Shown: positions 1 to 64,000 of the stretch, one piece after another
Position numbering within the stretch: the first letter of the stretch is position 1
Layout: every line of letters begins with the position of its first letter
DNA from: an uncultured delta proteobacterium
Lineage (GTDB): Bacteria > Desulfobacterota > Binatia > Binatales > Binataceae
DNA: 64,000 bases
Assembly: GCA_963842085.1 (NCBI GenBank)
Contig: CAWJET010000001.1
Coordinates: 3,040,001 to 3,104,000, forward strand
Reading direction: 5' to 3'
The notes under the pieces: generated by a model
Database searches by the model: none
What the model was told of the DNA's origin: nothing
Seen by the model: the letters and a program-made list of their open reading frames with translations, nothing else
Made by a program: the position numbers and the translations under genes

Positions 1-249
1 GGCTCGGTTACTGGCAATTACACCTACGTCGGCACCTATCAGGTTACCGTACCCGCGGGCACTTTCCCAGCTGTGCTGTTCCGCGTCTATTGCGATGGCA
101 AGGTTGGCCCTGCTCATACGGTGAACACCGGTTACAACTTTTTCGCACCTGGCGTCGGCATGGTCGCGATGATTCTGCAGGAAGACGTGACGGCTTTCTG
201 GCTCTTCAACATCGACACCACGACAGGCAAGGTTCTGATGTCGAACTGA
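1..249 (+). CDS. C-terminal part of a hypothetical (probably exported, beta-rich) protein with a VTVPAGTF motif; 5' end lies outside the window
   Basis: Frame 1 is open from base 1 to TGA at 247-249: GSVTGNYTYVGTYQVTVPAGTFPAVLFRV...FFAPGVGMV. The VTVPAGTF...APGVG pattern is typical of DUF3108-like exported proteins. Confidence 0.6.
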   Translation, partial: GSVTGNYTYVGTYQVTVPAGTFPAVLFRVYCDGKVGPAHTVNTGYNFFAPGVGMVAMILQEDVTAFWLFNIDTTTGKVLMSN

Positions 250-426
250 AAATGTGGTTGCGCATCAAGTCCAATTGCGGCAATTTGCTGAAAGCGAAAA
301 GGCGGCCGGCGCCAAGGTCGCTGTCGCGCGGTCTTGAATCGCGCGGTCAAGGCCAATCGGCTGGTGATTCTCGATGAGACGCTTCCGGCTCGTGCAGGCG
401 GTATAAACTTTCGATCCGGGACAAAA

Positions 427-897
427 GTGAATCCAACGAACGTCGGCACATGGATCGACGACTGGGCTTGGAGCTTACCTTTGATTGTGGTGACCGTGGT
501 GACTCACGTCTGCGGTCTCGCTCTCATCGGTGGAAAATTCGTGGCTGTTCTCAGCGAACCATTGGATCGTCGCAGCTTTATCCCCAGATTCGGAGTGGTG
601 ATTGGCGGTACAGCTTTGCTGGCCACCCTTCTCCACGGAATCGAGGGGGCCATTTGGGCTACTGCGTACCGGATTCTCGGCGCGCTGCCAGACAACCGAT
701 CCGCGATGCTTTATTCGCTCAGCGCGATGACTAGCTACGGTCACGCGAACTTGTTTCTGAAGGATCGCTGGCAGTTGATGGGCGCTTTGGAGGCGCTAAA
801 TGGGATGCTGCTATTCGGATTAACGACGGCCTTTCTGTTCGGCATGATCCAGAGGGTGTGGCCGCTCGGTACCAGAGAACGGCACCGGAGCCTGTAG
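427..897 (+). CDS. Small membrane protein, ion channel (Ion_trans_2 / K+ channel pore-like) family
   Basis: Three hydrophobic helices with a pore-helix-like segment AMLYSLSAMTSYGHA, followed by EALNGMLLFGLTTA. GTG start at 427 is in frame with ORF 334..897. Confidence 0.65.
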   Translation: MNPTNVGTWIDDWAWSLPLIVVTVVTHVCGLALIGGKFVAVLSEPLDRRSFIPRFGVVIGGTALLATLLHGIEGAIWATAYRILGALPDNRSAMLYSLSAMTSYGHANLFLKDRWQLMGALEALNGMLLFGLTTAFLFGMIQRVWPLGTRERHRSL

Positions 898-1026
898 CAC
901 ACCAAAATCTTCGCTACAAAGCAATCTCCTTCAGGCGTCGGCCTGCTTATAAGAGTTGCGACATTAGAAACTACCTCACACTTCGCGGTTCAGATCATGC
1001 TGACAGCGCAAACAGAATTGTACTCG

Positions 1027-1593
1027 TTACGGAGTCTGGTCTTGGATCGCTATGTTGATACGGCGATTCTGGGCACGCCCTTCCGGCGTGTCATTTGGCC
1101 CGATAGGACGATATTGACCGAATGCCACCGCAGAAAGCTGATTCGGATCGAGACCCTGAGCCACCAGGAAGCGAACCACTGAGATCGCGCGCGCGGCAGA
1201 GAGGTCCCAGTTGGTCGGGAAACGCCCAGAGAGCGGTGGCAGTATTGGCAGGTTGTCGGTGTAGCCCTCGATGACGATCTGTTTGCCGGCTACTCCCTGT
1301 AAGGCAGGGACGATTTTGTTCAACTCCTGCTGTCCCTGCTGATGTAGCTCCCATCCGCCCTCTGGGAACAGAATAGCATTGACCATCGTCACCTCTAATC
1401 GGTTCTGCAACTGTCTGACCTTTACCTGATCGGAATTAACTTCAGTCTGCAGACTCTGATTGAGTTGCTGATAGGTCGAATTCATGTATTGGAGCTGCTG
1501 AACCTGTTGGACCTCCTGATTATATTGTTGTTGTGGAACGCACCCAGCGAATGACAGCGCCCCGATCATTATAATTACTCTCGTCCTGGTCAA
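1027..1593 (-). CDS. OmpA/MotB-family peptidoglycan-binding lipoprotein
   Basis: Lipobox LSFAGC, a Gln-rich coiled coil, and OmpA/MotB motifs IEGYTDN, NWDLSAARA and GRAQNRRI. TTG start follows an AAGGAG RBS. Confidence 0.85.
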   Translation of the reverse strand: MTRTRVIIMIGALSFAGCVPQQQYNQEVQQVQQLQYMNSTYQQLNQSLQTEVNSDQVKVRQLQNRLEVTMVNAILFPEGGWELHQQGQQELNKIVPALQGVAGKQIVIEGYTDNLPILPPLSGRFPTNWDLSAARAISVVRFLVAQGLDPNQLSAVAFGQYRPIGPNDTPEGRAQNRRINIAIQDQTP

Positions 1594-1666
1594 TGTGGCT
1601 CTCCTTCGATTTATTTGTGGAGCGAAATCTCCTTCCGCATAGTGCCATAGGCAGGCATCGGAGGAA

Positions 1667-1684
1667 ATTGGACCTTGGTCCAAT
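1667..1684. promoter_or_regulatory. Palindromic operator ATTGGACC-TT-GGTCCAAT upstream of the OmpA/MotB gene
   Basis: Perfect 8-bp inverted repeat. The same site recurs at 2539-2556. Confidence 0.55.
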
Positions 1685-2025
1685 CTCCAGAGGCAGCACA
1701 TCCAGCCAAGCTAGGCACTAACATCACCAATATTGGGAATTCGAACTCGGCGCGGTTGCTGATGGTGTTCATCACCCTGCTGGAAAGTCTCCCGCCGGAA
1801 GCTCCTCTTAGACCTTCAACGCACCAGATGATCACCTCCCAATTCCGAGAGCCTTTACCAAGAAGACAGGAATGCTTGAAGGCAGCTGATTCGATAGCAT
1901 GGACATTGACGACACTCAGGACCTGTCGCCGTCTCTGACCGATACTAACTCCTACGCCCGATTTATCGCCTTCGGAGTTTCGGTTTGACTAAGCAAAACC
2001 CTAGGTTAGGCGCTCGGCCTCCGCG

Positions 2026-2322
2026 TCAATCCGGGGAGTCTCTTTGCATTTCGTCATCGCTATGCGTCGACCCAACTCCGGTCGCGCGGAACAATAGCTT
2101 GGCGGAGAAGAGCTTTTCGCTAATGCGTCCTTGGGATTTGAGTTGGCCGCCACGCCGTTTGCAATGCGGACATGTCATTGGATCGCCCAGGAGGCTCGCG
2201 TTTTCGGGCGTTATTTTGAGGTCAAACTGGAACCCGCAGCCCGGATTCCGACAAACCGTGCGGTACACGATTCCCTGGCTGTCGGTTGCTCGAGATTCAT
2301 GTCTGCTCACCGTTGATTGCAT
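2026..2322 (-). CDS. Small Zn-ribbon-like hypothetical protein
   Basis: CRNPGC...CPHC cysteine pairs and a strong GGAGGAGG RBS before the ATG. Confidence 0.6.
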   Translation of the reverse strand: MQSTVSRHESRATDSQGIVYRTVCRNPGCGFQFDLKITPENASLLGDPMTCPHCKRRGGQLKSQGRISEKLFSAKLLFRATGVGSTHSDDEMQRDSPD

Positions 2323-2538
2323 TTTTCTATCCTCCTCCGTCGGGTGATTCTGCTTGAGAGTCGCTTTGGACTAAACACATTTCTATCGACTTGGCCTACT
2401 ACTCATTGACCGGACTCTTCGCCCACTACGTGCGATCGCGCGCCTCATTGCGAGAGCACGCAAGCAAGACATTGGCTCGCTCCGGATTTCTGATAAGTCT
2501 CATGCAGCGAGTTTGCGCCACTAATATTAACGAGCGCA

Positions 2539-2586
2539 ATTGGACCTTGGTCCATTGGACTAAGGTGCATGAGACTATGGTCTAAT
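2539..2586. promoter_or_regulatory. Three tandem GGAC-N4-GTCC-type operator boxes
   Basis: attGGACcttgGTCCatt, attGGACtaagGTGCatg and tgAGACtatgGTCTaat at about 15-16 bp spacing, between divergent genes. Confidence 0.55.
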
Positions 2587-2689
2587 GGAACTACCCGTTG
2601 GATTTGGGATAGCGTTCAGAGGCTACTCGGATTGCCAACGATGGGGCCGTTTTTCGCGGGTCACATCTTCAACCTGGAGGAAGATTGCT

Positions 2690-3103
2690 ATGAAGGGATT
2701 TGTGACATTGATTGCAACTGGCATCTTGATGGCCTCGGTGAGTACAGGATTCACGAAAGATCTCAGCACGGTTGGGATTGAAGAGGCGTTCATCGACGCA
2801 GTCGGGACTTGCGGCCCTTCGAGTCACGTCGCCGGTTCACTAGGCAAGAGCGAAGACCCGCAGGTAAAGATCGAACTGCGCGACGCATTGATTACCGAAG
2901 CTGCCGACGATGCCGCAGGAGTCGCCGGATCGAACAAAGCGCACAGCGAGTGCATGAAGAAAGATTTGTCGGCGCGCGGATACAGCGAAACTGATATGGC
3001 TGCGCTGCCCTATTGCGTCAAACACGACTGGCCGGATCCGTTCACCAGCCTTGGCCAATGTGTGAAGAGTCACAGCCGCCTCGAAGGCGCCATCAAGAAG
3101 TAG
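2690..3103 (+). CDS. Exported hypothetical protein with 4 Cys
   Basis: GGAGG RBS, signal peptide MKGFVTLIATGILMASVSTGFT, and four Cys in the mature part. Confidence 0.65.
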   Translation: MKGFVTLIATGILMASVSTGFTKDLSTVGIEEAFIDAVGTCGPSSHVAGSLGKSEDPQVKIELRDALITEAADDAAGVAGSNKAHSECMKKDLSARGYSETDMAALPYCVKHDWPDPFTSLGQCVKSHSRLEGAIKK

Positions 3104-3225
3104 CCGTGTAGAGCGCTTGCTTGCATACCGGCCGTCCCGGAGCGCCTCGCCCGCCCTTGTCAGCTATTAACTGGTGATAGATCTCGGCCGTGAAGAAGCG
3201 GGTCTTTGGGCACTCCTGCAGGAGG

Positions 3226-3880
3226 CAGTCGAGAATCGACTTCGGCGAAGCGCGGGGAGTGATCGGCGGAGTGGAGCGGAAGACCCACTTCTTCGCGATG
3301 GATCTGCCGCACAGCGACGGCTGCCTGGTGCAGACCTGCCCGGTCGAGAGAGGCGAAGCCTTCTGCGAGGGACATCGCGTCGGCTTCGAGTTCTTCGGCG
3401 GCGTGCCGCGTTCGATCGTGTACGACAACCTCAAGCTGGCGGTGGCGCGCATTTTGGGGGACGGCCGGCGGCTCAGGGATCCGGTCTTCAGCGAGTCGCA
3501 GTCGCACTACCTGTTCGCCGATCGCTTCTTACGACCCCGGAAGGGCAACGACAAGGGCAAGGTCAAGGATTGGTGGGCGCGCGGTGCAACTTCATGGTGC
3601 CGATCCCTAACGCGACCAGCTTCGATCACCAGCTCGTGGACGTAACCGCGTACCAGCACTCGCGGTGGCCGTAAGCGGTGGGCACCGAATAGTCTTTGCC
3701 CGTAGCGTACCAGAGAGAGCGAGCTGACCCAGACTGCTCTTTTCTCGCAAGCTTCATAGGGAGTGGCCGGCAACGGTAGGAAGGCCCCGCGGTCTCGCAC
3801 CAAGCGCTTGCCGATGGTCTCATCATGGCCGCGCAGCCGGTCGTTCAATCGGCGCCGTCAGCGGTTCGCAGCGAACAACT
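3226..3880. mobile_element. istA: Degenerate IS21-family transposase (istA) remnant with frameshifts and an inverted segment
   Basis: The + strand carries the IstA core (IDFGEA...FFAMDLPHSD...FFGGVPRSIVYDNLKLAV...KGNDKGKV, then NFMVPIP). The - strand at ~3630-3880 carries the following IstA segment (RLRGHDETIG...LPLPATPYEACEKR..VSSLSLVRY / DYSVPTAYGHR). Confidence 0.8.
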
Positions 3881-4121
3881 CTGTTTTGTGCCGCCCCGTG
3901 GCGCCCAAAAGCGTCTTTGCAATACATTCCTTCTACAATCTCAGGAAGACATGAGGTCGGAACGCGACTGTGGGGGAATTTGTGGGGACCCTCGGTCACA
4001 TTCGATACCACTGGGTAGCAGCAGTCGTCCTTTTCAAAATACCGGAGAACCCTTCGCGCACAATGACTTCATACCTATCTGGTGATACTGAGCAATACCC
4101 GTGAAAACCTGCCCTCAACGA

Positions 4122-4166
4122 CTGTTAACCGTCATGTCGCTGGTTCGAATCCGGCCCGAGGAGCCA
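4122..4166 (+). tRNA. 3' fragment of tRNA-Asn(GTT), probable attR of an integrated element
   Basis: CTGTTAA anticodon loop, GCTGG-TTCGAAT-CCGGC T-arm and CCGAGGA-G-CCA 3' end. No 5' acceptor strand (TCCTCGG) or D-arm upstream. Confidence 0.8.
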
Positions 4167-4267
4167 CTCTTAGAGTGGCTAATACCAAGGCTTTTTCATC
4201 GAGCTCGAATGACGGCCAGCACATCCACCTGTTGCCGTAGGTTGTTGCGAGCGGACTGCTCGCCCGG

Positions 4268-4453
4268 CTACTCGCGAATTCGCAGAGCTTTCGAAGGACA
4301 GGCCGCCACTGTGGTCCGCACCTCTGCCTCGCTCGCTGCGCCGGGATCGATAACGAATTTGCCGTTCTCGATCTTGAAGACCTGCGGCAAAGTCTTCACG
4401 CAATTTCCTGAGTGGATGCAGATCTTTGAGTCCCAGATTACTTGCAAAGCCAT
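4268..4453 (-). CDS. Small divergent ferredoxin ((4Fe-4S)/(3Fe-4S) mono-cluster, Fer4_19-like)
   Basis: CIHSGNC...PQVF...CPSKAL motif and a GGAGG RBS. Confidence 0.8.
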   Translation of the reverse strand: MALQVIWDSKICIHSGNCVKTLPQVFKIENGKFVIDPGAASEAEVRTTVAACPSKALRIRE

Positions 4454-4557
4454 CGTCCTTGACCTCCGAGGCAGCATTTATCGCGCCGACGACGGTCCGT
4501 CCGGCGCAGCCACCATATTTCGTTTCGCACGGCGGAAGGAATCCAAAATGCCGCAAG

Positions 4558-5823
4558 CTAGATGACTTTCTCTGCCTCCAGGCGCCGCATCTCTTCGTCA
4601 CTGATGCCGAGCAGTCCTTGGTAGACGCGCCGGTTGTCGTGGCCTACTCTCACGCAGCCGCGCCAGATCTTCCCTGGGGTCCGCGAGAACTTGGGAATTA
4701 CTCCGATTCCTTTCACGCGCCCTACCAAGTCGTCGTCCCATTCCGTGTGTACATCGCGCGCCTTGTAGTGGGGATCCTCGGCCAAGTCCTTGCTGTTCAT
4801 GATCGGGGTACAGGCAACTTCTGCGTCGTTCATCAGTTTGACGACTTCGGCGACACTCCGTTCACATACCCATCCGCGGAAGATGGCGTCGAACTCGATT
4901 CCTTCCATCGACTCGACTTCAAACTGTGCCTTGCGCCACTTGGGATCGTTGCTGTCCAACCCCACCACCCGCAGTACGCGCTCGAACACCGGCCAACTCA
5001 CGGCACCGATGGCCACCCATCCATCAGTTGCGGCAAAAGTGTCATAGGGTTGGAAGGCGGTTGCCTTGTTGCCTGAGCGTTCCCGAATCACCTGCTTGTG
5101 AAAATACTCAATCATCGTGCCGCCCAGGGTATGATGGATTGCCTCGAATTGCGCGACATCGATTACCTGGCCCTGGCCCGTGGAGCGCGCGTAGAGCAGG
5201 CCCGCCATCGCCATGCCGAAACACATGTACGCGGTAAGGTAGTCTCCGGTCCACGGAGCGGCGCGCGTGGGTGGATTATCCGGGAATCCGGTCTGGTTCA
5301 TCATGCCGCCGAACGCCTGGCCAATAAAATCGTAGGAAGCACGACCAATGTAGCCGGGCGCGCCCGTTTGGCCGTAGCCCGACACGTGAGCAATCACCAG
5401 GCGGCGGTTCGCCTTCTGGAGAGCGAGATCGTCGAGATTCCACTTTCGATAGGTCCCCGGCTTGGAACTCTCCATCAAAAGATCCGCGCGGCTCACCAGG
5501 CGCAGAAAGATCTCACGCCCTCGCGCCTTAGACAGGTCCAGACTGATACAAAAGACGTTGCGCCGCTCCTGAATCCACGTGGCTGAAACTGGCGGGCCCC
5601 CGTCGCGAGCCTCGAGGCGGACGCCGATGGTCCTCCACGCGGCGTCACCTTCGCCCGGTTGCTCGATCTGCAGGACTTCAGCTCCGAGTTCGGCTGCCAG
5701 CTCGGCCGCGAACGGTTGCGCGACAATTCTGCCGGTCGAGATGATTCTCACTCCCTGCAGAGGCCCAAACGGTTCCCCCACCAATGTCTCCTGTCCCATT
5801 ATTGCTTCGGCCTCCCGGTTCAT
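4558..5823 (-). CDS. Family III CoA-transferase (CaiB/BaiF)
   Basis: FGPLQGVRII...AQPFAAELAAELGAEVLQIE, VSGYGQTG, catalytic Asp region WTGDY and GQGQVIDVAQFE. Confidence 0.9.
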   Translation of the reverse strand: MNREAEAIMGQETLVGEPFGPLQGVRIISTGRIVAQPFAAELAAELGAEVLQIEQPGEGDAAWRTIGVRLEARDGGPPVSATWIQERRNVFCISLDLSKARGREIFLRLVSRADLLMESSKPGTYRKWNLDDLALQKANRRLVIAHVSGYGQTGAPGYIGRASYDFIGQAFGGMMNQTGFPDNPPTRAAPWTGDYLTAYMCFGMAMAGLLYARSTGQGQVIDVAQFEAIHHTLGGTMIEYFHKQVIRERSGNKATAFQPYDTFAATDGWVAIGAVSWPVFERVLRVVGLDSNDPKWRKAQFEVESMEGIEFDAIFRGWVCERSVAEVVKLMNDAEVACTPIMNSKDLAEDPHYKARDVHTEWDDDLVGRVKGIGVIPKFSRTPGKIWRGCVRVGHDNRRVYQGLLGISDEEMRRLEAEKVI

Positions 5824-5859
5824 GATGCTCGGCCACGAGGATTACTCGGGCGCCCACAC

Positions 5860-8340
5860 CTATCCGCTTGACGATTTTTTCTGCGTTCCCCTGTCGCGAC
5901 TACGCGCGGCCAGACGTTCAAAGATGCGCAAGGGCGTAATCGGCAATTCACCAAGTTCGATACCCAGCGGCGACAGCGCGTCGTTGATCGCATTGGCGAC
6001 CGCCGCCGGCGCGCCAATCGTGCCAGATTCACCTACTCCGCGGAATCCGCCCAGCGAAGTCGGCGATGGAATATCCAGATGGCAGACCTCGATAGGCGGG
6101 ATATCGGTCGCCGTCGCAACTAGATAATCCATCAGGCTTCCCGTAATCAGTTGACCGCTCGGATCATAAACGACTTCCTCGAGCAGCGCCCCTCCAAGTC
6201 CCTGCGCCACACCGCCGCAGACCTGCCCGTCGACAATGAGAGGGTTGATCATCCGCCCGCAATCATCAGCCACGACATAACGCAAAACTGTTATGCGGAA
6301 GGTATCTGGATCGACTTCGACGACGGCGCCGTGAGTGGCGTAGCTCGCGGTGCCGTAATACGGATCGTAAAAGCAAGTCGCCTCGAGGCCCGGTTCCATT
6401 CCCTTCGGCAACCTTTTGAGCCCTGCGTACGCGGCCTTCGCGATTTCCTTTAGGCCGGCGCGCGGCCCCGTACGGTCGCCGATCACCGGCCGCGGCTCCG
6501 TGGCGCTGCTCATGGGCGATGCCGTCTCGAGGAGATGCGCCGCTATCCTCCGTACCTTTTCTCCGACAGCACGCGAGGCCATGATCGCGGCCCCGCCTCC
6601 CATCACAGCGCCGCGGCTTGCATAACTGCCGGTCCCGTATGGCGCAACGTCGGTATCGCCCCATAAGACCCTCACCTCTTCGAGCGCGACTCCCAACTCT
6701 TCGGCCACGATCTGACCGAGAGTCGTTTCCAGACCCTGACCGTGTGCGGCAACTCCAAAGATTGCGGTTATCGTTCCCGATGGGTCGACCCGCACAGTGG
6801 CGGCCTCCGTGCCGGCAGGGAGCTGCATGCCGGGAGCGGCGGACGTAGCCGAGCCGATTCCCGTGAGCTCGACGAACGACGCGAAGCCAATCCCTACCAG
6901 CCGTCCCCGCTGACGCGCTTGCGCCTGCTGTTCGCGCCACATGACGTAATCGAGCAGGTCTCTCGCCTTGAGGAGTGAGCCCGCGAAGTCGGCCAGGTCC
7001 CAAACGATCCCGGTCGGCGCCTTGTACGGGAACTCGCCGATGCGGATGTAGTTGCGCAGGCGGATCTCGATCGGATCGATTCCGAGGCGGCGCGCAGCGC
7101 GCTCGATCAACCCCTCCATCACGAAGGTCGAGATAGGACGACCCACACCTCTATACGGGCCGGTCGGAGCCTTGCACGTCGCAACCGCGCGGGCGCGCGC
7201 CCAATAGTTCGGCACGTGATACGGTCCGGGGAGAAAGCTCACCGTCTGCACGGGCTCGATACCCGCCGTCCACGGATAGACGGAGTAGGCGCCGACATCG
7301 GCGAGCACCTCGGCTTTGAGTTCAACGATCACCCCGTCACGCTTGACGGTAAGCTCGGCGTCGATGACCTCATCCCACGCCTGCGAGGTCGCCATCAGAT
7401 CCTCACGCCGGTCGCCGGTCCACTTGACCGGCCGGCAAAGCATCCGGGCGAGCGCGCAAATCGTGACTTCCTCGGGATAGACGGACGACTTGGCGCCGAA
7501 TCCGCCGCCCACGTCAATCGAGATGACCCGGACCCGGTGCTCAGCCATCCCCAATAACTCCGCCACCGCCGTACGCACCACCCCTGGGCATTGGGTTGTC
7601 GAGTGGAGCGTGAGCGAGTCTTCGGCGGGATTGAACTCAGCAATGTAGCTTCGCGGCTCGATGCATACGGCCGCATGGCGGCGGAACCTGAAACGATCGC
7701 GGAGCGTGAGCGTCCCAGCGGCATCGGGGCCCGCAGGGGGACTTGGCTCATGGTCAACGGCGTCTGCGCGCGACAGGCAGGATATTGCGGAGCCGTGTGA
7801 AAACTCACGCGAGAGCAGCACGTTGCTTTCCGCTGCTTCGTGCACGAGCGGAGCCTCGGGCTCAGCGGCCTCTTCAACATTGAAAACAGGCCCGAGCGGT
7901 TCGTAATCGATGCCAATTAGTTCCGCGGCGTCCTCGGCGATGTAACGAGTTTGCGCAACGACTGCTGCGACTGCCTCACCCACGTAGCGTACCTTGGCGA
8001 CCGCGAGCACGGGCCAGTCGGTCACCCGATAGCCGGGTGTGGTCGAGATCGCTCGCATCGGCTGCACAGACCGCGCAAGCTCCTCTCCTGTCACGACCGC
8101 AACCACGCCAGAGACGGCGCAAGCCTGAACGGTGTCGATCTGAACTATCCGCGCGTGAGCGTACGGTGCCCTCAAGAAGGCCACGTGAAGCAGACCTGGC
8201 GGCCGGTAGTCGTCGGTGAAGGAGCCGCGCCCGGTCAGAAGACGGCGATCCTCGACCCGCTTTACCCGTGCGCCAACCAGCTCGGCGCGTTGCGAATCGA
8301 GAGAAGGATGTATTGACTCAGACACGCCGCTTCTCGACAC
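5860..8340 (-). CDS. Xanthine dehydrogenase-family Mo-binding large subunit (CoxL-like)
   Basis: RVEDRRLLTGRG, DVGGGFGAK, loop PYRGVGR, HGQGLET, YASRG, GQVCGGVAQG and RGVGE. Confidence 0.9.
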   Translation of the reverse strand: MSRSGVSESIHPSLDSQRAELVGARVKRVEDRRLLTGRGSFTDDYRPPGLLHVAFLRAPYAHARIVQIDTVQACAVSGVVAVVTGEELARSVQPMRAISTTPGYRVTDWPVLAVAKVRYVGEAVAAVVAQTRYIAEDAAELIGIDYEPLGPVFNVEEAAEPEAPLVHEAAESNVLLSREFSHGSAISCLSRADAVDHEPSPPAGPDAAGTLTLRDRFRFRRHAAVCIEPRSYIAEFNPAEDSLTLHSTTQCPGVVRTAVAELLGMAEHRVRVISIDVGGGFGAKSSVYPEEVTICALARMLCRPVKWTGDRREDLMATSQAWDEVIDAELTVKRDGVIVELKAEVLADVGAYSVYPWTAGIEPVQTVSFLPGPYHVPNYWARARAVATCKAPTGPYRGVGRPISTFVMEGLIERAARRLGIDPIEIRLRNYIRIGEFPYKAPTGIVWDLADFAGSLLKARDLLDYVMWREQQAQARQRGRLVGIGFASFVELTGIGSATSAAPGMQLPAGTEAATVRVDPSGTITAIFGVAAHGQGLETTLGQIVAEELGVALEEVRVLWGDTDVAPYGTGSYASRGAVMGGGAAIMASRAVGEKVRRIAAHLLETASPMSSATEPRPVIGDRTGPRAGLKEIAKAAYAGLKRLPKGMEPGLEATCFYDPYYGTASYATHGAVVEVDPDTFRITVLRYVVADDCGRMINPLIVDGQVCGGVAQGLGGALLEEVVYDPSGQLITGSLMDYLVATATDIPPIEVCHLDIPSPTSLGGFRGVGESGTIGAPAAVANAINDALSPLGIELGELPITPLRIFERLAARSRDRGTQKKSSSG

Positions 8341-8378
8341 CTTCAGTAATCACCGCTCATCCAGGGGCAGACTCTATC

Positions 8379-8861
8379 TCAACGGGAGGGCCGAAGACGG
8401 GTGGCCGCTGCGTCAACCGCCTCTACGATGCTCTGGTAGCCGGTGCATCGGCATAAGACCGCCGATAGCGCGTGTCGGATTTCCTCTTCATTAGGGGACT
8501 GGGTCGTGCGCAGCAGATCCAGTGCGACAATCAGCATGCCCGGTGTGCAAAATCCGCATTGCAGCGCATGATGTTCCCAGAATGCCTGCTGCAACGGGTG
8601 CAGCTTGCCCTCGTGGGCAAGACCCTCGACGGTGAGCAATTCCGCGTCGTTGGCCTGCACCGCGAGCATCAGGCAGGAACGCACGGCCTCGCCGTTGAAC
8701 AAGATGGTGCACGCGCCGCATATCCCGTGTTCGCAGCCCGTATGGGTGCCGGTCAGGCCGAGGTCGTCGCGGATAAAGTCGACGAGTAGCCGGCGCGGCT
8801 CGGCCCATCCCTCGCGCAGTTCGCCGTTGACTTTCAGCTGGATCTTTCTGTGCTCCGCCAT
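8379..8861 (-). CDS. Mo-hydroxylase 2Fe-2S small subunit (CoxS/HmfC-like)
   Basis: GCEHGICGACT, QCGFCTPG and LCRCTGY. Confidence 0.93.
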   Translation of the reverse strand: MAEHRKIQLKVNGELREGWAEPRRLLVDFIRDDLGLTGTHTGCEHGICGACTILFNGEAVRSCLMLAVQANDAELLTVEGLAHEGKLHPLQQAFWEHHALQCGFCTPGMLIVALDLLRTTQSPNEEEIRHALSAVLCRCTGYQSIVEAVDAAATRLRPSR

Positions 8862-9731
8862 CTACCTTCCCCCGGCGCGATCAGTGGCGCGCACGAGGGC
8901 GCGTCGCGTCAGTACGCGCGTAAGATGCCGTCGAAAGTCGGCGGAGGCGTGAAGGTCGCCCGCTGGGTCGACGATTTCCGCCGCGCTTGCGGCCGCATTA
9001 TTGATAGCCTGCTCGCTGAGTCCTTCGCGTTCAAGAATTTCCTCCGCCGCCCGCAGTCTCATCGGAATCGGTCCGACCCCGGCGGCGGCGAGTCTCGCCG
9101 CCCGGCATCGAGCGCCGTCTACTACCACCATGGCGGCGACCGCTACAATCGCGAAGTCACCATGGCGGCGGCTGAATTCCTCAAATGCCCAACCGCTGTT
9201 GGGAGGTGCGTCCTGGAGCCGCACCTCGACGAGGATCTCATCGGGACCGAGCGCGGTGCTCATGACTCCCTGGAAGAAGTCATGCGCGCGAACGACCCGG
9301 TCACCCAGAGATCCTCGAATCACTAATTCTCCGTCCAGCGCAGTGATAACAGTCGGATACTCCGCGGCTGGATCGGCATGGGCGAGGCTGCCCCCGATAG
9401 TGCCCCTGGTGCGCGTCGGAAGATGCCCCACCAGGCGTGTTGCCTCGGCCAGCAGCGGCAGACGCTGGAGTACCACCGGAGAAAATTCGATCGCGCGCTG
9501 GCGGAGCATCGAGCCGAATCGGAGCGTGCCGTTTTCTTGCCTGAGGTACGACAGTTCGGCCACCCGATTCAGGTCTATGAGCGCGGCCGGGGCGCTCAGG
9601 CGGAAGTTCAGCAACGCGATCAGGCTCTGGCCGCCAGCCAGGATTTTCGCTTCCGGGCCGTAGCGCCGTAGCAACTCGAGCGCCTCGTCGACCGTGGTAG
9701 GATCGTGATACTCGAATGGCGAAGGTTTCAT
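8862..9731 (-). CDS. Mo-hydroxylase FAD-binding medium subunit (CoxM/HmfB-like)
   Basis: MKPSPFEY, AGGQSL, RGTIGGSLAHADPAAE and RRHGDFA. The start overlaps the stop of the upstream large subunit. Confidence 0.92.
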   Translation of the reverse strand: MKPSPFEYHDPTTVDEALELLRRYGPEAKILAGGQSLIALLNFRLSAPAALIDLNRVAELSYLRQENGTLRFGSMLRQRAIEFSPVVLQRLPLLAEATRLVGHLPTRTRGTIGGSLAHADPAAEYPTVITALDGELVIRGSLGDRVVRAHDFFQGVMSTALGPDEILVEVRLQDAPPNSGWAFEEFSRRHGDFAIVAVAAMVVVDGARCRAARLAAAGVGPIPMRLRAAEEILEREGLSEQAINNAAASAAEIVDPAGDLHASADFRRHLTRVLTRRALVRATDRAGGR

Positions 9732-12154
9732 CGCGCAGTTTCCCGCGAGGCTTCCATGAGATGCCATAGCCGGCTCGGGGTGATGGGCAATTCGTCGATC
9801 TGGATACCCAGCGGTTTCAGTGCGTCACTGACGGCGTTGGCGAGCACCGCGGGCACAGTCATCGAGCTGGCCTCGCCAAGTCCTTTCGCGCCGAGCGTGG
9901 TAAACGGCGATGGCGACTCCATGTGTGCGATCTCGATGGTCGGGGCCTCGCTGGCAGTAGGGACCAGGTAGTCCATAAAGCTGCCGGTCAGCAACTGGCC
10001 TTGCTCATCATAGACGAGCTCTTCGTAAAGCGCTCCGCCCAGTCCGTGTAGCGCGCCGCCGTAAATTTGGCCTTTCACGATCATGGGATTGATGATGGTC
10101 CCGGCGTCGTGCACCGTCGCGTACCGCAAAATCTTGATCGCCGCGGTTTCAGGATCAATTTCCACCGCCATCACTTCCGCGATGAAGCCGTAGGTGTTCG
10201 ACGCATTTACCCGGTCCTGCAGGTCGGGCGCCTTTGACTCGGGGAACGCGAACACCGCCGTCGCTTCGAGCGACGGCTCCATTCCTTTTGGGAACGAATC
10301 CGGGTTCCAGTGCGCCTGCCCGGCCAGCTCTCGCAGCGAAAGTGGGCGGCCTTGGCCCGATTGCGTGCGCACCATGCCGGCGCTGTAGTTCAGGCTCTCT
10401 CTGGGAACTTCCATCAGGCGGGAAGCGTAGTCTATGAGCTTCTCTTTGAGTTTCCGTGCGGCCAGCGCCGCGGCGCTGGTGCCGACGGATGCGAAGCGGC
10501 TCGAGTAGGTGCCCGATGACACACTCCACAGCCTGGTGAAGGTGTCCATGTCGTCGATCACCGCAATCTCCTCCGGAGCGATCGCCAGTTCGTCGGCGAC
10601 CACTTGCGCTACCACCGTCCGATGGCCCTGGCCCTGAGGTGCGGAGCCCATGACCACCGTCACCTTGCCGAGCGGACCGACTTTGACTGTCGCCGACTCG
10701 AGCGCCCCAGACTTGGGATGATAATCGGGACGGCCGCGCACTTCGGGATCGAGTGCCACCGTTATGTAGCCCATGTTCGATACGGATGGATCGACGGCTA
10801 CCGCGAGGCCGATCCCAAACAGCCGCCCCTGGGTGCGTGCGCGAACCTGCTCCTCCCGCAATTCATCGTAACGTGCGGTCTCGATCGCCTTTTCGAATGC
10901 CAGTGGGTAATTGCCGGAATCGTACAGTCCGCCGGTCGGTGTGCGATATGGGAATTCGTCGGCTTGGATGAAATTCCGTCGCCGCACTTCCGCCGGATCC
11001 ATCGCGAGCTTCTCCGCCAGCAGGTCAACCATACGCTCCATTTCAAAGTACAGGTGCCCGCACCCGTATCCCCGGTTCGGCCCGGTCAGACTCTTGTTCG
11101 TCATGACCACCGAAGCGTCCGCCTCAAGATTCTGGAATCGGTACGGGCCAACCCAGTTGCTGATCGGGCGGAACGCGCATCCGGGCTCGGGGCTGCGTAT
11201 ATAGGCGCCGACGTTGTCGAGCCATCGCGAGCGCATCGCCAGGATCGTCCCGTCCTTGCGCGCCGCAAGTTCCCTGTACGCGATGCGGTCGGTCCCGCTC
11301 GAAGATGCCATCAGATGCTCGCGTCGATCTTCGAGCCAGCGGACCGGGACTCCCGTGTTCATTGCTGCCAGGCCAATCAGCGCGATGTAAGGGTAGACAC
11401 CGGTCTTGATCCCGAAGCTGCCACCGATGTCAGGCGGAGCTACGAAGCGCAACCGGTTCTCGGCAAGATTGAGCGCGCGCGCCACAATCGAGTGCATTAC
11501 GAACGGGCCCATGAAATTCGACCACACGCTGAGCACCCCGGTGGTCGGTTCATAGGACGCAATCACGCCGTAGGTTTCAATCGGTGTAGAAGAGTACTTC
11601 GGAAAGCGGAAGCGCCCGCGGATCACGACATCGGCCTCCAAGAAGGCGCGCTCGGGATCGCCGTAACGCAGCTTGCGATGACACGCCAGGTTGGAGCCAA
11701 CTGCCTCGTGAAGCAGCGGCGCACCGGACTGCAGCGCAAGCTCCGGATCCACCACCGCCTCGAGCGGTTCATATTCAACCTCGATGAGATCCAGCGCGTC
11801 TTCGGCCAAATAGCGGTCTCGTGCCACTACTACGGCTACTGGTTCGCCGACATAGCGGACCTTGTCGACCGCCATGCAGTAGTACTTGACGGAAGCTTCC
11901 ACGCCGACCGCGAAGGGACCTGTCAGGCGGGCGGCGTCGGCACCGGTTACGATTCCCAGTACGCCCGGCGCGCGCAATGCTTGCGCAGTATCAACGTTGC
12001 GAATCCGCGCGTGTGCGTGCGGGCTTCGCAAAATCGCGGCGTGACACAAGTTCGAAAAGGGAAGGTCGGCCACAAACGAGCCGCACCCCGTCAGGAGGGT
12101 TGGGTCCTCCGTTCGCTTGAGCGGCTGGCCTACCCAATTCTGCGAAGCCATCAA
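9728..12154 (-). CDS. hmfA: Mo-hydroxylase large subunit resembling 2-furoyl-CoA dehydrogenase HmfA
   Basis: XDH-family motifs (DIGGSFGIK, PNRGYG loop, PQGQGH, SGTYSSRFA, GAKGLGE), WSNFMGPF and VDPSVSNMGYIT as recalled for HmfA-type proteins. Adjacent to an hmfE-like gene. Confidence 0.7.
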   Translation of the reverse strand: MMASQNWVGQPLKRTEDPTLLTGCGSFVADLPFSNLCHAAILRSPHAHARIRNVDTAQALRAPGVLGIVTGADAARLTGPFAVGVEASVKYYCMAVDKVRYVGEPVAVVVARDRYLAEDALDLIEVEYEPLEAVVDPELALQSGAPLLHEAVGSNLACHRKLRYGDPERAFLEADVVIRGRFRFPKYSSTPIETYGVIASYEPTTGVLSVWSNFMGPFVMHSIVARALNLAENRLRFVAPPDIGGSFGIKTGVYPYIALIGLAAMNTGVPVRWLEDRREHLMASSSGTDRIAYRELAARKDGTILAMRSRWLDNVGAYIRSPEPGCAFRPISNWVGPYRFQNLEADASVVMTNKSLTGPNRGYGCGHLYFEMERMVDLLAEKLAMDPAEVRRRNFIQADEFPYRTPTGGLYDSGNYPLAFEKAIETARYDELREEQVRARTQGRLFGIGLAVAVDPSVSNMGYITVALDPEVRGRPDYHPKSGALESATVKVGPLGKVTVVMGSAPQGQGHRTVVAQVVADELAIAPEEIAVIDDMDTFTRLWSVSSGTYSSRFASVGTSAAALAARKLKEKLIDYASRLMEVPRESLNYSAGMVRTQSGQGRPLSLRELAGQAHWNPDSFPKGMEPSLEATAVFAFPESKAPDLQDRVNASNTYGFIAEVMAVEIDPETAAIKILRYATVHDAGTIINPMIVKGQIYGGALHGLGGALYEELVYDEQGQLLTGSFMDYLVPTASEAPTIEIAHMESPSPFTTLGAKGLGEASSMTVPAVLANAVSDALKPLGIQIDELPITPSRLWHLMEASRETAR

Positions 12155-12960
12155 CGCCCCTCAAACTTGGGCTTGCGCCGTTGCTTGAAAGACTCGACGC
12201 CCTCAGCGAAATCGTAGGTGCCGCGCAGCCGGCCGTAAGCTTGGCCCTCGAGCTCTATTCCAGCGTGCAACGTGGCGTCCTGCGCGGCGTTGATCACGCT
12301 CTTGGCAGTTCGCTGAGCAAGCGGCGAGAAAAACTTGAGTTCCTCGACCAGGCTCGCGACCGCCCCATCGAGTTGGTCGTCCGGAACCACCGATACCGCG
12401 ATGCCCCAAGCGAATGCTTCCTCACCCGAGATCCGCCGCGAGCGCATCACGATGTCCTTTGCGCGACCGATGCCGATCATGTGGAGCAGACGAGCCGACC
12501 CGCCTGAACCGGGAATCATCCCGATCCGCTGCTCCGGGAAGCCCAGCAAGGCTGACTGCGTGACGATTCGGAAATCGCACGCGAGCGCCAGTTCAAACGC
12601 AACTCCAAAGCAGTAGCCGCGAATAGCCCCGATCACCGGCTTGTGGCAACGCTCGGGAGCGGCCACGTTTCGCGCAAGCTCGGAGAGCCGCTCGGGGGTC
12701 TGGGTCATGAAACCGGGGATATCGCCGCCGCTGGAAAAGTTCTCGCCCGCTCCGCGGAGCACTATCACGCGCAACGCGGGATCGCCGTCCAGCTCGGCAA
12801 AGACCGCGGAGAGCTGGTCGCGCTGCCTCATCGTTATTACGTTCAAGGGCGGATTTTCGAGCACGATGTCGGCCCTTTGTTTTTCCGCGTCGATTTCCAC
12901 GCGAAAGCCGTCCAGGGACTCGAGCAGCTCCGGCAGTGTCGTTGAAAATCGTTGAGCCAC
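12151..12960 (-). CDS. hmfE: Enoyl-CoA hydratase/crotonase-family protein resembling 2-oxoglutaroyl-CoA hydrolase HmfE
   Basis: LDGFRVEIDAEKQRADIVL, FSSGGDI, NVAAPERC, GYCFGVAFELALACDFR, IPGSGGSARL, KDIVMRSRRISG and FSPLAQRTAK match the recalled HmfE pattern. Confidence 0.75.
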   Translation of the reverse strand: MAQRFSTTLPELLESLDGFRVEIDAEKQRADIVLENPPLNVITMRQRDQLSAVFAELDGDPALRVIVLRGAGENFSSGGDIPGFMTQTPERLSELARNVAAPERCHKPVIGAIRGYCFGVAFELALACDFRIVTQSALLGFPEQRIGMIPGSGGSARLLHMIGIGRAKDIVMRSRRISGEEAFAWGIAVSVVPDDQLDGAVASLVEELKFFSPLAQRTAKSVINAAQDATLHAGIELEGQAYGRLRGTYDFAEGVESFKQRRKPKFEGR

Positions 12961-13146
12961 GGCTTTTCTCACCTCCGTCTGCGGTTCACGTCTCGCCGTT
13001 GGCGGCCCCCCACCGATGTAAGACTGCTGTTCAGTGCGAGTCTGAATCAGGATTCAAAATGGAAATACCGCTTGAACCGGAATTTCCGCTTTGACTTAAG
13101 AGCGGCAAATGAAAGCGTCGCGCTTCGACGCTTTTCGATTGCCTGA

Positions 13147-13497
13147 CTACCCTAGCGCACCCCACTTTTTCCAAGTGTCCATGGGTCCGTGATCGGGAGT
13201 CGTCATCTTCTGATAGTTCGGGCTAGTAGGATTGTTGCACCATCCCAGCCCGGTGACAGTAATCGTCTTTCCGTCCGATGAGATTCGTCGCGGCCCGCCC
13301 CAGAATTCGCAGGTACCACAGTGTTTGCTCATTCCGGTCGACATCACATAGCCGTCCGCTTCGCCGTGACCCATCGCCCCCATGGACTCCTGCCCCCGCG
13401 CAATCGAACCCAGGGTTGCCGAGGCGAGTACGGATCCGACAACCACGGCTGTGCTCTTGACCAGGAAGCCTCTGCGATTCACATTGACTTCGTTCAT
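13147..13497 (-). CDS. Tat-exported small Cys protein, HiPIP-like
   Basis: GGAGG RBS, twin-arginine signal NRRGFL, and HCGTCEFW...GWC...W..W. Confidence 0.65.
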   Translation of the reverse strand: MNEVNVNRRGFLVKSTAVVVGSVLASATLGSIARGQESMGAMGHGEADGYVMSTGMSKHCGTCEFWGGPRRISSDGKTITVTGLGWCNNPTSPNYQKMTTPDHGPMDTWKKWGALG

Positions 13498-13603
13498 TTT
13501 CTCTTCCTCCATTGTCGTCGCGTGGGCGACTATATTACTGTTAGCGCGAAACTTAAAGTGAAGACCGGCTGCCAAGCCGCGTTGGAAAGCCTCAGAAGAG
13601 GAA

Positions 13604-14317
13604 ATGATCGCGACGGTGAAAACGTCGGAGTCTGGCACGTCCGCCCGGGTCGTCCTCGAATACTCGCGCGAACGCCGCCGACTGGAGACGGTCGGCGTCG
13701 CCATCGTCGTCATACTCGCGGCCATGAACGCCACGAAAGTCGTTTTCACGATTCACGAGCACCGCGCCGTGCCTTGGCCGTGGCTTGCGGTTCTAGGCGG
13801 ATGGCTCGCAGCGGACTTTGTTTCCGGCTTCGTCCACTGGCTGGGCGATACCTGGGGACGCGAGGATTGGCCCCTGGTTGGCACCAGCTTGATCCGCGGC
13901 TTCCGGGAGCACCACCTGGATCCGGTGGCGATCACGAGGCACGATTTTGTCGAGACGAACGGCTCGATCTCGCTACCGCTCGTTCCCGTGTTACTGGTGG
14001 CGCTACTCGCGCCGCGCGAGGCGATGCGCGGAGGGATCGCGGTGATCTTCCTTACGATCTTCTCGATCGCGATGTTGCTCACGAATGAGATCCACAAATC
14101 GGCGCATCGCGAGAAGGTCTGCCGTCCAGTCGCATGGCTGCAGCGCGCAGGCCTGATTCTCAGCCCCGCGCACCATGCGTTGCATCACGCCGCGCCGTTC
14201 GACCGCTGCTACTGTATCAGTGCGGGTTGGTTGAACCCGCTCCTCGACGCGGCAGGCTTTTTCCGCACGCTCGAACGCTCTATCACCTTCGTCACCGGGT
14301 CCGAGCCTCGCAGCTAG
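13604..14317 (+). CDS. carF: CarF/TMEM189 (Kua, PEDS1)-family lipid desaturase
   Basis: DFVSGFVHWLGDTWG, FREHH.DP, NEIHKSAH, HHALHH..PF and YCISAGWLN His motifs. Confidence 0.85.
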   Translation: MIATVKTSESGTSARVVLEYSRERRRLETVGVAIVVILAAMNATKVVFTIHEHRAVPWPWLAVLGGWLAADFVSGFVHWLGDTWGREDWPLVGTSLIRGFREHHLDPVAITRHDFVETNGSISLPLVPVLLVALLAPREAMRGGIAVIFLTIFSIAMLLTNEIHKSAHREKVCRPVAWLQRAGLILSPAHHALHHAAPFDRCYCISAGWLNPLLDAAGFFRTLERSITFVTGSEPRS

Positions 14318-15207
14318 GCCTCGAAAGCGACGGGCTTCTCCGCGAACACGAAAACGTATTCCAGAAGTCCGCGCTGGAACAGGCGGTACGTGAAGTAATC
14401 GATCCAAAGGCTCGCCTGTGTGACCCAAAAGCCGCGGATTGCGCGCATGCGCCGCACGTTGGCGGGCTTGCGTCCTTCCTCGAAATAGCCGGGGATGGTG
14501 TTCTCGCCGGCCTCCTCGATGCGCACGTCGCGGAACCCGACTCGCTCGAGGGTCCGCGCCAGCTCGCTCGAAGTACACACATTCGCTCTTGGAACGTGCC
14601 ACATTCGTCGGACCAATTCAGCAAGCGTGACCTCCGGCCAGCGACGCGGCAGCCGCTTGGCCGTATAATCGGCGAGGCCGATGCGCCCGCCGGGCTGCAG
14701 CACGCGAAACGCCTCGCGCAGGAACTTCTCGCGCGTATTGAAGTGCTCACCGCCCTCGATGCAGATGATGTGGGTGAAGGAGAGGTCAGGAAACGGCAGC
14801 GCAATCGCGGTCCCGTGCTGGAACTCGAGACGGTTGTCGAGGTTCGCCCGGCGCGCTCGCTCGCGCGCGACCATCACGTGCTTCCACGTGACGTCGAGGC
14901 CGGTGATCGAACGGCACTCAGTTTCCTCGGCAAGGACCACGTCCTGCGCTCCCATGCCGCAAGCGACGTCTAGGAGACGACTCTGCGGACCGAGGACGAT
15001 CGATTGCGCCATGTGGCGGACAAGATTTCTCGATGCGGTGAGGTAGTCACTGGCCCCGTCCTTCCATAGACCGAAGTTCAGCATCCCGCCGTGATAATCG
15101 CCGTATGCCTCTATCCCGTGCTGATAGAATGACTCGACACTTCGTTCCTGAGATCCGCGAGGCCAGAGGAATCTTCCGCCTTGGTCCGATGGAACCGTTG
15201 TCTTCAC
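14314..15207 (-). CDS. Class I SAM-dependent methyltransferase (sterol/tocopherol/EryG-like)
   Basis: LNFGLW, motif I LLDVACGMG, LPFPDLSF, IEGGEHF and EAFRVLQPGG. Confidence 0.85.
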   Translation of the reverse strand: MKTTVPSDQGGRFLWPRGSQERSVESFYQHGIEAYGDYHGGMLNFGLWKDGASDYLTASRNLVRHMAQSIVLGPQSRLLDVACGMGAQDVVLAEETECRSITGLDVTWKHVMVARERARRANLDNRLEFQHGTAIALPFPDLSFTHIICIEGGEHFNTREKFLREAFRVLQPGGRIGLADYTAKRLPRRWPEVTLAELVRRMWHVPRANVCTSSELARTLERVGFRDVRIEEAGENTIPGYFEEGRKPANVRRMRAIRGFWVTQASLWIDYFTYRLFQRGLLEYVFVFAEKPVAFEA

Positions 15208-15333
15208 GCGTCCTCTACGGCGCCGATCATTCGCGAACGGCGCCGACCGCGCAACACACCGGAACACTCGGCCGGGGCACGTGCACGAAAGTCAGCGATC
15301 CGGGCTCGCCAAACCACCGAGTCTCTCTTCGTG

Positions 15334-15621
15334 CTACATCGCCATCGGCGCTTTCTTGCCGACGTGACCGCCCTTGGCCTCACAGGATTTGGCGTCGGCC
15401 GTGATGATGTAGCCTTTACCTGCGCACGAATTCTTGCCTTGGCAATCGTTTGTGGCTGTCTTGCACGCGCTCTGCCCTTTGCACGCATTCGCGCCCAGGC
15501 ACTTGATTTGCGCCGCCTGGGCCGACGGGCTCGGCGCGTCCGCTGCATTCACTGCGATCCCGGTGAATGCCAATGCGACCGCTGTCGCGAGCATTGCTCC
15601 TGCTACCGTCGCTGTCTTCAT
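15334..15621 (-). CDS. Sec-exported 6-Cys peptide resembling a BufA2-type bufferin precursor
   Basis: Signal peptide, then KCLGANACKGQSACKTATNDCQGKNSCAGKGY...SCEAKGG. AAGGAG RBS. Confidence 0.7.
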   Translation of the reverse strand: MKTATVAGAMLATAVALAFTGIAVNAADAPSPSAQAAQIKCLGANACKGQSACKTATNDCQGKNSCAGKGYIITADAKSCEAKGGHVGKKAPMAM

Positions 15622-16040
15622 CGCGTTAGGTCTCCTTTCGAGTTGTGCGGATCTCCGACCCCGTCAGATTTACGCACCTCCTTTCCAAACTTGAAGAGGT
15701 GAGCAAGAACCTACCGAACCTGGTGAGTCCTAAGCAAGCCCGCAGGTACGGTACTAAGGACTCCGCACCGAGCGAATAGGATACACGATTCGTTGCCATA
15801 TCCTCGCCGAGGAGATGGATGATGCGTTCGCCGATGCGAATGCCGAGGACTGCGTGCGGCTCTGGCGCCGCAAGCGCGAGACCGCGATTAGGATGGCTTT
15901 GCCATCGCTGGAGCATTTCCCAATCACCCGAACCTTCGCGATCGACGTCGAGCGTTCCATAGGCCCTAGCTTTTGCCTCGGATTCAGAGTTTTAAATCGT
16001 TAGGAACAGGCCTGATTCCACGACTTGGAGATTGGGAGAC

Positions 16041-16604
16041 GTGAAAAGAACGTTGCTCTATATAATCATGTTGACTGCCGCCGAAGTGATCGGCGCGTTG
16101 ATGGTGACACTCTTCGCTCTGCCATCGATGAACTGGAGCGCGACGAATAGGCCCGGTACGCTTGAAACCAGAATTGCAAATTATGCAATCTCGCACTGGG
16201 TGCGCCGGAACGCCAACAATCAGTCAAATCCGTTGCCGGACACTTCTGAAAATCTAAAAACGGCAAAGGCCGAATTCAGCGAGCACTGCGCGACATGCCA
16301 CGGACTGGACGGCAGCGGCGCAAACAGAATCGAAGCGGACTTTTACCCACCGGTGCCGAAACTCACCGGCAAAATTCAGTCGTGGTCTGACGCCCAAATC
16401 TACTATGTGATTGCCAACGGGATCGCATTGTCGGCAATGCCGGGGTTCTCGAAAAATCATGAATCCCAGGACATTTGGGACACTGTGCTATGGATTCGCC
16501 ACCTCGCAAAGCTCACGCCGGACGAAAGGGCTCAACTGGAAAACGAGATGAAAGCAGAATCCGAGGAGCACGAGCGTACAATGCACGGCAACGGCGAGAA
16601 CTGA
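16041..16604 (+). CDS. Membrane-anchored monoheme cytochrome c
   Basis: N-terminal TM helix, NPLP, CATCH heme motif, YPPVPKL and the axial Met in GIALSAMPGF. Confidence 0.88.
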   Translation: MKRTLLYIIMLTAAEVIGALMVTLFALPSMNWSATNRPGTLETRIANYAISHWVRRNANNQSNPLPDTSENLKTAKAEFSEHCATCHGLDGSGANRIEADFYPPVPKLTGKIQSWSDAQIYYVIANGIALSAMPGFSKNHESQDIWDTVLWIRHLAKLTPDERAQLENEMKAESEEHERTMHGNGEN

Positions 16605-16780
16605 TTACGATCCACGCTGCTCCCCGGCCAGTCTCTCTGAGCGGCGGCATGCGCGTTCTAGCAGGTTGCGGAAAAAGGGTTTTTGACTCCTGATGACATT
16701 GATCCAAGACGCATTCTCGTGATCGTAGTAATGCTTACTCTTCGCCGAAATCGTCTTTCATTGAGTTTTTCCGCAACCTG

Positions 16781-17683
16781 CTAGGCGCGGTACGCTTTGA
16801 ACTCAGATTTTAAGAAGTCGACCAGGCTCTTCGTCTTCGCGGCAAGGTAATTTCGATGCGGAAAGACTGCTGCGATGACTCCCTTCTTGAGTTGCCAATC
16901 TCGCAGCACCTGCACAAGGCGCCCGGCCTTTAGTTCCCGCTTCACGGCGTAGTCGGGTAATAAGCCGATGCCGGCGCCCAGCATAACCAGCTCGCACGCC
17001 GCGATGCCGGTGTTGGTCTTGATCGACGGACGCAGCCGCACGGTGCGCCGCCGGCCGTCGTGATGCTGCATGGTAATCCGCTCGGGATGGGGAAGCTGCG
17101 AAATGCTTATCCATGGATGATCGATCAAATGTTCCGGCTCCTTGGGCTGTGCTCGCTTCGAGAAATACTTCGGTGCGCCGCACACAATCATTTCGAGCGG
17201 TGCGAGCGCAATCGCATGCAACCGGCTATCCACTAGCCAGCCGGCCCGCAGGGCGAGGTCGAAGCCTTCCTCGACAATGTTCACAATCGAGTCTTCCAGG
17301 ACCAGGTCGAAGTCGACTCCTGGGTTGAGCTCCCTGAACTTGCCCAGCGCAGGCAGGAGAAAAGTGAGGCCCAGATTGTAAGGCGCGGTGAGTCGAATGG
17401 TGCCGCGAGGCTGCGTCTTGTGTTCGTCGATGTCAAAGTGAGCCGCCTCCGCTTCGTGAACGACGCGAAGACAGGGCTCATAGAACCTTTGGCCTTCCTC
17501 GGTCAGGGACAACGAACGCGTGCTGCGGTTAAGCAGGCGCGTTCCAAGGCTTTGCTCGAGCGCCTGAACGTGGTGGCTGACAACTGATTTTCCCAACCCG
17601 AGCGCGACCGAGGCAGCCGAAAAGGAACCGCATTCGACTACCTTGGCAAAGATCGCCATGCGGTAGAGATCTTTCAGCATCAT
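16781..17683 (-). CDS. LysR-family regulator (CrgA/DmlR-like), divergent from the isoGHI-like operon
   Basis: FAKVVECGSFSAA...LEQSLGTRLLNRSTRSLSLTEEG, PRGTIRLTAP and NIVEEGFDLALR. Confidence 0.93.
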   Translation of the reverse strand: MMLKDLYRMAIFAKVVECGSFSAASVALGLGKSVVSHHVQALEQSLGTRLLNRSTRSLSLTEEGQRFYEPCLRVVHEAEAAHFDIDEHKTQPRGTIRLTAPYNLGLTFLLPALGKFRELNPGVDFDLVLEDSIVNIVEEGFDLALRAGWLVDSRLHAIALAPLEMIVCGAPKYFSKRAQPKEPEHLIDHPWISISQLPHPERITMQHHDGRRRTVRLRPSIKTNTGIAACELVMLGAGIGLLPDYAVKRELKAGRLVQVLRDWQLKKGVIAAVFPHRNYLAAKTKSLVDFLKSEFKAYRA

Positions 17684-17840
17684 TGTCCAATATTATCGCA
17701 CAGAGTTTATTGAGCAACGATATTGTCCTCTTGCACCGAACTGCCTAGATTACTTGGCCACAGACCCTTTCGCGGTTGTGGAATTGGTCGAACCTCGAAG
17801 GGTAAGTTCGCTCAGCTTCAATCGCGGCTGGAGGAGCACG

Positions 17841-19070
17841 ATGCGCGGACCTCTGGATGGTTATCGAATTCTCGATACCACCACCATGCTGTCCGGTCCT
17901 TGGGCGACGATGATCCTGGCGGACCAGGGCGCCGATGTAATCAAGATCGAGGCGCCCGAGCGTGGCGATCACGTCCGCCATCTCGGCAACCGCCGCGGGG
18001 GGATGTCCGCGATGTTCCTGAACATCAATCGCAACAAGCGCTCGGTCGCGATTGACCTCAAGACCCGGGACGGAGTCGCGTTGCTGAAGCGAATCGCTAT
18101 CAGTGCCGACGTCTTCGTGCAGAACTTCCGGCCGGGAGTCGTTGAACGGCTCGGGATTGGAGAGCGTGACCTTCGCAAAGTCGCGCCTGAAATCATCTAC
18201 GTCTCGATCAGCGGTTTCGGCGAAAACGGGCCTTGGGCTCATAAGCCCGCCTACGATCCGATCATACAGGCGCTGTCGGGTCTTACCACTGTCCAGGGCG
18301 GCTCCGACGCCGAGCGCCCGCGTCTGATTCGCACCGTGTTGGCGGACAAGCTCAGCGCAGTGGTTGCGTCACAAGCGATTACCGCCGCGCTGGTCGCGCG
18401 AGAGCGAACTGGTAAGGGGCAGCACGTCAGGGTCTCGATGCTGGACGCGATGCTCTACTTCCTTTGGGCGTCGGACATGAGCATGCAGACCTACCCGGAT
18501 AATCGTCAGGGGTCTCAAGCGGCGGCGAGCTTCATCGATCTCATTTACGAGACCAGAGACGGTTACATGACCGTAGCGGTAATGAGCGACAAGGAATGGG
18601 CCGGGCTGACCCGCGCGCTGGAGCGCCGTGAATGGCTCGACGATCCGCGGTTCGCAACACCCGTCGCGCGCGACAAAAATGTCGACGAGCGCCTGCACCT
18701 GACCCAGGAAGTGCTGCGCACGCGCACCACCGCCGAATGGATGGAACGCCTCGAGGCTCAGGACGTGCCGTGTGCGCCCGTGTTGACCCGCGACGCAGTG
18801 ACCCGACATCCGCAAGTAATTGCCAGCGACATCGTGGTCGAGCTCGATCACCCAGCTGCCGGGCGTCTCAGGCAAACCCGCGCCCCGGCACGATTCGACA
18901 AGACGCCAGCCTCGATTCGGTTTGGCGCGCCACAGCTCGGCCAGCACACGCGCGAAGTTCTAACCGAGCTTGGGCTGACCGCCCCGGAGGTTCGTGATCT
19001 GGAACTCAAAGGAGTAATCGGCGTCGCCGAGGCGTTAACAAATTCCGAGACCACTACGACTGCGGATTAG
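17841..19070 (+). CDS. isoG: Family III CoA-transferase, IsoG/StyG-like
   Basis: CaiB fold motifs plus QALSGLTTVQGGSD.ERPRLIRTVL.DKL, FLWASDM and SFIDLIYET.DGY, as recalled for Rhodococcus IsoG. First gene of a G-H-I run. Confidence 0.75.
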   Translation: MRGPLDGYRILDTTTMLSGPWATMILADQGADVIKIEAPERGDHVRHLGNRRGGMSAMFLNINRNKRSVAIDLKTRDGVALLKRIAISADVFVQNFRPGVVERLGIGERDLRKVAPEIIYVSISGFGENGPWAHKPAYDPIIQALSGLTTVQGGSDAERPRLIRTVLADKLSAVVASQAITAALVARERTGKGQHVRVSMLDAMLYFLWASDMSMQTYPDNRQGSQAAASFIDLIYETRDGYMTVAVMSDKEWAGLTRALERREWLDDPRFATPVARDKNVDERLHLTQEVLRTRTTAEWMERLEAQDVPCAPVLTRDAVTRHPQVIASDIVVELDHPAAGRLRQTRAPARFDKTPASIRFGAPQLGQHTREVLTELGLTAPEVRDLELKGVIGVAEALTNSETTTTAD

Positions 19071-19118
19071 AGTCCGCGGCCCACGGGCCGGTCGGAACGA
19101 GCGTGAGGAGGAACGCCA

Positions 19119-19793
19119 GTGAGCACAGTACTTGTTGTCGGTGCCGACCGGGGTATTGCGCACGCGATTTGCCTGCAACTGAAGGAGCGCGGAGACGACC
19201 TTATCGCGGCGTGTCTCGGCGAAGGTGCGGACTTGCGCGCGCGCGGCATTCGGGTCGAACCGCAGGTGGATGTTACTTCGGATTCGGCCGTTCGGCGCTT
19301 GGCCGACAGGCTCACGGCTGGGAAAATTCATCTGGATGTGGTGTTTCACGTGGCCGGCGTGCTCGGCCTGGACGAGCTCGGCAAAATCGACTTCGATGAC
19401 GTCCGCCGTCAGTTCGAGATCAACACGCTTGGACCCCTGCGGCTGGTGCAGGCAGTGCTTGGTTGTCTCGGGCCCGGTTCCAAGGTGGGTATCGTGACCA
19501 GCCGCGTCGGCTCGCTCGGTGACAATACGTCGGGCGGCATGTATGCGTACCGAATCTCCAAGGCCGGGGCGAACATGGTAGGCCGCAACTTGTATCACGA
19601 TCTGAAGAAGAAAGGCGTGGCTGTTCTGTTGCTCCATCCAGGTATGGTGAACACCGATCTTACCAGGGGTATTCCCGGCAAATACATTCAGCCCGAAGAG
19701 GCGGCGGCGGGATTGATCAAGAGAATGGACGAACTCACGGTCGAGACTGGCGGCGTGTTCCGGCATGCGAACGGTGAATTACTACCTTGGTAG
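19119..19793 (+). CDS. isoH: SDR dehydrogenase, IsoH/StyH-like (glutathione-conjugate alcohol dehydrogenase)
   Basis: VLVVGADRGIAH, IAACL, RRQFEINTLGPLR, KVGIVTSRVGSLGDNTSGGMY.YRISKA (YxxxK) and LLLHPGMV.TDLT match recalled IsoH. Confidence 0.8.
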   Translation: MSTVLVVGADRGIAHAICLQLKERGDDLIAACLGEGADLRARGIRVEPQVDVTSDSAVRRLADRLTAGKIHLDVVFHVAGVLGLDELGKIDFDDVRRQFEINTLGPLRLVQAVLGCLGPGSKVGIVTSRVGSLGDNTSGGMYAYRISKAGANMVGRNLYHDLKKKGVAVLLLHPGMVNTDLTRGIPGKYIQPEEAAAGLIKRMDELTVETGGVFRHANGELLPW

Positions 19794-19820
19794 CCATTTC
19801 GTTACACGGGGGATATTAGG

Positions 19821-20540
19821 ATGATTACTATCTATCAATACATTCCTGGCTGGAATGTACCCTGCATTAGTCCTTTCGTCACCAAAACTATTTACTACAT
19901 GAGGATGGCTGGCATACCGCATGAAGTTAAGCGGCAGGATCTCAGCCGGCTGCAGCAGGATGCGCCGTACGGAAAGCTGCCTTTTATTGATGACAACGGC
20001 GTCAAGGTCGCGGACTCTACCGCGATCATTGACTATCTGAGGAAATACGCCGACCTGGACAGCGATGCCACTGCAACCGAAAGGGCGCAGATGCTGGCGT
20101 GGAACCGGATGATCGATGAGCATACCTACTGGTGCGCGGTGATTCAGCCCCGCTGGCGCGAAGAAGCCAATTGGGAAATTTATTTGCCGATCATTTTCGG
20201 TGCGAGCCCGGTTCCTCCCGAGGTGCGCCAAACGCTGGAGGAGTTTCGCAAGCTTATTCTATCGGAGTTTCTCGGTCACGGCGTCGGACGTCTGCCGGAC
20301 AACGTCGTCTATGAGCGCGCGCGAGCCGATATCGATGCAATCTCCGACTTTCTGGACTCAAAGCCTTACTTCATGGGCGAAAAGTTGCGCTCGATCGATG
20401 CGAATTTGCTATCGATGCTCGATCACATCATCTATACGCCATTCAAGTTTGACACCAAGGACTACGCGCTCGGCAAGAAAAACCTGGTGGACTACAGCCA
20501 GCGCATGAACAAGCGCTTCGGGAAACCCGAAGCTCGGTGA
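19821..20540 (+). CDS. isoI: Glutathione S-transferase, IsoI/StyI-like (epoxide-conjugating)
   Basis: MITIY.Y.P.W.VP.ISPFVTK, QDL..L.QD.P.GKLP, EH.YW..IQ.RW, RADIDAISDFL..KP and SIDA match recalled IsoI. Confidence 0.8.
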   Translation: MITIYQYIPGWNVPCISPFVTKTIYYMRMAGIPHEVKRQDLSRLQQDAPYGKLPFIDDNGVKVADSTAIIDYLRKYADLDSDATATERAQMLAWNRMIDEHTYWCAVIQPRWREEANWEIYLPIIFGASPVPPEVRQTLEEFRKLILSEFLGHGVGRLPDNVVYERARADIDAISDFLDSKPYFMGEKLRSIDANLLSMLDHIIYTPFKFDTKDYALGKKNLVDYSQRMNKRFGKPEAR

Positions 20541-20679
20541 GCTCGTCATTCGGCTCGAGTGGGTTGCGGTAGCGTCCTATTGGGTTCGCGATCGCAAAGT
20601 CGGCGGGGGATCATCCCGGGGTCCGCACGCTTGACGGGTACGTTTAGACTCCATTATAGGGAAGATAAGGTGCCCTACT

Positions 20680-22689
20680 GTGTCAGAGACTTTTGCGCGA
20701 GGTGATCCTCGTGCGTGGCTAGTATCGCCTTCTGTACGCGATACGTTGGCCCAAATTGCTCGGCAGCGAGATCAATTTCTCTGCGACCTGCCCACCGATG
20801 GCTTGCGGCCTTTGATACGCGACCGATGGAACTTGTGCAAATCAGTCGGAATCGATCCGCATTCTGCGCGTGCGCCTGACGGCCTCACGCGAGAACACAT
20901 CGAAGAAATCCTTCGGGTTGATGATTTTGGACACATCGGCAGGCAAGTCGCTGACGACTTTGCGCGCGTGATCAGCGGCTCGGGACACTATCTGGTATTG
21001 GCTGATCGATCCGGTCGAATCTTTTACGCGGTGGGAGATGATCGCGTGAAGGCGGGCTTGGAGGGGGTTAATTTCATTCCGGGCGGCCTTTGGACGGAGG
21101 AGGCAGTGGGGCCGAATGGAGTGGGAACCGCGTTGGCGACCGCTGCGCCGGTATTCGTGTGGGGTCCCGAGCATTTCTGCGAAGGCTGGCAACCCTGGAT
21201 TTGCTACGGAAGCCCGGTGCGCGACCCTGTCTCCGGTCGCGTGACAGGCGCAGTTGATATTTCGGGCCCGGCTCCAACTAGAAGCGAGATGGCCTTCAAT
21301 CTGACCGTAACCGTGGCTCGAACGATCGAGCGTTCGCTGGGCGCAAGAGCGTTGCAACGGCAGCAAGCGCTGATCGCGGAATTTCTCGCGGCAACCAAAC
21401 GCTGGCCGAACGATGGCATAATCCTGGTGGACGAAAACGGGCGAATATTGGAACTCAATCCCAGGGGCATGGCGCTCCTCAAGCGCGATGTGCGCACCCT
21501 GATGGGGTATCCTTTGAAAGACGCTTCGCCAGAGCTCGACGAGTTCGTTCAACATTGCTGGAAAAATGGCGAGACCCTCGAACGAACAACAGAGCGACAT
21601 GCTACCCAGATTCACGTGCATTGCAGCTTGACGATAGTTGATAGAAAGGCTTCAGGATGTTTGTTGATTTTGCGGTCAGTTGAGCCTTCCCGGCCTCACG
21701 CTTCTCCTCGAGCCGCGAGCGCGATGGCCGTGGAACCGGCAGTGACATTCGCGGACATCAAGGGTCGCGACCCTGCTCTGGTGGCAGCTCTGCACAAGTC
21801 GAGAACGGCCGCGGGAAACGACAAGACGGTGCTGCTCACGGGAGAGACCGGGACCGGTAAGGATCTCTTCGCGCAAGCAATCCATGGTGCGAGCAGACGC
21901 GCCGGCGGTCCATTCGTCGCAATAAACTGCGCGGCGCTGCCGAGCGAGTTGTGCGCGAGCGAGCTTTTCGGATATGCGCGCGGAGCGTTCACCGGAGCAA
22001 AAGCGCACGGCAGTCTGGGTAAATTCGCCCAAGCCAGCGGTGGCACTTTATTTCTCGACGAAATCTCCTCGATGCCATTTGATTTGCAAGCGACGCTGCT
22101 TCGGGCGATCGAGACAAAGAGCGTGACACCGCTGGGATCATCTCGCAGCCAAGCGGTGGACGTCAGAGTCATTGCCGCGGCTAACGAAGAGCTCTCAACC
22201 TTGGTGAACCGTGAGCGGTTTCGAGCGGACCTTTACTACCGTCTCAATGTCATCTCCATCCGATGCCCACCGTTGCGCGGGCGCGCCGAAGACATACTTC
22301 TTTTAGCAAGCGGCTTTCTCAATCAAGGGTGTGGGGAAGTAGGCCGTACGCCTTTGATACTGTCAGAAGAAGTGAAAGATATCCTGGTCCAACATTCCTG
22401 GCCTGGGAACGTACGAGAACTCCAGAATCTGTGTGCCAGATGGATCGAAGAGGTGGAAGCCGACGTTGTATCCTTCTCCGATCTTCCCCCCGAGATGCAA
22501 CCAGAGTCTCCTGCAGTGGCCGCCAAGGAAGTGTCTCTGGCAGACGCAGAAGCTGAATTGATAGTGCGAACAATTAGGGAGTGCAACAACAATATCAGTA
22601 TGGTGGCTCGCCGCCTCGGTGTTTCCAGAGCCACCATTTACAACAAGCTCCGCGTTATACAAGGCGGCAGTGTGAAGAACGGCAACTGA
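20680..22689 (+). CDS. Sigma54-dependent activator, GAF-PAS-AAA+-HTH (AcoR-like)
   Basis: GAF (WTEEAVGPNGVGTAL, EHFC), [31 protein letters not shown] and a Fis HTH. Confidence 0.92.
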   Translation: MSETFARGDPRAWLVSPSVRDTLAQIARQRDQFLCDLPTDGLRPLIRDRWNLCKSVGIDPHSARAPDGLTREHIEEILRVDDFGHIGRQVADDFARVISGSGHYLVLADRSGRIFYAVGDDRVKAGLEGVNFIPGGLWTEEAVGPNGVGTALATAAPVFVWGPEHFCEGWQPWICYGSPVRDPVSGRVTGAVDISGPAPTRSEMAFNLTVTVARTIERSLGARALQRQQALIAEFLAATKRWPNDGIILVDENGRILELNPRGMALLKRDVRTLMGYPLKDASPELDEFVQHCWKNGETLERTTERHATQIHVHCSLTIVDRKASGCLLILRSVEPSRPHASPRAASAMAVEPAVTFADIKGRDPALVAALHKSRTAAGNDKTVLLTGETGTGKDLFAQAIHGASRRAGGPFVAINCAALPSELCASELFGYARGAFTGAKAHGSLGKFAQASGGTLFLDEISSMPFDLQATLLRAIETKSVTPLGSSRSQAVDVRVIAAANEELSTLVNRERFRADLYYRLNVISIRCPPLRGRAEDILLLASGFLNQGCGEVGRTPLILSEEVKDILVQHSWPGNVRELQNLCARWIEEVEADVVSFSDLPPEMQPESPAVAAKEVSLADAEAELIVRTIRECNNNISMVARRLGVSRATIYNKLRVIQGGSVKNGN

Positions 22690-23028
22690 CGACGCGATGC
22701 GTATGAAAGGCAATCTGTCGAGCGCGTCTTGCTAGACGGTCGCAAAACAATCGACCTCTTGCGTTTTTCTTCGAGTTACAGCTTCATCCAATTGAACGTT
22801 AGCGCTGCGGGCATTGGGTTCAGAGCCTGACTTTCGGCCTGGAACGTCCCGGCAATGCCCCTTTCCCGTCGGCTTCGAGTTCCGCCGGCTTCTGTTGTTG
22901 TTCGCTACCTGCCCGGACACGTAGATGTGTAAATGTTCAAAACAGCTGTGAAGGCAGACCGTCAAAAAGCTGGACACTTTGGATCACAATGCGAACTGAT
23001 TAAGCCACCATTGCATAGACAGTCACTT

Positions 23029-23044
23029 CGGCATGACTTTTGCG
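23029..23044 (+). promoter_or_regulatory. Sigma54 (-24/-12) promoter for the aldehyde dehydrogenase
   Basis: CGGCATGACTTTTGCG has exact GG-N10-GC spacing. It lies downstream of an AcoR-like activator and ~125 bp before the ALDH start. Confidence 0.75.
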
Positions 23045-23169
23045 GTGTCGAACCTGCCGAGGAGATTTCAGGCGACGGAGATTCTCGCCTCACATTTAGC
23101 GGGCGCGGTCTTCGATGTCAGTCGCCAGTGGATAGACGCGACAGCTGAAACATAAGGAGTTGAAGGCAG

Positions 23170-24693
23170 ATGGGAGTGACAGTCTCGGAGGAAAAGAAAG
23201 CTGGTGGAGCGGCACCAGCAGCGATCAGCAACTTACTGAACTCGCCAAGGCGTCTGTTAATAGGGGGCAAGTGGGTCGCGGCCAAATCCGGCAAAACCTT
23301 TGAGACCCTCGATCCCGCCACTGAAGAAGTTCTTGCTCAAGTGGCCGAAGGAGACAGACTCGACGTAGATGAAGCTGTCAAGGCAGCTCGCTGTGCGCTC
23401 GACGACGGCGCTTGGCCAAAACTTTCCCCATCCGAGCGCGGACGGCTCATCTGGAAGCTTGGCGATTTGGTTGAGAAGCACGGCGCGGAATTGGCCCAGT
23501 TGGAAAGCCTCGATAACGGCAAGCCGGTCGCAGTGGCCCAGGGGGCTGATGTTCCGCTTTCCGCAGACACTCTCCGCTACATGGCTGGATGGGCGACGAA
23601 GATCGAGGGAAACACGATACCTCTCTCCGTTCCCTACACGCCCGGAGCCCGTTACCTGGCGTACACGGTTCGCGAACCGGTCGGCGTTGTAGGACAGATC
23701 ATTCCCTGGAATTTTCCCTTACTCATGGCCGCATGGAAACTAGGACCAGCTTTGGCCGCGGGATGCACCGTAGTACTGAAACCCGCGGAGCAAACCCCGT
23801 TGACGGCTCTGCGTCTGGGCGAACTTATCATGGAAGCGGGGTTCCCTGATGGCGTCGTAAACATTGTGACCGGATACGGCGAAACGGCCGGCGCGGCGCT
23901 GGCAGCCCACCCCGGAGTCGACAAGGTGGCATTCACCGGTTCGACCGAGGTCGGAAAGTTAATCCTGAAAGCGGCGGCGGGAAACCTGAAAAAAGTCACG
24001 CTGGAGCTCGGCGGAAAGTCGCCCAACGTGGTCTATGCAGACGCCGATCCGGAGTTGGCAATTGCTGGAGCCTCAAGCGCAATTTTCTTCAATCACGGCC
24101 AGTGCTGCTGTGCCGGCTCGCGGCTCTACGTGCAGGAGCAGGCCTTTGATCAAGTTGTTGACGGAGTCTCGAGAGAAGCCAAACGCATCAAGCTGGGCCG
24201 CGGTCTCGACCCGGAGACGCAGATGGGTCCTCTAGTGTCGGACGAACAATTGAAGCGGGTGACCGGGTATATTGCATCCGGACTGGAACAAGGTGCGAAG
24301 GCGGTAACCGGCGGAGGCCGGATCGGACGCTCGGGCTATTTTGTTGAACCCACGGTGTTGGTGAACACGCGAGCCGACATGAAGGTTGTCCAGGAGGAAA
24401 TCTTTGGGCCGGTGGTATGCGCTATCCCATTCAAGAGCGAAGAAGAGATCGTTCAGGCTGCGAACGATACGATCTACGGGCTCGCCGCCGGAATATGGAC
24501 CCGCGATGTAGGTAAAGCGCATTCTCTGGCCGCGAAACTGCGCGCGGGCACCGTCTGGGTCAACTGCTACAACATTTTCGATGCAGCAATGCCGTTCGGG
24601 GGCTACAAGCAATCCGGATGGGGCCGGGAGCAGGGTCACGAAGTGCTTGAACATTACACTGAGAGCAAGTCGGTCTGCGTCCGGATCGACTAG
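23170..24693 (+). CDS. NAD-dependent aldehyde dehydrogenase (phenylacetaldehyde DH/DhaS-like subfamily)
   Basis: IIPWNFPL, KPAEQTP, FTGSTEVG, LELGGKSP, catalytic GQCCCAG, EEIFGPV and FGGYKQSG. Confidence 0.95.
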   Translation: MGVTVSEEKKAGGAAPAAISNLLNSPRRLLIGGKWVAAKSGKTFETLDPATEEVLAQVAEGDRLDVDEAVKAARCALDDGAWPKLSPSERGRLIWKLGDLVEKHGAELAQLESLDNGKPVAVAQGADVPLSADTLRYMAGWATKIEGNTIPLSVPYTPGARYLAYTVREPVGVVGQIIPWNFPLLMAAWKLGPALAAGCTVVLKPAEQTPLTALRLGELIMEAGFPDGVVNIVTGYGETAGAALAAHPGVDKVAFTGSTEVGKLILKAAAGNLKKVTLELGGKSPNVVYADADPELAIAGASSAIFFNHGQCCCAGSRLYVQEQAFDQVVDGVSREAKRIKLGRGLDPETQMGPLVSDEQLKRVTGYIASGLEQGAKAVTGGGRIGRSGYFVEPTVLVNTRADMKVVQEEIFGPVVCAIPFKSEEEIVQAANDTIYGLAAGIWTRDVGKAHSLAAKLRAGTVWVNCYNIFDAAMPFGGYKQSGWGREQGHEVLEHYTESKSVCVRID

Positions 24694-24807
24694 CGTCACT
24701 AGAACTTGGGGATTCATTTCGATTGGTCATTCGGCATCCCCAGAAGGGCTGCGGTCACCGGAGTCAAGAAGCTGAAACCCGGGTATAGAGCTTTGGGCAA
24801 ACTTTCT

Positions 24808-25617
24808 TCAGAGCTGCGAATCGTAGTAGCCGCGTACCGTACGGTCGGGAAGTTCAACCACTGGATGGGCGCACAGCGCACCCAGCGTCATCGCGGAATC
24901 AAATCGATCGATGTGGTACTGGCAGATCATTGCGACCTGCGGATATTTGTCTGCCAAGCGGTTGAGCCGTCGTTCGTAGTCAAGAATCCCCGATACCCCA
25001 TTTGCACCCGAGCAGTACCAGGACATCTCGCCCGTAATCAGCGCCTTGCTTTTGCCTCCCGACAGCATTTCCTGGACGGATTTCTCGACGAACGCGAGCA
25101 TCGCGTCCGCACAGAAGCCGCCGTCGCGCAGATAGGCTTCGGAGGAGGGCACCGCTCGCAACACACCTCGGCGAGTCAGCTCGTCGGGGTCCGTCCCTTC
25201 CGAACGCAACAGGCTCATCAGGCGTGCGCGGGGAGTGCTGTCGTAGATATAGAGAATCGGCGCTCCAAGGCGCACGTACTTAAGCAGGTACGGGCGGAAC
25301 ATCCGGAACTGCTCTTCCTCACTAGAGTAATGCAGACTGATGTGGCTGTCGTTGCTCGGCTGCTGCAAGCCAACCTGCGGCCGAGGCCCGTCGATGGCGA
25401 CGGTGGGCGTCGTCGATTGACCACAATTGGCGCCTCCGGGGGCCAAAAAAGCTTCCAATTCGGCCTTTGCGAAGCGCCTTTCGCCGCGGAGGCCGACTCG
25501 AAAGCATCGCAGGCGGCCAGTGTTGGTCCAACGGCGCAACGAGATCTTACTCACTTTCAGAAAGCGCGCGGCTTCTTCGATGGTCAGTATGTTCGAATCT
25601 TCCAGCATCTCGATCAC
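24808..25617 (-). CDS. DcmR-like regulator: HTH_17 (Xis/MerR-like) plus MEDS sensory domain
   Basis: LTIEEAARFLKVSKISLRRWTNTGRL...GERRF HTH. MEDS motifs HISLHY, AYLRDGGF, LITGEMSW, YERRLN, ICQY and HP. Confidence 0.85.
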   Translation of the reverse strand: MIEMLEDSNILTIEEAARFLKVSKISLRRWTNTGRLRCFRVGLRGERRFAKAELEAFLAPGGANCGQSTTPTVAIDGPRPQVGLQQPSNDSHISLHYSSEEEQFRMFRPYLLKYVRLGAPILYIYDSTPRARLMSLLRSEGTDPDELTRRGVLRAVPSSEAYLRDGGFCADAMLAFVEKSVQEMLSGGKSKALITGEMSWYCSGANGVSGILDYERRLNRLADKYPQVAMICQYHIDRFDSAMTLGALCAHPVVELPDRTVRGYYDSQL

Positions 25618-25695
25618 ACAAGCTCTGCTAATAACGACATTGGAGCAATTTAACCCGAACTGCTAACCTCAAGCAAACTGCGAATGACCAAATTC

Positions 25696-25790
25696 AGCAA
25701 GAATAAGCAAGATGATGCAATCGCATGTTTGACATTTCGTCGAAAGACGGAGTATGAACATTAAGATTCATCGAGATTAATCAAGATAGC
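25696..25790 (+). promoter_or_regulatory. Sigma70-like promoter (TTGACA at 25729, TATGAA at 25753) flanked by 10-bp-phased direct repeats
   Basis: agcaa/agcaa/tgcaa at 25696, 25706 and 25716; ttaagat/tcgagat/tcaagat at 25761, 25771 and 25781. Located in the divergent intergenic region. Confidence 0.5.
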
Positions 25791-25881
25791 CCATGTTATA
25801 TCATCGGTAGTTCGTGAGGCAAGAAGAAGAAGGCAGCACCCGGGGAAAGCGACTTTGAGACTGCAGGGAGGGACGAACTTG

Positions 25882-26859
25882 ATGAAGACGACGCTACGGC
25901 AGGTTCAGATTTCGTGGCTGGCTGCAACACTCTTAATCGGGTGTTTGCTTTTCCCGACGGGAGCACGCGCCGGCAGCGCCGCAGGGGATCCGAGTGTGAA
26001 GCAAATGCTGCGGCAGGTGGAGCAAAGGCTCGACACAGTGGAGCAGGAGAATCAGTCCCTTCGGCAGCAGGTCCTCGAATTACGGCAGCAGGTCAATACG
26101 CAGGCTCCCACTGTCTCCGCGATGCAGCAACATATGACGCAGGTAATGCCTCAGACAGAACAGCGTGTCGCCAACATGGAGAGAGAGCAGGAAGCTTCGG
26201 ACCAGCAAGTTGCGAGTCTGAAGCAGAAGGTTGAATCGCCGTTCAAAGGCAGCGCGCTCGGGTTTAGGGCCGGATGGTCAGAAGTACCATTCGACCTGCC
26301 CGGCGGTTTCTTTTGGGACATGCATCTCGGCCATCGATTATTCGAGCAGCGGGACGGAATCCCGTTTGGCGATATCAATGGCGAGCTCGCGATCGGCCTG
26401 ATTCAGGGCAATCATGAGCCGATAACACTGAGCACGCTTGCCGGCACCCCTCTTGCGCATCCCGTGAATACTCAAGCTGATGTGTCGCTGGTTACCGTCG
26501 CTCCGACCGTTCGGTACACGCTCAGGGCCTTGGAGCCATTTGAACCTACCGTGTTTGCTGGTCCTGAAATCCTTATCAATCTGTTCGAATTCAGCCCGCT
26601 AAATGCGGGTCAGCTGCCGATACCGCCCCAACTCAGTCAGAGGGGTATCCCTACTATCGGTAGCGGGCACGTTTTTGCGGGTGCGGTATTCGGCGCGGAT
26701 CTTCAGTACCGGCTGTCTGATATCGCTTCTGCGCTGAATATTCCAGCGTCTGAGCGGTTTTTCTCGAAAATCACGGTGGGGCCGGAATGGCGGTACCACG
26801 CAATGGAGAATGGCGAGAACTTCCAATCTTACAGCGGTGAGATTACCATTGGTTTTTGA
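25882..26859 (+). CDS. Outer-membrane beta-barrel protein with an N-terminal periplasmic coiled coil
   Basis: Signal peptide (ARA), a ~80-aa Gln-rich coiled coil, amphipathic beta strands and a C-terminal Bam signal GEITIGF. Confidence 0.75.
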   Translation: MKTTLRQVQISWLAATLLIGCLLFPTGARAGSAAGDPSVKQMLRQVEQRLDTVEQENQSLRQQVLELRQQVNTQAPTVSAMQQHMTQVMPQTEQRVANMEREQEASDQQVASLKQKVESPFKGSALGFRAGWSEVPFDLPGGFFWDMHLGHRLFEQRDGIPFGDINGELAIGLIQGNHEPITLSTLAGTPLAHPVNTQADVSLVTVAPTVRYTLRALEPFEPTVFAGPEILINLFEFSPLNAGQLPIPPQLSQRGIPTIGSGHVFAGAVFGADLQYRLSDIASALNIPASERFFSKITVGPEWRYHAMENGENFQSYSGEITIGF

Positions 26860-27129
26860 GCAAGATTTGTGATGGACCCCGTAAACGGGCAGAACGGTAG
26901 ATAAGCATTGGTAACCCGGGGAACATTAGGAATGATGAATCGTTGGTTAAGTAGCGCTAAAAAGGTTAGATTAAATCAACACCGGAGCGTGAGGGACAAT
27001 TGATTGCCGGCCCGGATGGGCTCGAAAGCAGAAGATGTTAAATCGCCGCCGCAGACTGACCATTCCGTCGGTCTCTGGGTGGCGGATTGAAGACGAGAAT
27101 TTTTCGCGAGCTAAGGAGGCTAAACGAAA

Positions 27130-27969
27130 ATGGCGACTGAATCGGCAAGAGCGGAACTAACCGAAGTTAAGAAGAGTGACAAACTGTCCTGGAACTGGAT
27201 TAACCCGAAAATCATGATCGTGGGCGTCGCAGCGCTCACCGTGTTCTATGTTTCACTGCGGCTTTACCAGCAGAAGTTTGCATGGAGCATGGGACTGGAC
27301 TCGACCTCACCTGAGTTCAAGACCTACTGGATGAATCTGCAGTACGCGCTTTGGGCGTTTGAGATGCTCTTGGCGGCGTCACTGTGGAGCTGGGTATGGT
27401 TGACTCGCCCTAACGATCTAGATCGGCTCGAGCCCAAGGAAGAGATGCGGCGGCTGGGCGTATTGATAGCGATTATCGCTGTGTATGTGTTCGCGGTGTT
27501 CTGGGCCGGCAGCTTCTTCGCCGAAGAGGACGCGGTCTGGCATCAGACCGTTGTTCGCGACACCTCGTTCACGCCCAACCATATAATCCTCTTTTATACC
27601 ACCTTCCAAGTTTATATCGCTATCGGCGTGACGGCTTACCTGTACGCGAGGACGCGGTTGCCGCGTTTCGCGGCCCGGCATTCAATTCCGTTTGTAATCG
27701 CTGTTGCTGGACCTTTCATGCTGCTGCCGGTCGTCGGCTACAACGAGTGGATGCATTCCTTCGTTATTCTCGAGGAGCGTTTTACGGCTCCGGTGCACTA
27801 CGGGTTCGTACTTTTCGGGTGGACGGGGTTCGGTCTTGGTGGTCTGCTTCTTCAGATCTGCGACTACATCTATGAGCTGACCACCGGAAAGGCGCAGACC
27901 TACAACAAGGGCGAACCGGCATCCGATCCGGCGCTCGATTTCGAGACCGATGTTCCAAAGGTTGCTTAA
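27130..27969 (+). CDS. pmoC: Copper membrane monooxygenase subunit C (PmoC/AmoC family)
   Basis: GLDSTSPEFKTYW. The Cu_C ligands lie in EEDAVWHQTVVRDTSFTPNH and the Cu_D ligands in NEWMH...APVHYGFV. AAGGAGG RBS. Confidence 0.95.
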   Translation: MATESARAELTEVKKSDKLSWNWINPKIMIVGVAALTVFYVSLRLYQQKFAWSMGLDSTSPEFKTYWMNLQYALWAFEMLLAASLWSWVWLTRPNDLDRLEPKEEMRRLGVLIAIIAVYVFAVFWAGSFFAEEDAVWHQTVVRDTSFTPNHIILFYTTFQVYIAIGVTAYLYARTRLPRFAARHSIPFVIAVAGPFMLLPVVGYNEWMHSFVILEERFTAPVHYGFVLFGWTGFGLGGLLLQICDYIYELTTGKAQTYNKGEPASDPALDFETDVPKVA

Positions 27970-28008
27970 AGGCGGTTTCAACTGATCTGAGCACCACTGA
28001 TTGATTTT

Positions 28009-28036
28009 GGGTCCGGGCCGATACTGGTCCGGACCC
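28009..28036 (+). terminator. GC-rich stem-loop between pmoC and pmoA (mRNA stabiliser or partial terminator)
   Basis: GGGTCCGGGCC-gatact-GGTCCGGACCC inverted repeat. Confidence 0.55.
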
Positions 28037-28096
28037 CAGCAGACGCGAACGGTTTGGCTCTTCGAACACACGAGATTTGACTCGGGAGGAATAATC

Positions 28097-28861
28097 ATGG
28101 CGGCTGGACTTCAGGCTCGCACAAAGACGGCATTCGACACGCCTGAGGAGATGCGGAAAGCGTATCGCCAGTTCGACTTGGTCGTGGCGGTCATCCTCTT
28201 CTTCCTGTTCATAGCGCTTTACCACATAACGGCGATGCTGACGATCGGTGACTGGGATTTTTGGGCGGATTGGAAAGACCGGCGGTGGTGGATCACTGTG
28301 ACGCCGACTCTTCTAATCGCCATGCCCGCAGCAGCTCAGTACATCTTCTGGGGCAAGTTCCGTCTCCCGTTTGCTGCTACGCTTCTGACCTTCTGCCTGG
28401 TCAGTGCCGAATGGCTGAACCGGGTGGCCAACATGCACGGTTGGGCGTACTTCCCCATCGATTTCGTATGGCCGGCGACGCTGATTCCGTCGGGAATAGC
28501 ACTTGACTGTGTCCTGATGTTGACCGGCAGTTACGTGATGACGGCGATAATCGGGGGTGGGATTTGGTCGTTTTTGTTTTACCCAACGAACTGGGTGATG
28601 CTGGCGCGGTACATGCAGCCTACCAACATGCACGGGTTCCTGATGTCGCTGGCCGACGTAATGGGCTATCAGTTTGTGAGAACCGGAACCCCCGAATATT
28701 TGCGCTACATCGACCGCGGGACGCTGCGCTCGTTTGGCGAGGATCCGATCTATATATCTATGGCCTTCGCGGCGTTTGCCTGCATGCTCATTTACATGAT
28801 CTTCGTCGGCGTGGGATATCTTTTTACGAGAAGTCAGTTCAGTTGGCTTAAGCGCATATAA
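28097..28861 (+). CDS. pmoA: Copper membrane monooxygenase subunit A (PmoA/AmoA family)
   Basis: YHITAMLTIGDWDFWADWKDRRWW..VTP, FRLPF.AT, EWLNR, LFYPTNW and SLAD..GY..VRTGTPEYLR.IDRGTLR.FG. Confidence 0.95.
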   Translation: MAAGLQARTKTAFDTPEEMRKAYRQFDLVVAVILFFLFIALYHITAMLTIGDWDFWADWKDRRWWITVTPTLLIAMPAAAQYIFWGKFRLPFAATLLTFCLVSAEWLNRVANMHGWAYFPIDFVWPATLIPSGIALDCVLMLTGSYVMTAIIGGGIWSFLFYPTNWVMLARYMQPTNMHGFLMSLADVMGYQFVRTGTPEYLRYIDRGTLRSFGEDPIYISMAFAAFACMLIYMIFVGVGYLFTRSQFSWLKRI

Positions 28862-28917
28862 CCTATCGATCAACATCGCGAAGCGGCCATCAACTTCAGA
28901 GAAGCGCGGTTAATCAA

Positions 28918-30204
28918 ATGCATTCGAAAAGGTTAGGTTGGAAAGCTTTGGCGGTAAGCGCCTCAGCACTGTCCTTTATCCTGGCACTGAGCATGGCAGT
29001 CGTGGCGGTGCCTGGAACGGCTGCTGCACACGGCGAGCGCGCTGAGCCTCCGTTTCTCAGGATGTCCACCATCCAATGGTACGATACGCACTGGTCCTCG
29101 ACCCACGTCAAAGTGAACGAGGAGATGACCATAACCGGGCGTTTTCACGTCGTGAAGAACTGGTCTTTCGCGATCGCCGCGCCCGACCTGGCGTTTCTGA
29201 ACGTGGACGTGCCCGGGCCGGTTATGGTCCGCATGGCCAGCACCATTGACGGGGTCAACGGCGCCGCTTCGACGCCGCTCGAACTCGGCAGGGACTACGA
29301 ATATACGATCGTCCTTCGCGGCAGGATCCCGGGACGCTACCATGTTCATCCGATGTTGGACGTGCGCGACGCCGGTCCGCTTCTGGGTCCGGGTGATTGG
29401 GTCACAGTTGACGGAGATGCGGCGACTTTCACAGACCCGATTACGACGCTCACGGGTGAAAAGCTGGACTTGGCGCACTACGGGATGAGTGGCGTCGTGA
29501 GCTGGCACGTGCTGTGGGGATTGATGGCGGTGGCATGGCTGCTGTACTGGATTGCCAAACCGTTGTTGATGCCCAGATACGAAGCTCTGCAGCACGGCGA
29601 GGGTGAGAAACTGGTAACCCTTACCGATAGGATCGTGGCTGTTGGGTTTCTCGGCGCGACAATATTGATCGTACTCTTCGGCGCGATGGTCACCCGCGTG
29701 TGGTATCCAGTGACCATCCCATTGCAGTCCACTTGGCTGCGGATTCCTCCTTTGCCCAAGCAGCCGGATACCATTACCATGACTTCGGATAGCGTGATCT
29801 ACTACATTCCCGGCCGCACCGTGGAATTCTCGGTAAAAGTCACTAACAATGGCACCAAGCCGGTACAGATCGGCGAGTTCACCACGGCGGCGGTGAGATT
29901 TCTGAATTCATCGATCCGCCAGCCCGAACCTGACTATCCTCCAGAACTGATTGCCCCGGCCGGCCTGGTGGTCGAGCCGAATGAACCGATTCAGCCGGGA
30001 GAGACCAAGGCGCTTCATATCCTGGCCAGCAGCCCGGTCTGGGAAACCGATCGACTGGCGTTGCTGATAGCCGATCCGACCAGCCGAATCGGCGGGCTGT
30101 TCATGTTCTTTGATCCGGACAACAACCGCACTATGGTGGAGTTCGACAGCGAGATTATGCCGACCTTCGTCCGTCCACCGGCTGCGGCGGCGACGACGAG
30201 CTAG
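28918..30204 (+). CDS. pmoB: Copper membrane monooxygenase subunit B (PmoB/AmoB family)
   Basis: Signal peptide, then mature N-terminal HGE, FLRM.T..WYD, the Cu_B motif GRYHVHPM, GP..GPG, YPVTIPLQ, YYIPGR, GEFTTA.VRFLN and W.T.RL. Confidence 0.95.
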   Translation: MHSKRLGWKALAVSASALSFILALSMAVVAVPGTAAAHGERAEPPFLRMSTIQWYDTHWSSTHVKVNEEMTITGRFHVVKNWSFAIAAPDLAFLNVDVPGPVMVRMASTIDGVNGAASTPLELGRDYEYTIVLRGRIPGRYHVHPMLDVRDAGPLLGPGDWVTVDGDAATFTDPITTLTGEKLDLAHYGMSGVVSWHVLWGLMAVAWLLYWIAKPLLMPRYEALQHGEGEKLVTLTDRIVAVGFLGATILIVLFGAMVTRVWYPVTIPLQSTWLRIPPLPKQPDTITMTSDSVIYYIPGRTVEFSVKVTNNGTKPVQIGEFTTAAVRFLNSSIRQPEPDYPPELIAPAGLVVEPNEPIQPGETKALHILASSPVWETDRLALLIADPTSRIGGLFMFFDPDNNRTMVEFDSEIMPTFVRPPAAAATTS

Positions 30205-30238
30205 GGGTCAGAGTGCTGATCGATCCAGGGAGGCAACG

Positions 30239-30835
30239 GTGAGCCGCAAAATCAGTTTGGTCGCGGGTTTGCTGTTAGGCTTGGCGTACGCTGGATCGGC
30301 GTGGGCGCACGGCGGTGGCCCTGGACTCAGCTACGACCCCTGCGCGCAGCGGGTCGGCTTGTACTACGTCCACATGGCGGTCTACCAGCCGCAGGTTGAC
30401 AGTAGTCAGGAATACTGCGGCAAGATACCGCGTGGTGGCGACACTCTCATGGTATTCGACCTGGTGGGAACCGAGATGCGCCACACACCGGTAGCAGTTA
30501 ATATACTCGAAACTGGCGGGCGCTCGGGAAGCTACGTGGTGGCCTCGGTTCCCGAGGGCGAACATGTATCCGGCGTCATCGACATCAACCTTCCGCTGCA
30601 AGCAGGGCACAGTTATCAGGCGGTCGTCACGGTGGGTGAGGCGCCGGCGAATTACACTATTACCTTTCCAATCAGCGTCAACGCCTGGTGGAACGGGCTT
30701 GAACTGCCGGGGCTGCTGGTTCTCGTCGTACTCGGGGGTTCGATCTTTTACGGTCTCAGGCTCCGACGGGAGCATTTGGTCACGCAGCGCAAGGCCGAGA
30801 TGCGCACCCGTATTCGCGCTGTCGGCAGCGGCTGA
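30239..30835 (+). CDS. pmoD: PmoD/AmoD-family periplasmic copper protein with a C-terminal TM anchor
   Basis: AWAHGG, DPC.....VH..YQP, EYC..IP..G.TL.VFDLV...R..PV. Directly follows pmoB. Confidence 0.85.
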   Translation: MSRKISLVAGLLLGLAYAGSAWAHGGGPGLSYDPCAQRVGLYYVHMAVYQPQVDSSQEYCGKIPRGGDTLMVFDLVGTEMRHTPVAVNILETGGRSGSYVVASVPEGEHVSGVIDINLPLQAGHSYQAVVTVGEAPANYTITFPISVNAWWNGLELPGLLVLVVLGGSIFYGLRLRREHLVTQRKAEMRTRIRAVGSG

Positions 30836-30885
30836 GAGCTGTTCAATTGATTCTTTTGGACGATCGGACGACCAGGACGGTTTTT

Positions 30886-31536
30886 ATGTCAGAACGAGTT
30901 GTTTACATCGAATCATTGTTGTCTGTGTTGAGGCCACGGATGGCAAATGCTCTAGCGCTTGCAATTCTGCTGTGTTGCGCCGCTTGCTCTCCTCCTCCAA
31001 CGGACTCGGCGGCGCCGCTGGGGCCGGGCCTGTCCGGCGTGTCGCCGAAGCTGTTGCTCTACAACCAGAACGCGCAACCGGTGGAAGCGGGATCAATGAC
31101 GGGACGCCCCATAATAATCGCGTTCATCGATACATCTTGCACGGGAATGTGTCGGCTTACCACGAACAAACTACGCCGGGTGGCAGACGACCTCGGAGCG
31201 GAGCAGAAGCAGAAAGTTCAATTTGTGCTGGTAACTTATAACCCGGTATTCGACGGTCCCAAGCGTCTCAGACAGTACGCGCAGGACATGCACCTCGATA
31301 CCCCGCACTGGATGCTGTTGACAGGCACGCCTGCCAATATTGACTGGATGCTTGGGCGCTTCGGGTTGCCGGCGGTCGGGAATTTTGAGGAGCCGGCGCA
31401 ACTGATGGACGCACTTGACTACGTGTTCCTGGTCGCGCCTGACGGCAAGATCGTGAAGAAGTACAAAGGCGGGGATTTCGTAACCACCGCAGTTGCGCAG
31501 GACGCGCGCCAGGTACTGAACAAAGGCGCCTCATAG
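30886..31536 (+). CDS. SCO1/SenC-family copper chaperone (lipoprotein)
   Basis: FIDTSCTGMC (CxxxC), VTYNP..DGP..L..Y, W..LTG and FLVAPDG. Lipobox-like CAAC. Confidence 0.85.
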   Translation: MSERVVYIESLLSVLRPRMANALALAILLCCAACSPPPTDSAAPLGPGLSGVSPKLLLYNQNAQPVEAGSMTGRPIIIAFIDTSCTGMCRLTTNKLRRVADDLGAEQKQKVQFVLVTYNPVFDGPKRLRQYAQDMHLDTPHWMLLTGTPANIDWMLGRFGLPAVGNFEEPAQLMDALDYVFLVAPDGKIVKKYKGGDFVTTAVAQDARQVLNKGAS

Positions 31537-31648
31537 AAGCGCATCTCACTACTCAGTACTTCTTTAAGAATGGCTATTCTGATTGGCTAGTGCATCTGAC
31601 TCATCTGATACTCACAACACGAATCCTAACGAAAATGGGTGACTAATT

Positions 31649-32662
31649 ATGAAAGCGGCAGTAATTAAAACATTCGGCAAGCCACTAACTATCGAGGATC
31701 TCCCGAAGCCACAACCCGGCCCCGGCCAGGTGGTGGTCAAGATTGAGACTTCCGGCCTTTGCCATACCGATATCCACGCCGCCCACGGCGACTGGCCCGT
31801 GAAGCCCAAGCTCCCGCTGGTGCCGGGGCATGAAGGCGTTGGAATCGTTGAGCGGCTTGGCCCCGGGGTTTCGGAGGTGAAGGAAGGAGATCGCGTCGCG
31901 ATTCCGTGGTTGGGCTACGCGTGCGGCGCATGTGAGTACTGTGGGTCGGGTCGGGAGACGCTGTGCGAGCAGCAACTATGCACTGGCTATTTCATTGATG
32001 GTAGCTACGCCGAATACGCGCTGGCTTATGGGAAATACGTCTGCAAGGTGCCCAAGGGAGTAGATCCGTGGGTGGCGGCTCCGCTCACATGTGCCGGTGT
32101 CACCACCTACAAGGCGGTGAAGGTGGCCGGTGCCAGATCGTCCGACCTGGTCGCCATTTTCGGTATCGGCGGGCTGGGGCATTTGGCGCTTCAGTATGCG
32201 CGGATTGCGGGCGCGACGGTGGTGGCGGTGGATGTTCTCGACGATAAACTTGAACTCGCCAAGGAACTCGGCGCGCGTTACACGATCAATGCGCGCAACG
32301 AAGATCCAGCGGAGGCGCTCAAGAAGCTCGGCGGCGCCGACAGCGCAGTGGTGGTCGCAGTGTCGCCACAAGCCTACACCAGCGCCTACCAGGGACTCCG
32401 TCGCGGCGGCAAGCTGGTGTTCGTCGGACTGCCGGCGGACAACTCCGTGCAGATCCCGATCTTCGAGACCGTGCTCAATGGGATCTCGATCGCCGGCTCG
32501 GTAGTCGGTACGCGGGTAGATCTCGCGGAGACCTTCGAGCTGCAAGCCTCGGGCATGACCAAGGTTATCTACGAAAAGCGCAAACTCGAGCAGGTCAACG
32601 AGGCGTTCAACGAAGTTGAGGATGGTCGCGTGCGCGCCCGCCTCGTGTTTGGGATGAACTGA
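31649..32662 (+). CDS. adhP: Zn-dependent NAD+ alcohol dehydrogenase (AdhP-like)
   Basis: GLCHTD, PGHEGVG, CGACEYC...LC, APLTCAGVT and GIGGLG. Confidence 0.93.
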   Translation: MKAAVIKTFGKPLTIEDLPKPQPGPGQVVVKIETSGLCHTDIHAAHGDWPVKPKLPLVPGHEGVGIVERLGPGVSEVKEGDRVAIPWLGYACGACEYCGSGRETLCEQQLCTGYFIDGSYAEYALAYGKYVCKVPKGVDPWVAAPLTCAGVTTYKAVKVAGARSSDLVAIFGIGGLGHLALQYARIAGATVVAVDVLDDKLELAKELGARYTINARNEDPAEALKKLGGADSAVVVAVSPQAYTSAYQGLRRGGKLVFVGLPADNSVQIPIFETVLNGISIAGSVVGTRVDLAETFELQASGMTKVIYEKRKLEQVNEAFNEVEDGRVRARLVFGMN

Positions 32663-32674
32663 AGATTGCACCTT

Positions 32675-32709
32675 GACGCGGCCCGCGGGCGCCTCAGCCG
32701 GGCCGCGTC
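32675..32709 (+). terminator. Stem-loop after adhP
   Basis: GACGCGGCCCG...CGGGCCGCGTC 11-bp inverted repeat with a weak U-tract. Confidence 0.5.
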
Positions 32710-32830
32710 CGGTTAAAATCTCGATCGCTTTACGGCCCGGTCCAAGGGAGAACTCCTCCCGATAGCAAGGCTTTGCGGCGAGTGTTTACCCGGTAAAAGG
32801 CCAGCGCTGATTCCACGGAGCGACATAGAT

Positions 32831-33307
32831 ATGCAGCTCACTATCACGATCAACGGGAAGCGCCGCAGTGACGAGGTCGACCCTCGGATGCTACTCGTGC
32901 ATTACCTCCGCGATGTTGCGCAACTGACCGGGACGCATGTTGGGTGCGAGACTTCGCTGTGCGGCGCGTGCACGGTGCTGATGAACGGAAGCGCGATCAA
33001 GTCGTGCACGACATTCGCCGTGCAGGCCGAGGGCTGCCAAATCACGACGGTCGAGGGCCTCGCCAAAGACGGCAAGATGCACCCCCTTCAGGAAGGTTTC
33101 TGGGAGGAGCACGGTCTTCAATGTGGCTACTGCACGCCGGGCATGATCATGACCGCGACTGACTTGCTCAGCCGCAACGCCAATCCTTCCGAGGCGCAAA
33201 TCCGCGAGGCGCTGGAAGGCAACCTGTGCCGATGCACCGGATATCAACACATTATCAAGGCGATCCAGTACGCCGCTGAAAAGATGCGCTCCGCCAAAGG
33301 CGCCTGA
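32831..33307 (+). CDS. coxS: Mo-oxidoreductase 2Fe-2S subunit (CoxS/CutC-like)
   Basis: [19 protein letters not shown] and GNLCRCTGY. Confidence 0.92.
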
Positions 33308-33328
33308 ACGACTTCCAAGGAGAGACCG

Positions 33329-35668
33329 ATGGCCGTCATTCCCAAATTCGTGGGCGAGCGAATCAAGCGGCGTGAAGATCCGCGCCTGGTCTCCGGCCAA
33401 GGCATCTACGTTGACGACGTGCGGCTGCCGGGCATGCTATCAGCCGTTATCCTGCGAAGTCCCTATGCGCACGCGAAGTTGAGCTCGATCGACGTTAGCA
33501 AGGCGCGCGCACTGCCGGGCGTCATTGCGGTGCTGACCGGGAACGACCTCAAGGACAAGATGGGCTCGCTGCCATGTGTCGCTCCGGCCGACCACGTCCC
33601 GTTCCATCCCGTGCTAGCCCAAGCCAAGGTGCGCTACGTCGGCGAGGGCGTGGCGGTCGCGGTCGCGACCGATTCATACATCGCGCAGGACGCAATCGAC
33701 CTCATCGAAATCGACTACGATCCGCTCGACGCCGTCGTCGATCCCGAAAAGGCGCTCGCACCCGGCGCGCCGATTATTCACGACGAGTTCGGTACCAACT
33801 CGGTCACCTTCGCGGAGGTGCCGAACCCGGCAGTGGACGAGGCGATGCGCAAGGCGGACAAGATCATAAAGTTTCGCATCGTGAACCAGCGCCTCGCGCC
33901 GGTTCCGATGGAGGCGCGCGGCGTCGTCGTCAAGTGGGAGGCCGGATACAAACAGCTGACATTATGGTCCTCGACGCAGATTCCTCACCTGTTACGATCG
34001 CAACTCGCCGAGATGCTAAGGCTAGGCGAGAACAAGATTCGAGTGATCGCGCCGGAAGTCGGCGGCGGCTTTGGATGCAAGCTGAACGTGTATGCTGAGG
34101 AAGCGTTAACGGCGCACTTGGCGATGACGCTCGAGCGGCCGGTCAAGTGGATCGAGCGCCGGCGCGAAAACCTGTCGGGCACCACGCACGGCCGCGACCA
34201 GATTACCTACCTCGAGATCGCCGCGCAGAAGGATGGCACCGTGCTCGCGATGAAAGGCCGTTTCATTTGCGACATGGGCGCCTATATGCACCTGCTGACG
34301 CCGGCGATCCCCGGCTTCTCAGGCCTGATGATGACGGGCTGTTACAAGATTCCGGCGCTCGCGTTCGAGCAACAAATGGTCTTCACCAACAAGATGGCGA
34401 CCGATGCGTATCGCGGCGCGGGACGCCCCGAGGCCTGCTATATCGCGGAACGCACGATGGAGATGGTCGCTGCGGAGTTCGGACTCGATCCGACTGACGT
34501 CCGGCGCATGAACTTCATCCCCAAGGAAACGTTCCCGGCTTCTACCGCCGGCGGACTCGTCTATGATTCCGGCGACTACAATCTCACGCTCGACAAGGCG
34601 CTCCGGGCAATTGACTACAAAAAGGTTCGCGCCGAGCAAGCGCAAGCGCTCAAGCAGGGCCGCTATATCGGCATCGGGATCGCCTCTTACGTCGAGATTT
34701 GCGGACTCGGGCCGTCCGTTCTGCTGCCGCCGAAGCTCAAGGGTGGGGGATGGGAGAGCGCGACGGTCAGGATTGAGCCTGACAGCAAGGTGACTGTGCT
34801 CACCGGCATTTCTCCGCACGGCCAGGGACAGGAGACAACCTTCGCGCAACTCGTGGCCGACGCGTTGGGCATCGATATCGACGACATCAACGTCGTCCAT
34901 GGCGACACCGCGATGGTGCAGTACGGCATCGGGACGTTCGGCAGCCGCGGCACCACGGTCGGTGGACCGGCGCTGATGATCACGGTGGCCAAGCTGCAGG
35001 ACAAGATGAAGAAGATCGCTTCCACTATGATGGAGGTGCCGCCGGACCAGCTCACTTTCGTCAACCGGACGATCGCGATGGCGAGCGACGCGTCGAAGTC
35101 GATTCCGTTGCAGCAGGTCGTCGACGCCGCCTACGGATACAAGCAGCCAATTCCCGGCGTCGAGCCGGGCCTCGATGCGACGAGCTTTTACGAGCCGTCG
35201 GCGTGCACGTTCCCGTTCGGCACGCATGTCGCCGTGGTCGAGGTTGACCCGGAAACGGGCGTCGTCAAGTTCCTCCGCTACGTGGCGGTCGACGACTGCG
35301 GCAAAATAATCAGCCCGCTGCTGGTCGAGGGCCAGATCCACGGAGGAATCGCGCAGGGGATCGCGCAGGCTCTGTACGAGGAGGTGGTGTACGACGAGAA
35401 CGGCCAGCTCATCACCGCATCGCTGATGGACTACGCGGTGCCCAAGGCGCACATGCTGCCGCATTACGAGCTGGAGTCCACGGTCACGCCGTCACCGGTC
35501 AACATCCTGGGCGTCAAGGGCGTGGGCGAAGCGGGCACAATCGGATCGACGCCCTGCGTGGTCAACGCCGTGCTCGATGCGCTAAAGCCGCTCGGCATCC
35601 GTGAGCTTGACATGCCGCTCAAGCCGGAGAAGGTCTGGCGCGCAATTCAGGAAGCAAGGGGAGGTTGA
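33329..35668 (+). CDS. coxL: Mo-oxidoreductase large subunit, 'form II CoxL' / aldehyde oxidoreductase type
   Basis: Active-site loop AYRGAGR (not form I AYxCSFR), EVGGGFGCK, PHGQGQET, TFGSR and KGVGE. Confidence 0.88.
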   Translation: MAVIPKFVGERIKRREDPRLVSGQGIYVDDVRLPGMLSAVILRSPYAHAKLSSIDVSKARALPGVIAVLTGNDLKDKMGSLPCVAPADHVPFHPVLAQAKVRYVGEGVAVAVATDSYIAQDAIDLIEIDYDPLDAVVDPEKALAPGAPIIHDEFGTNSVTFAEVPNPAVDEAMRKADKIIKFRIVNQRLAPVPMEARGVVVKWEAGYKQLTLWSSTQIPHLLRSQLAEMLRLGENKIRVIAPEVGGGFGCKLNVYAEEALTAHLAMTLERPVKWIERRRENLSGTTHGRDQITYLEIAAQKDGTVLAMKGRFICDMGAYMHLLTPAIPGFSGLMMTGCYKIPALAFEQQMVFTNKMATDAYRGAGRPEACYIAERTMEMVAAEFGLDPTDVRRMNFIPKETFPASTAGGLVYDSGDYNLTLDKALRAIDYKKVRAEQAQALKQGRYIGIGIASYVEICGLGPSVLLPPKLKGGGWESATVRIEPDSKVTVLTGISPHGQGQETTFAQLVADALGIDIDDINVVHGDTAMVQYGIGTFGSRGTTVGGPALMITVAKLQDKMKKIASTMMEVPPDQLTFVNRTIAMASDASKSIPLQQVVDAAYGYKQPIPGVEPGLDATSFYEPSACTFPFGTHVAVVEVDPETGVVKFLRYVAVDDCGKIISPLLVEGQIHGGIAQGIAQALYEEVVYDENGQLITASLMDYAVPKAHMLPHYELESTVTPSPVNILGVKGVGEAGTIGSTPCVVNAVLDALKPLGIRELDMPLKPEKVWRAIQEARGG

Positions 35669-35672
35669 CGCA

Positions 35673-36536
35673 ATGTATCCCGCGTCATTCGAATATCACC
35701 GCGCGGCCTCCGTGAAGGACGCGCTTGCGATGCTCACCAGGTTCGGCGACGACGCAAAACTGCTTGCCGGCGGGCACAGCCTGATCCCGATGATGAAGCT
35801 GCGCCTGGCGCAGCCAGCGCATCTGATCGACATCGGTGGAATTCGCGACTTGGCGCAGGTCCGGGAGGAGGGCGGCAAGATCGTGATCGGCGGACTCGCG
35901 ACCCATCACCAGGTCGAGACTTCGGCAATCGTCAGAGGCAAGCTGGGAATGCTAGCGGAGTGCGCCGCGTTGATCGGAGACGTCCAGGTGCGCAACCGCG
36001 GTACCATCGGCGGCAGCCTGGCGCATTCGGATCCGGCGGCCGATTATCCGGCTGCGGTCCTCGCGCTGGAGGCCGAGATGCGCGTCGAGAGCAGCGGCGG
36101 CGCACGCACGATCAAGGCGGAAGAGTTCTTTATCGACCTGATGACGACCGCCGTGCAACACGGCCAGATCCTGACGCATGTATCGATTGCGCCAATCGCG
36201 GCGAGTACCGGCGGCGCGTACTTGAAACATCGCCAACCCGCCTCCGGCTTCGCGACTGTCGGGGTGGCAGCGCTGGTCACGCTTGATCCAAACGGCAACT
36301 GCGCGCGGGTGAGGGTGGGAATCACGGGACTCGGGCCGAAGGCATTTCGGGCCAAAGCGGTCGAAGCGGCGCTCACTGGAAAGGCGCCCGCCGCGATCAA
36401 AGATGCTGCGGCGCATGCTGCGGATGGTATCGACGCCCTGTCTGATATCCATGCTGCGGCCGACTTCCGTGCTGAGCTCGCGCGCGTCTACACGCGCCGG
36501 GCCCTCGAGCAGGCGGTCGCGCGTGCGAAGGCGTAA
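35673..36536 (+). CDS. coxM: Mo-oxidoreductase FAD subunit (CoxM-like)
   Basis: MYPASFEY, AGGHSLIPMMKLR and IGDVQVRNRGTIGGSLAHSDPAAD. Confidence 0.92.
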   Translation: MYPASFEYHRAASVKDALAMLTRFGDDAKLLAGGHSLIPMMKLRLAQPAHLIDIGGIRDLAQVREEGGKIVIGGLATHHQVETSAIVRGKLGMLAECAALIGDVQVRNRGTIGGSLAHSDPAADYPAAVLALEAEMRVESSGGARTIKAEEFFIDLMTTAVQHGQILTHVSIAPIAASTGGAYLKHRQPASGFATVGVAALVTLDPNGNCARVRVGITGLGPKAFRAKAVEAALTGKAPAAIKDAAAHAADGIDALSDIHAAADFRAELARVYTRRALEQAVARAKA

Positions 36537-36581
36537 ACGCCGGCTTGCGCCGCTCAGGAATTGGCGTTACGCCAATCGCCG

Positions 36582-37112
36582 ATGAAGATTGCAGGCGAAA
36601 CAACGTTGCCGGTGCCGCGCGAACGCGTGTGGGCCTTATTCAACAATCCCGAGCGACTTTCGAAGCTGATTCCCGGATGCGAAAAGCTCGCAGCCCTGGG
36701 CCCCGATGAATATGCAGGTACCATCGTGGTCGGCATCGCCGCGGTCAAGGGCACTTACGACGGCAAGCTCAAGATCGAAGAGCAGCGCCCGCCCGAGCAT
36801 TATCGGATAGTAGTCGACGGCAAGGGCAAGCAGGGATTCCTGAAGGGATCCGGCACCCTCGACCTCGCTGCGCGAGACGCGCGGACCACACTGGTGAAAT
36901 ACGCGGGCGACGTGCAGGTCGGCGGTCCGCTGATACAGGTTGGGCAGCGGATGATCGACAGCGCCGCCAAGATGATGCTGGGACAGTTCTTTGCGGCGGC
37001 CGAAGCCGAACTCAAGGCCGAGCTGCGCGGAACTGTCGCACGCCAGGGACTCCTAATCAACTTCTGGCGCTATCTTGTGCGCCTGTTCCGCGCGGCGTTC
37101 GGGCGCAACTGA
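36582..37112 (+). CDS. coxG: CoxG (SRPBCC) accessory protein
   Basis: VW...NPE.L...IPGC, VGIAAVKG and VGG....VGQRMID. Follows coxSLM. Confidence 0.88.
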   Translation: MKIAGETTLPVPRERVWALFNNPERLSKLIPGCEKLAALGPDEYAGTIVVGIAAVKGTYDGKLKIEEQRPPEHYRIVVDGKGKQGFLKGSGTLDLAARDARTTLVKYAGDVQVGGPLIQVGQRMIDSAAKMMLGQFFAAAEAELKAELRGTVARQGLLINFWRYLVRLFRAAFGRN

Positions 37113-37235
37113 AGGCCAATCGGCAAGACCTCCTGGGAGCGGTTGTCGCACGGGCCCAGCTTCCGCAGACAATCCCTGCGTGGTAGGTTGCAGGCTGCAA
37201 CGGCAGTAGGGGCAACCTCTTTTTCGGGAGCTAAC

Positions 37236-37628
37236 ATGCCACTGCATATGGACGTCCACGAGCTCCAGGGAACAACCGCGGCGCAGGTTGACCAAGCGCA
37301 CGCGGCCGACCTCGCGGAGCAGGGGAAGTACGGCGTCAAGTATATCAAGTACTGGTTCAACGAGAGCCACGGCAAGGCTTTCTGCCTCGTCGATGCGCCC
37401 AGTCCGGAGGCGGCGCAGTTAGTGCACCGTGAAGCGCACGGGCAAATCGCACAAAGAATTCTCGAGGTCCAGCCCGAGCTTGCAGAGGCATTTCTCGGCG
37501 GAGGTGAAACCGATTCGTCGGGAGCGGTCCTGGCCCCTAGTGGCGCCGGCAACGAGCGGGACTCCGCAATCCGGACCATTCTCTTCACGAGTTATGCGTC
37601 GGAAAGGGCCTGCCCTTCAAAGACCTAG
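37236..37628 (+). pseudogene. DUF4242 (SCO4226-like) domain protein whose adenylate/guanylate cyclase domain is truncated
   Basis: MPLHMDVH...AHAADL..Q.KYGV....YW......AFCLVDAP..EAA..VHREAHG. The protein runs into RTILFT, the start of a class III cyclase (normally ...FTDI), then loses homology and stops. Confidence 0.7.
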
Positions 37629-37726
37629 GAGATGTTTCCCTAAAGGGTTTCAGTTGCCCGATCCGAGTTCACGCTGTCGAATGGCCCGCTGCGACGTAAC
37701 GCTGCGCGAAATCCCATAAAACCCCG

Positions 37727-38653
37727 CTATGTCACATCGGCGCGAACCGGTGTGCCACGTTTCACACGCCCTCTTCTCAGCCAAGGGTAATAGAGAGTCA
37801 GGAGAATAATGAGAATCGACGCCCAGACCAAATCGGCCACGAACCCCTGTGGATCGCTCAAGTCCGCCGGGTCGGTCCGCTTGGTCTCGAAGATTCGGTC
37901 CAACCATCCGACGACGTACGACGCGGTGCGCTTCGAACCGACGATTGAAACGTGGCTCTCGCCTTGGATCTCTACTTCGGATATCGCGGTACCGGAATGA
38001 AAGTCGCCATAGACCTCGCTCAATCGTGGATGATCGATGCCGCTGAGGCTCTTCAACACCTCATGGCATGAATTTCGGAATTCTTCAGGATCCTGGGAGG
38101 TGAAGACGAAAAGGGCGTCGGGCAGCCGTTCCCCTGCGTTGAGATAGCATCCGCCGGAAATCAGGATTACACCGCCAATCGCGCGATCGCGAGTTGCATA
38201 GACCGTCACGGCCCCGGCACCCGCCGAATGACCGATCAAGACCGCGCGGGAGCCATCGACTAACTTCGACGCTCGCGCATAGTCCACGGCGGCAGCGATG
38301 TCTTCGTAGACTTCATTTCCCGTAGAGGCGAAATGAGCCAGCGGAATTCCGATCGCGAGCGAAGCGTAGCCGTTGTGCGCTAGTCGGCGCGCCAGGCTCG
38401 CCATCGTCAAAGGACCGGCACCGAGACCCGAGACCAGGATGGCGAAGGGCAAGCGCTTCGACGCCTGCGCGTTCGCAGTCGCAGTTGAGTTCTGCGCTGG
38501 ATACGGCAGATACAGGATTGCGACTCGGCCGTCGGCCAGCCGAACGTCAATTCGGCGCGGCCCGTTTGTATCGACTTCTACGAGCCAAACTGCAAGTCCT
38601 GCCAAGATCGCCAACTCGACGCAGACAACGAGGAGAATCCTGGACCGGACCAC
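37727..38653 (-). CDS. Membrane-anchored alpha/beta hydrolase
   Basis: N- and C-terminal TM helices, nucleophile elbow GHSAG, and a putative catalytic His in GESHV. Confidence 0.7.
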   Translation of the reverse strand: MVRSRILLVVCVELAILAGLAVWLVEVDTNGPRRIDVRLADGRVAILYLPYPAQNSTATANAQASKRLPFAILVSGLGAGPLTMASLARRLAHNGYASLAIGIPLAHFASTGNEVYEDIAAAVDYARASKLVDGSRAVLIGHSAGAGAVTVYATRDRAIGGVILISGGCYLNAGERLPDALFVFTSQDPEEFRNSCHEVLKSLSGIDHPRLSEVYGDFHSGTAISEVEIQGESHVSIVGSKRTASYVVGWLDRIFETKRTDPADLSDPQGFVADLVWASILIILLTLYYPWLRRGRVKRGTPVRADVT

Positions 38654-38817
38654 AGCGCTCTAGCGACGCGTCTCGGTCGAGCGACAATTCAAGGGAGAGA
38701 GCGCGCTTCTCACGAGGCTCAGCGCTGGATTCCAGGATAAGTCACACTCGCAATCCCGTGCGCCGCCCGCCGCTACCGGTTGAAACGGTCGGCTGTCAGT
38801 ATGGAGCGCCAACATCC

Positions 38818-39231
38818 TCAGCCTGGCATTTTGTCGAAGTTCTGCAACCCGGGAGTAAGAGTCGCCCACGGAGGCGCGCTGGACGTATAGATATTCATCG
38901 TTGGCTTGAAGCGCGCGGGTTCGTCCAGGCTCCCGGCTTTGACCACCATCACGTCCGGCATCGCCCCCAGCTGTGTGGTAACAGGTGCGCCGCAGGACGT
39001 GCAGAAGCCGCGGTCTACTTTGTTGCCACTTTCCCCGACGACCGAGTGGTATTTAAGAGCGCCCTTGGTCAGACGAAACGCCGCTTTCGGCACGACCATA
39101 ACGGAGGCCATCGCACCGCCGGTCGATCTCTGGCAATCGCGGCAGTAGCAATTTGCAGACATCACTGGGTCAGCCGAAATTTCGTATCTGACAGCTCCGC
39201 AAGCGCATCCACCCGTTGAAATGTTTTCCAT
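38818..39231 (-). CDS. GFA-family Zn protein (glutathione-dependent formaldehyde-activating enzyme-like)
   Basis: GGCACGAVRY, CYCRDCQR and RGFCTSCG. AAGGAG RBS. Confidence 0.88.
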   Translation of the reverse strand: MENISTGGCACGAVRYEISADPVMSANCYCRDCQRSTGGAMASVMVVPKAAFRLTKGALKYHSVVGESGNKVDRGFCTSCGAPVTTQLGAMPDVMVVKAGSLDEPARFKPTMNIYTSSAPPWATLTPGLQNFDKMPG

Positions 39232-39528
39232 AGCCAATATCTCCTTGGTTCCCACTTATAGCACCGAGCGCGGCAGAAGTCGTGTTTGCTTCCAGCAGAT
39301 TTCGCTCGCACGCGCGCGCGGAAGTACGGCACGCGGTTGGATTGCAGTAAAACGACGCGTGCTGACCTCCTGACTCGTTTCGACTTGGCTCCTTGTCTTT
39401 CGAGCCATCTTCACTTGTAAAAAGTACACTTCCCCGCGCCGCGCAAGATTACGAAACCGCAAGCTTTTGCAACGAGGCGCTCGCGTCATTCGTATTCCAG
39501 AGTGAATACATCGTCGAGGTTTGAGAAC

Positions 39529-39834
39529 ATGAATTCAAATCATCTGGATATTGGCGCCCGGCGAAATTTGCGGACCGCGATTATCGCGCTCGCCAGCGCA
39601 CTTGCTCTAATGACGATGACCGGTTGCTTCGCCAGCCCTCGCGCGAACGACACCCTTGGCGGCGCTGCCCTCGGCGCCGGCGCGGGAGCACTGCTTGGCA
39701 GCTCGGAAGGTTCACCGGCAACAGGTGCGCTGATTGGTGGTCTTGGCGGCGGTGCCGTCGGCTACATTGTCGGCACCGAGATGCAGCATCGCGGATACTA
39801 CGGCCCTTACGAGGGACCCGGATACTATTACTGA
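39529..39834 (+). CDS. Glycine-zipper lipoprotein
   Basis: Lipobox MTGC and the glycine zippers GGAALGAGAGALLG / GALIGGLGGGAVG. Confidence 0.75.
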   Translation: MNSNHLDIGARRNLRTAIIALASALALMTMTGCFASPRANDTLGGAALGAGAGALLGSSEGSPATGALIGGLGGGAVGYIVGTEMQHRGYYGPYEGPGYYY

Positions 39835-40093
39835 TTCTGATCGTCGCCCAGTGCCGAGACACCAGTCCCAACCATATCGGGAGTCTGCCTGATCGCTCAG
39901 TTCACGAAGATCAGGCGAGAATCCTGCGGTCCGCTCAGGCCCGTCCCATATCCCTTATCGGGCCATCAACAACCAGGCTCGGGAGGAACTTTGGCGGCTG
40001 TGGCGCGAAAGCACCCAGCGAAACTTTCCAAGAATGGTGCCGTTCGCTACACACCTGATCTCAATTTGATCGCGAATCGCGCGATTCGCGCAC

Positions 40094-40109
40094 TGGCACA
40101 ACGAATGCT
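40094..40109 (+). promoter_or_regulatory. Sigma54 promoter for macAB
   Basis: TGGCACAACGAATGCT (GG-N10-GC) immediately before macA. Confidence 0.7.
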
Positions 40110-40120
40110 CTGTCTTACAG

Positions 40121-41332
40121 ATGCTTATGAATCCAATGGCTGCGAAACGCTTTTGGCCGATCGCCGTCTCGATCCTCGTCGTTGCCGCGGGTTCGTACTA
40201 CTACCTTCACAGCGGGACGGCTCAACCGCGGTACACGACTGCGCGGGTTGACCGGGGTTCTGTGGTTCGCGCGGTCACCGCGACCGGCACCGTCAATCCG
40301 GTCATAACGGTGCAGGTCGGCACCTACGATTCAGGCCCGATTATCGCGATCTACGCTGATTTCAACACGCCGGTTAAGGCGGGCCAGCTGATCGCCAAGA
40401 TCGATCCGCGTCCCTTTCAGGTCAAGGTGGACCAGGCTGCGGCTGCGCTCGCCAACGCCAAGGCCCAACTCGTCAAGGACCAGGCTGACATGGTCTATAA
40501 GGATCTTACGCTGAAGCGCGACAGGCAGTTGCTCGAAGCGGATGCGATTTCGCAAGACACGGTTGATAGCGCGCGCAGTGCTTACGATCAGGACGCCGCC
40601 CAGGTCGCACTTGATCGAGCCAATATCCAGCAGCAGCAGGCCAACCTGGAGGAGGCGCAAGTCAATCTGAACTACACGAATATCATCTCCCCCGTCGACG
40701 GCACCGTCGTATCGCGCAATGTCGATGTCGGGCAGACGGTCGCCGCGAGTTTTCAGACGCCGACATTGTTTCTGATCGCGAAGGATCTGACGCAGATGCA
40801 GGTGGACACAAACGTCAGCGAATCGGACATCGGCAACTTGCGCACCGGCCAGCCCGCCGACTTCAGCGTCGATGCGTTTCCAGACCGCCAGTTCGAGGGC
40901 ACCGTTGGCCAGGTACGCAAGGCGCCGATCACGGTGCAGAATGTCGTCACCTACGACGTGGTGGTCAACGTGCCGAACCCGGAGTTCCTGCTCGCGCCGG
41001 GGATGACCGCCAACGTGACGATCGTCACAGCCCGACGCGACGACGTGCTGCGGATTCCGGTCCAGGCGCTGAGGTTCACGCCGGGCAAGGAAAAAGGCGA
41101 ACCTGCGAACCAGACCGTTGCCAACAAGTCTGCGCGGCAGAGGCGCGTATGGCTCGCCGATCGCGGGATGCTCAAAGCCGTCTTTGTCGTTACCGGCCTC
41201 GACGATGGCAACTACGTCGAAGTTTCAAGCGGAGACCTGAAGGTGGGCGATATGGTCGTGACCAACAAGGTCTCTGACACCGCATCCAGCTCCTCCGCTT
41301 CTTCCACGTCGCTTCGGCTTTCGCTGAGGTGA
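40121..41332 (+). CDS. macA: Periplasmic adaptor / membrane fusion protein (MacA-like)
   Basis: N-terminal TM, VTATGTVNPV..VQVG, a coiled-coil hairpin, SPVDGTVV.RNVDVGQTVAAS and PGMTA. The true start may be 40127 or 40136. Confidence 0.9.
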   Translation: MLMNPMAAKRFWPIAVSILVVAAGSYYYLHSGTAQPRYTTARVDRGSVVRAVTATGTVNPVITVQVGTYDSGPIIAIYADFNTPVKAGQLIAKIDPRPFQVKVDQAAAALANAKAQLVKDQADMVYKDLTLKRDRQLLEADAISQDTVDSARSAYDQDAAQVALDRANIQQQQANLEEAQVNLNYTNIISPVDGTVVSRNVDVGQTVAASFQTPTLFLIAKDLTQMQVDTNVSESDIGNLRTGQPADFSVDAFPDRQFEGTVGQVRKAPITVQNVVTYDVVVNVPNPEFLLAPGMTANVTIVTARRDDVLRIPVQALRFTPGKEKGEPANQTVANKSARQRRVWLADRGMLKAVFVVTGLDDGNYVEVSSGDLKVGDMVVTNKVSDTASSSSASSTSLRLSLR

Positions 41333-41340
41333 GGAACGGT

Positions 41341-43482
41341 ATGGCGCCGGTTATCGAGATCGTAAACCTGCACAAGGTTTTCCGCATGGGCGAGATCGAG
41401 CTACAAGCGCTATGCGGCGTCAACCTTGATATCGAGCGCGGCGAGTTCGTCGCGATCATGGGTGCTTCGGGTTCGGGCAAATCGACCTTGATGAATATCC
41501 TTGGATGCCTGGACCGGCCGACGAGCGGCCGCTACCTGCTGGAGAGCATCGATACCGCCTCGCTCAAGGAAGAAGAGTTGGCCGCCATCCGCAGCCGCCG
41601 AATCGGGTTCATTTTTCAGACCTTCAATCTGCTGTCGCGAACAACCGCGCTGGAAAATGTCGAATTGCCGCTCTTCTATTCGCAATGGAACCAGGAGGGC
41701 GAGCAACGCGCCCGGCAACTGCTGGCGCAGGTCGGGCTCCAGGGACGGGAGCAGAACAACCCGAATCAGCTTTCTGGCGGCCAGCAGCAGCGCGTCGCCA
41801 TCGCTCGCGCGCTGGTCAACGATCCCGCGATCCTGCTGGCCGACGAGCCGACTGGAAATCTCGATTCGAAAAACTCGGCCGAGATCATGGAGATCATCAG
41901 TCGCCTCAACCGCGAGCATGGGCTCACCGTCCTGGTCGTGACCCACGATTCGGATGTTGCTGCTTACACCGATCGGGTGGTGACTTTTCGCGACGGGGCG
42001 ATTATCTCCGATGTCCGCACGCGCCAGGCGCCGGCAGTGCCCAGCGCCGCAAGGATCGCTGCCCCTGCTACGGCGTCCGCTCGATTGCGGACTGAAAAAC
42101 CCTGGAGATTCGGCGGGATGGCTCTGAGTGCGGCCGGGCGGGCGCTCAGGCGCAACAAGACCCGGGCCGCGCTCACCATGCTCGGTATTTTCATCGGCGT
42201 GGCCGCGGTAATTGCGATGGTCGCGGTAGGCGATGGTGCGCGCTATTCGGTGCAACAGCAGATCCAGAGCCTCGGCACCAACTTGCTCGTGGTGTTGCCC
42301 GGTGCGACCACCTCCAGCGGCGTACGCATCGGCACCGGGAGCACCTCGACACTGACGGTGGCGGACGCCGATGCGATCGAGAAGGAAGTGAGCACGATTT
42401 CTGCCGTGAGTTACACGGACCGGCAGATCGGGCAAGTCGTCCACGCGAACCAGAATTGGAGCACCAGCGTGGCCGGCGTCACCACCGCCTACTTCGTGAT
42501 TCGTGACTGGCCGGTGGCAGAAGGGCGCAGCTTCACCGACGAAGAGCAGCGCAGCGCCGCGCCGGTGTGCCTGCTCGGCAGAACAGTGGCCAACAATCTC
42601 TACGGCGAGGATGAGGATCCGATAGGGACAACCGTTCGCGTCAAGAACTTTCCCCTGCGCGTGATCGGCGTGCTGGCGGTCAAAGGTCAATCCAACTTCG
42701 GCACCGACCAGGACGACGTCGTGCTCATGCCGTTCAATACCGCCGAGCGAAAAGTGCTTGGCACGTCACAGGTGACTGCGGCTGCACTGTCGAGCACCAC
42801 CGGATCGACCAATCCCGTCCTGAATCCCTATCTGAGCGTTCCAGTCACGAGCGCCTCCAGCCCGGTGTACGCATCGGACACCGCAATCATGAGCCCGTTC
42901 GGCAGCCCGCCCAAAATCTCAGGCGTGGTGAATATGGTGTTCGTCCAGGCGCGCGATGCCGAAGATGTCGACGCGGCGCAAAACGACGTCCAGCAACTGC
43001 TCCATCGCCGCCATCACGTCGGTCCCGGGCAGGACGATGACTTCACGGTGCGGAGTCTCAACGAAATTGCGCAGGCCTCCGAAAGCTCGAGCCGGGTCAT
43101 GACCCTGCTGCTGGCCGCGGTCGCGTCGATTTCATTGCTGGTCGGCGGGATCGGGATCATGAATATCATGCTGGTTTCGGTGACCGAGCGTACGCGCGAG
43201 ATCGGGATCAGGATGGCGATAGGGGCGCGTCGCCGGCAGATTCTGCTGCAATTTTTAGTGGAGTCGGCACTGCTCAGCATCATGGGTGGGCTGGCCGGAG
43301 CGGTTCTTGGAATAGTCGCTTCGAAGGTGCTGTCGGCGCTGGCGCAATGGCCGACGCTGATTTCGCCGACGGCGGTGTTAGGTGGATTTGGCTTCGCGGC
43401 GGCTGTCGGCGTGTTCTTCGGCTGGTATCCCGCACGCAAAGCTTCGCTGCTCGATCCGATCGAGGCTCTCCGCTACGAATGA
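41341..43482 (+). CDS. macB: MacB-like ABC transporter (ATPase-permease fusion)
   Basis: Walker A GASGSGKS, LSGGQQQR, LADEPTGNLD, and the FtsX domain VGGIGIMNIMLVSVTERTREIG...DPIEALRYE. Confidence 0.93.
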   Translation: MAPVIEIVNLHKVFRMGEIELQALCGVNLDIERGEFVAIMGASGSGKSTLMNILGCLDRPTSGRYLLESIDTASLKEEELAAIRSRRIGFIFQTFNLLSRTTALENVELPLFYSQWNQEGEQRARQLLAQVGLQGREQNNPNQLSGGQQQRVAIARALVNDPAILLADEPTGNLDSKNSAEIMEIISRLNREHGLTVLVVTHDSDVAAYTDRVVTFRDGAIISDVRTRQAPAVPSAARIAAPATASARLRTEKPWRFGGMALSAAGRALRRNKTRAALTMLGIFIGVAAVIAMVAVGDGARYSVQQQIQSLGTNLLVVLPGATTSSGVRIGTGSTSTLTVADADAIEKEVSTISAVSYTDRQIGQVVHANQNWSTSVAGVTTAYFVIRDWPVAEGRSFTDEEQRSAAPVCLLGRTVANNLYGEDEDPIGTTVRVKNFPLRVIGVLAVKGQSNFGTDQDDVVLMPFNTAERKVLGTSQVTAAALSSTTGSTNPVLNPYLSVPVTSASSPVYASDTAIMSPFGSPPKISGVVNMVFVQARDAEDVDAAQNDVQQLLHRRHHVGPGQDDDFTVRSLNEIAQASESSSRVMTLLLAAVASISLLVGGIGIMNIMLVSVTERTREIGIRMAIGARRRQILLQFLVESALLSIMGGLAGAVLGIVASKVLSALAQWPTLISPTAVLGGFGFAAAVGVFFGWYPARKASLLDPIEALRYE

Positions 43483-43518
43483 ACTGACGGCGTCGGGGAG
43501 ATCGAATCGGCCGGACCG

Positions 43519-43935
43519 CTATCGTTTGGGTCGCGCAGCCTCCAAAAATGATCGCAGCACGTGTCCGAATCGTTCGAACGACAACGGCTTCGAAACGTAG
43601 TAGTGGGCGCCGTTGGTGCGCGCGCGCTTCTCGTTGGCGTCGCTATGGCTGCCCGCGACGTAGAGCAGGGAGATCCCGGAGAAGTGCTCGCGAATCTGCG
43701 CGAGCACCCAGCCGAGATCATCTTCGGCGAGCGCTTGATCGTCGAGTATGGCCAGTCGCACATTCGGCTGAGCGAACATCTCGCGACTCACGAATTTGTC
43801 GCTTCGATGGTGAATCAGCTTCCAGGGGCGCTTGACGATTCCGAACGCCAGGTCCGCCAACGCCTGATCGTCAGAGAGCAGCAGCGCGGTGGGCGCAAGG
43901 CGTGTTTTTTTCAAATCTCGCTTCACTTCAGGCAA
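43519..43935 (-). CDS. Stand-alone response-regulator receiver-like protein
   Basis: LLLSDD, LAILDD and GAHYYVSKP follow the REC pattern. The conserved Thr/Ser is replaced (LLYVAG). Confidence 0.65.
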   Translation of the reverse strand: MPEVKRDLKKTRLAPTALLLSDDQALADLAFGIVKRPWKLIHHRSDKFVSREMFAQPNVRLAILDDQALAEDDLGWVLAQIREHFSGISLLYVAGSHSDANEKRARTNGAHYYVSKPLSFERFGHVLRSFLEAARPKR

Positions 43936-44012
43936 GCGCGCTGTTGGCCGCGTGGAATTAATCCGAGAGCGTGATACTATTGCGGTGTTTTCGCGCTACA
44001 CGATTGTGGAGG

Positions 44013-44028
44013 AGCAGCAAGCATGCCA
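44013..44028 (-). promoter_or_regulatory. Sigma54 promoter for the receiver-domain gene
   Basis: The minus strand reads TGGCATGCTTGCTGCT (GG-N10-GC) and is divergent from the adjacent sigma54 activator. Confidence 0.6.
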
Positions 44029-44086
44029 AGCATGCTGCCCGTTTCAGACACTACCGGGAGCGCGAAAGGAGGCAATTTCGCCCCGT

Positions 44087-45622
44087 ATGTCTCCATCGGC
44101 GCCAGCACAAAAGGGACAAGCGAACAGGATCTACGCTCCAGAAGGTGGACCACGCCACTACCACCTCCTGTGGGACGAGGAGCTTGAGGCGCTGCGGCCG
44201 GTGCTCACGCTTGTGCTCGAGCACCTCGACGGAGTCGTGGAGCATTGGTATCAGCTCTATGCTCTGCACTTTGGCGATAAGCGGAGTCTGTCGGAGCCCG
44301 AGTTTCGCGACCTCTTCCACAACGTGCTTTCGCGAAACACCAAGGACCTGCTCGAAGGAGACATGGATCGTTACGCAATCGATACGATCCGGACCGGCGA
44401 GTTATTGTGCGAGCGCAACGTGCCGTTTGCGGAGATCGTCGCGTCGCTTCATCTGTACGAGGAAAGCGCCTACACGGCCTTCCCGAAGAATCCGGCGCCG
44501 CCGCTGGAGATCTACACGGCGTTCGACAAGCTGAGTCACATTCGCATGATCCTGCTGGCCGACGCGTACTTTCGCTCCGCGTCGGCAAGCGCGGGCGCAC
44601 GCATCCAGGCGCTCGAACGGCAGGCAACCCTGCTGGCGCGGGAGAAGCGCAGCATCTTTCACGGCCTGGTAGGCTCCAGTGCCGCGATGCGCCGCCTTTA
44701 CGAGCGAATCGAGGCGGCGGCGCAGACACGAGGCACGATCTTGATCGTCGGAGAAAGTGGGACCGGGAAGGAACTGGTGGCGCGCTCGATTCACGAGTGC
44801 GGCGCGGAACCGGCGGCCCCGTTCGTCGCGCTCAATTGTGCCGCGATTCCAAAGGACCTGATCGAGAGCGAGCTGTTCGGATACAAGAAAGGCGCGTTCA
44901 GCGGTGCGAATGCCGACTACCTGGGACTGTTCCGGGCGGGCGAGGGCGGCACGCTGTTTCTGGACGAAGTTACCGAGATGGCGCCGCAGACGCAGAGCAA
45001 GCTGTTGCGCACCGTGCAGGAGCGGATGGTGCGGCCGGTAGGCTCGACCAAGGAGATCCCCGTCAATGTGCGCCTGGTCGCGTCGACCAACCGGGATCCC
45101 GAGGAGGCTGTCCGCGCCGGGAGCCTGCGGGAGGATCTCTACTACCGATTGCAGGCCGGGGTCCTTAGCGTATCGCCGCTGCGAGAGCGCCCCGACGATA
45201 TTCCGCTGCTGATCGAGCATTTCATCGAGCTCTTCAATGAGAAGCTTCAACCGCGAATTCCGGTGCGCGGTGCTGAGGAAGATGCGATCGCCGCGATGGT
45301 GGAATACTCCTGGCCGGGGAATGTCCGTGAACTGTCCAACACTATCGAAGGTGCGTTCACTTTCGGCCGCTCACCCATGATCCGGCTGCAAGACTTGCCA
45401 GCCGGAGTCGCCGGGAGCCGGCTGGAACGGGCCTCGCGGCGTGCGGAGGGCGCCTCGCGAGAAGCTTCCAATGACCTGCCGATTGTCACTTTCGCCGAGG
45501 CTGAGCGCGAGCTAATCGCCCGAGCTCTCAGGAGCACCGACGGCAACAAAGTGCAGGCCGCGACTCTGCTGCGAATCTCGCGCAAGAAGCTCTACGCCAA
45601 GATCGAAAAATACAGTCTATAG
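44087..45622 (+). CDS. Sigma54-dependent activator with an N-terminal all-helical (RsbRD_N/globin-like) sensor
   Basis: [28 protein letters not shown] and a Fis HTH. The N-terminal helical domain LEHLDGVVEHWY...GELLCERNVPFAEIV has no receiver motif. Confidence 0.85.
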   Translation: MSPSAPAQKGQANRIYAPEGGPRHYHLLWDEELEALRPVLTLVLEHLDGVVEHWYQLYALHFGDKRSLSEPEFRDLFHNVLSRNTKDLLEGDMDRYAIDTIRTGELLCERNVPFAEIVASLHLYEESAYTAFPKNPAPPLEIYTAFDKLSHIRMILLADAYFRSASASAGARIQALERQATLLAREKRSIFHGLVGSSAAMRRLYERIEAAAQTRGTILIVGESGTGKELVARSIHECGAEPAAPFVALNCAAIPKDLIESELFGYKKGAFSGANADYLGLFRAGEGGTLFLDEVTEMAPQTQSKLLRTVQERMVRPVGSTKEIPVNVRLVASTNRDPEEAVRAGSLREDLYYRLQAGVLSVSPLRERPDDIPLLIEHFIELFNEKLQPRIPVRGAEEDAIAAMVEYSWPGNVRELSNTIEGAFTFGRSPMIRLQDLPAGVAGSRLERASRRAEGASREASNDLPIVTFAEAERELIARALRSTDGNKVQAATLLRISRKKLYAKIEKYSL

Positions 45623-45700
45623 CAACGGCTACACCTGCATCGTATCGACCCGATCAAATAATCTGCTAAGTTATCCCCCGGGAGCATGATCGACAGCACG

Positions 45701-45952
45701 ATGAAGCGAATCCTGACCGTTGCGATCCTGGCTGCCGCCGCCGGTCTCTACGGATGCGCGTCATCCGCAACCAATCAGACCGCTTCCATGAGTGCCACGT
45801 GTCAGGCCCCGACGGACTGCGAAGCCCGAGACCATGCCCGACAGATTCGTGACGAGGCCGACTACCAGGATGAACCGGCGTTGGGATACCTGCAGTCGCC
45901 GCCGGGATTGCTGCCAGTACCGCTGACCTCGCGAAATACATCCTCCAACTAA
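45701..45952 (+). CDS. Small lipoprotein
   Basis: MKRILTVAILAAAAGLYGC lipobox. Confidence 0.65.
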   Translation: MKRILTVAILAAAAGLYGCASSATNQTASMSATCQAPTDCEARDHARQIRDEADYQDEPALGYLQSPPGLLPVPLTSRNTSSN

Positions 45953-46210
45953 TCGATAGAGCACGGTCCGCTCAGAGGCATGGACGTCGTGTCGATGTGT
46001 GGCATCGTCGCACGGTCCGTTTTCTGGTTGCTTCGAGTTGGTCTTCTTGTTGCGTGGCATTGTATCCGCGCGTTCACTTTCGCAACGCTGAATTGCACGA
46101 AAATATCAAGCCGATAGGGCTCTTTCACTCCTTATTGACAGCCCTAATGCCGAGGGCAAGAATGCTACACTAAGCCGCATCTGCCCCTCAAAGAGATGTG
46201 GCGATTTGGG

Positions 46211-47668
46211 ATGAGCGTGCAGGATCGCAACGTACAGAACAAGGCGCGGGTTCTGATTGTCGATGACGAGTTCCATGTTGCACGTGGTGCCGCGACGGTC
46301 CTTTCACAGGCTGGTTACGAATGCGAAACATGCCCCACGGTCGAAGCAGCCTTGAAGATGCTTGAACGTAAGGGCGCAGACGTAATCATCGCAGACATGA
46401 GGATGCCGGGGATGGATGGGATGGATTTACTGAAGAAAGTGCAAACCAAGGATCCGGACATGGCGGTCGTGATGAGCGTTCCGCTGCCAGCAGCGGAGTC
46501 GGCCAAGGAGGCATTGCGCGGCGGCGCGTTCGACTGTGTGACGAAGCCGTTCGACAGCGATGAGCTCAACGCGGTCGTCACTCGGGCGGTCGAGATGAGC
46601 GCGCTGCAACGCGAGAACCGGAAGCTGCGCGAGCAGCTCGATGTCGCCAGCATCGCCGCGGGTTTCATCGCAGAAGCGCCCAAGAGCCGCGAGCTCGTCG
46701 CCATGATTCGACGGGTTGCGCCGTCGCGTACGACCGCGCTGGTCGAAGGCGAGACCGGTACCGGCAAGGAGCTGGTGGCGCGGATGCTTCACTACTGGAG
46801 CAATCGCGCCGACGGACCGTTCCTCGCGATCAACTGCAAGGCGCTCGCCGATGGCGTGGTCGAGAGCGAGCTGTTCGGTCACGAAAAGGGATCGTTCACC
46901 GGGGCCATCCGGGATCGTGCGGGATGCTTCGAGCGCGCCTCCGGCGGCACGCTGTTTCTCGATGAGATTGGAGAGGCGGGCCCGGACTTCCAGGCCAAGC
47001 TGCTGCGCGTGCTTGAGGACGGCGAGGTGCTTCGCGTCGGCGGGTCGAAACCGCGCAAGGTGGATGTCCGAATAATCGCGGCGACCAATCGCAAGCTGCG
47101 GAGCGAAGTCGCCGCCGGCCGCTTCCGCGCCGACCTGTATTTCCGCCTCAGCGTGATTCCCCTCAGGATCGCGCCGCTGCGCGAGCGCCGCGAAGACATC
47201 CTGCCCCTGGCGCGTCATTTCCTTGCCTTTCATTCCACCGACGCAGGCCGTCCGCTGATGCTTTCCCCGCAGGCCGAAGAAGCGCTGCTCAATTACTCGT
47301 GGCCGGGCAATGTTCGCGAGCTTGAAAACGTGATCGAGCGCGCGGTCGTGATGAGTGGGCAGGAGACGTTGATGCCTGAAGCGTTTGCTTTCGACGACGA
47401 CGCCTCCGACGAGGACCTCGACCTTGGTGCCGGCGTCGCCAAACCGTCAGGGGCTGATTCAGTGCTGGATTCGAACCACGCGCAGCGCGCCGCGCAGTCC
47501 GCCGAGAGTCAGGAGGAGGGTACGCTGCAAGCAACCCTTGATCGCGCGGCGACGGTGCGAATCAAGGCGGCACTCGCCGCCGCCGGCGGAAACCGGGTTG
47601 ACGCGGCGGCTGCGCTCGGAGTCGATCGGACGACGCTGTACAGATTGATGAAACGTCTCAGTCTTTAG
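46211..47668 (+). CDS. NtrC-family sigma54 response regulator (candidate pilin activator)
   Basis: REC (VLIVDDE, ADMRMP, TKP), [22 protein letters not shown] and an HTH. Adjacent to the tad locus. Confidence 0.92.
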
Positions 47669-47724
47669 CGTCGGACGCTCGCCGCGGTGCAGGACACCGT
47701 CGGGAGCGATTTGAAATCATATCG

Positions 47725-47761
47725 AGCGGCCGCGGCGCCAATCCCCGGCCGCTTTTTCTTT
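47725..47761 (+). terminator. Intrinsic terminator
   Basis: AGCGGCCG...CGGCCGCT followed by TTTTTCTTT. Confidence 0.65.
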
Positions 47762-47806
47762 GTTCCCACGTCAAGCGAAAGGCGCTACCGGGGACGCGGG
47801 CGCACT

Positions 47807-47854
47807 AAACAAACAGGCCCCGGACCGACGCGCCGGCGCGTCAGGTCCGAGGCC
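47807..47854 (-). terminator. Intrinsic terminator of the tad operon
   Basis: GGCC.CGGACC-GACGCGCCGGCGCGTC-AGGTCCG.GGCC hairpin with a TGTTTGTTT tail on the minus strand. Confidence 0.6.
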
Positions 47855-47872
47855 CCCTGGGAGAGGCTGAAA

Positions 47873-48808
47873 TCAACTACCTGACAGCGTATGGAGGATC
47901 GAGATCATCGCCGGTCCGATGATTACCGCGATCATCGCGGGCAATACGAAGATAACCAGCGGGAACAGAATCTTAATCGATGCCTTCTGTGCGTCTTCCT
48001 CGGCACGCAGCCGGCGACGCGTGCGCAACGCGTCGGAACTGGCTCGCAATGCCGGTGCTATCTGGGCGCCAAGCTGTTCACTCTGAATCAGGGTTGCGGC
48101 GAGCGGCTTGATGTCTTCAATCGTGGTCCGATCGGCCAACCCGCGCAAGGCCTGTCCAAGCGTCGCCCCCGCGGAAATATCGGTTGAAACGAGGTTCAAC
48201 TCGGTGCCGATTTCCTGTCCATGACGATCGCATTCCGCGCCGACGATCCGAATCGCCTCGTACAGTCCGAGGCCCGCTTCGACGCATACCACCAGCAGGT
48301 CGAGCACGTCCGAGAGCTGCCGTGAGATGTTACTCTGGCGTATTCGCGCACGCCGTCCCAGGTAGTAGCTGGGCACGAAAATCCCGATCCCGATACCGCC
48401 TAATCCCAGCAGCAGCGGTGTGGCTGCCGACGGATGAAAGACAGCCCCGACCAACAGACCCAAAACTCCACCCGCGACCGCCAGCAGCACGCGGATGACC
48501 TGATAAGTCTGCGGCGCGCTGGACTTTAGAAATCCTGCCTGTGCCAGAGTCTGCTGCAGCTTCTCGCCGGTCGGGGAGTCCATGTTTGGCGGCGGGACGC
48601 GCTTGGCGGCCCATCGGAAAAGCATGCGCAGCACGTTGTCGTCCTGGAGGTCACCCTCGAGTGCGCCCTGCGAGGCCCGCATCCTGACAGCCAGGTCTGC
48701 GAATCGTTCGTCGACCGCACGGTTCGGCGGCGAAATGGCCAAGTAAAGGGCCACACACGCTGCGCCAGCAAGGAAGAAGACCGCTATGCCAACGATGAAT
48801 GGACTCAT
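47873..48808 (-). CDS. tadC: Tad pilus inner-membrane protein TadC
   Basis: DVLDLLVVCVEAGLGL, LIQSEQLG and AEE.AQKA..KILFPL..F.LP. Confidence 0.92.
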   Translation of the reverse strand: MSPFIVGIAVFFLAGAACVALYLAISPPNRAVDERFADLAVRMRASQGALEGDLQDDNVLRMLFRWAAKRVPPPNMDSPTGEKLQQTLAQAGFLKSSAPQTYQVIRVLLAVAGGVLGLLVGAVFHPSAATPLLLGLGGIGIGIFVPSYYLGRRARIRQSNISRQLSDVLDLLVVCVEAGLGLYEAIRIVGAECDRHGQEIGTELNLVSTDISAGATLGQALRGLADRTTIEDIKPLAATLIQSEQLGAQIAPALRASSDALRTRRRLRAEEDAQKASIKILFPLVIFVLPAMIAVIIGPAMISILHTLSGS

Positions 48809-48809
48809 A

Positions 48810-49757
48810 TTAGTAGTTCACTCGCAGTAGTCGCCTGATGGTGAGAATGGCGAGAGTGTCCGCTCCGATCGCGAATTTCAAAATTTTCTGACCGGTCGGA
48901 TCGTGGAACAATTTATCGGTGTACCCCGGCTGAATGAAGGTGAATATAATCAGCATCAAGATTGGCAGGCAGCCGACAACGAGTCCGCCCATGCGCGATT
49001 GCGCGGTCAGCGCTTTGATCTGCATGCGCAAGCGCTGGCGGGTTCGCACGATTTCTGAAAGCCGCCCGACAATCTGGGCCAGGCTCGATCCCACTTCCGT
49101 TTGCACGCGGACGGCTACGACCAGCAGCCGGAGGTCGTCTTCCGGAATCCGCTTCAGCATATCTTCGAGCGCGCGCGGGAGCGGCAGTCCGATCCGATTC
49201 TGCTCGAGCACGGTGCGGAACTCGCTGCCCAGAGGATCGGCAAACTCGCTGACCAGAACCTGCAGCGCGCGCTGCAGCGAATGTCCCGCTTCGAGCGACG
49301 ATTTGATCAGGTCAAGCGCGAACGGCAACTGAGCGCCAAAGGCCTTCAGGCGTCGCTTCCTGCGAAATTGGATGTAGGCCAGCGGCATGGCCGCCAGCAC
49401 CAGCCCGCTGCCGAACGCAAACCACATGTCGTGGAAGATGAGATTGCCGCCGAACAAACCCGCGCCGAACATCAGCACGATGATCAGCAAGATGTCGACG
49501 ACCCTCATGTACATGCCCGCCTGCCACATCGCCTCTTCGAGGCTGCGCAGCAGGTTCATTTTGTACAGCGCGCTCAGCAGCACTCCCTCCTGGGGGCGGC
49601 GCTTGCGCATCACGTCGATATCGATCTCGTCGGGGGGGCGCGTGAGGCGCCGAGCCACCTCGCGCTGTTGCTCGACTTCGGTGCCGCGAGTGCTGGTAAA
49701 GACCAGCACGCCCACGAAGACGAGCGCGAATATGCCGCTTGCCATCAAAAAATCCAT
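48810..49757 (-). CDS. tadB: Tad pilus inner-membrane protein TadB
   Basis: F..QLP.ALDL..SL.AGHS, DPLGSEF, QTEVG.SL and ALTAQSR. Confidence 0.92.
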   Translation of the reverse strand: MDFLMASGIFALVFVGVLVFTSTRGTEVEQQREVARRLTRPPDEIDIDVMRKRRPQEGVLLSALYKMNLLRSLEEAMWQAGMYMRVVDILLIIVLMFGAGLFGGNLIFHDMWFAFGSGLVLAAMPLAYIQFRRKRRLKAFGAQLPFALDLIKSSLEAGHSLQRALQVLVSEFADPLGSEFRTVLEQNRIGLPLPRALEDMLKRIPEDDLRLLVVAVRVQTEVGSSLAQIVGRLSEIVRTRQRLRMQIKALTAQSRMGGLVVGCLPILMLIIFTFIQPGYTDKLFHDPTGQKILKFAIGADTLAILTIRRLLRVNY

Positions 49758-49762
49758 GGTAT

Positions 49763-51139
49763 TTATCCGACTGTGTTGCGGAAGATTTTGCCGTCGAGTT
49801 TGTAACCCGCAGTCTCGAGCCGCTGCGAGTAGGTTGACCGAATCCCGGTGGCCACAAACTGGCCGAGCACCTCGCCACCCGCTCCGATTCCAGTGCGTTT
49901 GAATTCGAACAAATCCTGCATCATCACCATCTCGCCTTCCATTCCGCTGATCTCTGAGATTTTTAGAATTTTGCGCGAGCCGTCGGAGAGGCGCGCGACG
50001 TGAACGATGATGTTGAGCGCCGCCGCGATTTGCTGGCGCATCGCGCGCTGCGGAACCGACACGCCTGACAGCAGCATCATCATCTCAAGGCGGCCCAAGC
50101 TGTCGCGCGGAGTGTTGGCGTGGATGGTGGCGATCGAGCCGTCATGGCCGGTCGACATCGCCTGCAACATGTCGAACACTTCGCCGCCGCGGACCTCGCC
50201 GACGATGATGCGGTCGGGACGCATACGCAGCGAGTTCCTCACCAGGTCGCGCTGGCTGACTTCGCCCTTGCCTTCCACGTTGGGCGGCCGGGTCTCGAGC
50301 CTCACCACGTGCGGCTGCTGGAGCATCAATTCGGCCGAGTCCTCGATCGTGACGATTCGCTCGTCGGCCGGGATGAACAGCGACATGCAGTTGAGCATCG
50401 TCGTTTTGCCCGAGCCGGTGCCGCCGCAAATCAAGATGTTGAGGCGCGCGCGCACGATGGTGCGCAGGAACTCGACGATTTCGGGCACGAGAGTCTTCTT
50501 CTCGACCAGGTCGTCGATGCTGTAGCGCTTGCGGCCGAATCGGCGAATCGAGAGCGACGGGCCGTCGAGCGCCAGCGGCGGGATGATCGCGTTGATACGC
50601 GAACCGTCGGGCAACCGCGCGTCAACCATCGGCGATGCTTCGTCAACCCGGCGTCCGACCTGCGACACGATTCGATCGATGATCAGCATCAAGTGCTGAT
50701 CGTCCTGGAACTTGACCTCGGTGGCGTGGAGCTTGCCGCGCTTTTCGACGTAAACCTGGTTGTGTCCGTTGACCAGGATGTCGGTGATTTCATCGTCCCA
50801 CAGAAGCGGCTCCAGCGGCCCGAGTCCCAGCAGCTCGTTCTTAATCTCTTCTATGAGGTGAGTCTTGTCGGTGTCGGTGAGCAGCCGTCCCTCGTCGTCA
50901 AGAATGGCGGAGATCGCCTCGGTGACTTTCTGTGCCGCCAGGACCGGCTCGAGACTTTCAAGCCGCGTAACGTCCAGCGTCTCGAACAGACGATTGTGCA
51001 CCGCCAGCTTGAGCTGCTGAAAACCCTCGGCCTGCACGTCCCTGACCGGACGCTTTCCATTGCCGCCACCCATCAGCGAGCGCTGAAACGGGACCGGGGT
51101 TGCGCTGCTCTGCTGCGAAATTCGCTCAACCAGCTTCAT
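49763..51139 (-). CDS. tadA: Tad assembly ATPase TadA/CpaF
   Basis: [44 protein letters not shown] and TGHDGS. Confidence 0.95.
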
Positions 51140-51149
51140 TTGGGGTACC

Positions 51150-52388
51150 TCAACTGCGCGCGCCGATAACATTCAACAGGCGCGAGACTAATGAATTTTG
51201 GGAATCGCCCTCGGTGGTTTCGTTGCCCACCTCGAGCCGTCGCGCCAGGTCTTCGATGCTCTTGGCCAGCGGCGAGTTCGGCGCCACCTGCCACAAATCC
51301 TGCGCGCTCAATTGCACCCGCTCGAGAACTTTTTCATCGCGCGGAATCCGAGTATGAATCGGCTGCGCCAGCGTGTGGCTCAGCTGATCTTCAGTTATCG
51401 GGTGACCCTGCACGAAACGGCTCAGTATGAAGCTGGGTTCGACCCCCGTCAGTCCCAGCCGTCCCACCAGGTCAACGAATCGCCACGCGCATCTTGCCGC
51501 GCCGATCGACTGGTCGAGTACGTAAAACAAATGATTCGAGCGCTCCCAGGCCGCGACCGTGTTCGCGTCGATGTGCGTACCGCAATCCACGATCACAAAA
51601 TCGAACAGTTGCCGCATCAGGTCTAGAGTCGCACCGACTGTCACGTCGCTGACCAACTCGCTGTCCTCGATCCGCTTGGGCGCCGCAAGCAGGTAGATTC
51701 CCGACGCATGCTTGCTCAGCGACGATTCGAGTTGAATCGAATCGAGCTTTCGCGTTCCCTCGGTCAGCGTCATGATCGTGCGCTCGGGCTCGAGATTCAG
51801 GAACACCGACAGCCCACCGGTCTGTAGGTCGAGATCGACTACTGAAACTCGTTTGTCAAATGCGTAGCGCAGCGCCAGCGCGAGGTTGGCAGCCAGGCTC
51901 GTCACTCCGGTGCCGCCTATCAGGCTCACCAGCGAAACGATCATGCCGCCGCCGACGTGTACTTCTTCGCGCCGGCGACTCTCGCTGATCTTAAGCAGTG
52001 CGCGCGTCGCGTCTCCGGGATCCAGAGGCAGGAACAGAAGCTCATCGGCTCCGGCCCGGAGCACCCGCTTCATCAAGTCCGGCGACCGATCATGCAGCAG
52101 CGCAAAAAGAGCCGGGCGGGGCTCTTGCCCCGCCCGAGCGTTGAGATAACGCAGAGACAGTTCGTCATTACCGTTGAACACCACCATCGCGACGTCGAAC
52201 GAGTCGTCGGTGGCGTCTGTAGTTGCATCCGGATCCGGGTCCGGCTCGAGTTCCTCGATATTCAGCACGGGGTCGCCCAAGGCGGCCAGAGCATCCCTGA
52301 CTTCTGTACGATGCTCGTCACCTTGGCCAACCAGTTGGACACGCAGTCCACCACGCTTTCCGTCATTTTTTTTACCGAGCGATGACAC
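51150..52388 (-). CDS. cpaE: CpaE/TadZ (receiver-like domain plus MinD-like ATPase)
   Basis: [21 protein letters not shown] and FDFVIVDCG. Sits between the secretin and tadA. Confidence 0.88.
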
Positions 52389-52465
52389 TTCACATTCTCC
52401 CTGGTTCAGCTATGCGGTGTCATATCATGCACTAAATACTCGGCTATGTCTTGTCCTCCGTCCAA

Positions 52466-54367
52466 CTAAAATCTGGGCCGCGTCACATCGGGTTGCGCCA
52501 AACGACGGGTCTCGATCTGTTGAGTAGTCAGCTCAGGCACCGTAGTCGGGTTGTAAACCGCAGCGCCATCGGGCAGCGGCTGCACGATCTGTGGGGTGAC
52601 GCTCATGACCAGGTCGGTTTCAGTGTTTGAATAGTTGGTGGTGCGGAACAATCCGCCGAGATACGGGACGTCGCCCAGGTATGGGACCTTTTGGATCTGC
52701 GTCTTCTTCTCATGCAGGATCAGTCCCGCGATGATCAGCGTCTGATTGTCTTTCATCTGCACCAGGGTCTCCGCGCGCCGAGTCACGAATGCCGGCACGC
52801 TGAAGCCGAACAACTGCACGCCATGGGCATAGTCAGGCTCCGATACTTCGGGCTTCACCAGCAACTCGACATCATTGCGGCCGACAACGGTCGGAACGAA
52901 TTCAACCGAAGTACCGAACTGCTTGAAGACGATCGTGGTATTCAGCGCCTGGGCGATGACGATAGGAATTTCGCCGCCCGACAGGAACTTGGCCTCTTCA
53001 CCGGAATTGGCCAGCAGATGCGGCTGCGCGAGAATCTTCGCGAGCTGGTGGTTCTCGAGATACTGGAAGAATCCCTGGAGCGCGTAATCATTGTTCCCCG
53101 CCGCCAAACCATAAGTCAGTCCCTGCGAAAGGATCAAATCGGTAAGGGCTCCACCCGGTTCCAGCGATTGATTGACTGACGTAACGGTGCCCGAGGGGGT
53201 TGTGATGCTTGACGTGGGGGAAAAGGGCGTCGCTACTGCACCCGGCAAACCGACCAGCGACACTCCGGCATGGCTCAGCGCCGCCGCAAGGTTGGTGCCC
53301 TGGTTCTCGATGGAGCTGCGGTCAAGTTCCGCCACCATCGTGTTGAGCAATACCTGCTGCTTACCGTTGGGATCGATTCGCACCGGACGCTCTTGGTACT
53401 GTCCTTGCTGGTCCCAAACCGCCAGAGTGGTGAAGCCCGGCTTATGGCCTATCAGGTTAACCTGGAACGGATTGATCACCTGGATATCCGCGACCGTAGT
53501 ATCCGCTATCGACACGCGGCGCAGCTTGGTTGCAAAGTCGATAATTTCCGACGATCCCGTCTGCAGCCGCACTACATCCTCGGGCAGATAATGCCGTCCC
53601 CCTGAAACCGCACCCGAGTGCAGTTCGCCGCCGTTTAGACTGACCGACGGATCGACCCGGTACCGCTCGTTCGACAGCGACGCTGAGGCCGTCTGGCTGG
53701 AGGGTGCCGGAGAGGCGTAGGAAGCAGCCGGGATCGAAGGACTGAAATCAAAGCTCGAGTGACTGACAGGAGCCGGCGCGACCGCTGGCGATGCCGCCGC
53801 CGGCGCAGCTGCGGGCGCGGTTGCGCTTGGCGATGCGGCCGCGACCGTTTCCGTCGTGGACGCAAAGGTTCCCGGCGATGAAGATGAAGACGAGGCAGAT
53901 GACGAAGCTACCGGGCCTGCGCCTTTATCTAGCGTCGCGGTTACTGGCGCCGCAGTGCCAGCGGATGCGCCGGTGCCAGTGATTGGTCCCGGGCTGGTGC
54001 CAGGATGATTGATGTCGTTGATGTTAGCGACTGATTTGACCGTGACGTCATACTTGACAGTGCCGCCATCCGCCGTTTTGACCGAGACCGTCCATTCGCC
54101 GGCTTCTGCGCCCAGCAGCACCACCTTGCCCGGCTCATCGTTACGAATCACCAGCGCGTGCGGATTGGTGATCACGTTCACCGCTGGCGTCTCGCCGGGG
54201 CTGACGTTGTTGATTACGTAGCTCTCACCCGCGTTCAGGGCGAGAGACATTTCCGTGCCGTCGCTATCGGCAGCAAACAGCAGGCCGGGCTGGAGCATGA
54301 GCATGCTGATAGCTGCAACTAGCCACGGAAGCAGTCCACATCCTCTTTTCGCTTTCATCTTCTTCAC
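52466..54367 (-). CDS. cpaC: Tad secretin CpaC/RcpA
   Basis: Signal peptide, pilus-N domain, and the secretin domain (AQPHLLANSGEEAKFLSGGEIP, RRAETLV, KVPYLGDVPYLGGLFR). Confidence 0.9.
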   Translation of the reverse strand: MKKMKAKRGCGLLPWLVAAISMLMLQPGLLFAADSDGTEMSLALNAGESYVINNVSPGETPAVNVITNPHALVIRNDEPGKVVLLGAEAGEWTVSVKTADGGTVKYDVTVKSVANINDINHPGTSPGPITGTGASAGTAAPVTATLDKGAGPVASSSASSSSSSPGTFASTTETVAAASPSATAPAAAPAAASPAVAPAPVSHSSFDFSPSIPAASYASPAPSSQTASASLSNERYRVDPSVSLNGGELHSGAVSGGRHYLPEDVVRLQTGSSEIIDFATKLRRVSIADTTVADIQVINPFQVNLIGHKPGFTTLAVWDQQGQYQERPVRIDPNGKQQVLLNTMVAELDRSSIENQGTNLAAALSHAGVSLVGLPGAVATPFSPTSSITTPSGTVTSVNQSLEPGGALTDLILSQGLTYGLAAGNNDYALQGFFQYLENHQLAKILAQPHLLANSGEEAKFLSGGEIPIVIAQALNTTIVFKQFGTSVEFVPTVVGRNDVELLVKPEVSEPDYAHGVQLFGFSVPAFVTRRAETLVQMKDNQTLIIAGLILHEKKTQIQKVPYLGDVPYLGGLFRTTNYSNTETDLVMSVTPQIVQPLPDGAAVYNPTTVPELTTQQIETRRLAQPDVTRPRF

Positions 54368-54388
54368 CTCACCCTCTTCGCGGCTTGC

Positions 54389-55537
54389 TTATGGTATGTC
54401 GATTGTCTTGGGAGTCGGCACGTGATCCGCCGTCCCGTTGGGTATGCCGGCTGCGACGGCCGGAGCAACCCCAGTGTTCACAGGCGCCGAAACGAGGTCG
54501 TGATGTTCTGGCACCAGCGGCGACACGAGGTCGTGATGGTCGGGTTCAGGAGCGCTCGCCACGGTCGTTGAAGCTGGCGCAGCGCCGTCTGCGTCGGCGT
54601 CATTGTCATCTTCCGCTGTTCGTGCCGCAGCCTTGCGCGCATGGCTCGACGACTTGGTCGAATCCTCGAAGTTCGCTGCCGCTTCATTCACGAACGAAAC
54701 TGATTCGGACGACTTGCCGTTGCGAAGAATCTCGATCTCGATCGGCTTGGGCCGGTGCGGTGCCGCTGCCAGATGACGAGGCGCGGGCTGAACGGCCATT
54801 ACCGGAACGTCGGGCGCCAGGCTGTACGCCCGCAGCATCTGGGCAACGTCGCTGCCGCTGGTCAGAACGATTTTGTTATCATTGTAGTTACGCATCGCCA
54901 GTCGCAGCGTTCCGGTGTGACTGGCCAGGGCCAGCCGCTCGGACTCCTGCGGCGTGACCAGCAGCGTGACCACCTTCACGACGGTCGGCTCGTCCTTCTT
55001 TTCCTCGACTTCCTGCGCTACCGCGAGCACTTCGACGTTCTGCAGAATTACCTTCGAGAACGCCTTTTCTCCGCCGCCTTCGCCACCCTGGGTCGCGACC
55101 AGCACGTCCACCCGGGTATGCGGCAGGACGAAGCCCGCGACATCGCTGACCTCGTCCACCGGAACCGACACGGCGCGCATCCCGAATGGAATCAGCAGCG
55201 GCATCACACCCGCCGTCTTGTCCCCGGTGAACAGTTTAGCCTGCACGACCGGCTCGTTGGCCACAAACGAGTTCTTCACGTAGCTGCCGATCACCTGTTT
55301 GGGATCGGTGTAAGCTCCTTCCGGAATACTGTCGGCCGACCAGCGCGCCATCTTTACTTCGCCCGGTTCAATCTTGGTGCCGAGCGGAAGATCGTACGCC
55401 GCGACCACGACCTCTACGTTGTGAGCCATCGCGTTCTGTACTTCGGCTTCCCGCCGCTTCAAGGCGGAGTACACCATTACCGAAGCCAGCATCGCCGCCA
55501 ACCCCGCCAGTAAGACGAATACCATTGGTCGTCTCAT
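54389..55537 (-). CDS. cpaB: Flp pilus assembly protein CpaB/RcpC
   Basis: SAF domain, GMRAVSV.V....VAGFVLP..RVDV, LQNVEVLA and VTLLVTP. Confidence 0.92.
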   Translation of the reverse strand: MRRPMVFVLLAGLAAMLASVMVYSALKRREAEVQNAMAHNVEVVVAAYDLPLGTKIEPGEVKMARWSADSIPEGAYTDPKQVIGSYVKNSFVANEPVVQAKLFTGDKTAGVMPLLIPFGMRAVSVPVDEVSDVAGFVLPHTRVDVLVATQGGEGGGEKAFSKVILQNVEVLAVAQEVEEKKDEPTVVKVVTLLVTPQESERLALASHTGTLRLAMRNYNDNKIVLTSGSDVAQMLRAYSLAPDVPVMAVQPAPRHLAAAPHRPKPIEIEILRNGKSSESVSFVNEAAANFEDSTKSSSHARKAAARTAEDDNDADADGAAPASTTVASAPEPDHHDLVSPLVPEHHDLVSAPVNTGVAPAVAAGIPNGTADHVPTPKTIDIP

Positions 55538-55778
55538 ATCGCCCCTCCCCTCCGGCCGCTTTGTGGCAGACCGGCTATCTTCAAGTGGTTGAGCATACTA
55601 GCATTCCGTAATTCTAAAATGGAGATTCGGTGCTAATCAGGTCGGTGGGAAAATTGACTACTGAATCTGAGCCAGGGACAGTCAAAGGCTTGAAGGAGGC
55701 AGCCGAAACGTTGCGCTTACTGCCAAGTATTGAATCTACCGGCATGATAAGTTTCCCAAAAACTTTGCGGGTTTCTGG

Positions 55779-55949
55779 CTAAAAGAGCCCATTCACGGTA
55801 ATAAGCATTGTATCGACGATATTACTACCCAAAAAGTTATATAGAGCTGCGCATAACACGAATACCGCTCCGAGTACTAGCGCATACTCGGCCATCGTCT
55901 GACCGCGCGAACTCGCTGTCAACCGGTAAACACTCTTCTGTCGGATCAT
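55779..55949 (-). CDS. flp: Flp pilin (divergent copy)
   Basis: RGQTMAEYALVL prepilin motif (G/xxxxEY), 56 aa, GGAGG RBS. Confidence 0.85.
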   Translation of the reverse strand: MIRQKSVYRLTASSRGQTMAEYALVLGAVFVLCAALYNFLGSNIVDTMLITVNGLF

Positions 55950-55989
55950 TGACTTCCCCTCCCAGGGCGGTCGCACGTTCCGGAGTTCC

Positions 55990-56029
55990 ATCTCTTAGCG
56001 GGGGCTGGTTGGAGCTCCCGCTAAGAGAT
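55990..56029. terminator. Long stem-loop between flp copies
   Basis: ATCTCTTAGCGGG...CCCGCTAAGAGAT 13-bp perfect stem. Confidence 0.6.
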
Positions 56030-56137
56030 CACTCCTGACGACCATCAGGCGATCGACAGTCTGCGGTTGCGCGATAGTCTCTGATGTGGGGTGGCGGATG
56101 GGTTAGTCCGCCACCCCCGAGATTTCACCCTTCTCGC

Positions 56138-56308
56138 CTAGAGGCTGGTGTTCACGCTACTCAGCACGCTGCTGACACTCGTGCCCACCGCGTCATAGGC
56201 GACGATGCATACGACCGCGATTGCGGCGAGGATCAACGCGTATTCTGCCATCGTCTGACCGCGCTGATACTCACGCACCTTCACAAACATCCTCGTGATC
56301 TTGTCCAT
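56138..56308 (-). CDS. flp: Flp pilin (not in the ORF track, 56 aa)
   Basis: MDKITRMFVKVREYQRGQTMAEYALILAAIAVVCIVAYDAVGTSVSSVLSSVNTSL. GGAGG RBS. Confidence 0.9.
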   Translation of the reverse strand: MDKITRMFVKVREYQRGQTMAEYALILAAIAVVCIVAYDAVGTSVSSVLSSVNTSL

Positions 56309-56489
56309 AGTCCCGTGTCCTCCTTCAGTCTGCTTTTCGGCCGAAATTGGCCATTGTCCCCGTTAGTAAATTTGACCCATTCTCACTATTGCGCACTCGA
56401 ATGGCACACGTTGAGCCTCGATTGACTGCTCCTGTCGAACAGGCCTTCGCCTCTGGCAACTTACTCTGCCGCAAGCGAGACATATCGTG

Positions 56490-56505
56490 AGCATCTCTCG
56501 TGCCA
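56490..56505 (-). promoter_or_regulatory. Sigma54 promoter of flp (copy 1)
   Basis: Minus strand TGGCACGAGAGATGCT. An upstream palindrome GCAAC-N5-GTTGC is a candidate enhancer. Confidence 0.7.
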
Positions 56506-56755
56506 CTTCGGAGTATTCAGCAATTCCTTCGACTTTTTGATTTTATGCGCGACTACGATAGGCGCAATGATGCAACTGTCGGTTGCGAAGCCGCAACAGA
56601 TAAGCCTCAAAAAAGCGTTTCGCTGGAAATTTAGGATTCGTCAAAAGTATTTTGGCTAAATATGGACTAATTAAAGATCAGGAATTGGTAGTCTACTCGA
56701 AGCTGACAACAAATAGTGTATATAGCGTTCGATGTCAACATGGCCATGATCCAGC

Positions 56756-56872
56756 GGCTAGTCGACAGGCTCGAAGGCGATCTGGTCGCCCGCCTGGGTC
56801 GAACTCTCGTCCGCTGCGCCCGCCGAAAGTTCGCGCTCTTCGCTCTCCAAATACTATCGAGGAGACCCGCCA
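56756..56872 (-). pseudogene. Duplicated 3' fragment of the DUF192 gene
   Basis: Matches 57592-57708 with substitutions and indels, and lacks the 5' part. Confidence 0.75.
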
Positions 56873-56973
56873 TGTGGGATGGCGGGTGGGTTAGTCAGCC
56901 ATCCCCGGAGATTTCACCCTTGTGGGGTGGCGGATGGGTTAGTCCGCCACCCCCGAGATTTCACCCTTCTTGG

Positions 56974-57144
56974 CTAGAGGCTGGTGTTCACGCTACTCAG
57001 CACGCTGCTGACACTCGTGCCCACCGCGTCATAGGCGACGATGCATACGACCGCGATTGCGGCCAGGATCAGCGCGTATTCTGCCATCGTCTGACCGCGC
57101 TGATACTCACGCACCTTCACAAACATCCTCGTGATCTTGTCCAT
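56974..57144 (-). CDS. flp: Flp pilin (same protein as 56138-56308)
   Basis: Same 56-aa prepilin sequence. GGAGG RBS. Confidence 0.9.
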   Translation of the reverse strand: MDKITRMFVKVREYQRGQTMAEYALILAAIAVVCIVAYDAVGTSVSSVLSSVNTSL

Positions 57145-57326
57145 TATTGTCCCGTGTCCTCCTTCAGTCTGTTTTTCGGCCGAAATTGTCCATTCCCCGT
57201 CACTAAATGACCCGTTCTCACTATTGCGCACTCTAATGGCGCAGGTTGAGCCTCGATTGACTGTTCCTGTCGAACAGGGCTTCGCGTGTGGCAACTCTTA
57301 CTCTGCCGCGAGCGAGACATATCGTG

Positions 57327-57342
57327 AGCATCTCTCATGCCA
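57327..57342 (-). promoter_or_regulatory. Sigma54 promoter of flp (copy 2)
   Basis: Minus strand TGGCATGAGAGATGCT. Confidence 0.68.
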
Positions 57343-57591
57343 CTTCGGACTATTCAGCAATTCCTTCGACTTTTTCATTTTACGCGCTACTACGCTAGGC
57401 GCAATGATGCAACTGTCGGTTGCGAGGCCGCAACAGATAGCCTCAAAAAGCGCTTCGCTGGAAATTTAGGATGGTCAAAAGTCTTTTGGCTAAATATAGA
57501 CTAATTAAAGGATAGGAGTTAGCACTCCGCTCGAAGCTGGCGACAATTAGCGTTTATAGCGTTCGATGTCAAGATGGCCGTGCTCCAGCGG

Positions 57592-58011
57592 CTAGTCGAC
57601 AGGCTCGAAGGCGATCTGGTCGCCCACCTGGGTCGAACTCTCGTCCGCTGCGCCGGCCGAAAGTTCGAGCGCTCTTCGCGCTCCAAATACTATCGAGGAG
57701 ACCCGCCACGGCCTGAGGCGCCGATTGATCCTGATGACCGTGTTGCCACGCCCCAGAAAGACGATATCGATCGCAAAGCGCATGAAGAACATGTGCATCC
57801 ACATGAAGGGCATGAGACGCCCGTTTTCGAAAAGCATCCCCCTTCCGGGCTCGAGGCCGTCGCGACCCAGCAGACCGCGGCCCTGGCCGGCCAGACCCCC
57901 GGCGTTCTCGAGCCGTTCGCATAGCACGGTGCCGCGGGATTGATTGATTGCCCGGACTGGCGATTGCCGGGTCGATGTTGTCGGTGCATCAGGTGTTTGG
58001 GACTGTCTCAT
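57592..58011 (-). CDS. DUF192-family protein
   Basis: RGLLGR..L..G.GMLF, MHMFFMRFAIDIVFL, LRPWR and ALEL.AG. Confidence 0.85.
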   Translation of the reverse strand: MRQSQTPDAPTTSTRQSPVRAINQSRGTVLCERLENAGGLAGQGRGLLGRDGLEPGRGMLFENGRLMPFMWMHMFFMRFAIDIVFLGRGNTVIRINRRLRPWRVSSIVFGARRALELSAGAADESSTQVGDQIAFEPVD

Positions 58012-58044
58012 TCAATCATCATGTAATAAACTCGCGTAAGTTTC

Positions 58045-58746
58045 ATGGCATACATTCCGATATTTATCGACGTGACCGGCCGCGAATGTATCGTAGTCGG
58101 CGGCGGTGAGGTTGCCGCGCGCAAAGTCGAGTCGCTGATTGAGGCTGGTGCTCACGTAACCGTCGTCAGTCCGCGCGTATCGCCGTCGATTGAGGCAATC
58201 GTTGCCCGCGGGCTTGCGGTTCACATCGCCCGCGATTACCAGCCCGGTGATCTCCGCGGAAGCGTCCTGATGTACGCCGCGACTGATGATCCGAAACTCC
58301 ATCGTGAGCTTGCCGCCGAGGCGCGCGCGCTTGGAATCCCGATAAACGTCGTCGACGTGCCCGAGCTGTGCACGTTCATTGCGCCGGCGGCGATGAAACG
58401 CGGCGCGCTTCAGATCGCGATCTCGACCGCGGGTGCGTCGCCCGCATTTGCGGCCCGGCTGCGACGCGAGTTGGAGGACCAGTTCGGGACCGAGTACGCG
58501 CTCACGCTCGAAGTGCTGCGCGCCGCGCGCCGACGGCTGCACGCCGACCAAATCGATCCAGCCGAGCGTATGCGGCGGTTAAGAGATCTCGCCAACTCAA
58601 CCCTGCCCAACGCGATTGCGGCTGGCGATCTGGCCGCGATCGAGCGGATACTTGCCATTCATCTTGGTGACGGGGTTGGCTTGGCGCAGCTTGGAATCGA
58701 CCCGGCCGCGCTTGGCTTCACGCGGGCAATGGAAATTCCGGACTGA
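58045..58746 (+). CDS. cysG: Precorrin-2 dehydrogenase / sirohydrochlorin ferrochelatase (CysG-N/Met8-like)
   Basis: VVGGGEVAARK, AATDD, NVVD.PELC.F..PA and AISTAGASP. Confidence 0.9.
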   Translation: MAYIPIFIDVTGRECIVVGGGEVAARKVESLIEAGAHVTVVSPRVSPSIEAIVARGLAVHIARDYQPGDLRGSVLMYAATDDPKLHRELAAEARALGIPINVVDVPELCTFIAPAAMKRGALQIAISTAGASPAFAARLRRELEDQFGTEYALTLEVLRAARRRLHADQIDPAERMRRLRDLANSTLPNAIAAGDLAAIERILAIHLGDGVGLAQLGIDPAALGFTRAMEIPD

Positions 58747-58757
58747 GCAGTTTGCCG

Positions 58758-59585
58758 ATGGACACCTTGTGGCTACTGCCTGCGCTTGCTTGTTACGCAC
58801 TCTCGGCCGCGCTGTTTGTGTTCGATCGTTCGTCGGGCCGCACGCGCGCGACCGGCTACGCGGTTGCGATCCTCGGCGCGGGTGCGATCTTTCATGCGCT
58901 TGACCTGACGGCGCGCGGTCTGCAGGCCGGCAATTTCCCGGTTGCCAATTTTGCGCAGGCGCTGTCGTTTCTTGCGTGGCTGACTGCCTTGGCGGGGTTG
59001 CTGATGATCGTGCGCCTCAGGCTGGCGGTGATTGGCGCGTTCGTGGCGCCGGCGGTGACTCTGGCTTTGGGCGCCGCTTCGCTCACGACCAGCAGCGGGC
59101 GCCTGGTCCTGCCGGAGACGCTGCGCAGCGTATGGCTGCCGATCCACGTCACGCTGGCGATCCTCGGCTACACGATGTTCGTGCTGGCGGCGAGCGTGAG
59201 TATCGTCTATCTCGCTTACGAGTCGCGCCTCAAATCCAAGCGCGCGCTCGGCCCCGGCAACCAGGACGCGCCGAGTCTGGAAAAGCTCGACCGAATCAAC
59301 TATCACCTGCTGGGATGGGGCTTCATGATGCTGAGCCTGGCGATCGTGAGCGGCGCGATTTGGGCCGACGCGACGTGGGGACATTTCTGGTCGTGGGATC
59401 CCAAGGAATCGTGGTCGCTGGTGATTTGGATACTGTACGCGGGTCTGCTCGAATCCCGCCTTACAATCGGATGGCGCGGGCGGCGCGCTGCGGCGCTCAC
59501 GATCGTGCTACTGGGAGTGTTGGTGGGTTCGTTCGTGGGCGTTAACCTGATTTTCCCGGGCAAGCACTCGGGCAGTTTCGGCTGA
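58758..59585 (+). CDS. ccsA: Cytochrome c biogenesis CcsA / HemX-like membrane protein
   Basis: WLPIHV, PSLEKLD and the WWD domain SGAIWADATWGHFWSWDPKE. Confidence 0.88.
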   Translation: MDTLWLLPALACYALSAALFVFDRSSGRTRATGYAVAILGAGAIFHALDLTARGLQAGNFPVANFAQALSFLAWLTALAGLLMIVRLRLAVIGAFVAPAVTLALGAASLTTSSGRLVLPETLRSVWLPIHVTLAILGYTMFVLAASVSIVYLAYESRLKSKRALGPGNQDAPSLEKLDRINYHLLGWGFMMLSLAIVSGAIWADATWGHFWSWDPKESWSLVIWILYAGLLESRLTIGWRGRRAAALTIVLLGVLVGSFVGVNLIFPGKHSGSFG

Positions 59586-59586
59586 A

Positions 59587-60912
59587 GTGGAACAGTCTTT
59601 ATTTATTGTCGGGATCAACCATCGCAGCGCGGCCGTCGCGTTGCGTGAGCGCCTGGCGTTTGCCGACGACGAGATCGTGGCTGCGTTGGACCGGCTGCGC
59701 GAATCGTCGCCCGCGGTCGCCGAGGCGGCGTTGATTTCGACCTGCAATCGTGTCGAGGTGGTGGGCGTCGCCGCCGACCCGGCGCGCGCCGCGGATCAGA
59801 CGCTGAAATTTCTGGCCGCGGATCGAAGCGTCGCGCGAGCCGAGTTCGCCGACGCGGTCTACAGCTTTGCCGGCCGCGACGCCGCGCGCCATCTGTTCCG
59901 CGTCGGCGCGAGTCTCGATTCGATGGTGGTCGGCGAGCCGCAGATATTGGGCCAGCTCAAGCTTGCCTACGCGCACGCATCCAAGGCGCGCAGCGTCGGC
60001 CTGATTTTGCATCGCGCGTTCCACAAGGCGTTCACTGTCGCCAAGCGCGTGCGCAAGGGTACGCTTATCGGTCATGGTTCGGCCTCCGTCAGCTCGGCGG
60101 CGGTCGCACTCGCGGGCCAGATTTTCGACACCCTGAAGGACAAGACCGTGATGCTGATGGGGGCGGGCAAGATGGCGGAGGCGACCGCCCGCCAGTTGAG
60201 CGCGCTCGGCATCGAGTCGATGCTGATAACCTCGCGCACTTTCGACCGCGCGGTCGCGCTGGCGCGGGAACTTGGCGGCACCGCGGTGCCGTACGACAAC
60301 TACAAGCCGTACCTCAAGATGGTGGACGTGCTGATCGGTTCGGTCGCGGCGGCCAAGCCCATTTTGGGGCCCGACGAATTCGAGTCAGTGGTGCGCGAGC
60401 GCCGCTACCGTCCGATGTTTCTGATCGACATGGGCGTGCCGCGCAATTTCGACGAGCGGCTGAACACGCTGGAAAACGTCTATTTGTACGATATCGACGA
60501 TCTGGGCGCGCTGGTGCAGCGCTCGCTTGGCGACCGCGAGCGCGAAGCCGAAAAGGCCGAACAGATCGTCGAGCTCGAACTCGAATCGTTCCTGAAATGG
60601 CTCGCGGGCCTCGATCTCACGCCCACCATCAAGGACATCCGCTACAGTGTCGAGCGGCTGCGCGACGACGAACTGGGGCGGGCCCGTGGATGGCTGGCGC
60701 AACTCGAGCCCGCCGCGCGCGAGCGAGTCGAATTGCTGACCCGCGGCCTGACCAACAAATTGCTTCATCGTATTTTGTCGGGGCTCAAGCAGCGCGACGA
60801 CAAAACGCTCGACGCCGCGTTTGCCGCCGAGGTCGCGCGGCGCCTGCTCGGCGCTGAATTCGACGACGACGACCTTGATGACGGCGACGACATCGACACC
60901 GATATCGAGTGA
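59587..60912 (+). CDS. hemA: Glutamyl-tRNA reductase
   Basis: GINHRSA...RE, STCNRVE, LDSMVVGEPQILGQ, GAGKMA and DMGVPRN. Confidence 0.96.
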   Translation: MEQSLFIVGINHRSAAVALRERLAFADDEIVAALDRLRESSPAVAEAALISTCNRVEVVGVAADPARAADQTLKFLAADRSVARAEFADAVYSFAGRDAARHLFRVGASLDSMVVGEPQILGQLKLAYAHASKARSVGLILHRAFHKAFTVAKRVRKGTLIGHGSASVSSAAVALAGQIFDTLKDKTVMLMGAGKMAEATARQLSALGIESMLITSRTFDRAVALARELGGTAVPYDNYKPYLKMVDVLIGSVAAAKPILGPDEFESVVRERRYRPMFLIDMGVPRNFDERLNTLENVYLYDIDDLGALVQRSLGDREREAEKAEQIVELELESFLKWLAGLDLTPTIKDIRYSVERLRDDELGRARGWLAQLEPAARERVELLTRGLTNKLLHRILSGLKQRDDKTLDAAFAAEVARRLLGAEFDDDDLDDGDDIDTDIE

Positions 60913-60933
60913 CCGCCGCCGCGCTGATTCCCG

Positions 60934-61881
60934 ATGGCGCTCAAAATCAGAATCGGTTCGCGGCCAAGCAAGCTGGCGCTGGCGCAGGCGTCGATCGTGC
61001 GCGAGCGGCTCGCGGCGCAAATTTCCGGCATTGAGATTGAAATCGTCGAGATCCGCACCAGCGGCGACAAGCTGACGTCGGCCTCGCTCGCTGACGTCGG
61101 CGGCAAGGGGCTATTCATAAAGGAGTTGGAGCAGGCGCTCGCCGAGCGCACGATCGACGTGGCGGTCCATTCGATGAAGGATCTTCCGGCCGTTCTCCCC
61201 GAGCAGTTTCGCGTGGCCGCGGTGCCGGGGCGCGAGAATACGGCGGATATCCTGGTGACGCGCGACGGCTCCGCGTTGTCGGCGATGCCGGCGGGCGCAC
61301 GGCTGGGCACGTCGTCGGCGCGCCGGCGCTTCCAGGCTCTGCGGATGAATCGCGGACTTGCGATCCAGCCGCTGCGCGGCAACGTCGACACTCGTTTGAA
61401 GCGCGTCGACGACGGCAGCCTGGACGCGATCATAATCGCGATGGCGGGGTTGAAGCGGCTCGGGCGCGCGCGCGATGTGAAGTTCGTCGAGCTTGATTCC
61501 GGCGATTTTATTCCGGCGGGCGGACAGGGCGCGCTTGCGCTCGAAACGCTTTCAGTTGCCGAGCGCGACGCAAGTGCGCTTGATCGCGCGCTCCTGGCGA
61601 TCAACGACGCGCCCGCATTCTATGAAACCGCGGCCGAGCGAGCGTTCCTCGCCGCAATTGACGCGTCATGCACGACGCCCGTCGGAGTGCGGGCGAGGAT
61701 CGCGGGCGACAGGCTCGCGCTGGCGGCAATGCTGTTCAGTCCCGATGGCGCGCGCGAGTTGTCGGAGACGATGGAAGAGCGATTGGCGTCCGATCTTGCG
61801 CCGTCCGCCGCGGAAAATTCCGGCAGGCGACTCGCGGAAAAAATGCTCGCGCGCGGCGCCGCCGCGATTCTTGGGCATTGA
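60934..61881 (+). CDS. hemC: Hydroxymethylbilane synthase
   Basis: IGSRPSKLALAQ, GGKGLFIKELE, VHSMKD, GTSS.RR, RGNVDTRL and SCTTP. Confidence 0.96.
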   Translation: MALKIRIGSRPSKLALAQASIVRERLAAQISGIEIEIVEIRTSGDKLTSASLADVGGKGLFIKELEQALAERTIDVAVHSMKDLPAVLPEQFRVAAVPGRENTADILVTRDGSALSAMPAGARLGTSSARRRFQALRMNRGLAIQPLRGNVDTRLKRVDDGSLDAIIIAMAGLKRLGRARDVKFVELDSGDFIPAGGQGALALETLSVAERDASALDRALLAINDAPAFYETAAERAFLAAIDASCTTPVGVRARIAGDRLALAAMLFSPDGARELSETMEERLASDLAPSAAENSGRRLAEKMLARGAAAILGH

Positions 61882-63461
61882 TGAGCCCGCGCGCGAGCAA
61901 ACTTAAACGCGGTCGAGTGTTCCTGGTCGGCGCGGGTCCCGGCGCCTCCGATCTGATCACGCTTCGCGGTGCTGACGTTTTGAGTCGCGCCGGCGTTGTT
62001 ATCTACGACCACCTGGTTAGTCCGGAACTGATCCGGCTGGCGCCGCCTGAAGCCGAGTTGATTTACGCCGGCAAAAGGGGCGGCTCGGGAAAGAGTATCG
62101 AGCAGTCCGAGTTGAACGCGATGCTGATCCAGCACGCGCGCAAGGGACGCGTGGTCGTGCGGCTCAAGGGCGGCGACCCGTTTATCTTCGGGCGCGGTGG
62201 CGAAGAGGCCGAGGCGCTGGCGCGCGCGCGGGTCGAGTTCGAGGTGGTGCCTGGCGTCACCTCGGCGATCGCGGGTCCGGCTTACGCGGGCATTCCGCTG
62301 ACGCATCGCGAGCACGGCTCGTTCGTTGCGTTCGTCACCGGCCATGAGGACGAAAGCAAGGGCGCGCGCTCGTCGGTGCCGTGGGACGAACTGGTCGCGG
62401 CGGCGCGCAACCGCGGCACTATGGTGATCCTGATGGCGACGGCGCGGATGCGCGCCACGCTCGAGCGAATCCGCGCGGCCGGACTTCCTGCGCAAACTCC
62501 GGCGGTCGCCGTGCAATGGGCGACGACTGCGGCGCAGAAAACGGTTAGCGCAACGCTGGCGACGCTCGCCGACGAATCGGCGCGCGCAGGAATCGGCGCG
62601 CCTGCCGTAATCGTGGTTGGCGAATGCGCGGGCCTGCGCGAACAGCTCAAGTGGGTCGAGCGCTCGCCGCTGTTCGGGCGCACGATCGTGGTAACACGCT
62701 CGCGCGCGGCTGCGCCCGAGTTTGCGGCGGCCCTGCGAAGGCTCGGCGCGGAGGTGGTGGAATTCTCCACGATCGAAACCGCGCCGCCGCGAAGCTATGC
62801 GGTGTTGGACCGTGCGATCAAACGCATCAATTCCTTCGACTGGATAATTTTCACCAGTGCGATGGGAGTCGAGAGATTTATCGATCGGCTGAAGTCGCGC
62901 GGCAGCGATATTCGCGAGCTCGGGCGCGCGTCGCTCGCGGCGATCGGGCCGGCCACCGCGGCGCGCCTCGCCGACTATGCACTACGCGTCACCGCGGTTC
63001 CCGACGAATATCGCGCCGAGCAGATCGTTACCGCGATCGGGATCAAGCGGATTCGCGGCAAACGATTCCTGATTCCGCGCGCGGAAGTTGCCCGCGAGGC
63101 GCTGCCCGAAATTCTGCGCGCCAAGGGCGCCAAAGAAGTCGTGGTCGCGCCGGCGTATCGAACCGTCAAGCCCAAGGGCGCGCAGATCGATCGCATGCGT
63201 GAGCTGCTCGCGTCCGCGGCGATCGATCTGGTGACGTTTACCAGTTCGAGCACTGTCACAAATTTTTGCGAGCTGATTGGCACGTCAGGAAAAGGAGTCC
63301 GAGCGGCGGCGCTCGGGCCGATCACGGCGGCGACTGCGCGGGAGCGTGGATTCGAGGTGGTGGTGAGGCCGGCCAGGTATACGATCGAGGGGTTGACCGA
63401 GGCGATTGCCAACTACTACGGGTCAGCGAGCGAACAACTTAATCGGACAAGGAGAGGTTAG
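61881..63461 (+). CDS. cobA: Uroporphyrinogen-III C-methyltransferase / uroporphyrinogen-III synthase fusion (CobA-HemD)
   Basis: LVGAGPG, RLKGGDPFIFGRGGEE and GIPLTHR. The C-terminal HemD part has PLFGRTIVVTR, WIIFTS, AIGPATA and FTSSSTV. Confidence 0.94.
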   Translation: MSPRASKLKRGRVFLVGAGPGASDLITLRGADVLSRAGVVIYDHLVSPELIRLAPPEAELIYAGKRGGSGKSIEQSELNAMLIQHARKGRVVVRLKGGDPFIFGRGGEEAEALARARVEFEVVPGVTSAIAGPAYAGIPLTHREHGSFVAFVTGHEDESKGARSSVPWDELVAAARNRGTMVILMATARMRATLERIRAAGLPAQTPAVAVQWATTAAQKTVSATLATLADESARAGIGAPAVIVVGECAGLREQLKWVERSPLFGRTIVVTRSRAAAPEFAAALRRLGAEVVEFSTIETAPPRSYAVLDRAIKRINSFDWIIFTSAMGVERFIDRLKSRGSDIRELGRASLAAIGPATAARLADYALRVTAVPDEYRAEQIVTAIGIKRIRGKRFLIPRAEVAREALPEILRAKGAKEVVVAPAYRTVKPKGAQIDRMRELLASAAIDLVTFTSSSTVTNFCELIGTSGKGVRAAALGPITAATARERGFEVVVRPARYTIEGLTEAIANYYGSASEQLNRTRRG

Positions 63462-63497
63462 GGTCATCTCGCGACAAGGAGCGGCCGGGGTTCGTGC

Positions 63498-64000
<503 letters not shown>

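Follow-up and report, generated by a model that had tools for sequence, protein, structure and literature searches.

In the known isoprene degraders an iron monooxygenase is encoded beside the iso genes for epoxide metabolism. The activities of IsoI and IsoH from Variovorax WS11 are reported as demonstrated and IsoG as a predicted CoA-transferase, and isoJ and aldH are each termed essential in isoprene degraders (PMC10057887). Co-oxidation of alkenes is reported for particulate methane monooxygenase (pMMO) and AMO, and isoprene oxidation for organisms possessing them (PMC12141778). In the soil bacterium described here, a member of the uncultured genus Candidatus Binatus with a 4.93-Mb, 100%-complete genome, it is a copper membrane monooxygenase (CuMMO) that stands beside the iso genes. 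Literature searches found no paper joining iso genes and a CuMMO, in agreement with the original prediction, in which the pairing was held to be undescribed.

The locus occupies positions 16781-32662 of the window, i.e., of the whole stretch of 64,000 nucleotides that was analysed (Table 1). Every element named in the prediction was found at its predicted place or within a few bases of it. Four genes that it had not named were also recognized, encoding the sigma-54 activator, the outer-membrane protein (OMP), the PmoD-like protein and SCO1.

Table 1. Genes of the iso-CuMMO island and its conserved neighbours, numbered from the first base of the window.
Feature	Position	Strand	Evidence
Cytochrome c, conserved left-hand neighbour	16032..16604	+	Pfam Cytochrome_CBB3/Cytochrom_C
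LysR-type regulator, divergent from isoG	16781..17683	-	Pfam HTH_1 + LysR_substrate
isoG orthologue, family III CoA-transferase	17841..19070	+	Pfam CoA_transf_3, E 1.8e-120
isoH orthologue, SDR, 1-hydroxy-2-glutathionyl-2-methyl-3-butene dehydrogenase family	19119..19793	+	NCBIfam NF049951 equivalog
isoI orthologue, epoxide-glutathione S-transferase	19821..20540	+	NCBIfam NF049950 equivalog
Sigma-54 activator with GAF and PAS sensor domains, variable insert	20680..22689	+	Pfam Sigma54_activat, PAS_4, GAF, HTH_8
Aldehyde dehydrogenase (ALDH), variable insert	23170..24693	+	Pfam Aldedh, E 3.9e-182
HTH_17 + MEDS-domain regulator, divergent from OMP-pmo operon	24808..25617	-	Pfam MEDS, E 1.6e-34; HTH_17, E 3.7e-12
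Putative outer-membrane beta-barrel protein (OMP), directly upstream of pmoC	25882..26859	+	Translation features
pmoC, CuMMO subunit C	27130..27969	+	Pfam AmoC, E 4e-83
pmoA, CuMMO subunit A	28097..28861 (ORF 28001-28861)	+	Pfam AMO, E 1.7e-86
pmoB, CuMMO subunit B	28918..30204	+	Pfam Monooxygenase_B, E 2.2e-139
PmoD-like protein, periplasmic beta-sandwich and C-terminal membrane helix	30242..30835	+	Predicted fold
SCO1/SenC copper chaperone	30847..31536	+	Pfam SCO1-SenC, E 1.4e-19
AdhP-type zinc alcohol dehydrogenase	31649..32662	+	NCBIfam NF006940 AdhP equivalog
Molybdenum hydroxylase small/large/FAD subunits and CoxG, conserved right-hand neighbour	32831..37112	+	Pfam Fer2_2, MoCoBD_1/2, FAD_binding_5, COXG

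The isoGHI and pmoCABD genes form separate transcription units, 6.6 kb apart and each with a regulator of its own; therefore their co-regulation cannot be taken as given. An assembly chimera, which had been named as a possible source of the linkage, was excluded, since isoI and pmoC are bridged in three contigs from other metagenomes (L055, L056 and L057) and contigs from 4 of 4 soil runs (two studies) covered all 30 bins of positions 15500-33500. The three bridging contigs are about 90% identical to the locus and retain LysR-isoGHI together with pmoC(AB).

The assignment of the three proteins to IsoG, IsoH and IsoI, originally made from motifs and gene order, was borne out. IsoH (374.3 bits against a cut-off of 350, full length) and IsoI (332.7 against 300) both exceeded the limits of their equivalog families and are 65% and 61% identical, respectively, to the WS11 proteins, that IsoI being an assayed enzyme. 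The window's IsoI is 41.5% identical to StyI of Gordonia CWB2, retains 42 of the 42 invariant columns in an alignment of 13 homologues, and groups in the phylogeny among IsoI from iso clusters. IsoG shows 69% identity to WS11 IsoG, 57% to Gordonia StyG and 49% to its best paralogue in the same genome, and falls within the IsoG clade, separate from 37 same-genome paralogues (SH-aLRT 94). Its predicted start proved right: the ATG at 17841 lies behind a GGAGG and is where the alignment with WS11 IsoG begins, though the reading frame opens at 17754. LysR genes 41-55% identical to that of the window sit directly upstream of isoG at 22 of the 32 genome loci, that of Variovorax WS11 (50%) among them, and tblastn (E<=1e-5) gave no second match to this LysR in its own genome.

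Unlike the isoprene degraders, which have isoJ and an iso-type aldH, the Binatus island has neither. The window was correctly said to contain no isoJ, and three IsoJ-like GSTs encoded elsewhere in the genome are only 42-46% identical. The ALDH was rejected as an iso-type aldH, being 38% identical to WS11 AldH, for which a better match (51%) exists elsewhere in the genome. In NCBIfam it matches StyD best (693.7 bits, under the cut-off of 850); a 60% identical paralogue is located on contig C2, and the gene is absent from L055, L056 and L057. L055 and L056 have the neighbouring sigma-54 activator (91% identity), whereas L057 and a further contig, L058, lack it; a search upstream of the genes adjacent to it revealed no consensus for a sigma-54 promoter. 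The MEDS regulator has the same place in all four contigs. The plus-strand reading frame at 24706-25653 was discarded as a shadow of this minus-strand gene, despite its greater length.

The genome contains one CuMMO, with a single copy of pmoA, and the copper ligands of its PmoB and PmoC are kept: in PmoC the D..H..H and N..H..H positions of the alignment, in PmoB the HVH motif and the N-terminal His that follows the signal peptide. As judged from a 93% identical homologue, pmoA probably starts at M33 of its reading frame. The nearest PDB entries to all three subunits are true pMMO subunits (PmoA and PmoB of M. capsulatus, 262 and 388 bits; PmoC of Methylocystis, 242 bits), and PmoA shares 49% identity with its counterpart in Methylogaea oryzae. 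These matches suggest a methanotroph, in which the CuMMO would be a pMMO and isoGHI would detoxify epoxides as the coenzyme-M pathway does in Methylohalobius crimeensis, a precedent on record (PMC11507031); one Binatales CuMMO type is also linked, in the Binatota paper, to a soil cluster thought to be methane-oxidising (PMC8262859). Such a role is nevertheless very improbable, as in the complete genome no PQQ methanol/alcohol dehydrogenase scored above 22.5 bits (mdh2 and mno being outside this search) and neither Fae nor Mch was found, while the AdhP-type enzyme of the operon (352.9 bits against a cut-off of 344) fits C2+ alcohols.

The PmoD-like protein gave no Pfam match. Its AlphaFold2 model (pLDDT 81.4) was closest among PDB folds to 6cpd, the PmoD soluble domain (E 5.5e-9, TM 0.70 on target), the next matches being at E 5.7e-4, and its homologues come after pmoB in both CuMMO lineages. 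SCO1 and AdhP are kept in L057 (AdhP with 96% identity) and in the congener G017, as is the molybdenum hydroxylase region (about 80% nucleotide identity in G017), which possibly encodes an aldehyde oxidoreductase. On the left-hand side, an 83% identical cytochrome c gene has the equivalent position in L057. The translated OMP begins with a signal peptide, contains a coiled coil and ends in ...ITIGF; the nearest Atlas clusters, 'porin family protein' (0.95) and OMP_b-brl, are a lead only. This protein is 78-84% identical in L055, L056 and L057, and in a Burkholderiales contig, L073, a TodX/FadL channel takes the analogous position.

The window had been described as free of di-iron and flavin monooxygenases. 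This applied to the whole complete genome, in which neither an SDIMO (di-iron monooxygenase; search run with a positive control) nor a StyA-type gene or domain was detected; hence no SDIMO iso cluster elsewhere, raised beforehand as a competing origin of the three genes, was present. Among the oxygenase kinds searched for, the CuMMO thus appears to be the only candidate source of epoxides. The genes for glutathione synthesis, for which a search had been proposed, are present (gshB, 381 bits against a cut-off of 299; plant-type gshA, 459 against 463 and so near its cut-off).

The predicted synteny recurred in the three close metagenome relatives, as a remnant in G017, and independently in two Burkholderiales lineages. 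The remnant in G017 is decayed, the cassette and pmoC having been lost by deletion, and in a related lineage (L082) isoI alone is found, divergent from pmoCABD. The iso module is rare: IsoI exceeded the cut-off in 1 of the 25 Binatus genomes searched, and none of the 8 more distant relatives with a CuMMO that were examined within the class had iso genes beside the operon, three of these counting little here as their contigs end 0.5-1.7 kb upstream of pmoC. Because of its absence from these relatives the module looks like an add-on in the Binatus lineage; the CuMMO-AdhP-molybdenum hydroxylase part is kept both with and without iso genes.

In the two unrelated Burkholderiales lineages, a distant pmoCABD is immediately preceded by isoGHI(J/aldH). 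The order is LysR-isoGHI-pmoCABD-copCD in L015, L069 and L070, isoH-I-J-pmoCAB in L067, and isoGHI-aldH-TodX/FadL-pmoCABD-copCD in L068 and L073, whose aldH is 79-80% identical to WS11 AldH; several of the contigs have a common name prefix and may derive from one sample set. In L015 the two parts abut (isoI ends at 8686, pmoC starts at 8857). In these contigs the CuMMO occupies the exact place of isoABCDEF in canonical clusters, the MAG behind L015 contains no SDIMO, and IsoI of L068 and L073 nests in an SDIMO-linked betaproteobacterial clade, next to an SDIMO-linked contig. These findings, together with the ethylene-assimilating, CuMMO-bearing Haliea on record (PMC6215863, PMC11507031) and the lack of methanol dehydrogenase and H4MPT genes in the window's genome, argue for dedicated growth on alkenes or isoprene: the CuMMO would replace IsoABCDEF as a genuine monooxygenase of isoprene (or of ethene, propene or butadiene), with the epoxide as main product and IsoI, IsoH and IsoG as the main carbon route to central metabolism. 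For the Binatus island we regard this as rather unlikely, however, since AdhP and the molybdenum hydroxylase, unneeded in an epoxide route, follow its CuMMO, and the cassette is under separate regulation, lacks isoJ and iso-type aldH and does not accompany this CuMMO's more distant relatives; moreover, the isoI-only lineage cannot rely on the known route for assimilation.

A metagenome scan seeded with the window's own IsoI gave 45 loci; 10 had a CuMMO within reach, 5 an SDIMO, and the remaining 30 were mostly short contigs, the 10:5 ratio being biased by this seed towards the window's relatives. Among 32 species-level genome loci, a CuMMO was adjacent in 1, an SDIMO in 19, and neither lay within 10 kb in 12, which indicates that the cassette is able to stand beside other partners. 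The latter loci, a Methylibium MAG with its CuMMO 19 kb from isoGHIJ-aldH, and the separate regulation of the two units would also agree with adjacency without flux, isoGHI handling conjugates or epoxides of other origin (environmental, lipid or terpene epoxides, other electrophiles) beside an alkane-only CuMMO, with a horizontally acquired island merely common to both. The GC content of the island, 0.574 compared to 0.615 for the genome, ranks it among the lowest 2.7% of all 16-kb windows; it could thus have gathered unrelated cargo, but the low value equally fits a cassette of accessory nature. We consider this improbable: among the kinds of oxygenase searched for, the genome has no other that forms epoxides, and the pairing recurs with various gene orders, direct abutment among them, across two distant CuMMO clades and at least three clades of IsoI, which chance hardly explains. 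In the IsoI phylogeny the CuMMO-linked loci form three clades, with three partner changes in 200 of 200 bootstrap trees and a single clade of CuMMO-linked IsoI rejected by the AU test (p-AU 0.0026); in that of PmoA they form two far-apart clades. The pairing therefore seems to have arisen more than once, independently in other soil bacteria.

The explanation preferred here, to which we give about an even chance, is that the island constitutes a unit for oxidising short-chain hydrocarbons with a single CuMMO at its core (xmoCABD with OMP, SCO1, AdhP and the molybdenum hydroxylase), to which a portable LysR-isoGHI cassette for epoxides was added; the absence of isoJ and iso-type aldH speaks against it. 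We infer all of the catalytic steps, the substrate and the regulation as follows. The CuMMO would hydroxylate saturated substrates, the alcohols passing to acids via AdhP and then the ALDH or the molybdenum hydroxylase, and the same enzyme would epoxidise unsaturated substrates (isoprene or C2-C4 alkenes). IsoI would open the epoxide with glutathione, IsoH convert the hydroxy-conjugate to the acid, and IsoG form a CoA thioester for further breakdown, LysR turning the cassette on upon the appearance of epoxide or conjugate. It is the synteny that suggests the flux from the CuMMO to IsoI, and the predicted feeding of IsoGHI by the CuMMO is supported to the extent that no in silico test went against it. 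In this organism the cassette would be accessory, serving epoxide salvage or detoxification and perhaps adding carbon and energy, rather than the CuMMO's reason for existing. The pairing of iso genes with a CuMMO points to a hydrocarbon route that would be invisible to current gene surveys.

The Candidatus Binatus genome that contains the window (4.93 Mb, two contigs, completeness score 100%) encodes a PmoA to which that of a Candidatus Binatus sp. is 85% identical. The genes of the island were called from an ORF listing together with Pfam and NCBIfam profile scans of the window, and every element named in the original prediction was recovered, including the regulator with HTH_17 and MEDS domains. 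A plus-strand ORF at 24706-25653 was considered as a conserved protein and rejected, being without a family match, arginine-rich and antisense-like: it is the shadow frame of the minus-strand MEDS regulator gene. A scan for sigma-54 promoters (TGGCAC-N5-TTGCW, at most 2 mismatches) yielded 34 matches where 28.05 were expected, a count of 34 being reached in 13 of 100 shuffles; the same scan found no match upstream of the aldehyde dehydrogenase (ALDH) gene, the gene of the putative outer-membrane beta-barrel protein (OMP) or pmoC.

Genes of the island and of its immediate flanks, with positions in the window
Feature	Position	Strand	Supporting score
Cytochrome c	16032-16604	+	
LysR	16781-17683	-	
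isoG-like CoA-transferase	17841-19070	+	
isoH-like SDR	19119-19793	+	
isoI-like GST	19821-20540	+	
GAF-PAS sigma-54 activator	20680-22689	+	
ALDH	23170-24693	+	
HTH_17-MEDS regulator	24808-25617	-	
Probable outer-membrane barrel; signal peptide, C-terminal ...ITIGF	25882-26859	+	
pmoC	27130-27969	+	Pfam AmoC 279 bits
pmoA	28097-28861	+	Pfam AMO 290.5 bits
pmoB	28918-30204	+	Pfam Monooxygenase_B 465.3 bits
Small protein, C-terminal membrane helix (PmoD-like)	30242-30835	+	fold match
SCO1	30847-31536	+	
AdhP-type alcohol dehydrogenase	31649-32662	+	352.9 bits, cut-off 344
Molybdenum hydroxylase (three subunits) and CoxG	32831-37112	+	

A MITE-like element of about 127 bp with 17-bp terminal inverted repeats lies between the cytochrome c gene and LysR (16658-16784). 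It has 18 copies of 98-100% identity on both contigs of the genome, and contigs of three soil runs skip 16657-16781; because of these near-identical copies and skipped sites the element is taken as polymorphic and probably recently active. Upstream, at 4558-12972 on the minus strand, a second set of molybdenum hydroxylase genes, for two large subunits and one subunit each of the 2Fe-2S and FAD type, lies together with a CoA-transferase and an enoyl-CoA hydratase, and further downstream a Tad/Flp-type pilus cluster occupies 47873-55537 (minus strand).

The three proteins that had been matched to IsoG, IsoH and IsoI proved to belong to these families. The GST scored 332.7 bits against the NCBIfam IsoI equivalog NF049950 (cut-off 300, model positions 1-237 of 238) and falls inside the IsoI tree, and the SDR scored 374.3 bits over its full length against NF049951, the equivalog of IsoH (HGMB dehydrogenase; cut-off 350). 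The NCBIfam scan gave no model at cut-off for the CoA-transferase, which was placed by phylogeny: in a tree of 43 IsoG proteins from iso loci and 37 paralogues from the same genome it stands on the IsoG side with an SH-aLRT of 94. The identities of IsoG, IsoH and IsoI to the proteins of the isoprene degrader Variovorax sp. WS11 are 69, 65 and 61%, respectively, that of IsoG comparing with 49% for the best paralogue within the genome, and the LysR is 50% identical to the regulator divergent from isoG in WS11. The order isoG-isoH-isoI with a divergent LysR is that of WS11 and of most other loci. In excerpts of PMC10057887, WS11 IsoI is described as converting epoxyisoprene to the glutathione conjugate HGMB and IsoH as oxidizing HGMB to the acid, the formation of a CoA thioester by IsoG being predicted. 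The family-III CoA-transferases are an unusually large expansion in this genome, with 37 paralogues besides isoG (tblastn E<=1e-20, more than 330 residues), one of them inside the window at 4558-5823.

The C, A and B subunits of the copper membrane monooxygenase (CuMMO) are contiguous in one operon, and the nearest PDB relatives of all three are true pMMO subunits. Alignment by phmmer to the 3rfr PmoC chain showed that the Asp/His/His and Asn/His/His positions, which we take to be copper sites, are kept in PmoC, and alignment to the 3rgb PmoB chain showed that PmoB keeps the N-terminal His and the HVH motif. The copper ligands of PmoB are His33, His137 and His139 in M. capsulatus numbering, according to a section of PMC8262859. 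The protein that follows pmoB gave no Pfam match; in the Atlas it was linked to unnamed clusters, with a lead to YtkA at 0.88. Its AF2 model (pLDDT 81.4) is a beta-sandwich and in the PDB comes closest to the soluble domain of PmoD (6cpd, E 5.5e-9; next fold hit E 5.7e-4), at a sequence identity to PmoD of 21%. On this predicted fold the protein is taken as a PmoD-type accessory protein, which would make the operon an xmoCABD with a copper chaperone. Judged from its sequence, the CuMMO looks functional. A second, very different CuMMO type, with PmoA 36-38% identical to that of the window, was observed in five Binatus genomes (G012, G013, G015, G017 and G054) and in the Binataceae MAG G067 (loci L048-L052 and L102); G017 and G067 carry both types. 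The passages of PMC8262859 dealing with Binatales describe two CuMMO clades, which fit both types.

The canonical partner of the iso module, the soluble di-iron monooxygenase (SDIMO) isoABCDEF, for which a search of the whole genome had been proposed, is absent. No SDIMO was detected in the genome by PF02332, the same search finding IsoA and IsoE in WS11 as positive control, and WS11 IsoA and IsoE gave zero matches in tblastn at E<=1e-5. The StyA domain PF17885 had no match in the genome, which is weak evidence of absence, this search being without a positive control. The genome contains a single CuMMO operon. As originally stated, isoJ is missing from the island: a search with IsoJ gave no match in the window, and the best matches elsewhere in the genome are three GSTs 42-46% identical to IsoJ/StyJ at unlinked sites on the same contig. 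An iso-type aldH was likewise not found in the island, whose ALDH shares 38% identity with WS11 AldH; the closest counterpart of that enzyme in the genome (51%) lies at C1:1466135-1467511.

Genes of glutathione synthesis are present. The gshB product scored 381.3 bits against TIGR01380 (cut-off 299), GCS2 (PF04107) gave 218.8 bits, and a plant-type gshA scored 459 bits against TIGR01436, just under the cut-off of 463.15, over positions 2-445 of 446; gshA of the E. coli type is absent from the genome. The best score for a PQQ methanol dehydrogenase was 22.5 bits in a TIGR03075 search of the genome, which covered the PQQ type of the enzyme, and Fae and Mch gave no match, with positive controls. 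That none of these three was found speaks against methanotrophy, and methanotrophy accompanied by detoxification is regarded as most improbable.

Recurrence of the pairing was followed in genomes and in metagenomes. In a pattern scan with an IsoI alignment, one genome per species, 32 loci were obtained, with an SDIMO within 10 kb of IsoI in 19, a CuMMO in 1 and neither in 12. The sole CuMMO case, L015, belongs to a Burkholderiales MAG in which no SDIMO was found; here 170 bases separate LysR-isoG-isoH-isoI from a downstream pmoC-pmoA-pmoB, behind which come a PmoD-like gene, copC and a copD-cytochrome c fusion, the CuMMO being 41-46% identical to that of the window. Eight of the genome loci (L018, L022, L023, L025, L038, L039, L040 and L045) were observed to hold an iso/sty-type module with neither SDIMO nor CuMMO within 10 kb; isoG, isoH and isoI occur together in seven, L045 having isoI with a weak isoH match only, aldH occurs in all but L039 and isoJ in all but L045. 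The module may have additional oxygenase partners.

The scan of metagenome contigs, seeded with the window's own IsoI and thereby biased to its relatives, gave 45 loci, of which 10 were linked to a CuMMO and 5 to an SDIMO, the remainder being mostly too short to tell. The ten CuMMO-linked loci form four groups. Nearest to the window are L055, L056 and L057, with proteins 88-96% identical and with LysR-isoGHI, the MEDS regulator, the OMP gene and pmoC(AB); L057 reaches as far as the Mo-hydroxylase, by way of PmoD, SCO1 and AdhP, and carries the cytochrome c on the left. The sigma-54 activator is present only in L055 and L056 of these three, and the ALDH of the window in none. The more distant Binataceae-type contig L082 carries isoI alone (76% identical), divergent from pmoCABD (L082:799-5490), and is a GST-only form of the pairing. 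It belongs to a second Binataceae-type lineage (L082, L014, L059, L060 and L088), observed to have isoI of 75-80% identity and no upstream isoH or isoG; no isoH was found within 0.5-0.9 kb upstream of isoI in L059 and L088, and no isoG or isoH across 6.2 kb upstream in L014.

The Burkholderiales type comprises L063 (identical to L015), L069, L070 and L067, the last in the order isoH-isoI-isoJ-pmoCAB. A second Burkholderiales type, L068 and L073, has isoGHI, aldH (79-80% identical to WS11 AldH), a TodX/FadL channel, pmoCABD and copCD. The channel gene of L073 (12701-14182), of the TodX/FadL family of outer-membrane hydrocarbon channels, was observed between aldH and pmoC; since an unrelated putative beta-barrel fills that position in the window, each operon seems to come with an uptake channel of its own. 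In these Burkholderiales contigs the CuMMO takes the place of isoABCDEF within one operon together with a hydrocarbon channel, and as far as gene arrangement can indicate, a dedicated alkene/isoprene monooxygenase is the more natural reading there. That one CuMMO clade of Binatia and another, separate one of Burkholderiales would be genuine isoprene/alkene monooxygenases, supporting growth through IsoGHI, we regard as rather unlikely, and the same applies to such a dedicated growth pathway as a reading of the pairing.

Looser or damaged arrangements were also met. On contig C76 (78 kb; L104, L018) of the Methylibium MAG G063, pmoCABD (about 5.7-9.3 kb) lies 19 kb from isoGHIJ-aldH (about 24-29 kb), and no SDIMO lies closer than 10 kb to isoI. 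In the congener G017 (C62:14252-22724; L053, L054) a 116-base piece of isoG, corresponding to window 18846-18961, is joined to pmoA codon 88 (window 28262), and pmoB, SCO1, adhP and the Mo-hydroxylase follow at about 80% nucleotide identity, with many broken frames and genes split into several HSPs; the locus is either a decayed copy of the island or an error-rich (indel) assembly of the same. The synteny of isoGHI with a CuMMO, for which a test in related MAGs had been proposed, recurs in the near relatives L055-L057 and, beyond these, in the Burkholderiales contigs.

The IsoI tree showed the CuMMO-linked loci as three separate clades, one of them nested within the SDIMO-linked betaproteobacterial clade. 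On IsoI trees with 32 rows of known partner, three partner changes were obtained in 200 of 200 bootstrap trees; the PmoA tree was left out of this count. Forcing the ten CuMMO-linked rows together cost 42.4 log-likelihood units (p-AU 0.0026), a test somewhat weakened by the choice of the grouping after sight of the first tree. The copper enzymes are likewise of different descent: in the PmoA tree the window type groups with further Binatia sequences in a clade of 14 rows, and the Burkholderiales types are in a distant 40-row clade, near PmoA2 of an ethane-oxidiser. By these sequence phylogenies, the partnership is one built more than once from different parts. This repeated independent assembly is the main argument for a functional pairing, against which simple adjacency of the genes, with no flux from one enzyme set to the other, seems quite improbable. 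Some real coupling of CuMMO and iso module, whether as an add-on or as a dedicated pathway, is on the whole probable.

The pairing is rare within the lineage of the window. A CuMMO of any type occurs in 6 of 47 genus genomes and IsoI above cut-off in 1 of 25, the window's own genome. Among 401 genomes drawn from the class, 35 matched the window PmoA at E<=1e-60. The genus tallies include the unpublished genomes G018 and G023 and the class draw includes G018; neither gene occurs in either. Neighbourhoods were inspected for the seven best PmoA matches after the window's genome and G017 (G199, G183, G136, G071, G114, G025 and G312) and for the Binataceae MAG G067. The PmoA of these relatives is 45-65% identical to that of the window, and no isoI or isoG orthologue was found beside the CuMMO operon in any of the eight; on three of the contigs the sequence upstream of pmoC extends for 0.5-1.7 kb. 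For the most part, then, the CuMMO lineage operates without the cassette, and only the sub-clade nearest the window is joined to it.

With a GC content of 0.574, the 16-kb region falls among the 2.7% of windows that are lowest in GC (the genome averages 0.615), which is consistent with acquisition of the region by transfer. An assembly chimera is ruled out by bridging metagenome contigs and by soil runs. Between 19100 and 29000, 72-99% of the sampled words were found in seven soil runs of two studies (X1-X7), in which the population is near-identical, one run being possibly the source of the window DNA; no RNA run was listed for this stretch. All 30 bins of 15500-33500 are covered at even depth by contigs of four of the seven runs.

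In the arrangement proposed, the conserved core OMP-xmoCABD-SCO1-AdhP-Mo-hydroxylase under the MEDS regulator would be a unit of short-chain hydrocarbon oxidation, the usual products of which would be alcohols. CuMMOs are known to epoxidise alkenes, and CuMMO organisms to oxidise isoprene (PMC12141778 and PMC6215863). The LysR-isoGHI cassette would capture epoxides formed by the CuMMO: IsoI would add glutathione to the epoxide, IsoH would take the conjugate to the acid, and IsoG would yield the CoA ester. For the window, a role of the cassette as an add-on for epoxide salvage or detoxification in the Binatus lineage has, from gene content, about an even chance of being right. It is favoured because the cassette is separately regulated, because isoJ and the iso-type aldH are missing, and because an isoI-only variant is known and the cassette is missing in more distant CuMMO relatives. 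Such an add-on would, by analogy, do with glutathione what the coenzyme-M system of Methylohalobius does against epoxyethane from pMMO, as set out in excerpts of PMC11507031.

Comparison with the isoprene clusters of Rhodococcus sp. AD45 and WS11 shows that the window has the same LysR-isoG-isoH-isoI unit and order (by sequence comparison to WS11), and the chemistry would likewise be glutathione-dependent and start from an epoxide. Unlike the window, these clusters carry isoABCDEF, isoJ and an iso-type aldH; the island lacks them, has a CuMMO as neighbour, and holds the iso genes and the oxygenase in separate operons. The styrene cluster styGHIJ on pGCWB2 of Gordonia rubripertincta CWB2 demonstrates that the G/H/I module can serve a non-SDIMO oxygenase, which we take to be a flavin styrene monooxygenase, as against the copper enzyme of the window. 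StyG, StyH and StyI are 57%, 59% and 41% identical to the window proteins, which are nearer to proteobacterial Iso than to these. The CWB2 cluster also encodes a second GST, an ALDH of its own and, through its own gshA and gshB, the synthesis of glutathione.

The coenzyme-M systems of Methylohalobius crimeensis (pMMO) and of the ethylene-assimilating Haliea ETY-M and ETY-NAG embody the same concept, the epoxide made from an alkene by a CuMMO being removed by a thiol-dependent pathway, whereas the thiol is coenzyme M and the enzymes, of EtnE type, are unrelated to Iso. With a CuMMO this pathway serves detoxification or growth, according to sections of PMC11507031, a paper with MEDS in its abbreviation list. 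The short-chain alkane CuMMOs (the butane/hydrocarbon monooxygenases of Nocardioides CF8 and Mycobacterium, and betaproteobacterial xmoCABD) likewise have xmoCAB(D) with alcohol and aldehyde dehydrogenases nearby, and their hosts resemble the window organism in being without methylotrophy genes. A short-chain alkane role has been proposed for part of the Binatales CuMMOs, in a portion of PMC8262859. No report of a glutathione epoxide module beside such alkane operons was found in the excerpted sources, in contrast to its presence beside the CuMMO of the window.

The downstream iso module, the CuMMO family and a CuMMO feeding a thiol-dependent (coenzyme M) epoxide pathway are already known; the pairing of glutathione/Iso with a CuMMO seems to be new, as does its assembly on several independent occasions. 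No description of iso genes beside a CuMMO was found in the open-access and bioRxiv literature, the papers with terms from both fields being isoprene reviews or surveys. The words isoprene and epoxide do not occur in the main text of the Binatota genome paper (PMC8262859), nor glutathione in the CuMMO evolution paper (PMC6215863) and the Methylohalobius paper (PMC11507031). In excerpts of a 2025 paper (PMC12141778), the IsoMO-based (iron) route is named as the only isoprene-degrading pathway detailed to date, and PmoA figures there solely as a tBLASTn query for particulate methane monooxygenase.

Among uncultured soil bacteria, at least three lineages have the downstream glutathione module beside a copper enzyme, and in two of the genomes there is no di-iron monooxygenase at all. 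Environmental surveys count isoprene degraders by isoA as marker. If the coupling is real, isoA-based counts of alkene and isoprene consumers would be incomplete and some soil pmoA-like sequences would have been wrongly taken for methane oxidisers; IsoGHI would be a general and mobile module for handling epoxides that partners with oxygenases of the iron, flavin and copper types, and alkane oxidisers may tolerate alkenes by using glutathione as methanotrophs use their coenzyme-M system. A section of PMC8262859 names an upland-soil pmoA cluster with which the Binatales CuMMO type nearer to pMMO may be identical, in which case, on the growth reading, part of this long-unassigned cluster would concern alkenes and not methane. 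If the growth reading is true, there would be a second, copper-based route for the soil sink of isoprene or other alkenes, invisible to isoA probes and logged as methanotroph-like by pmoA surveys.
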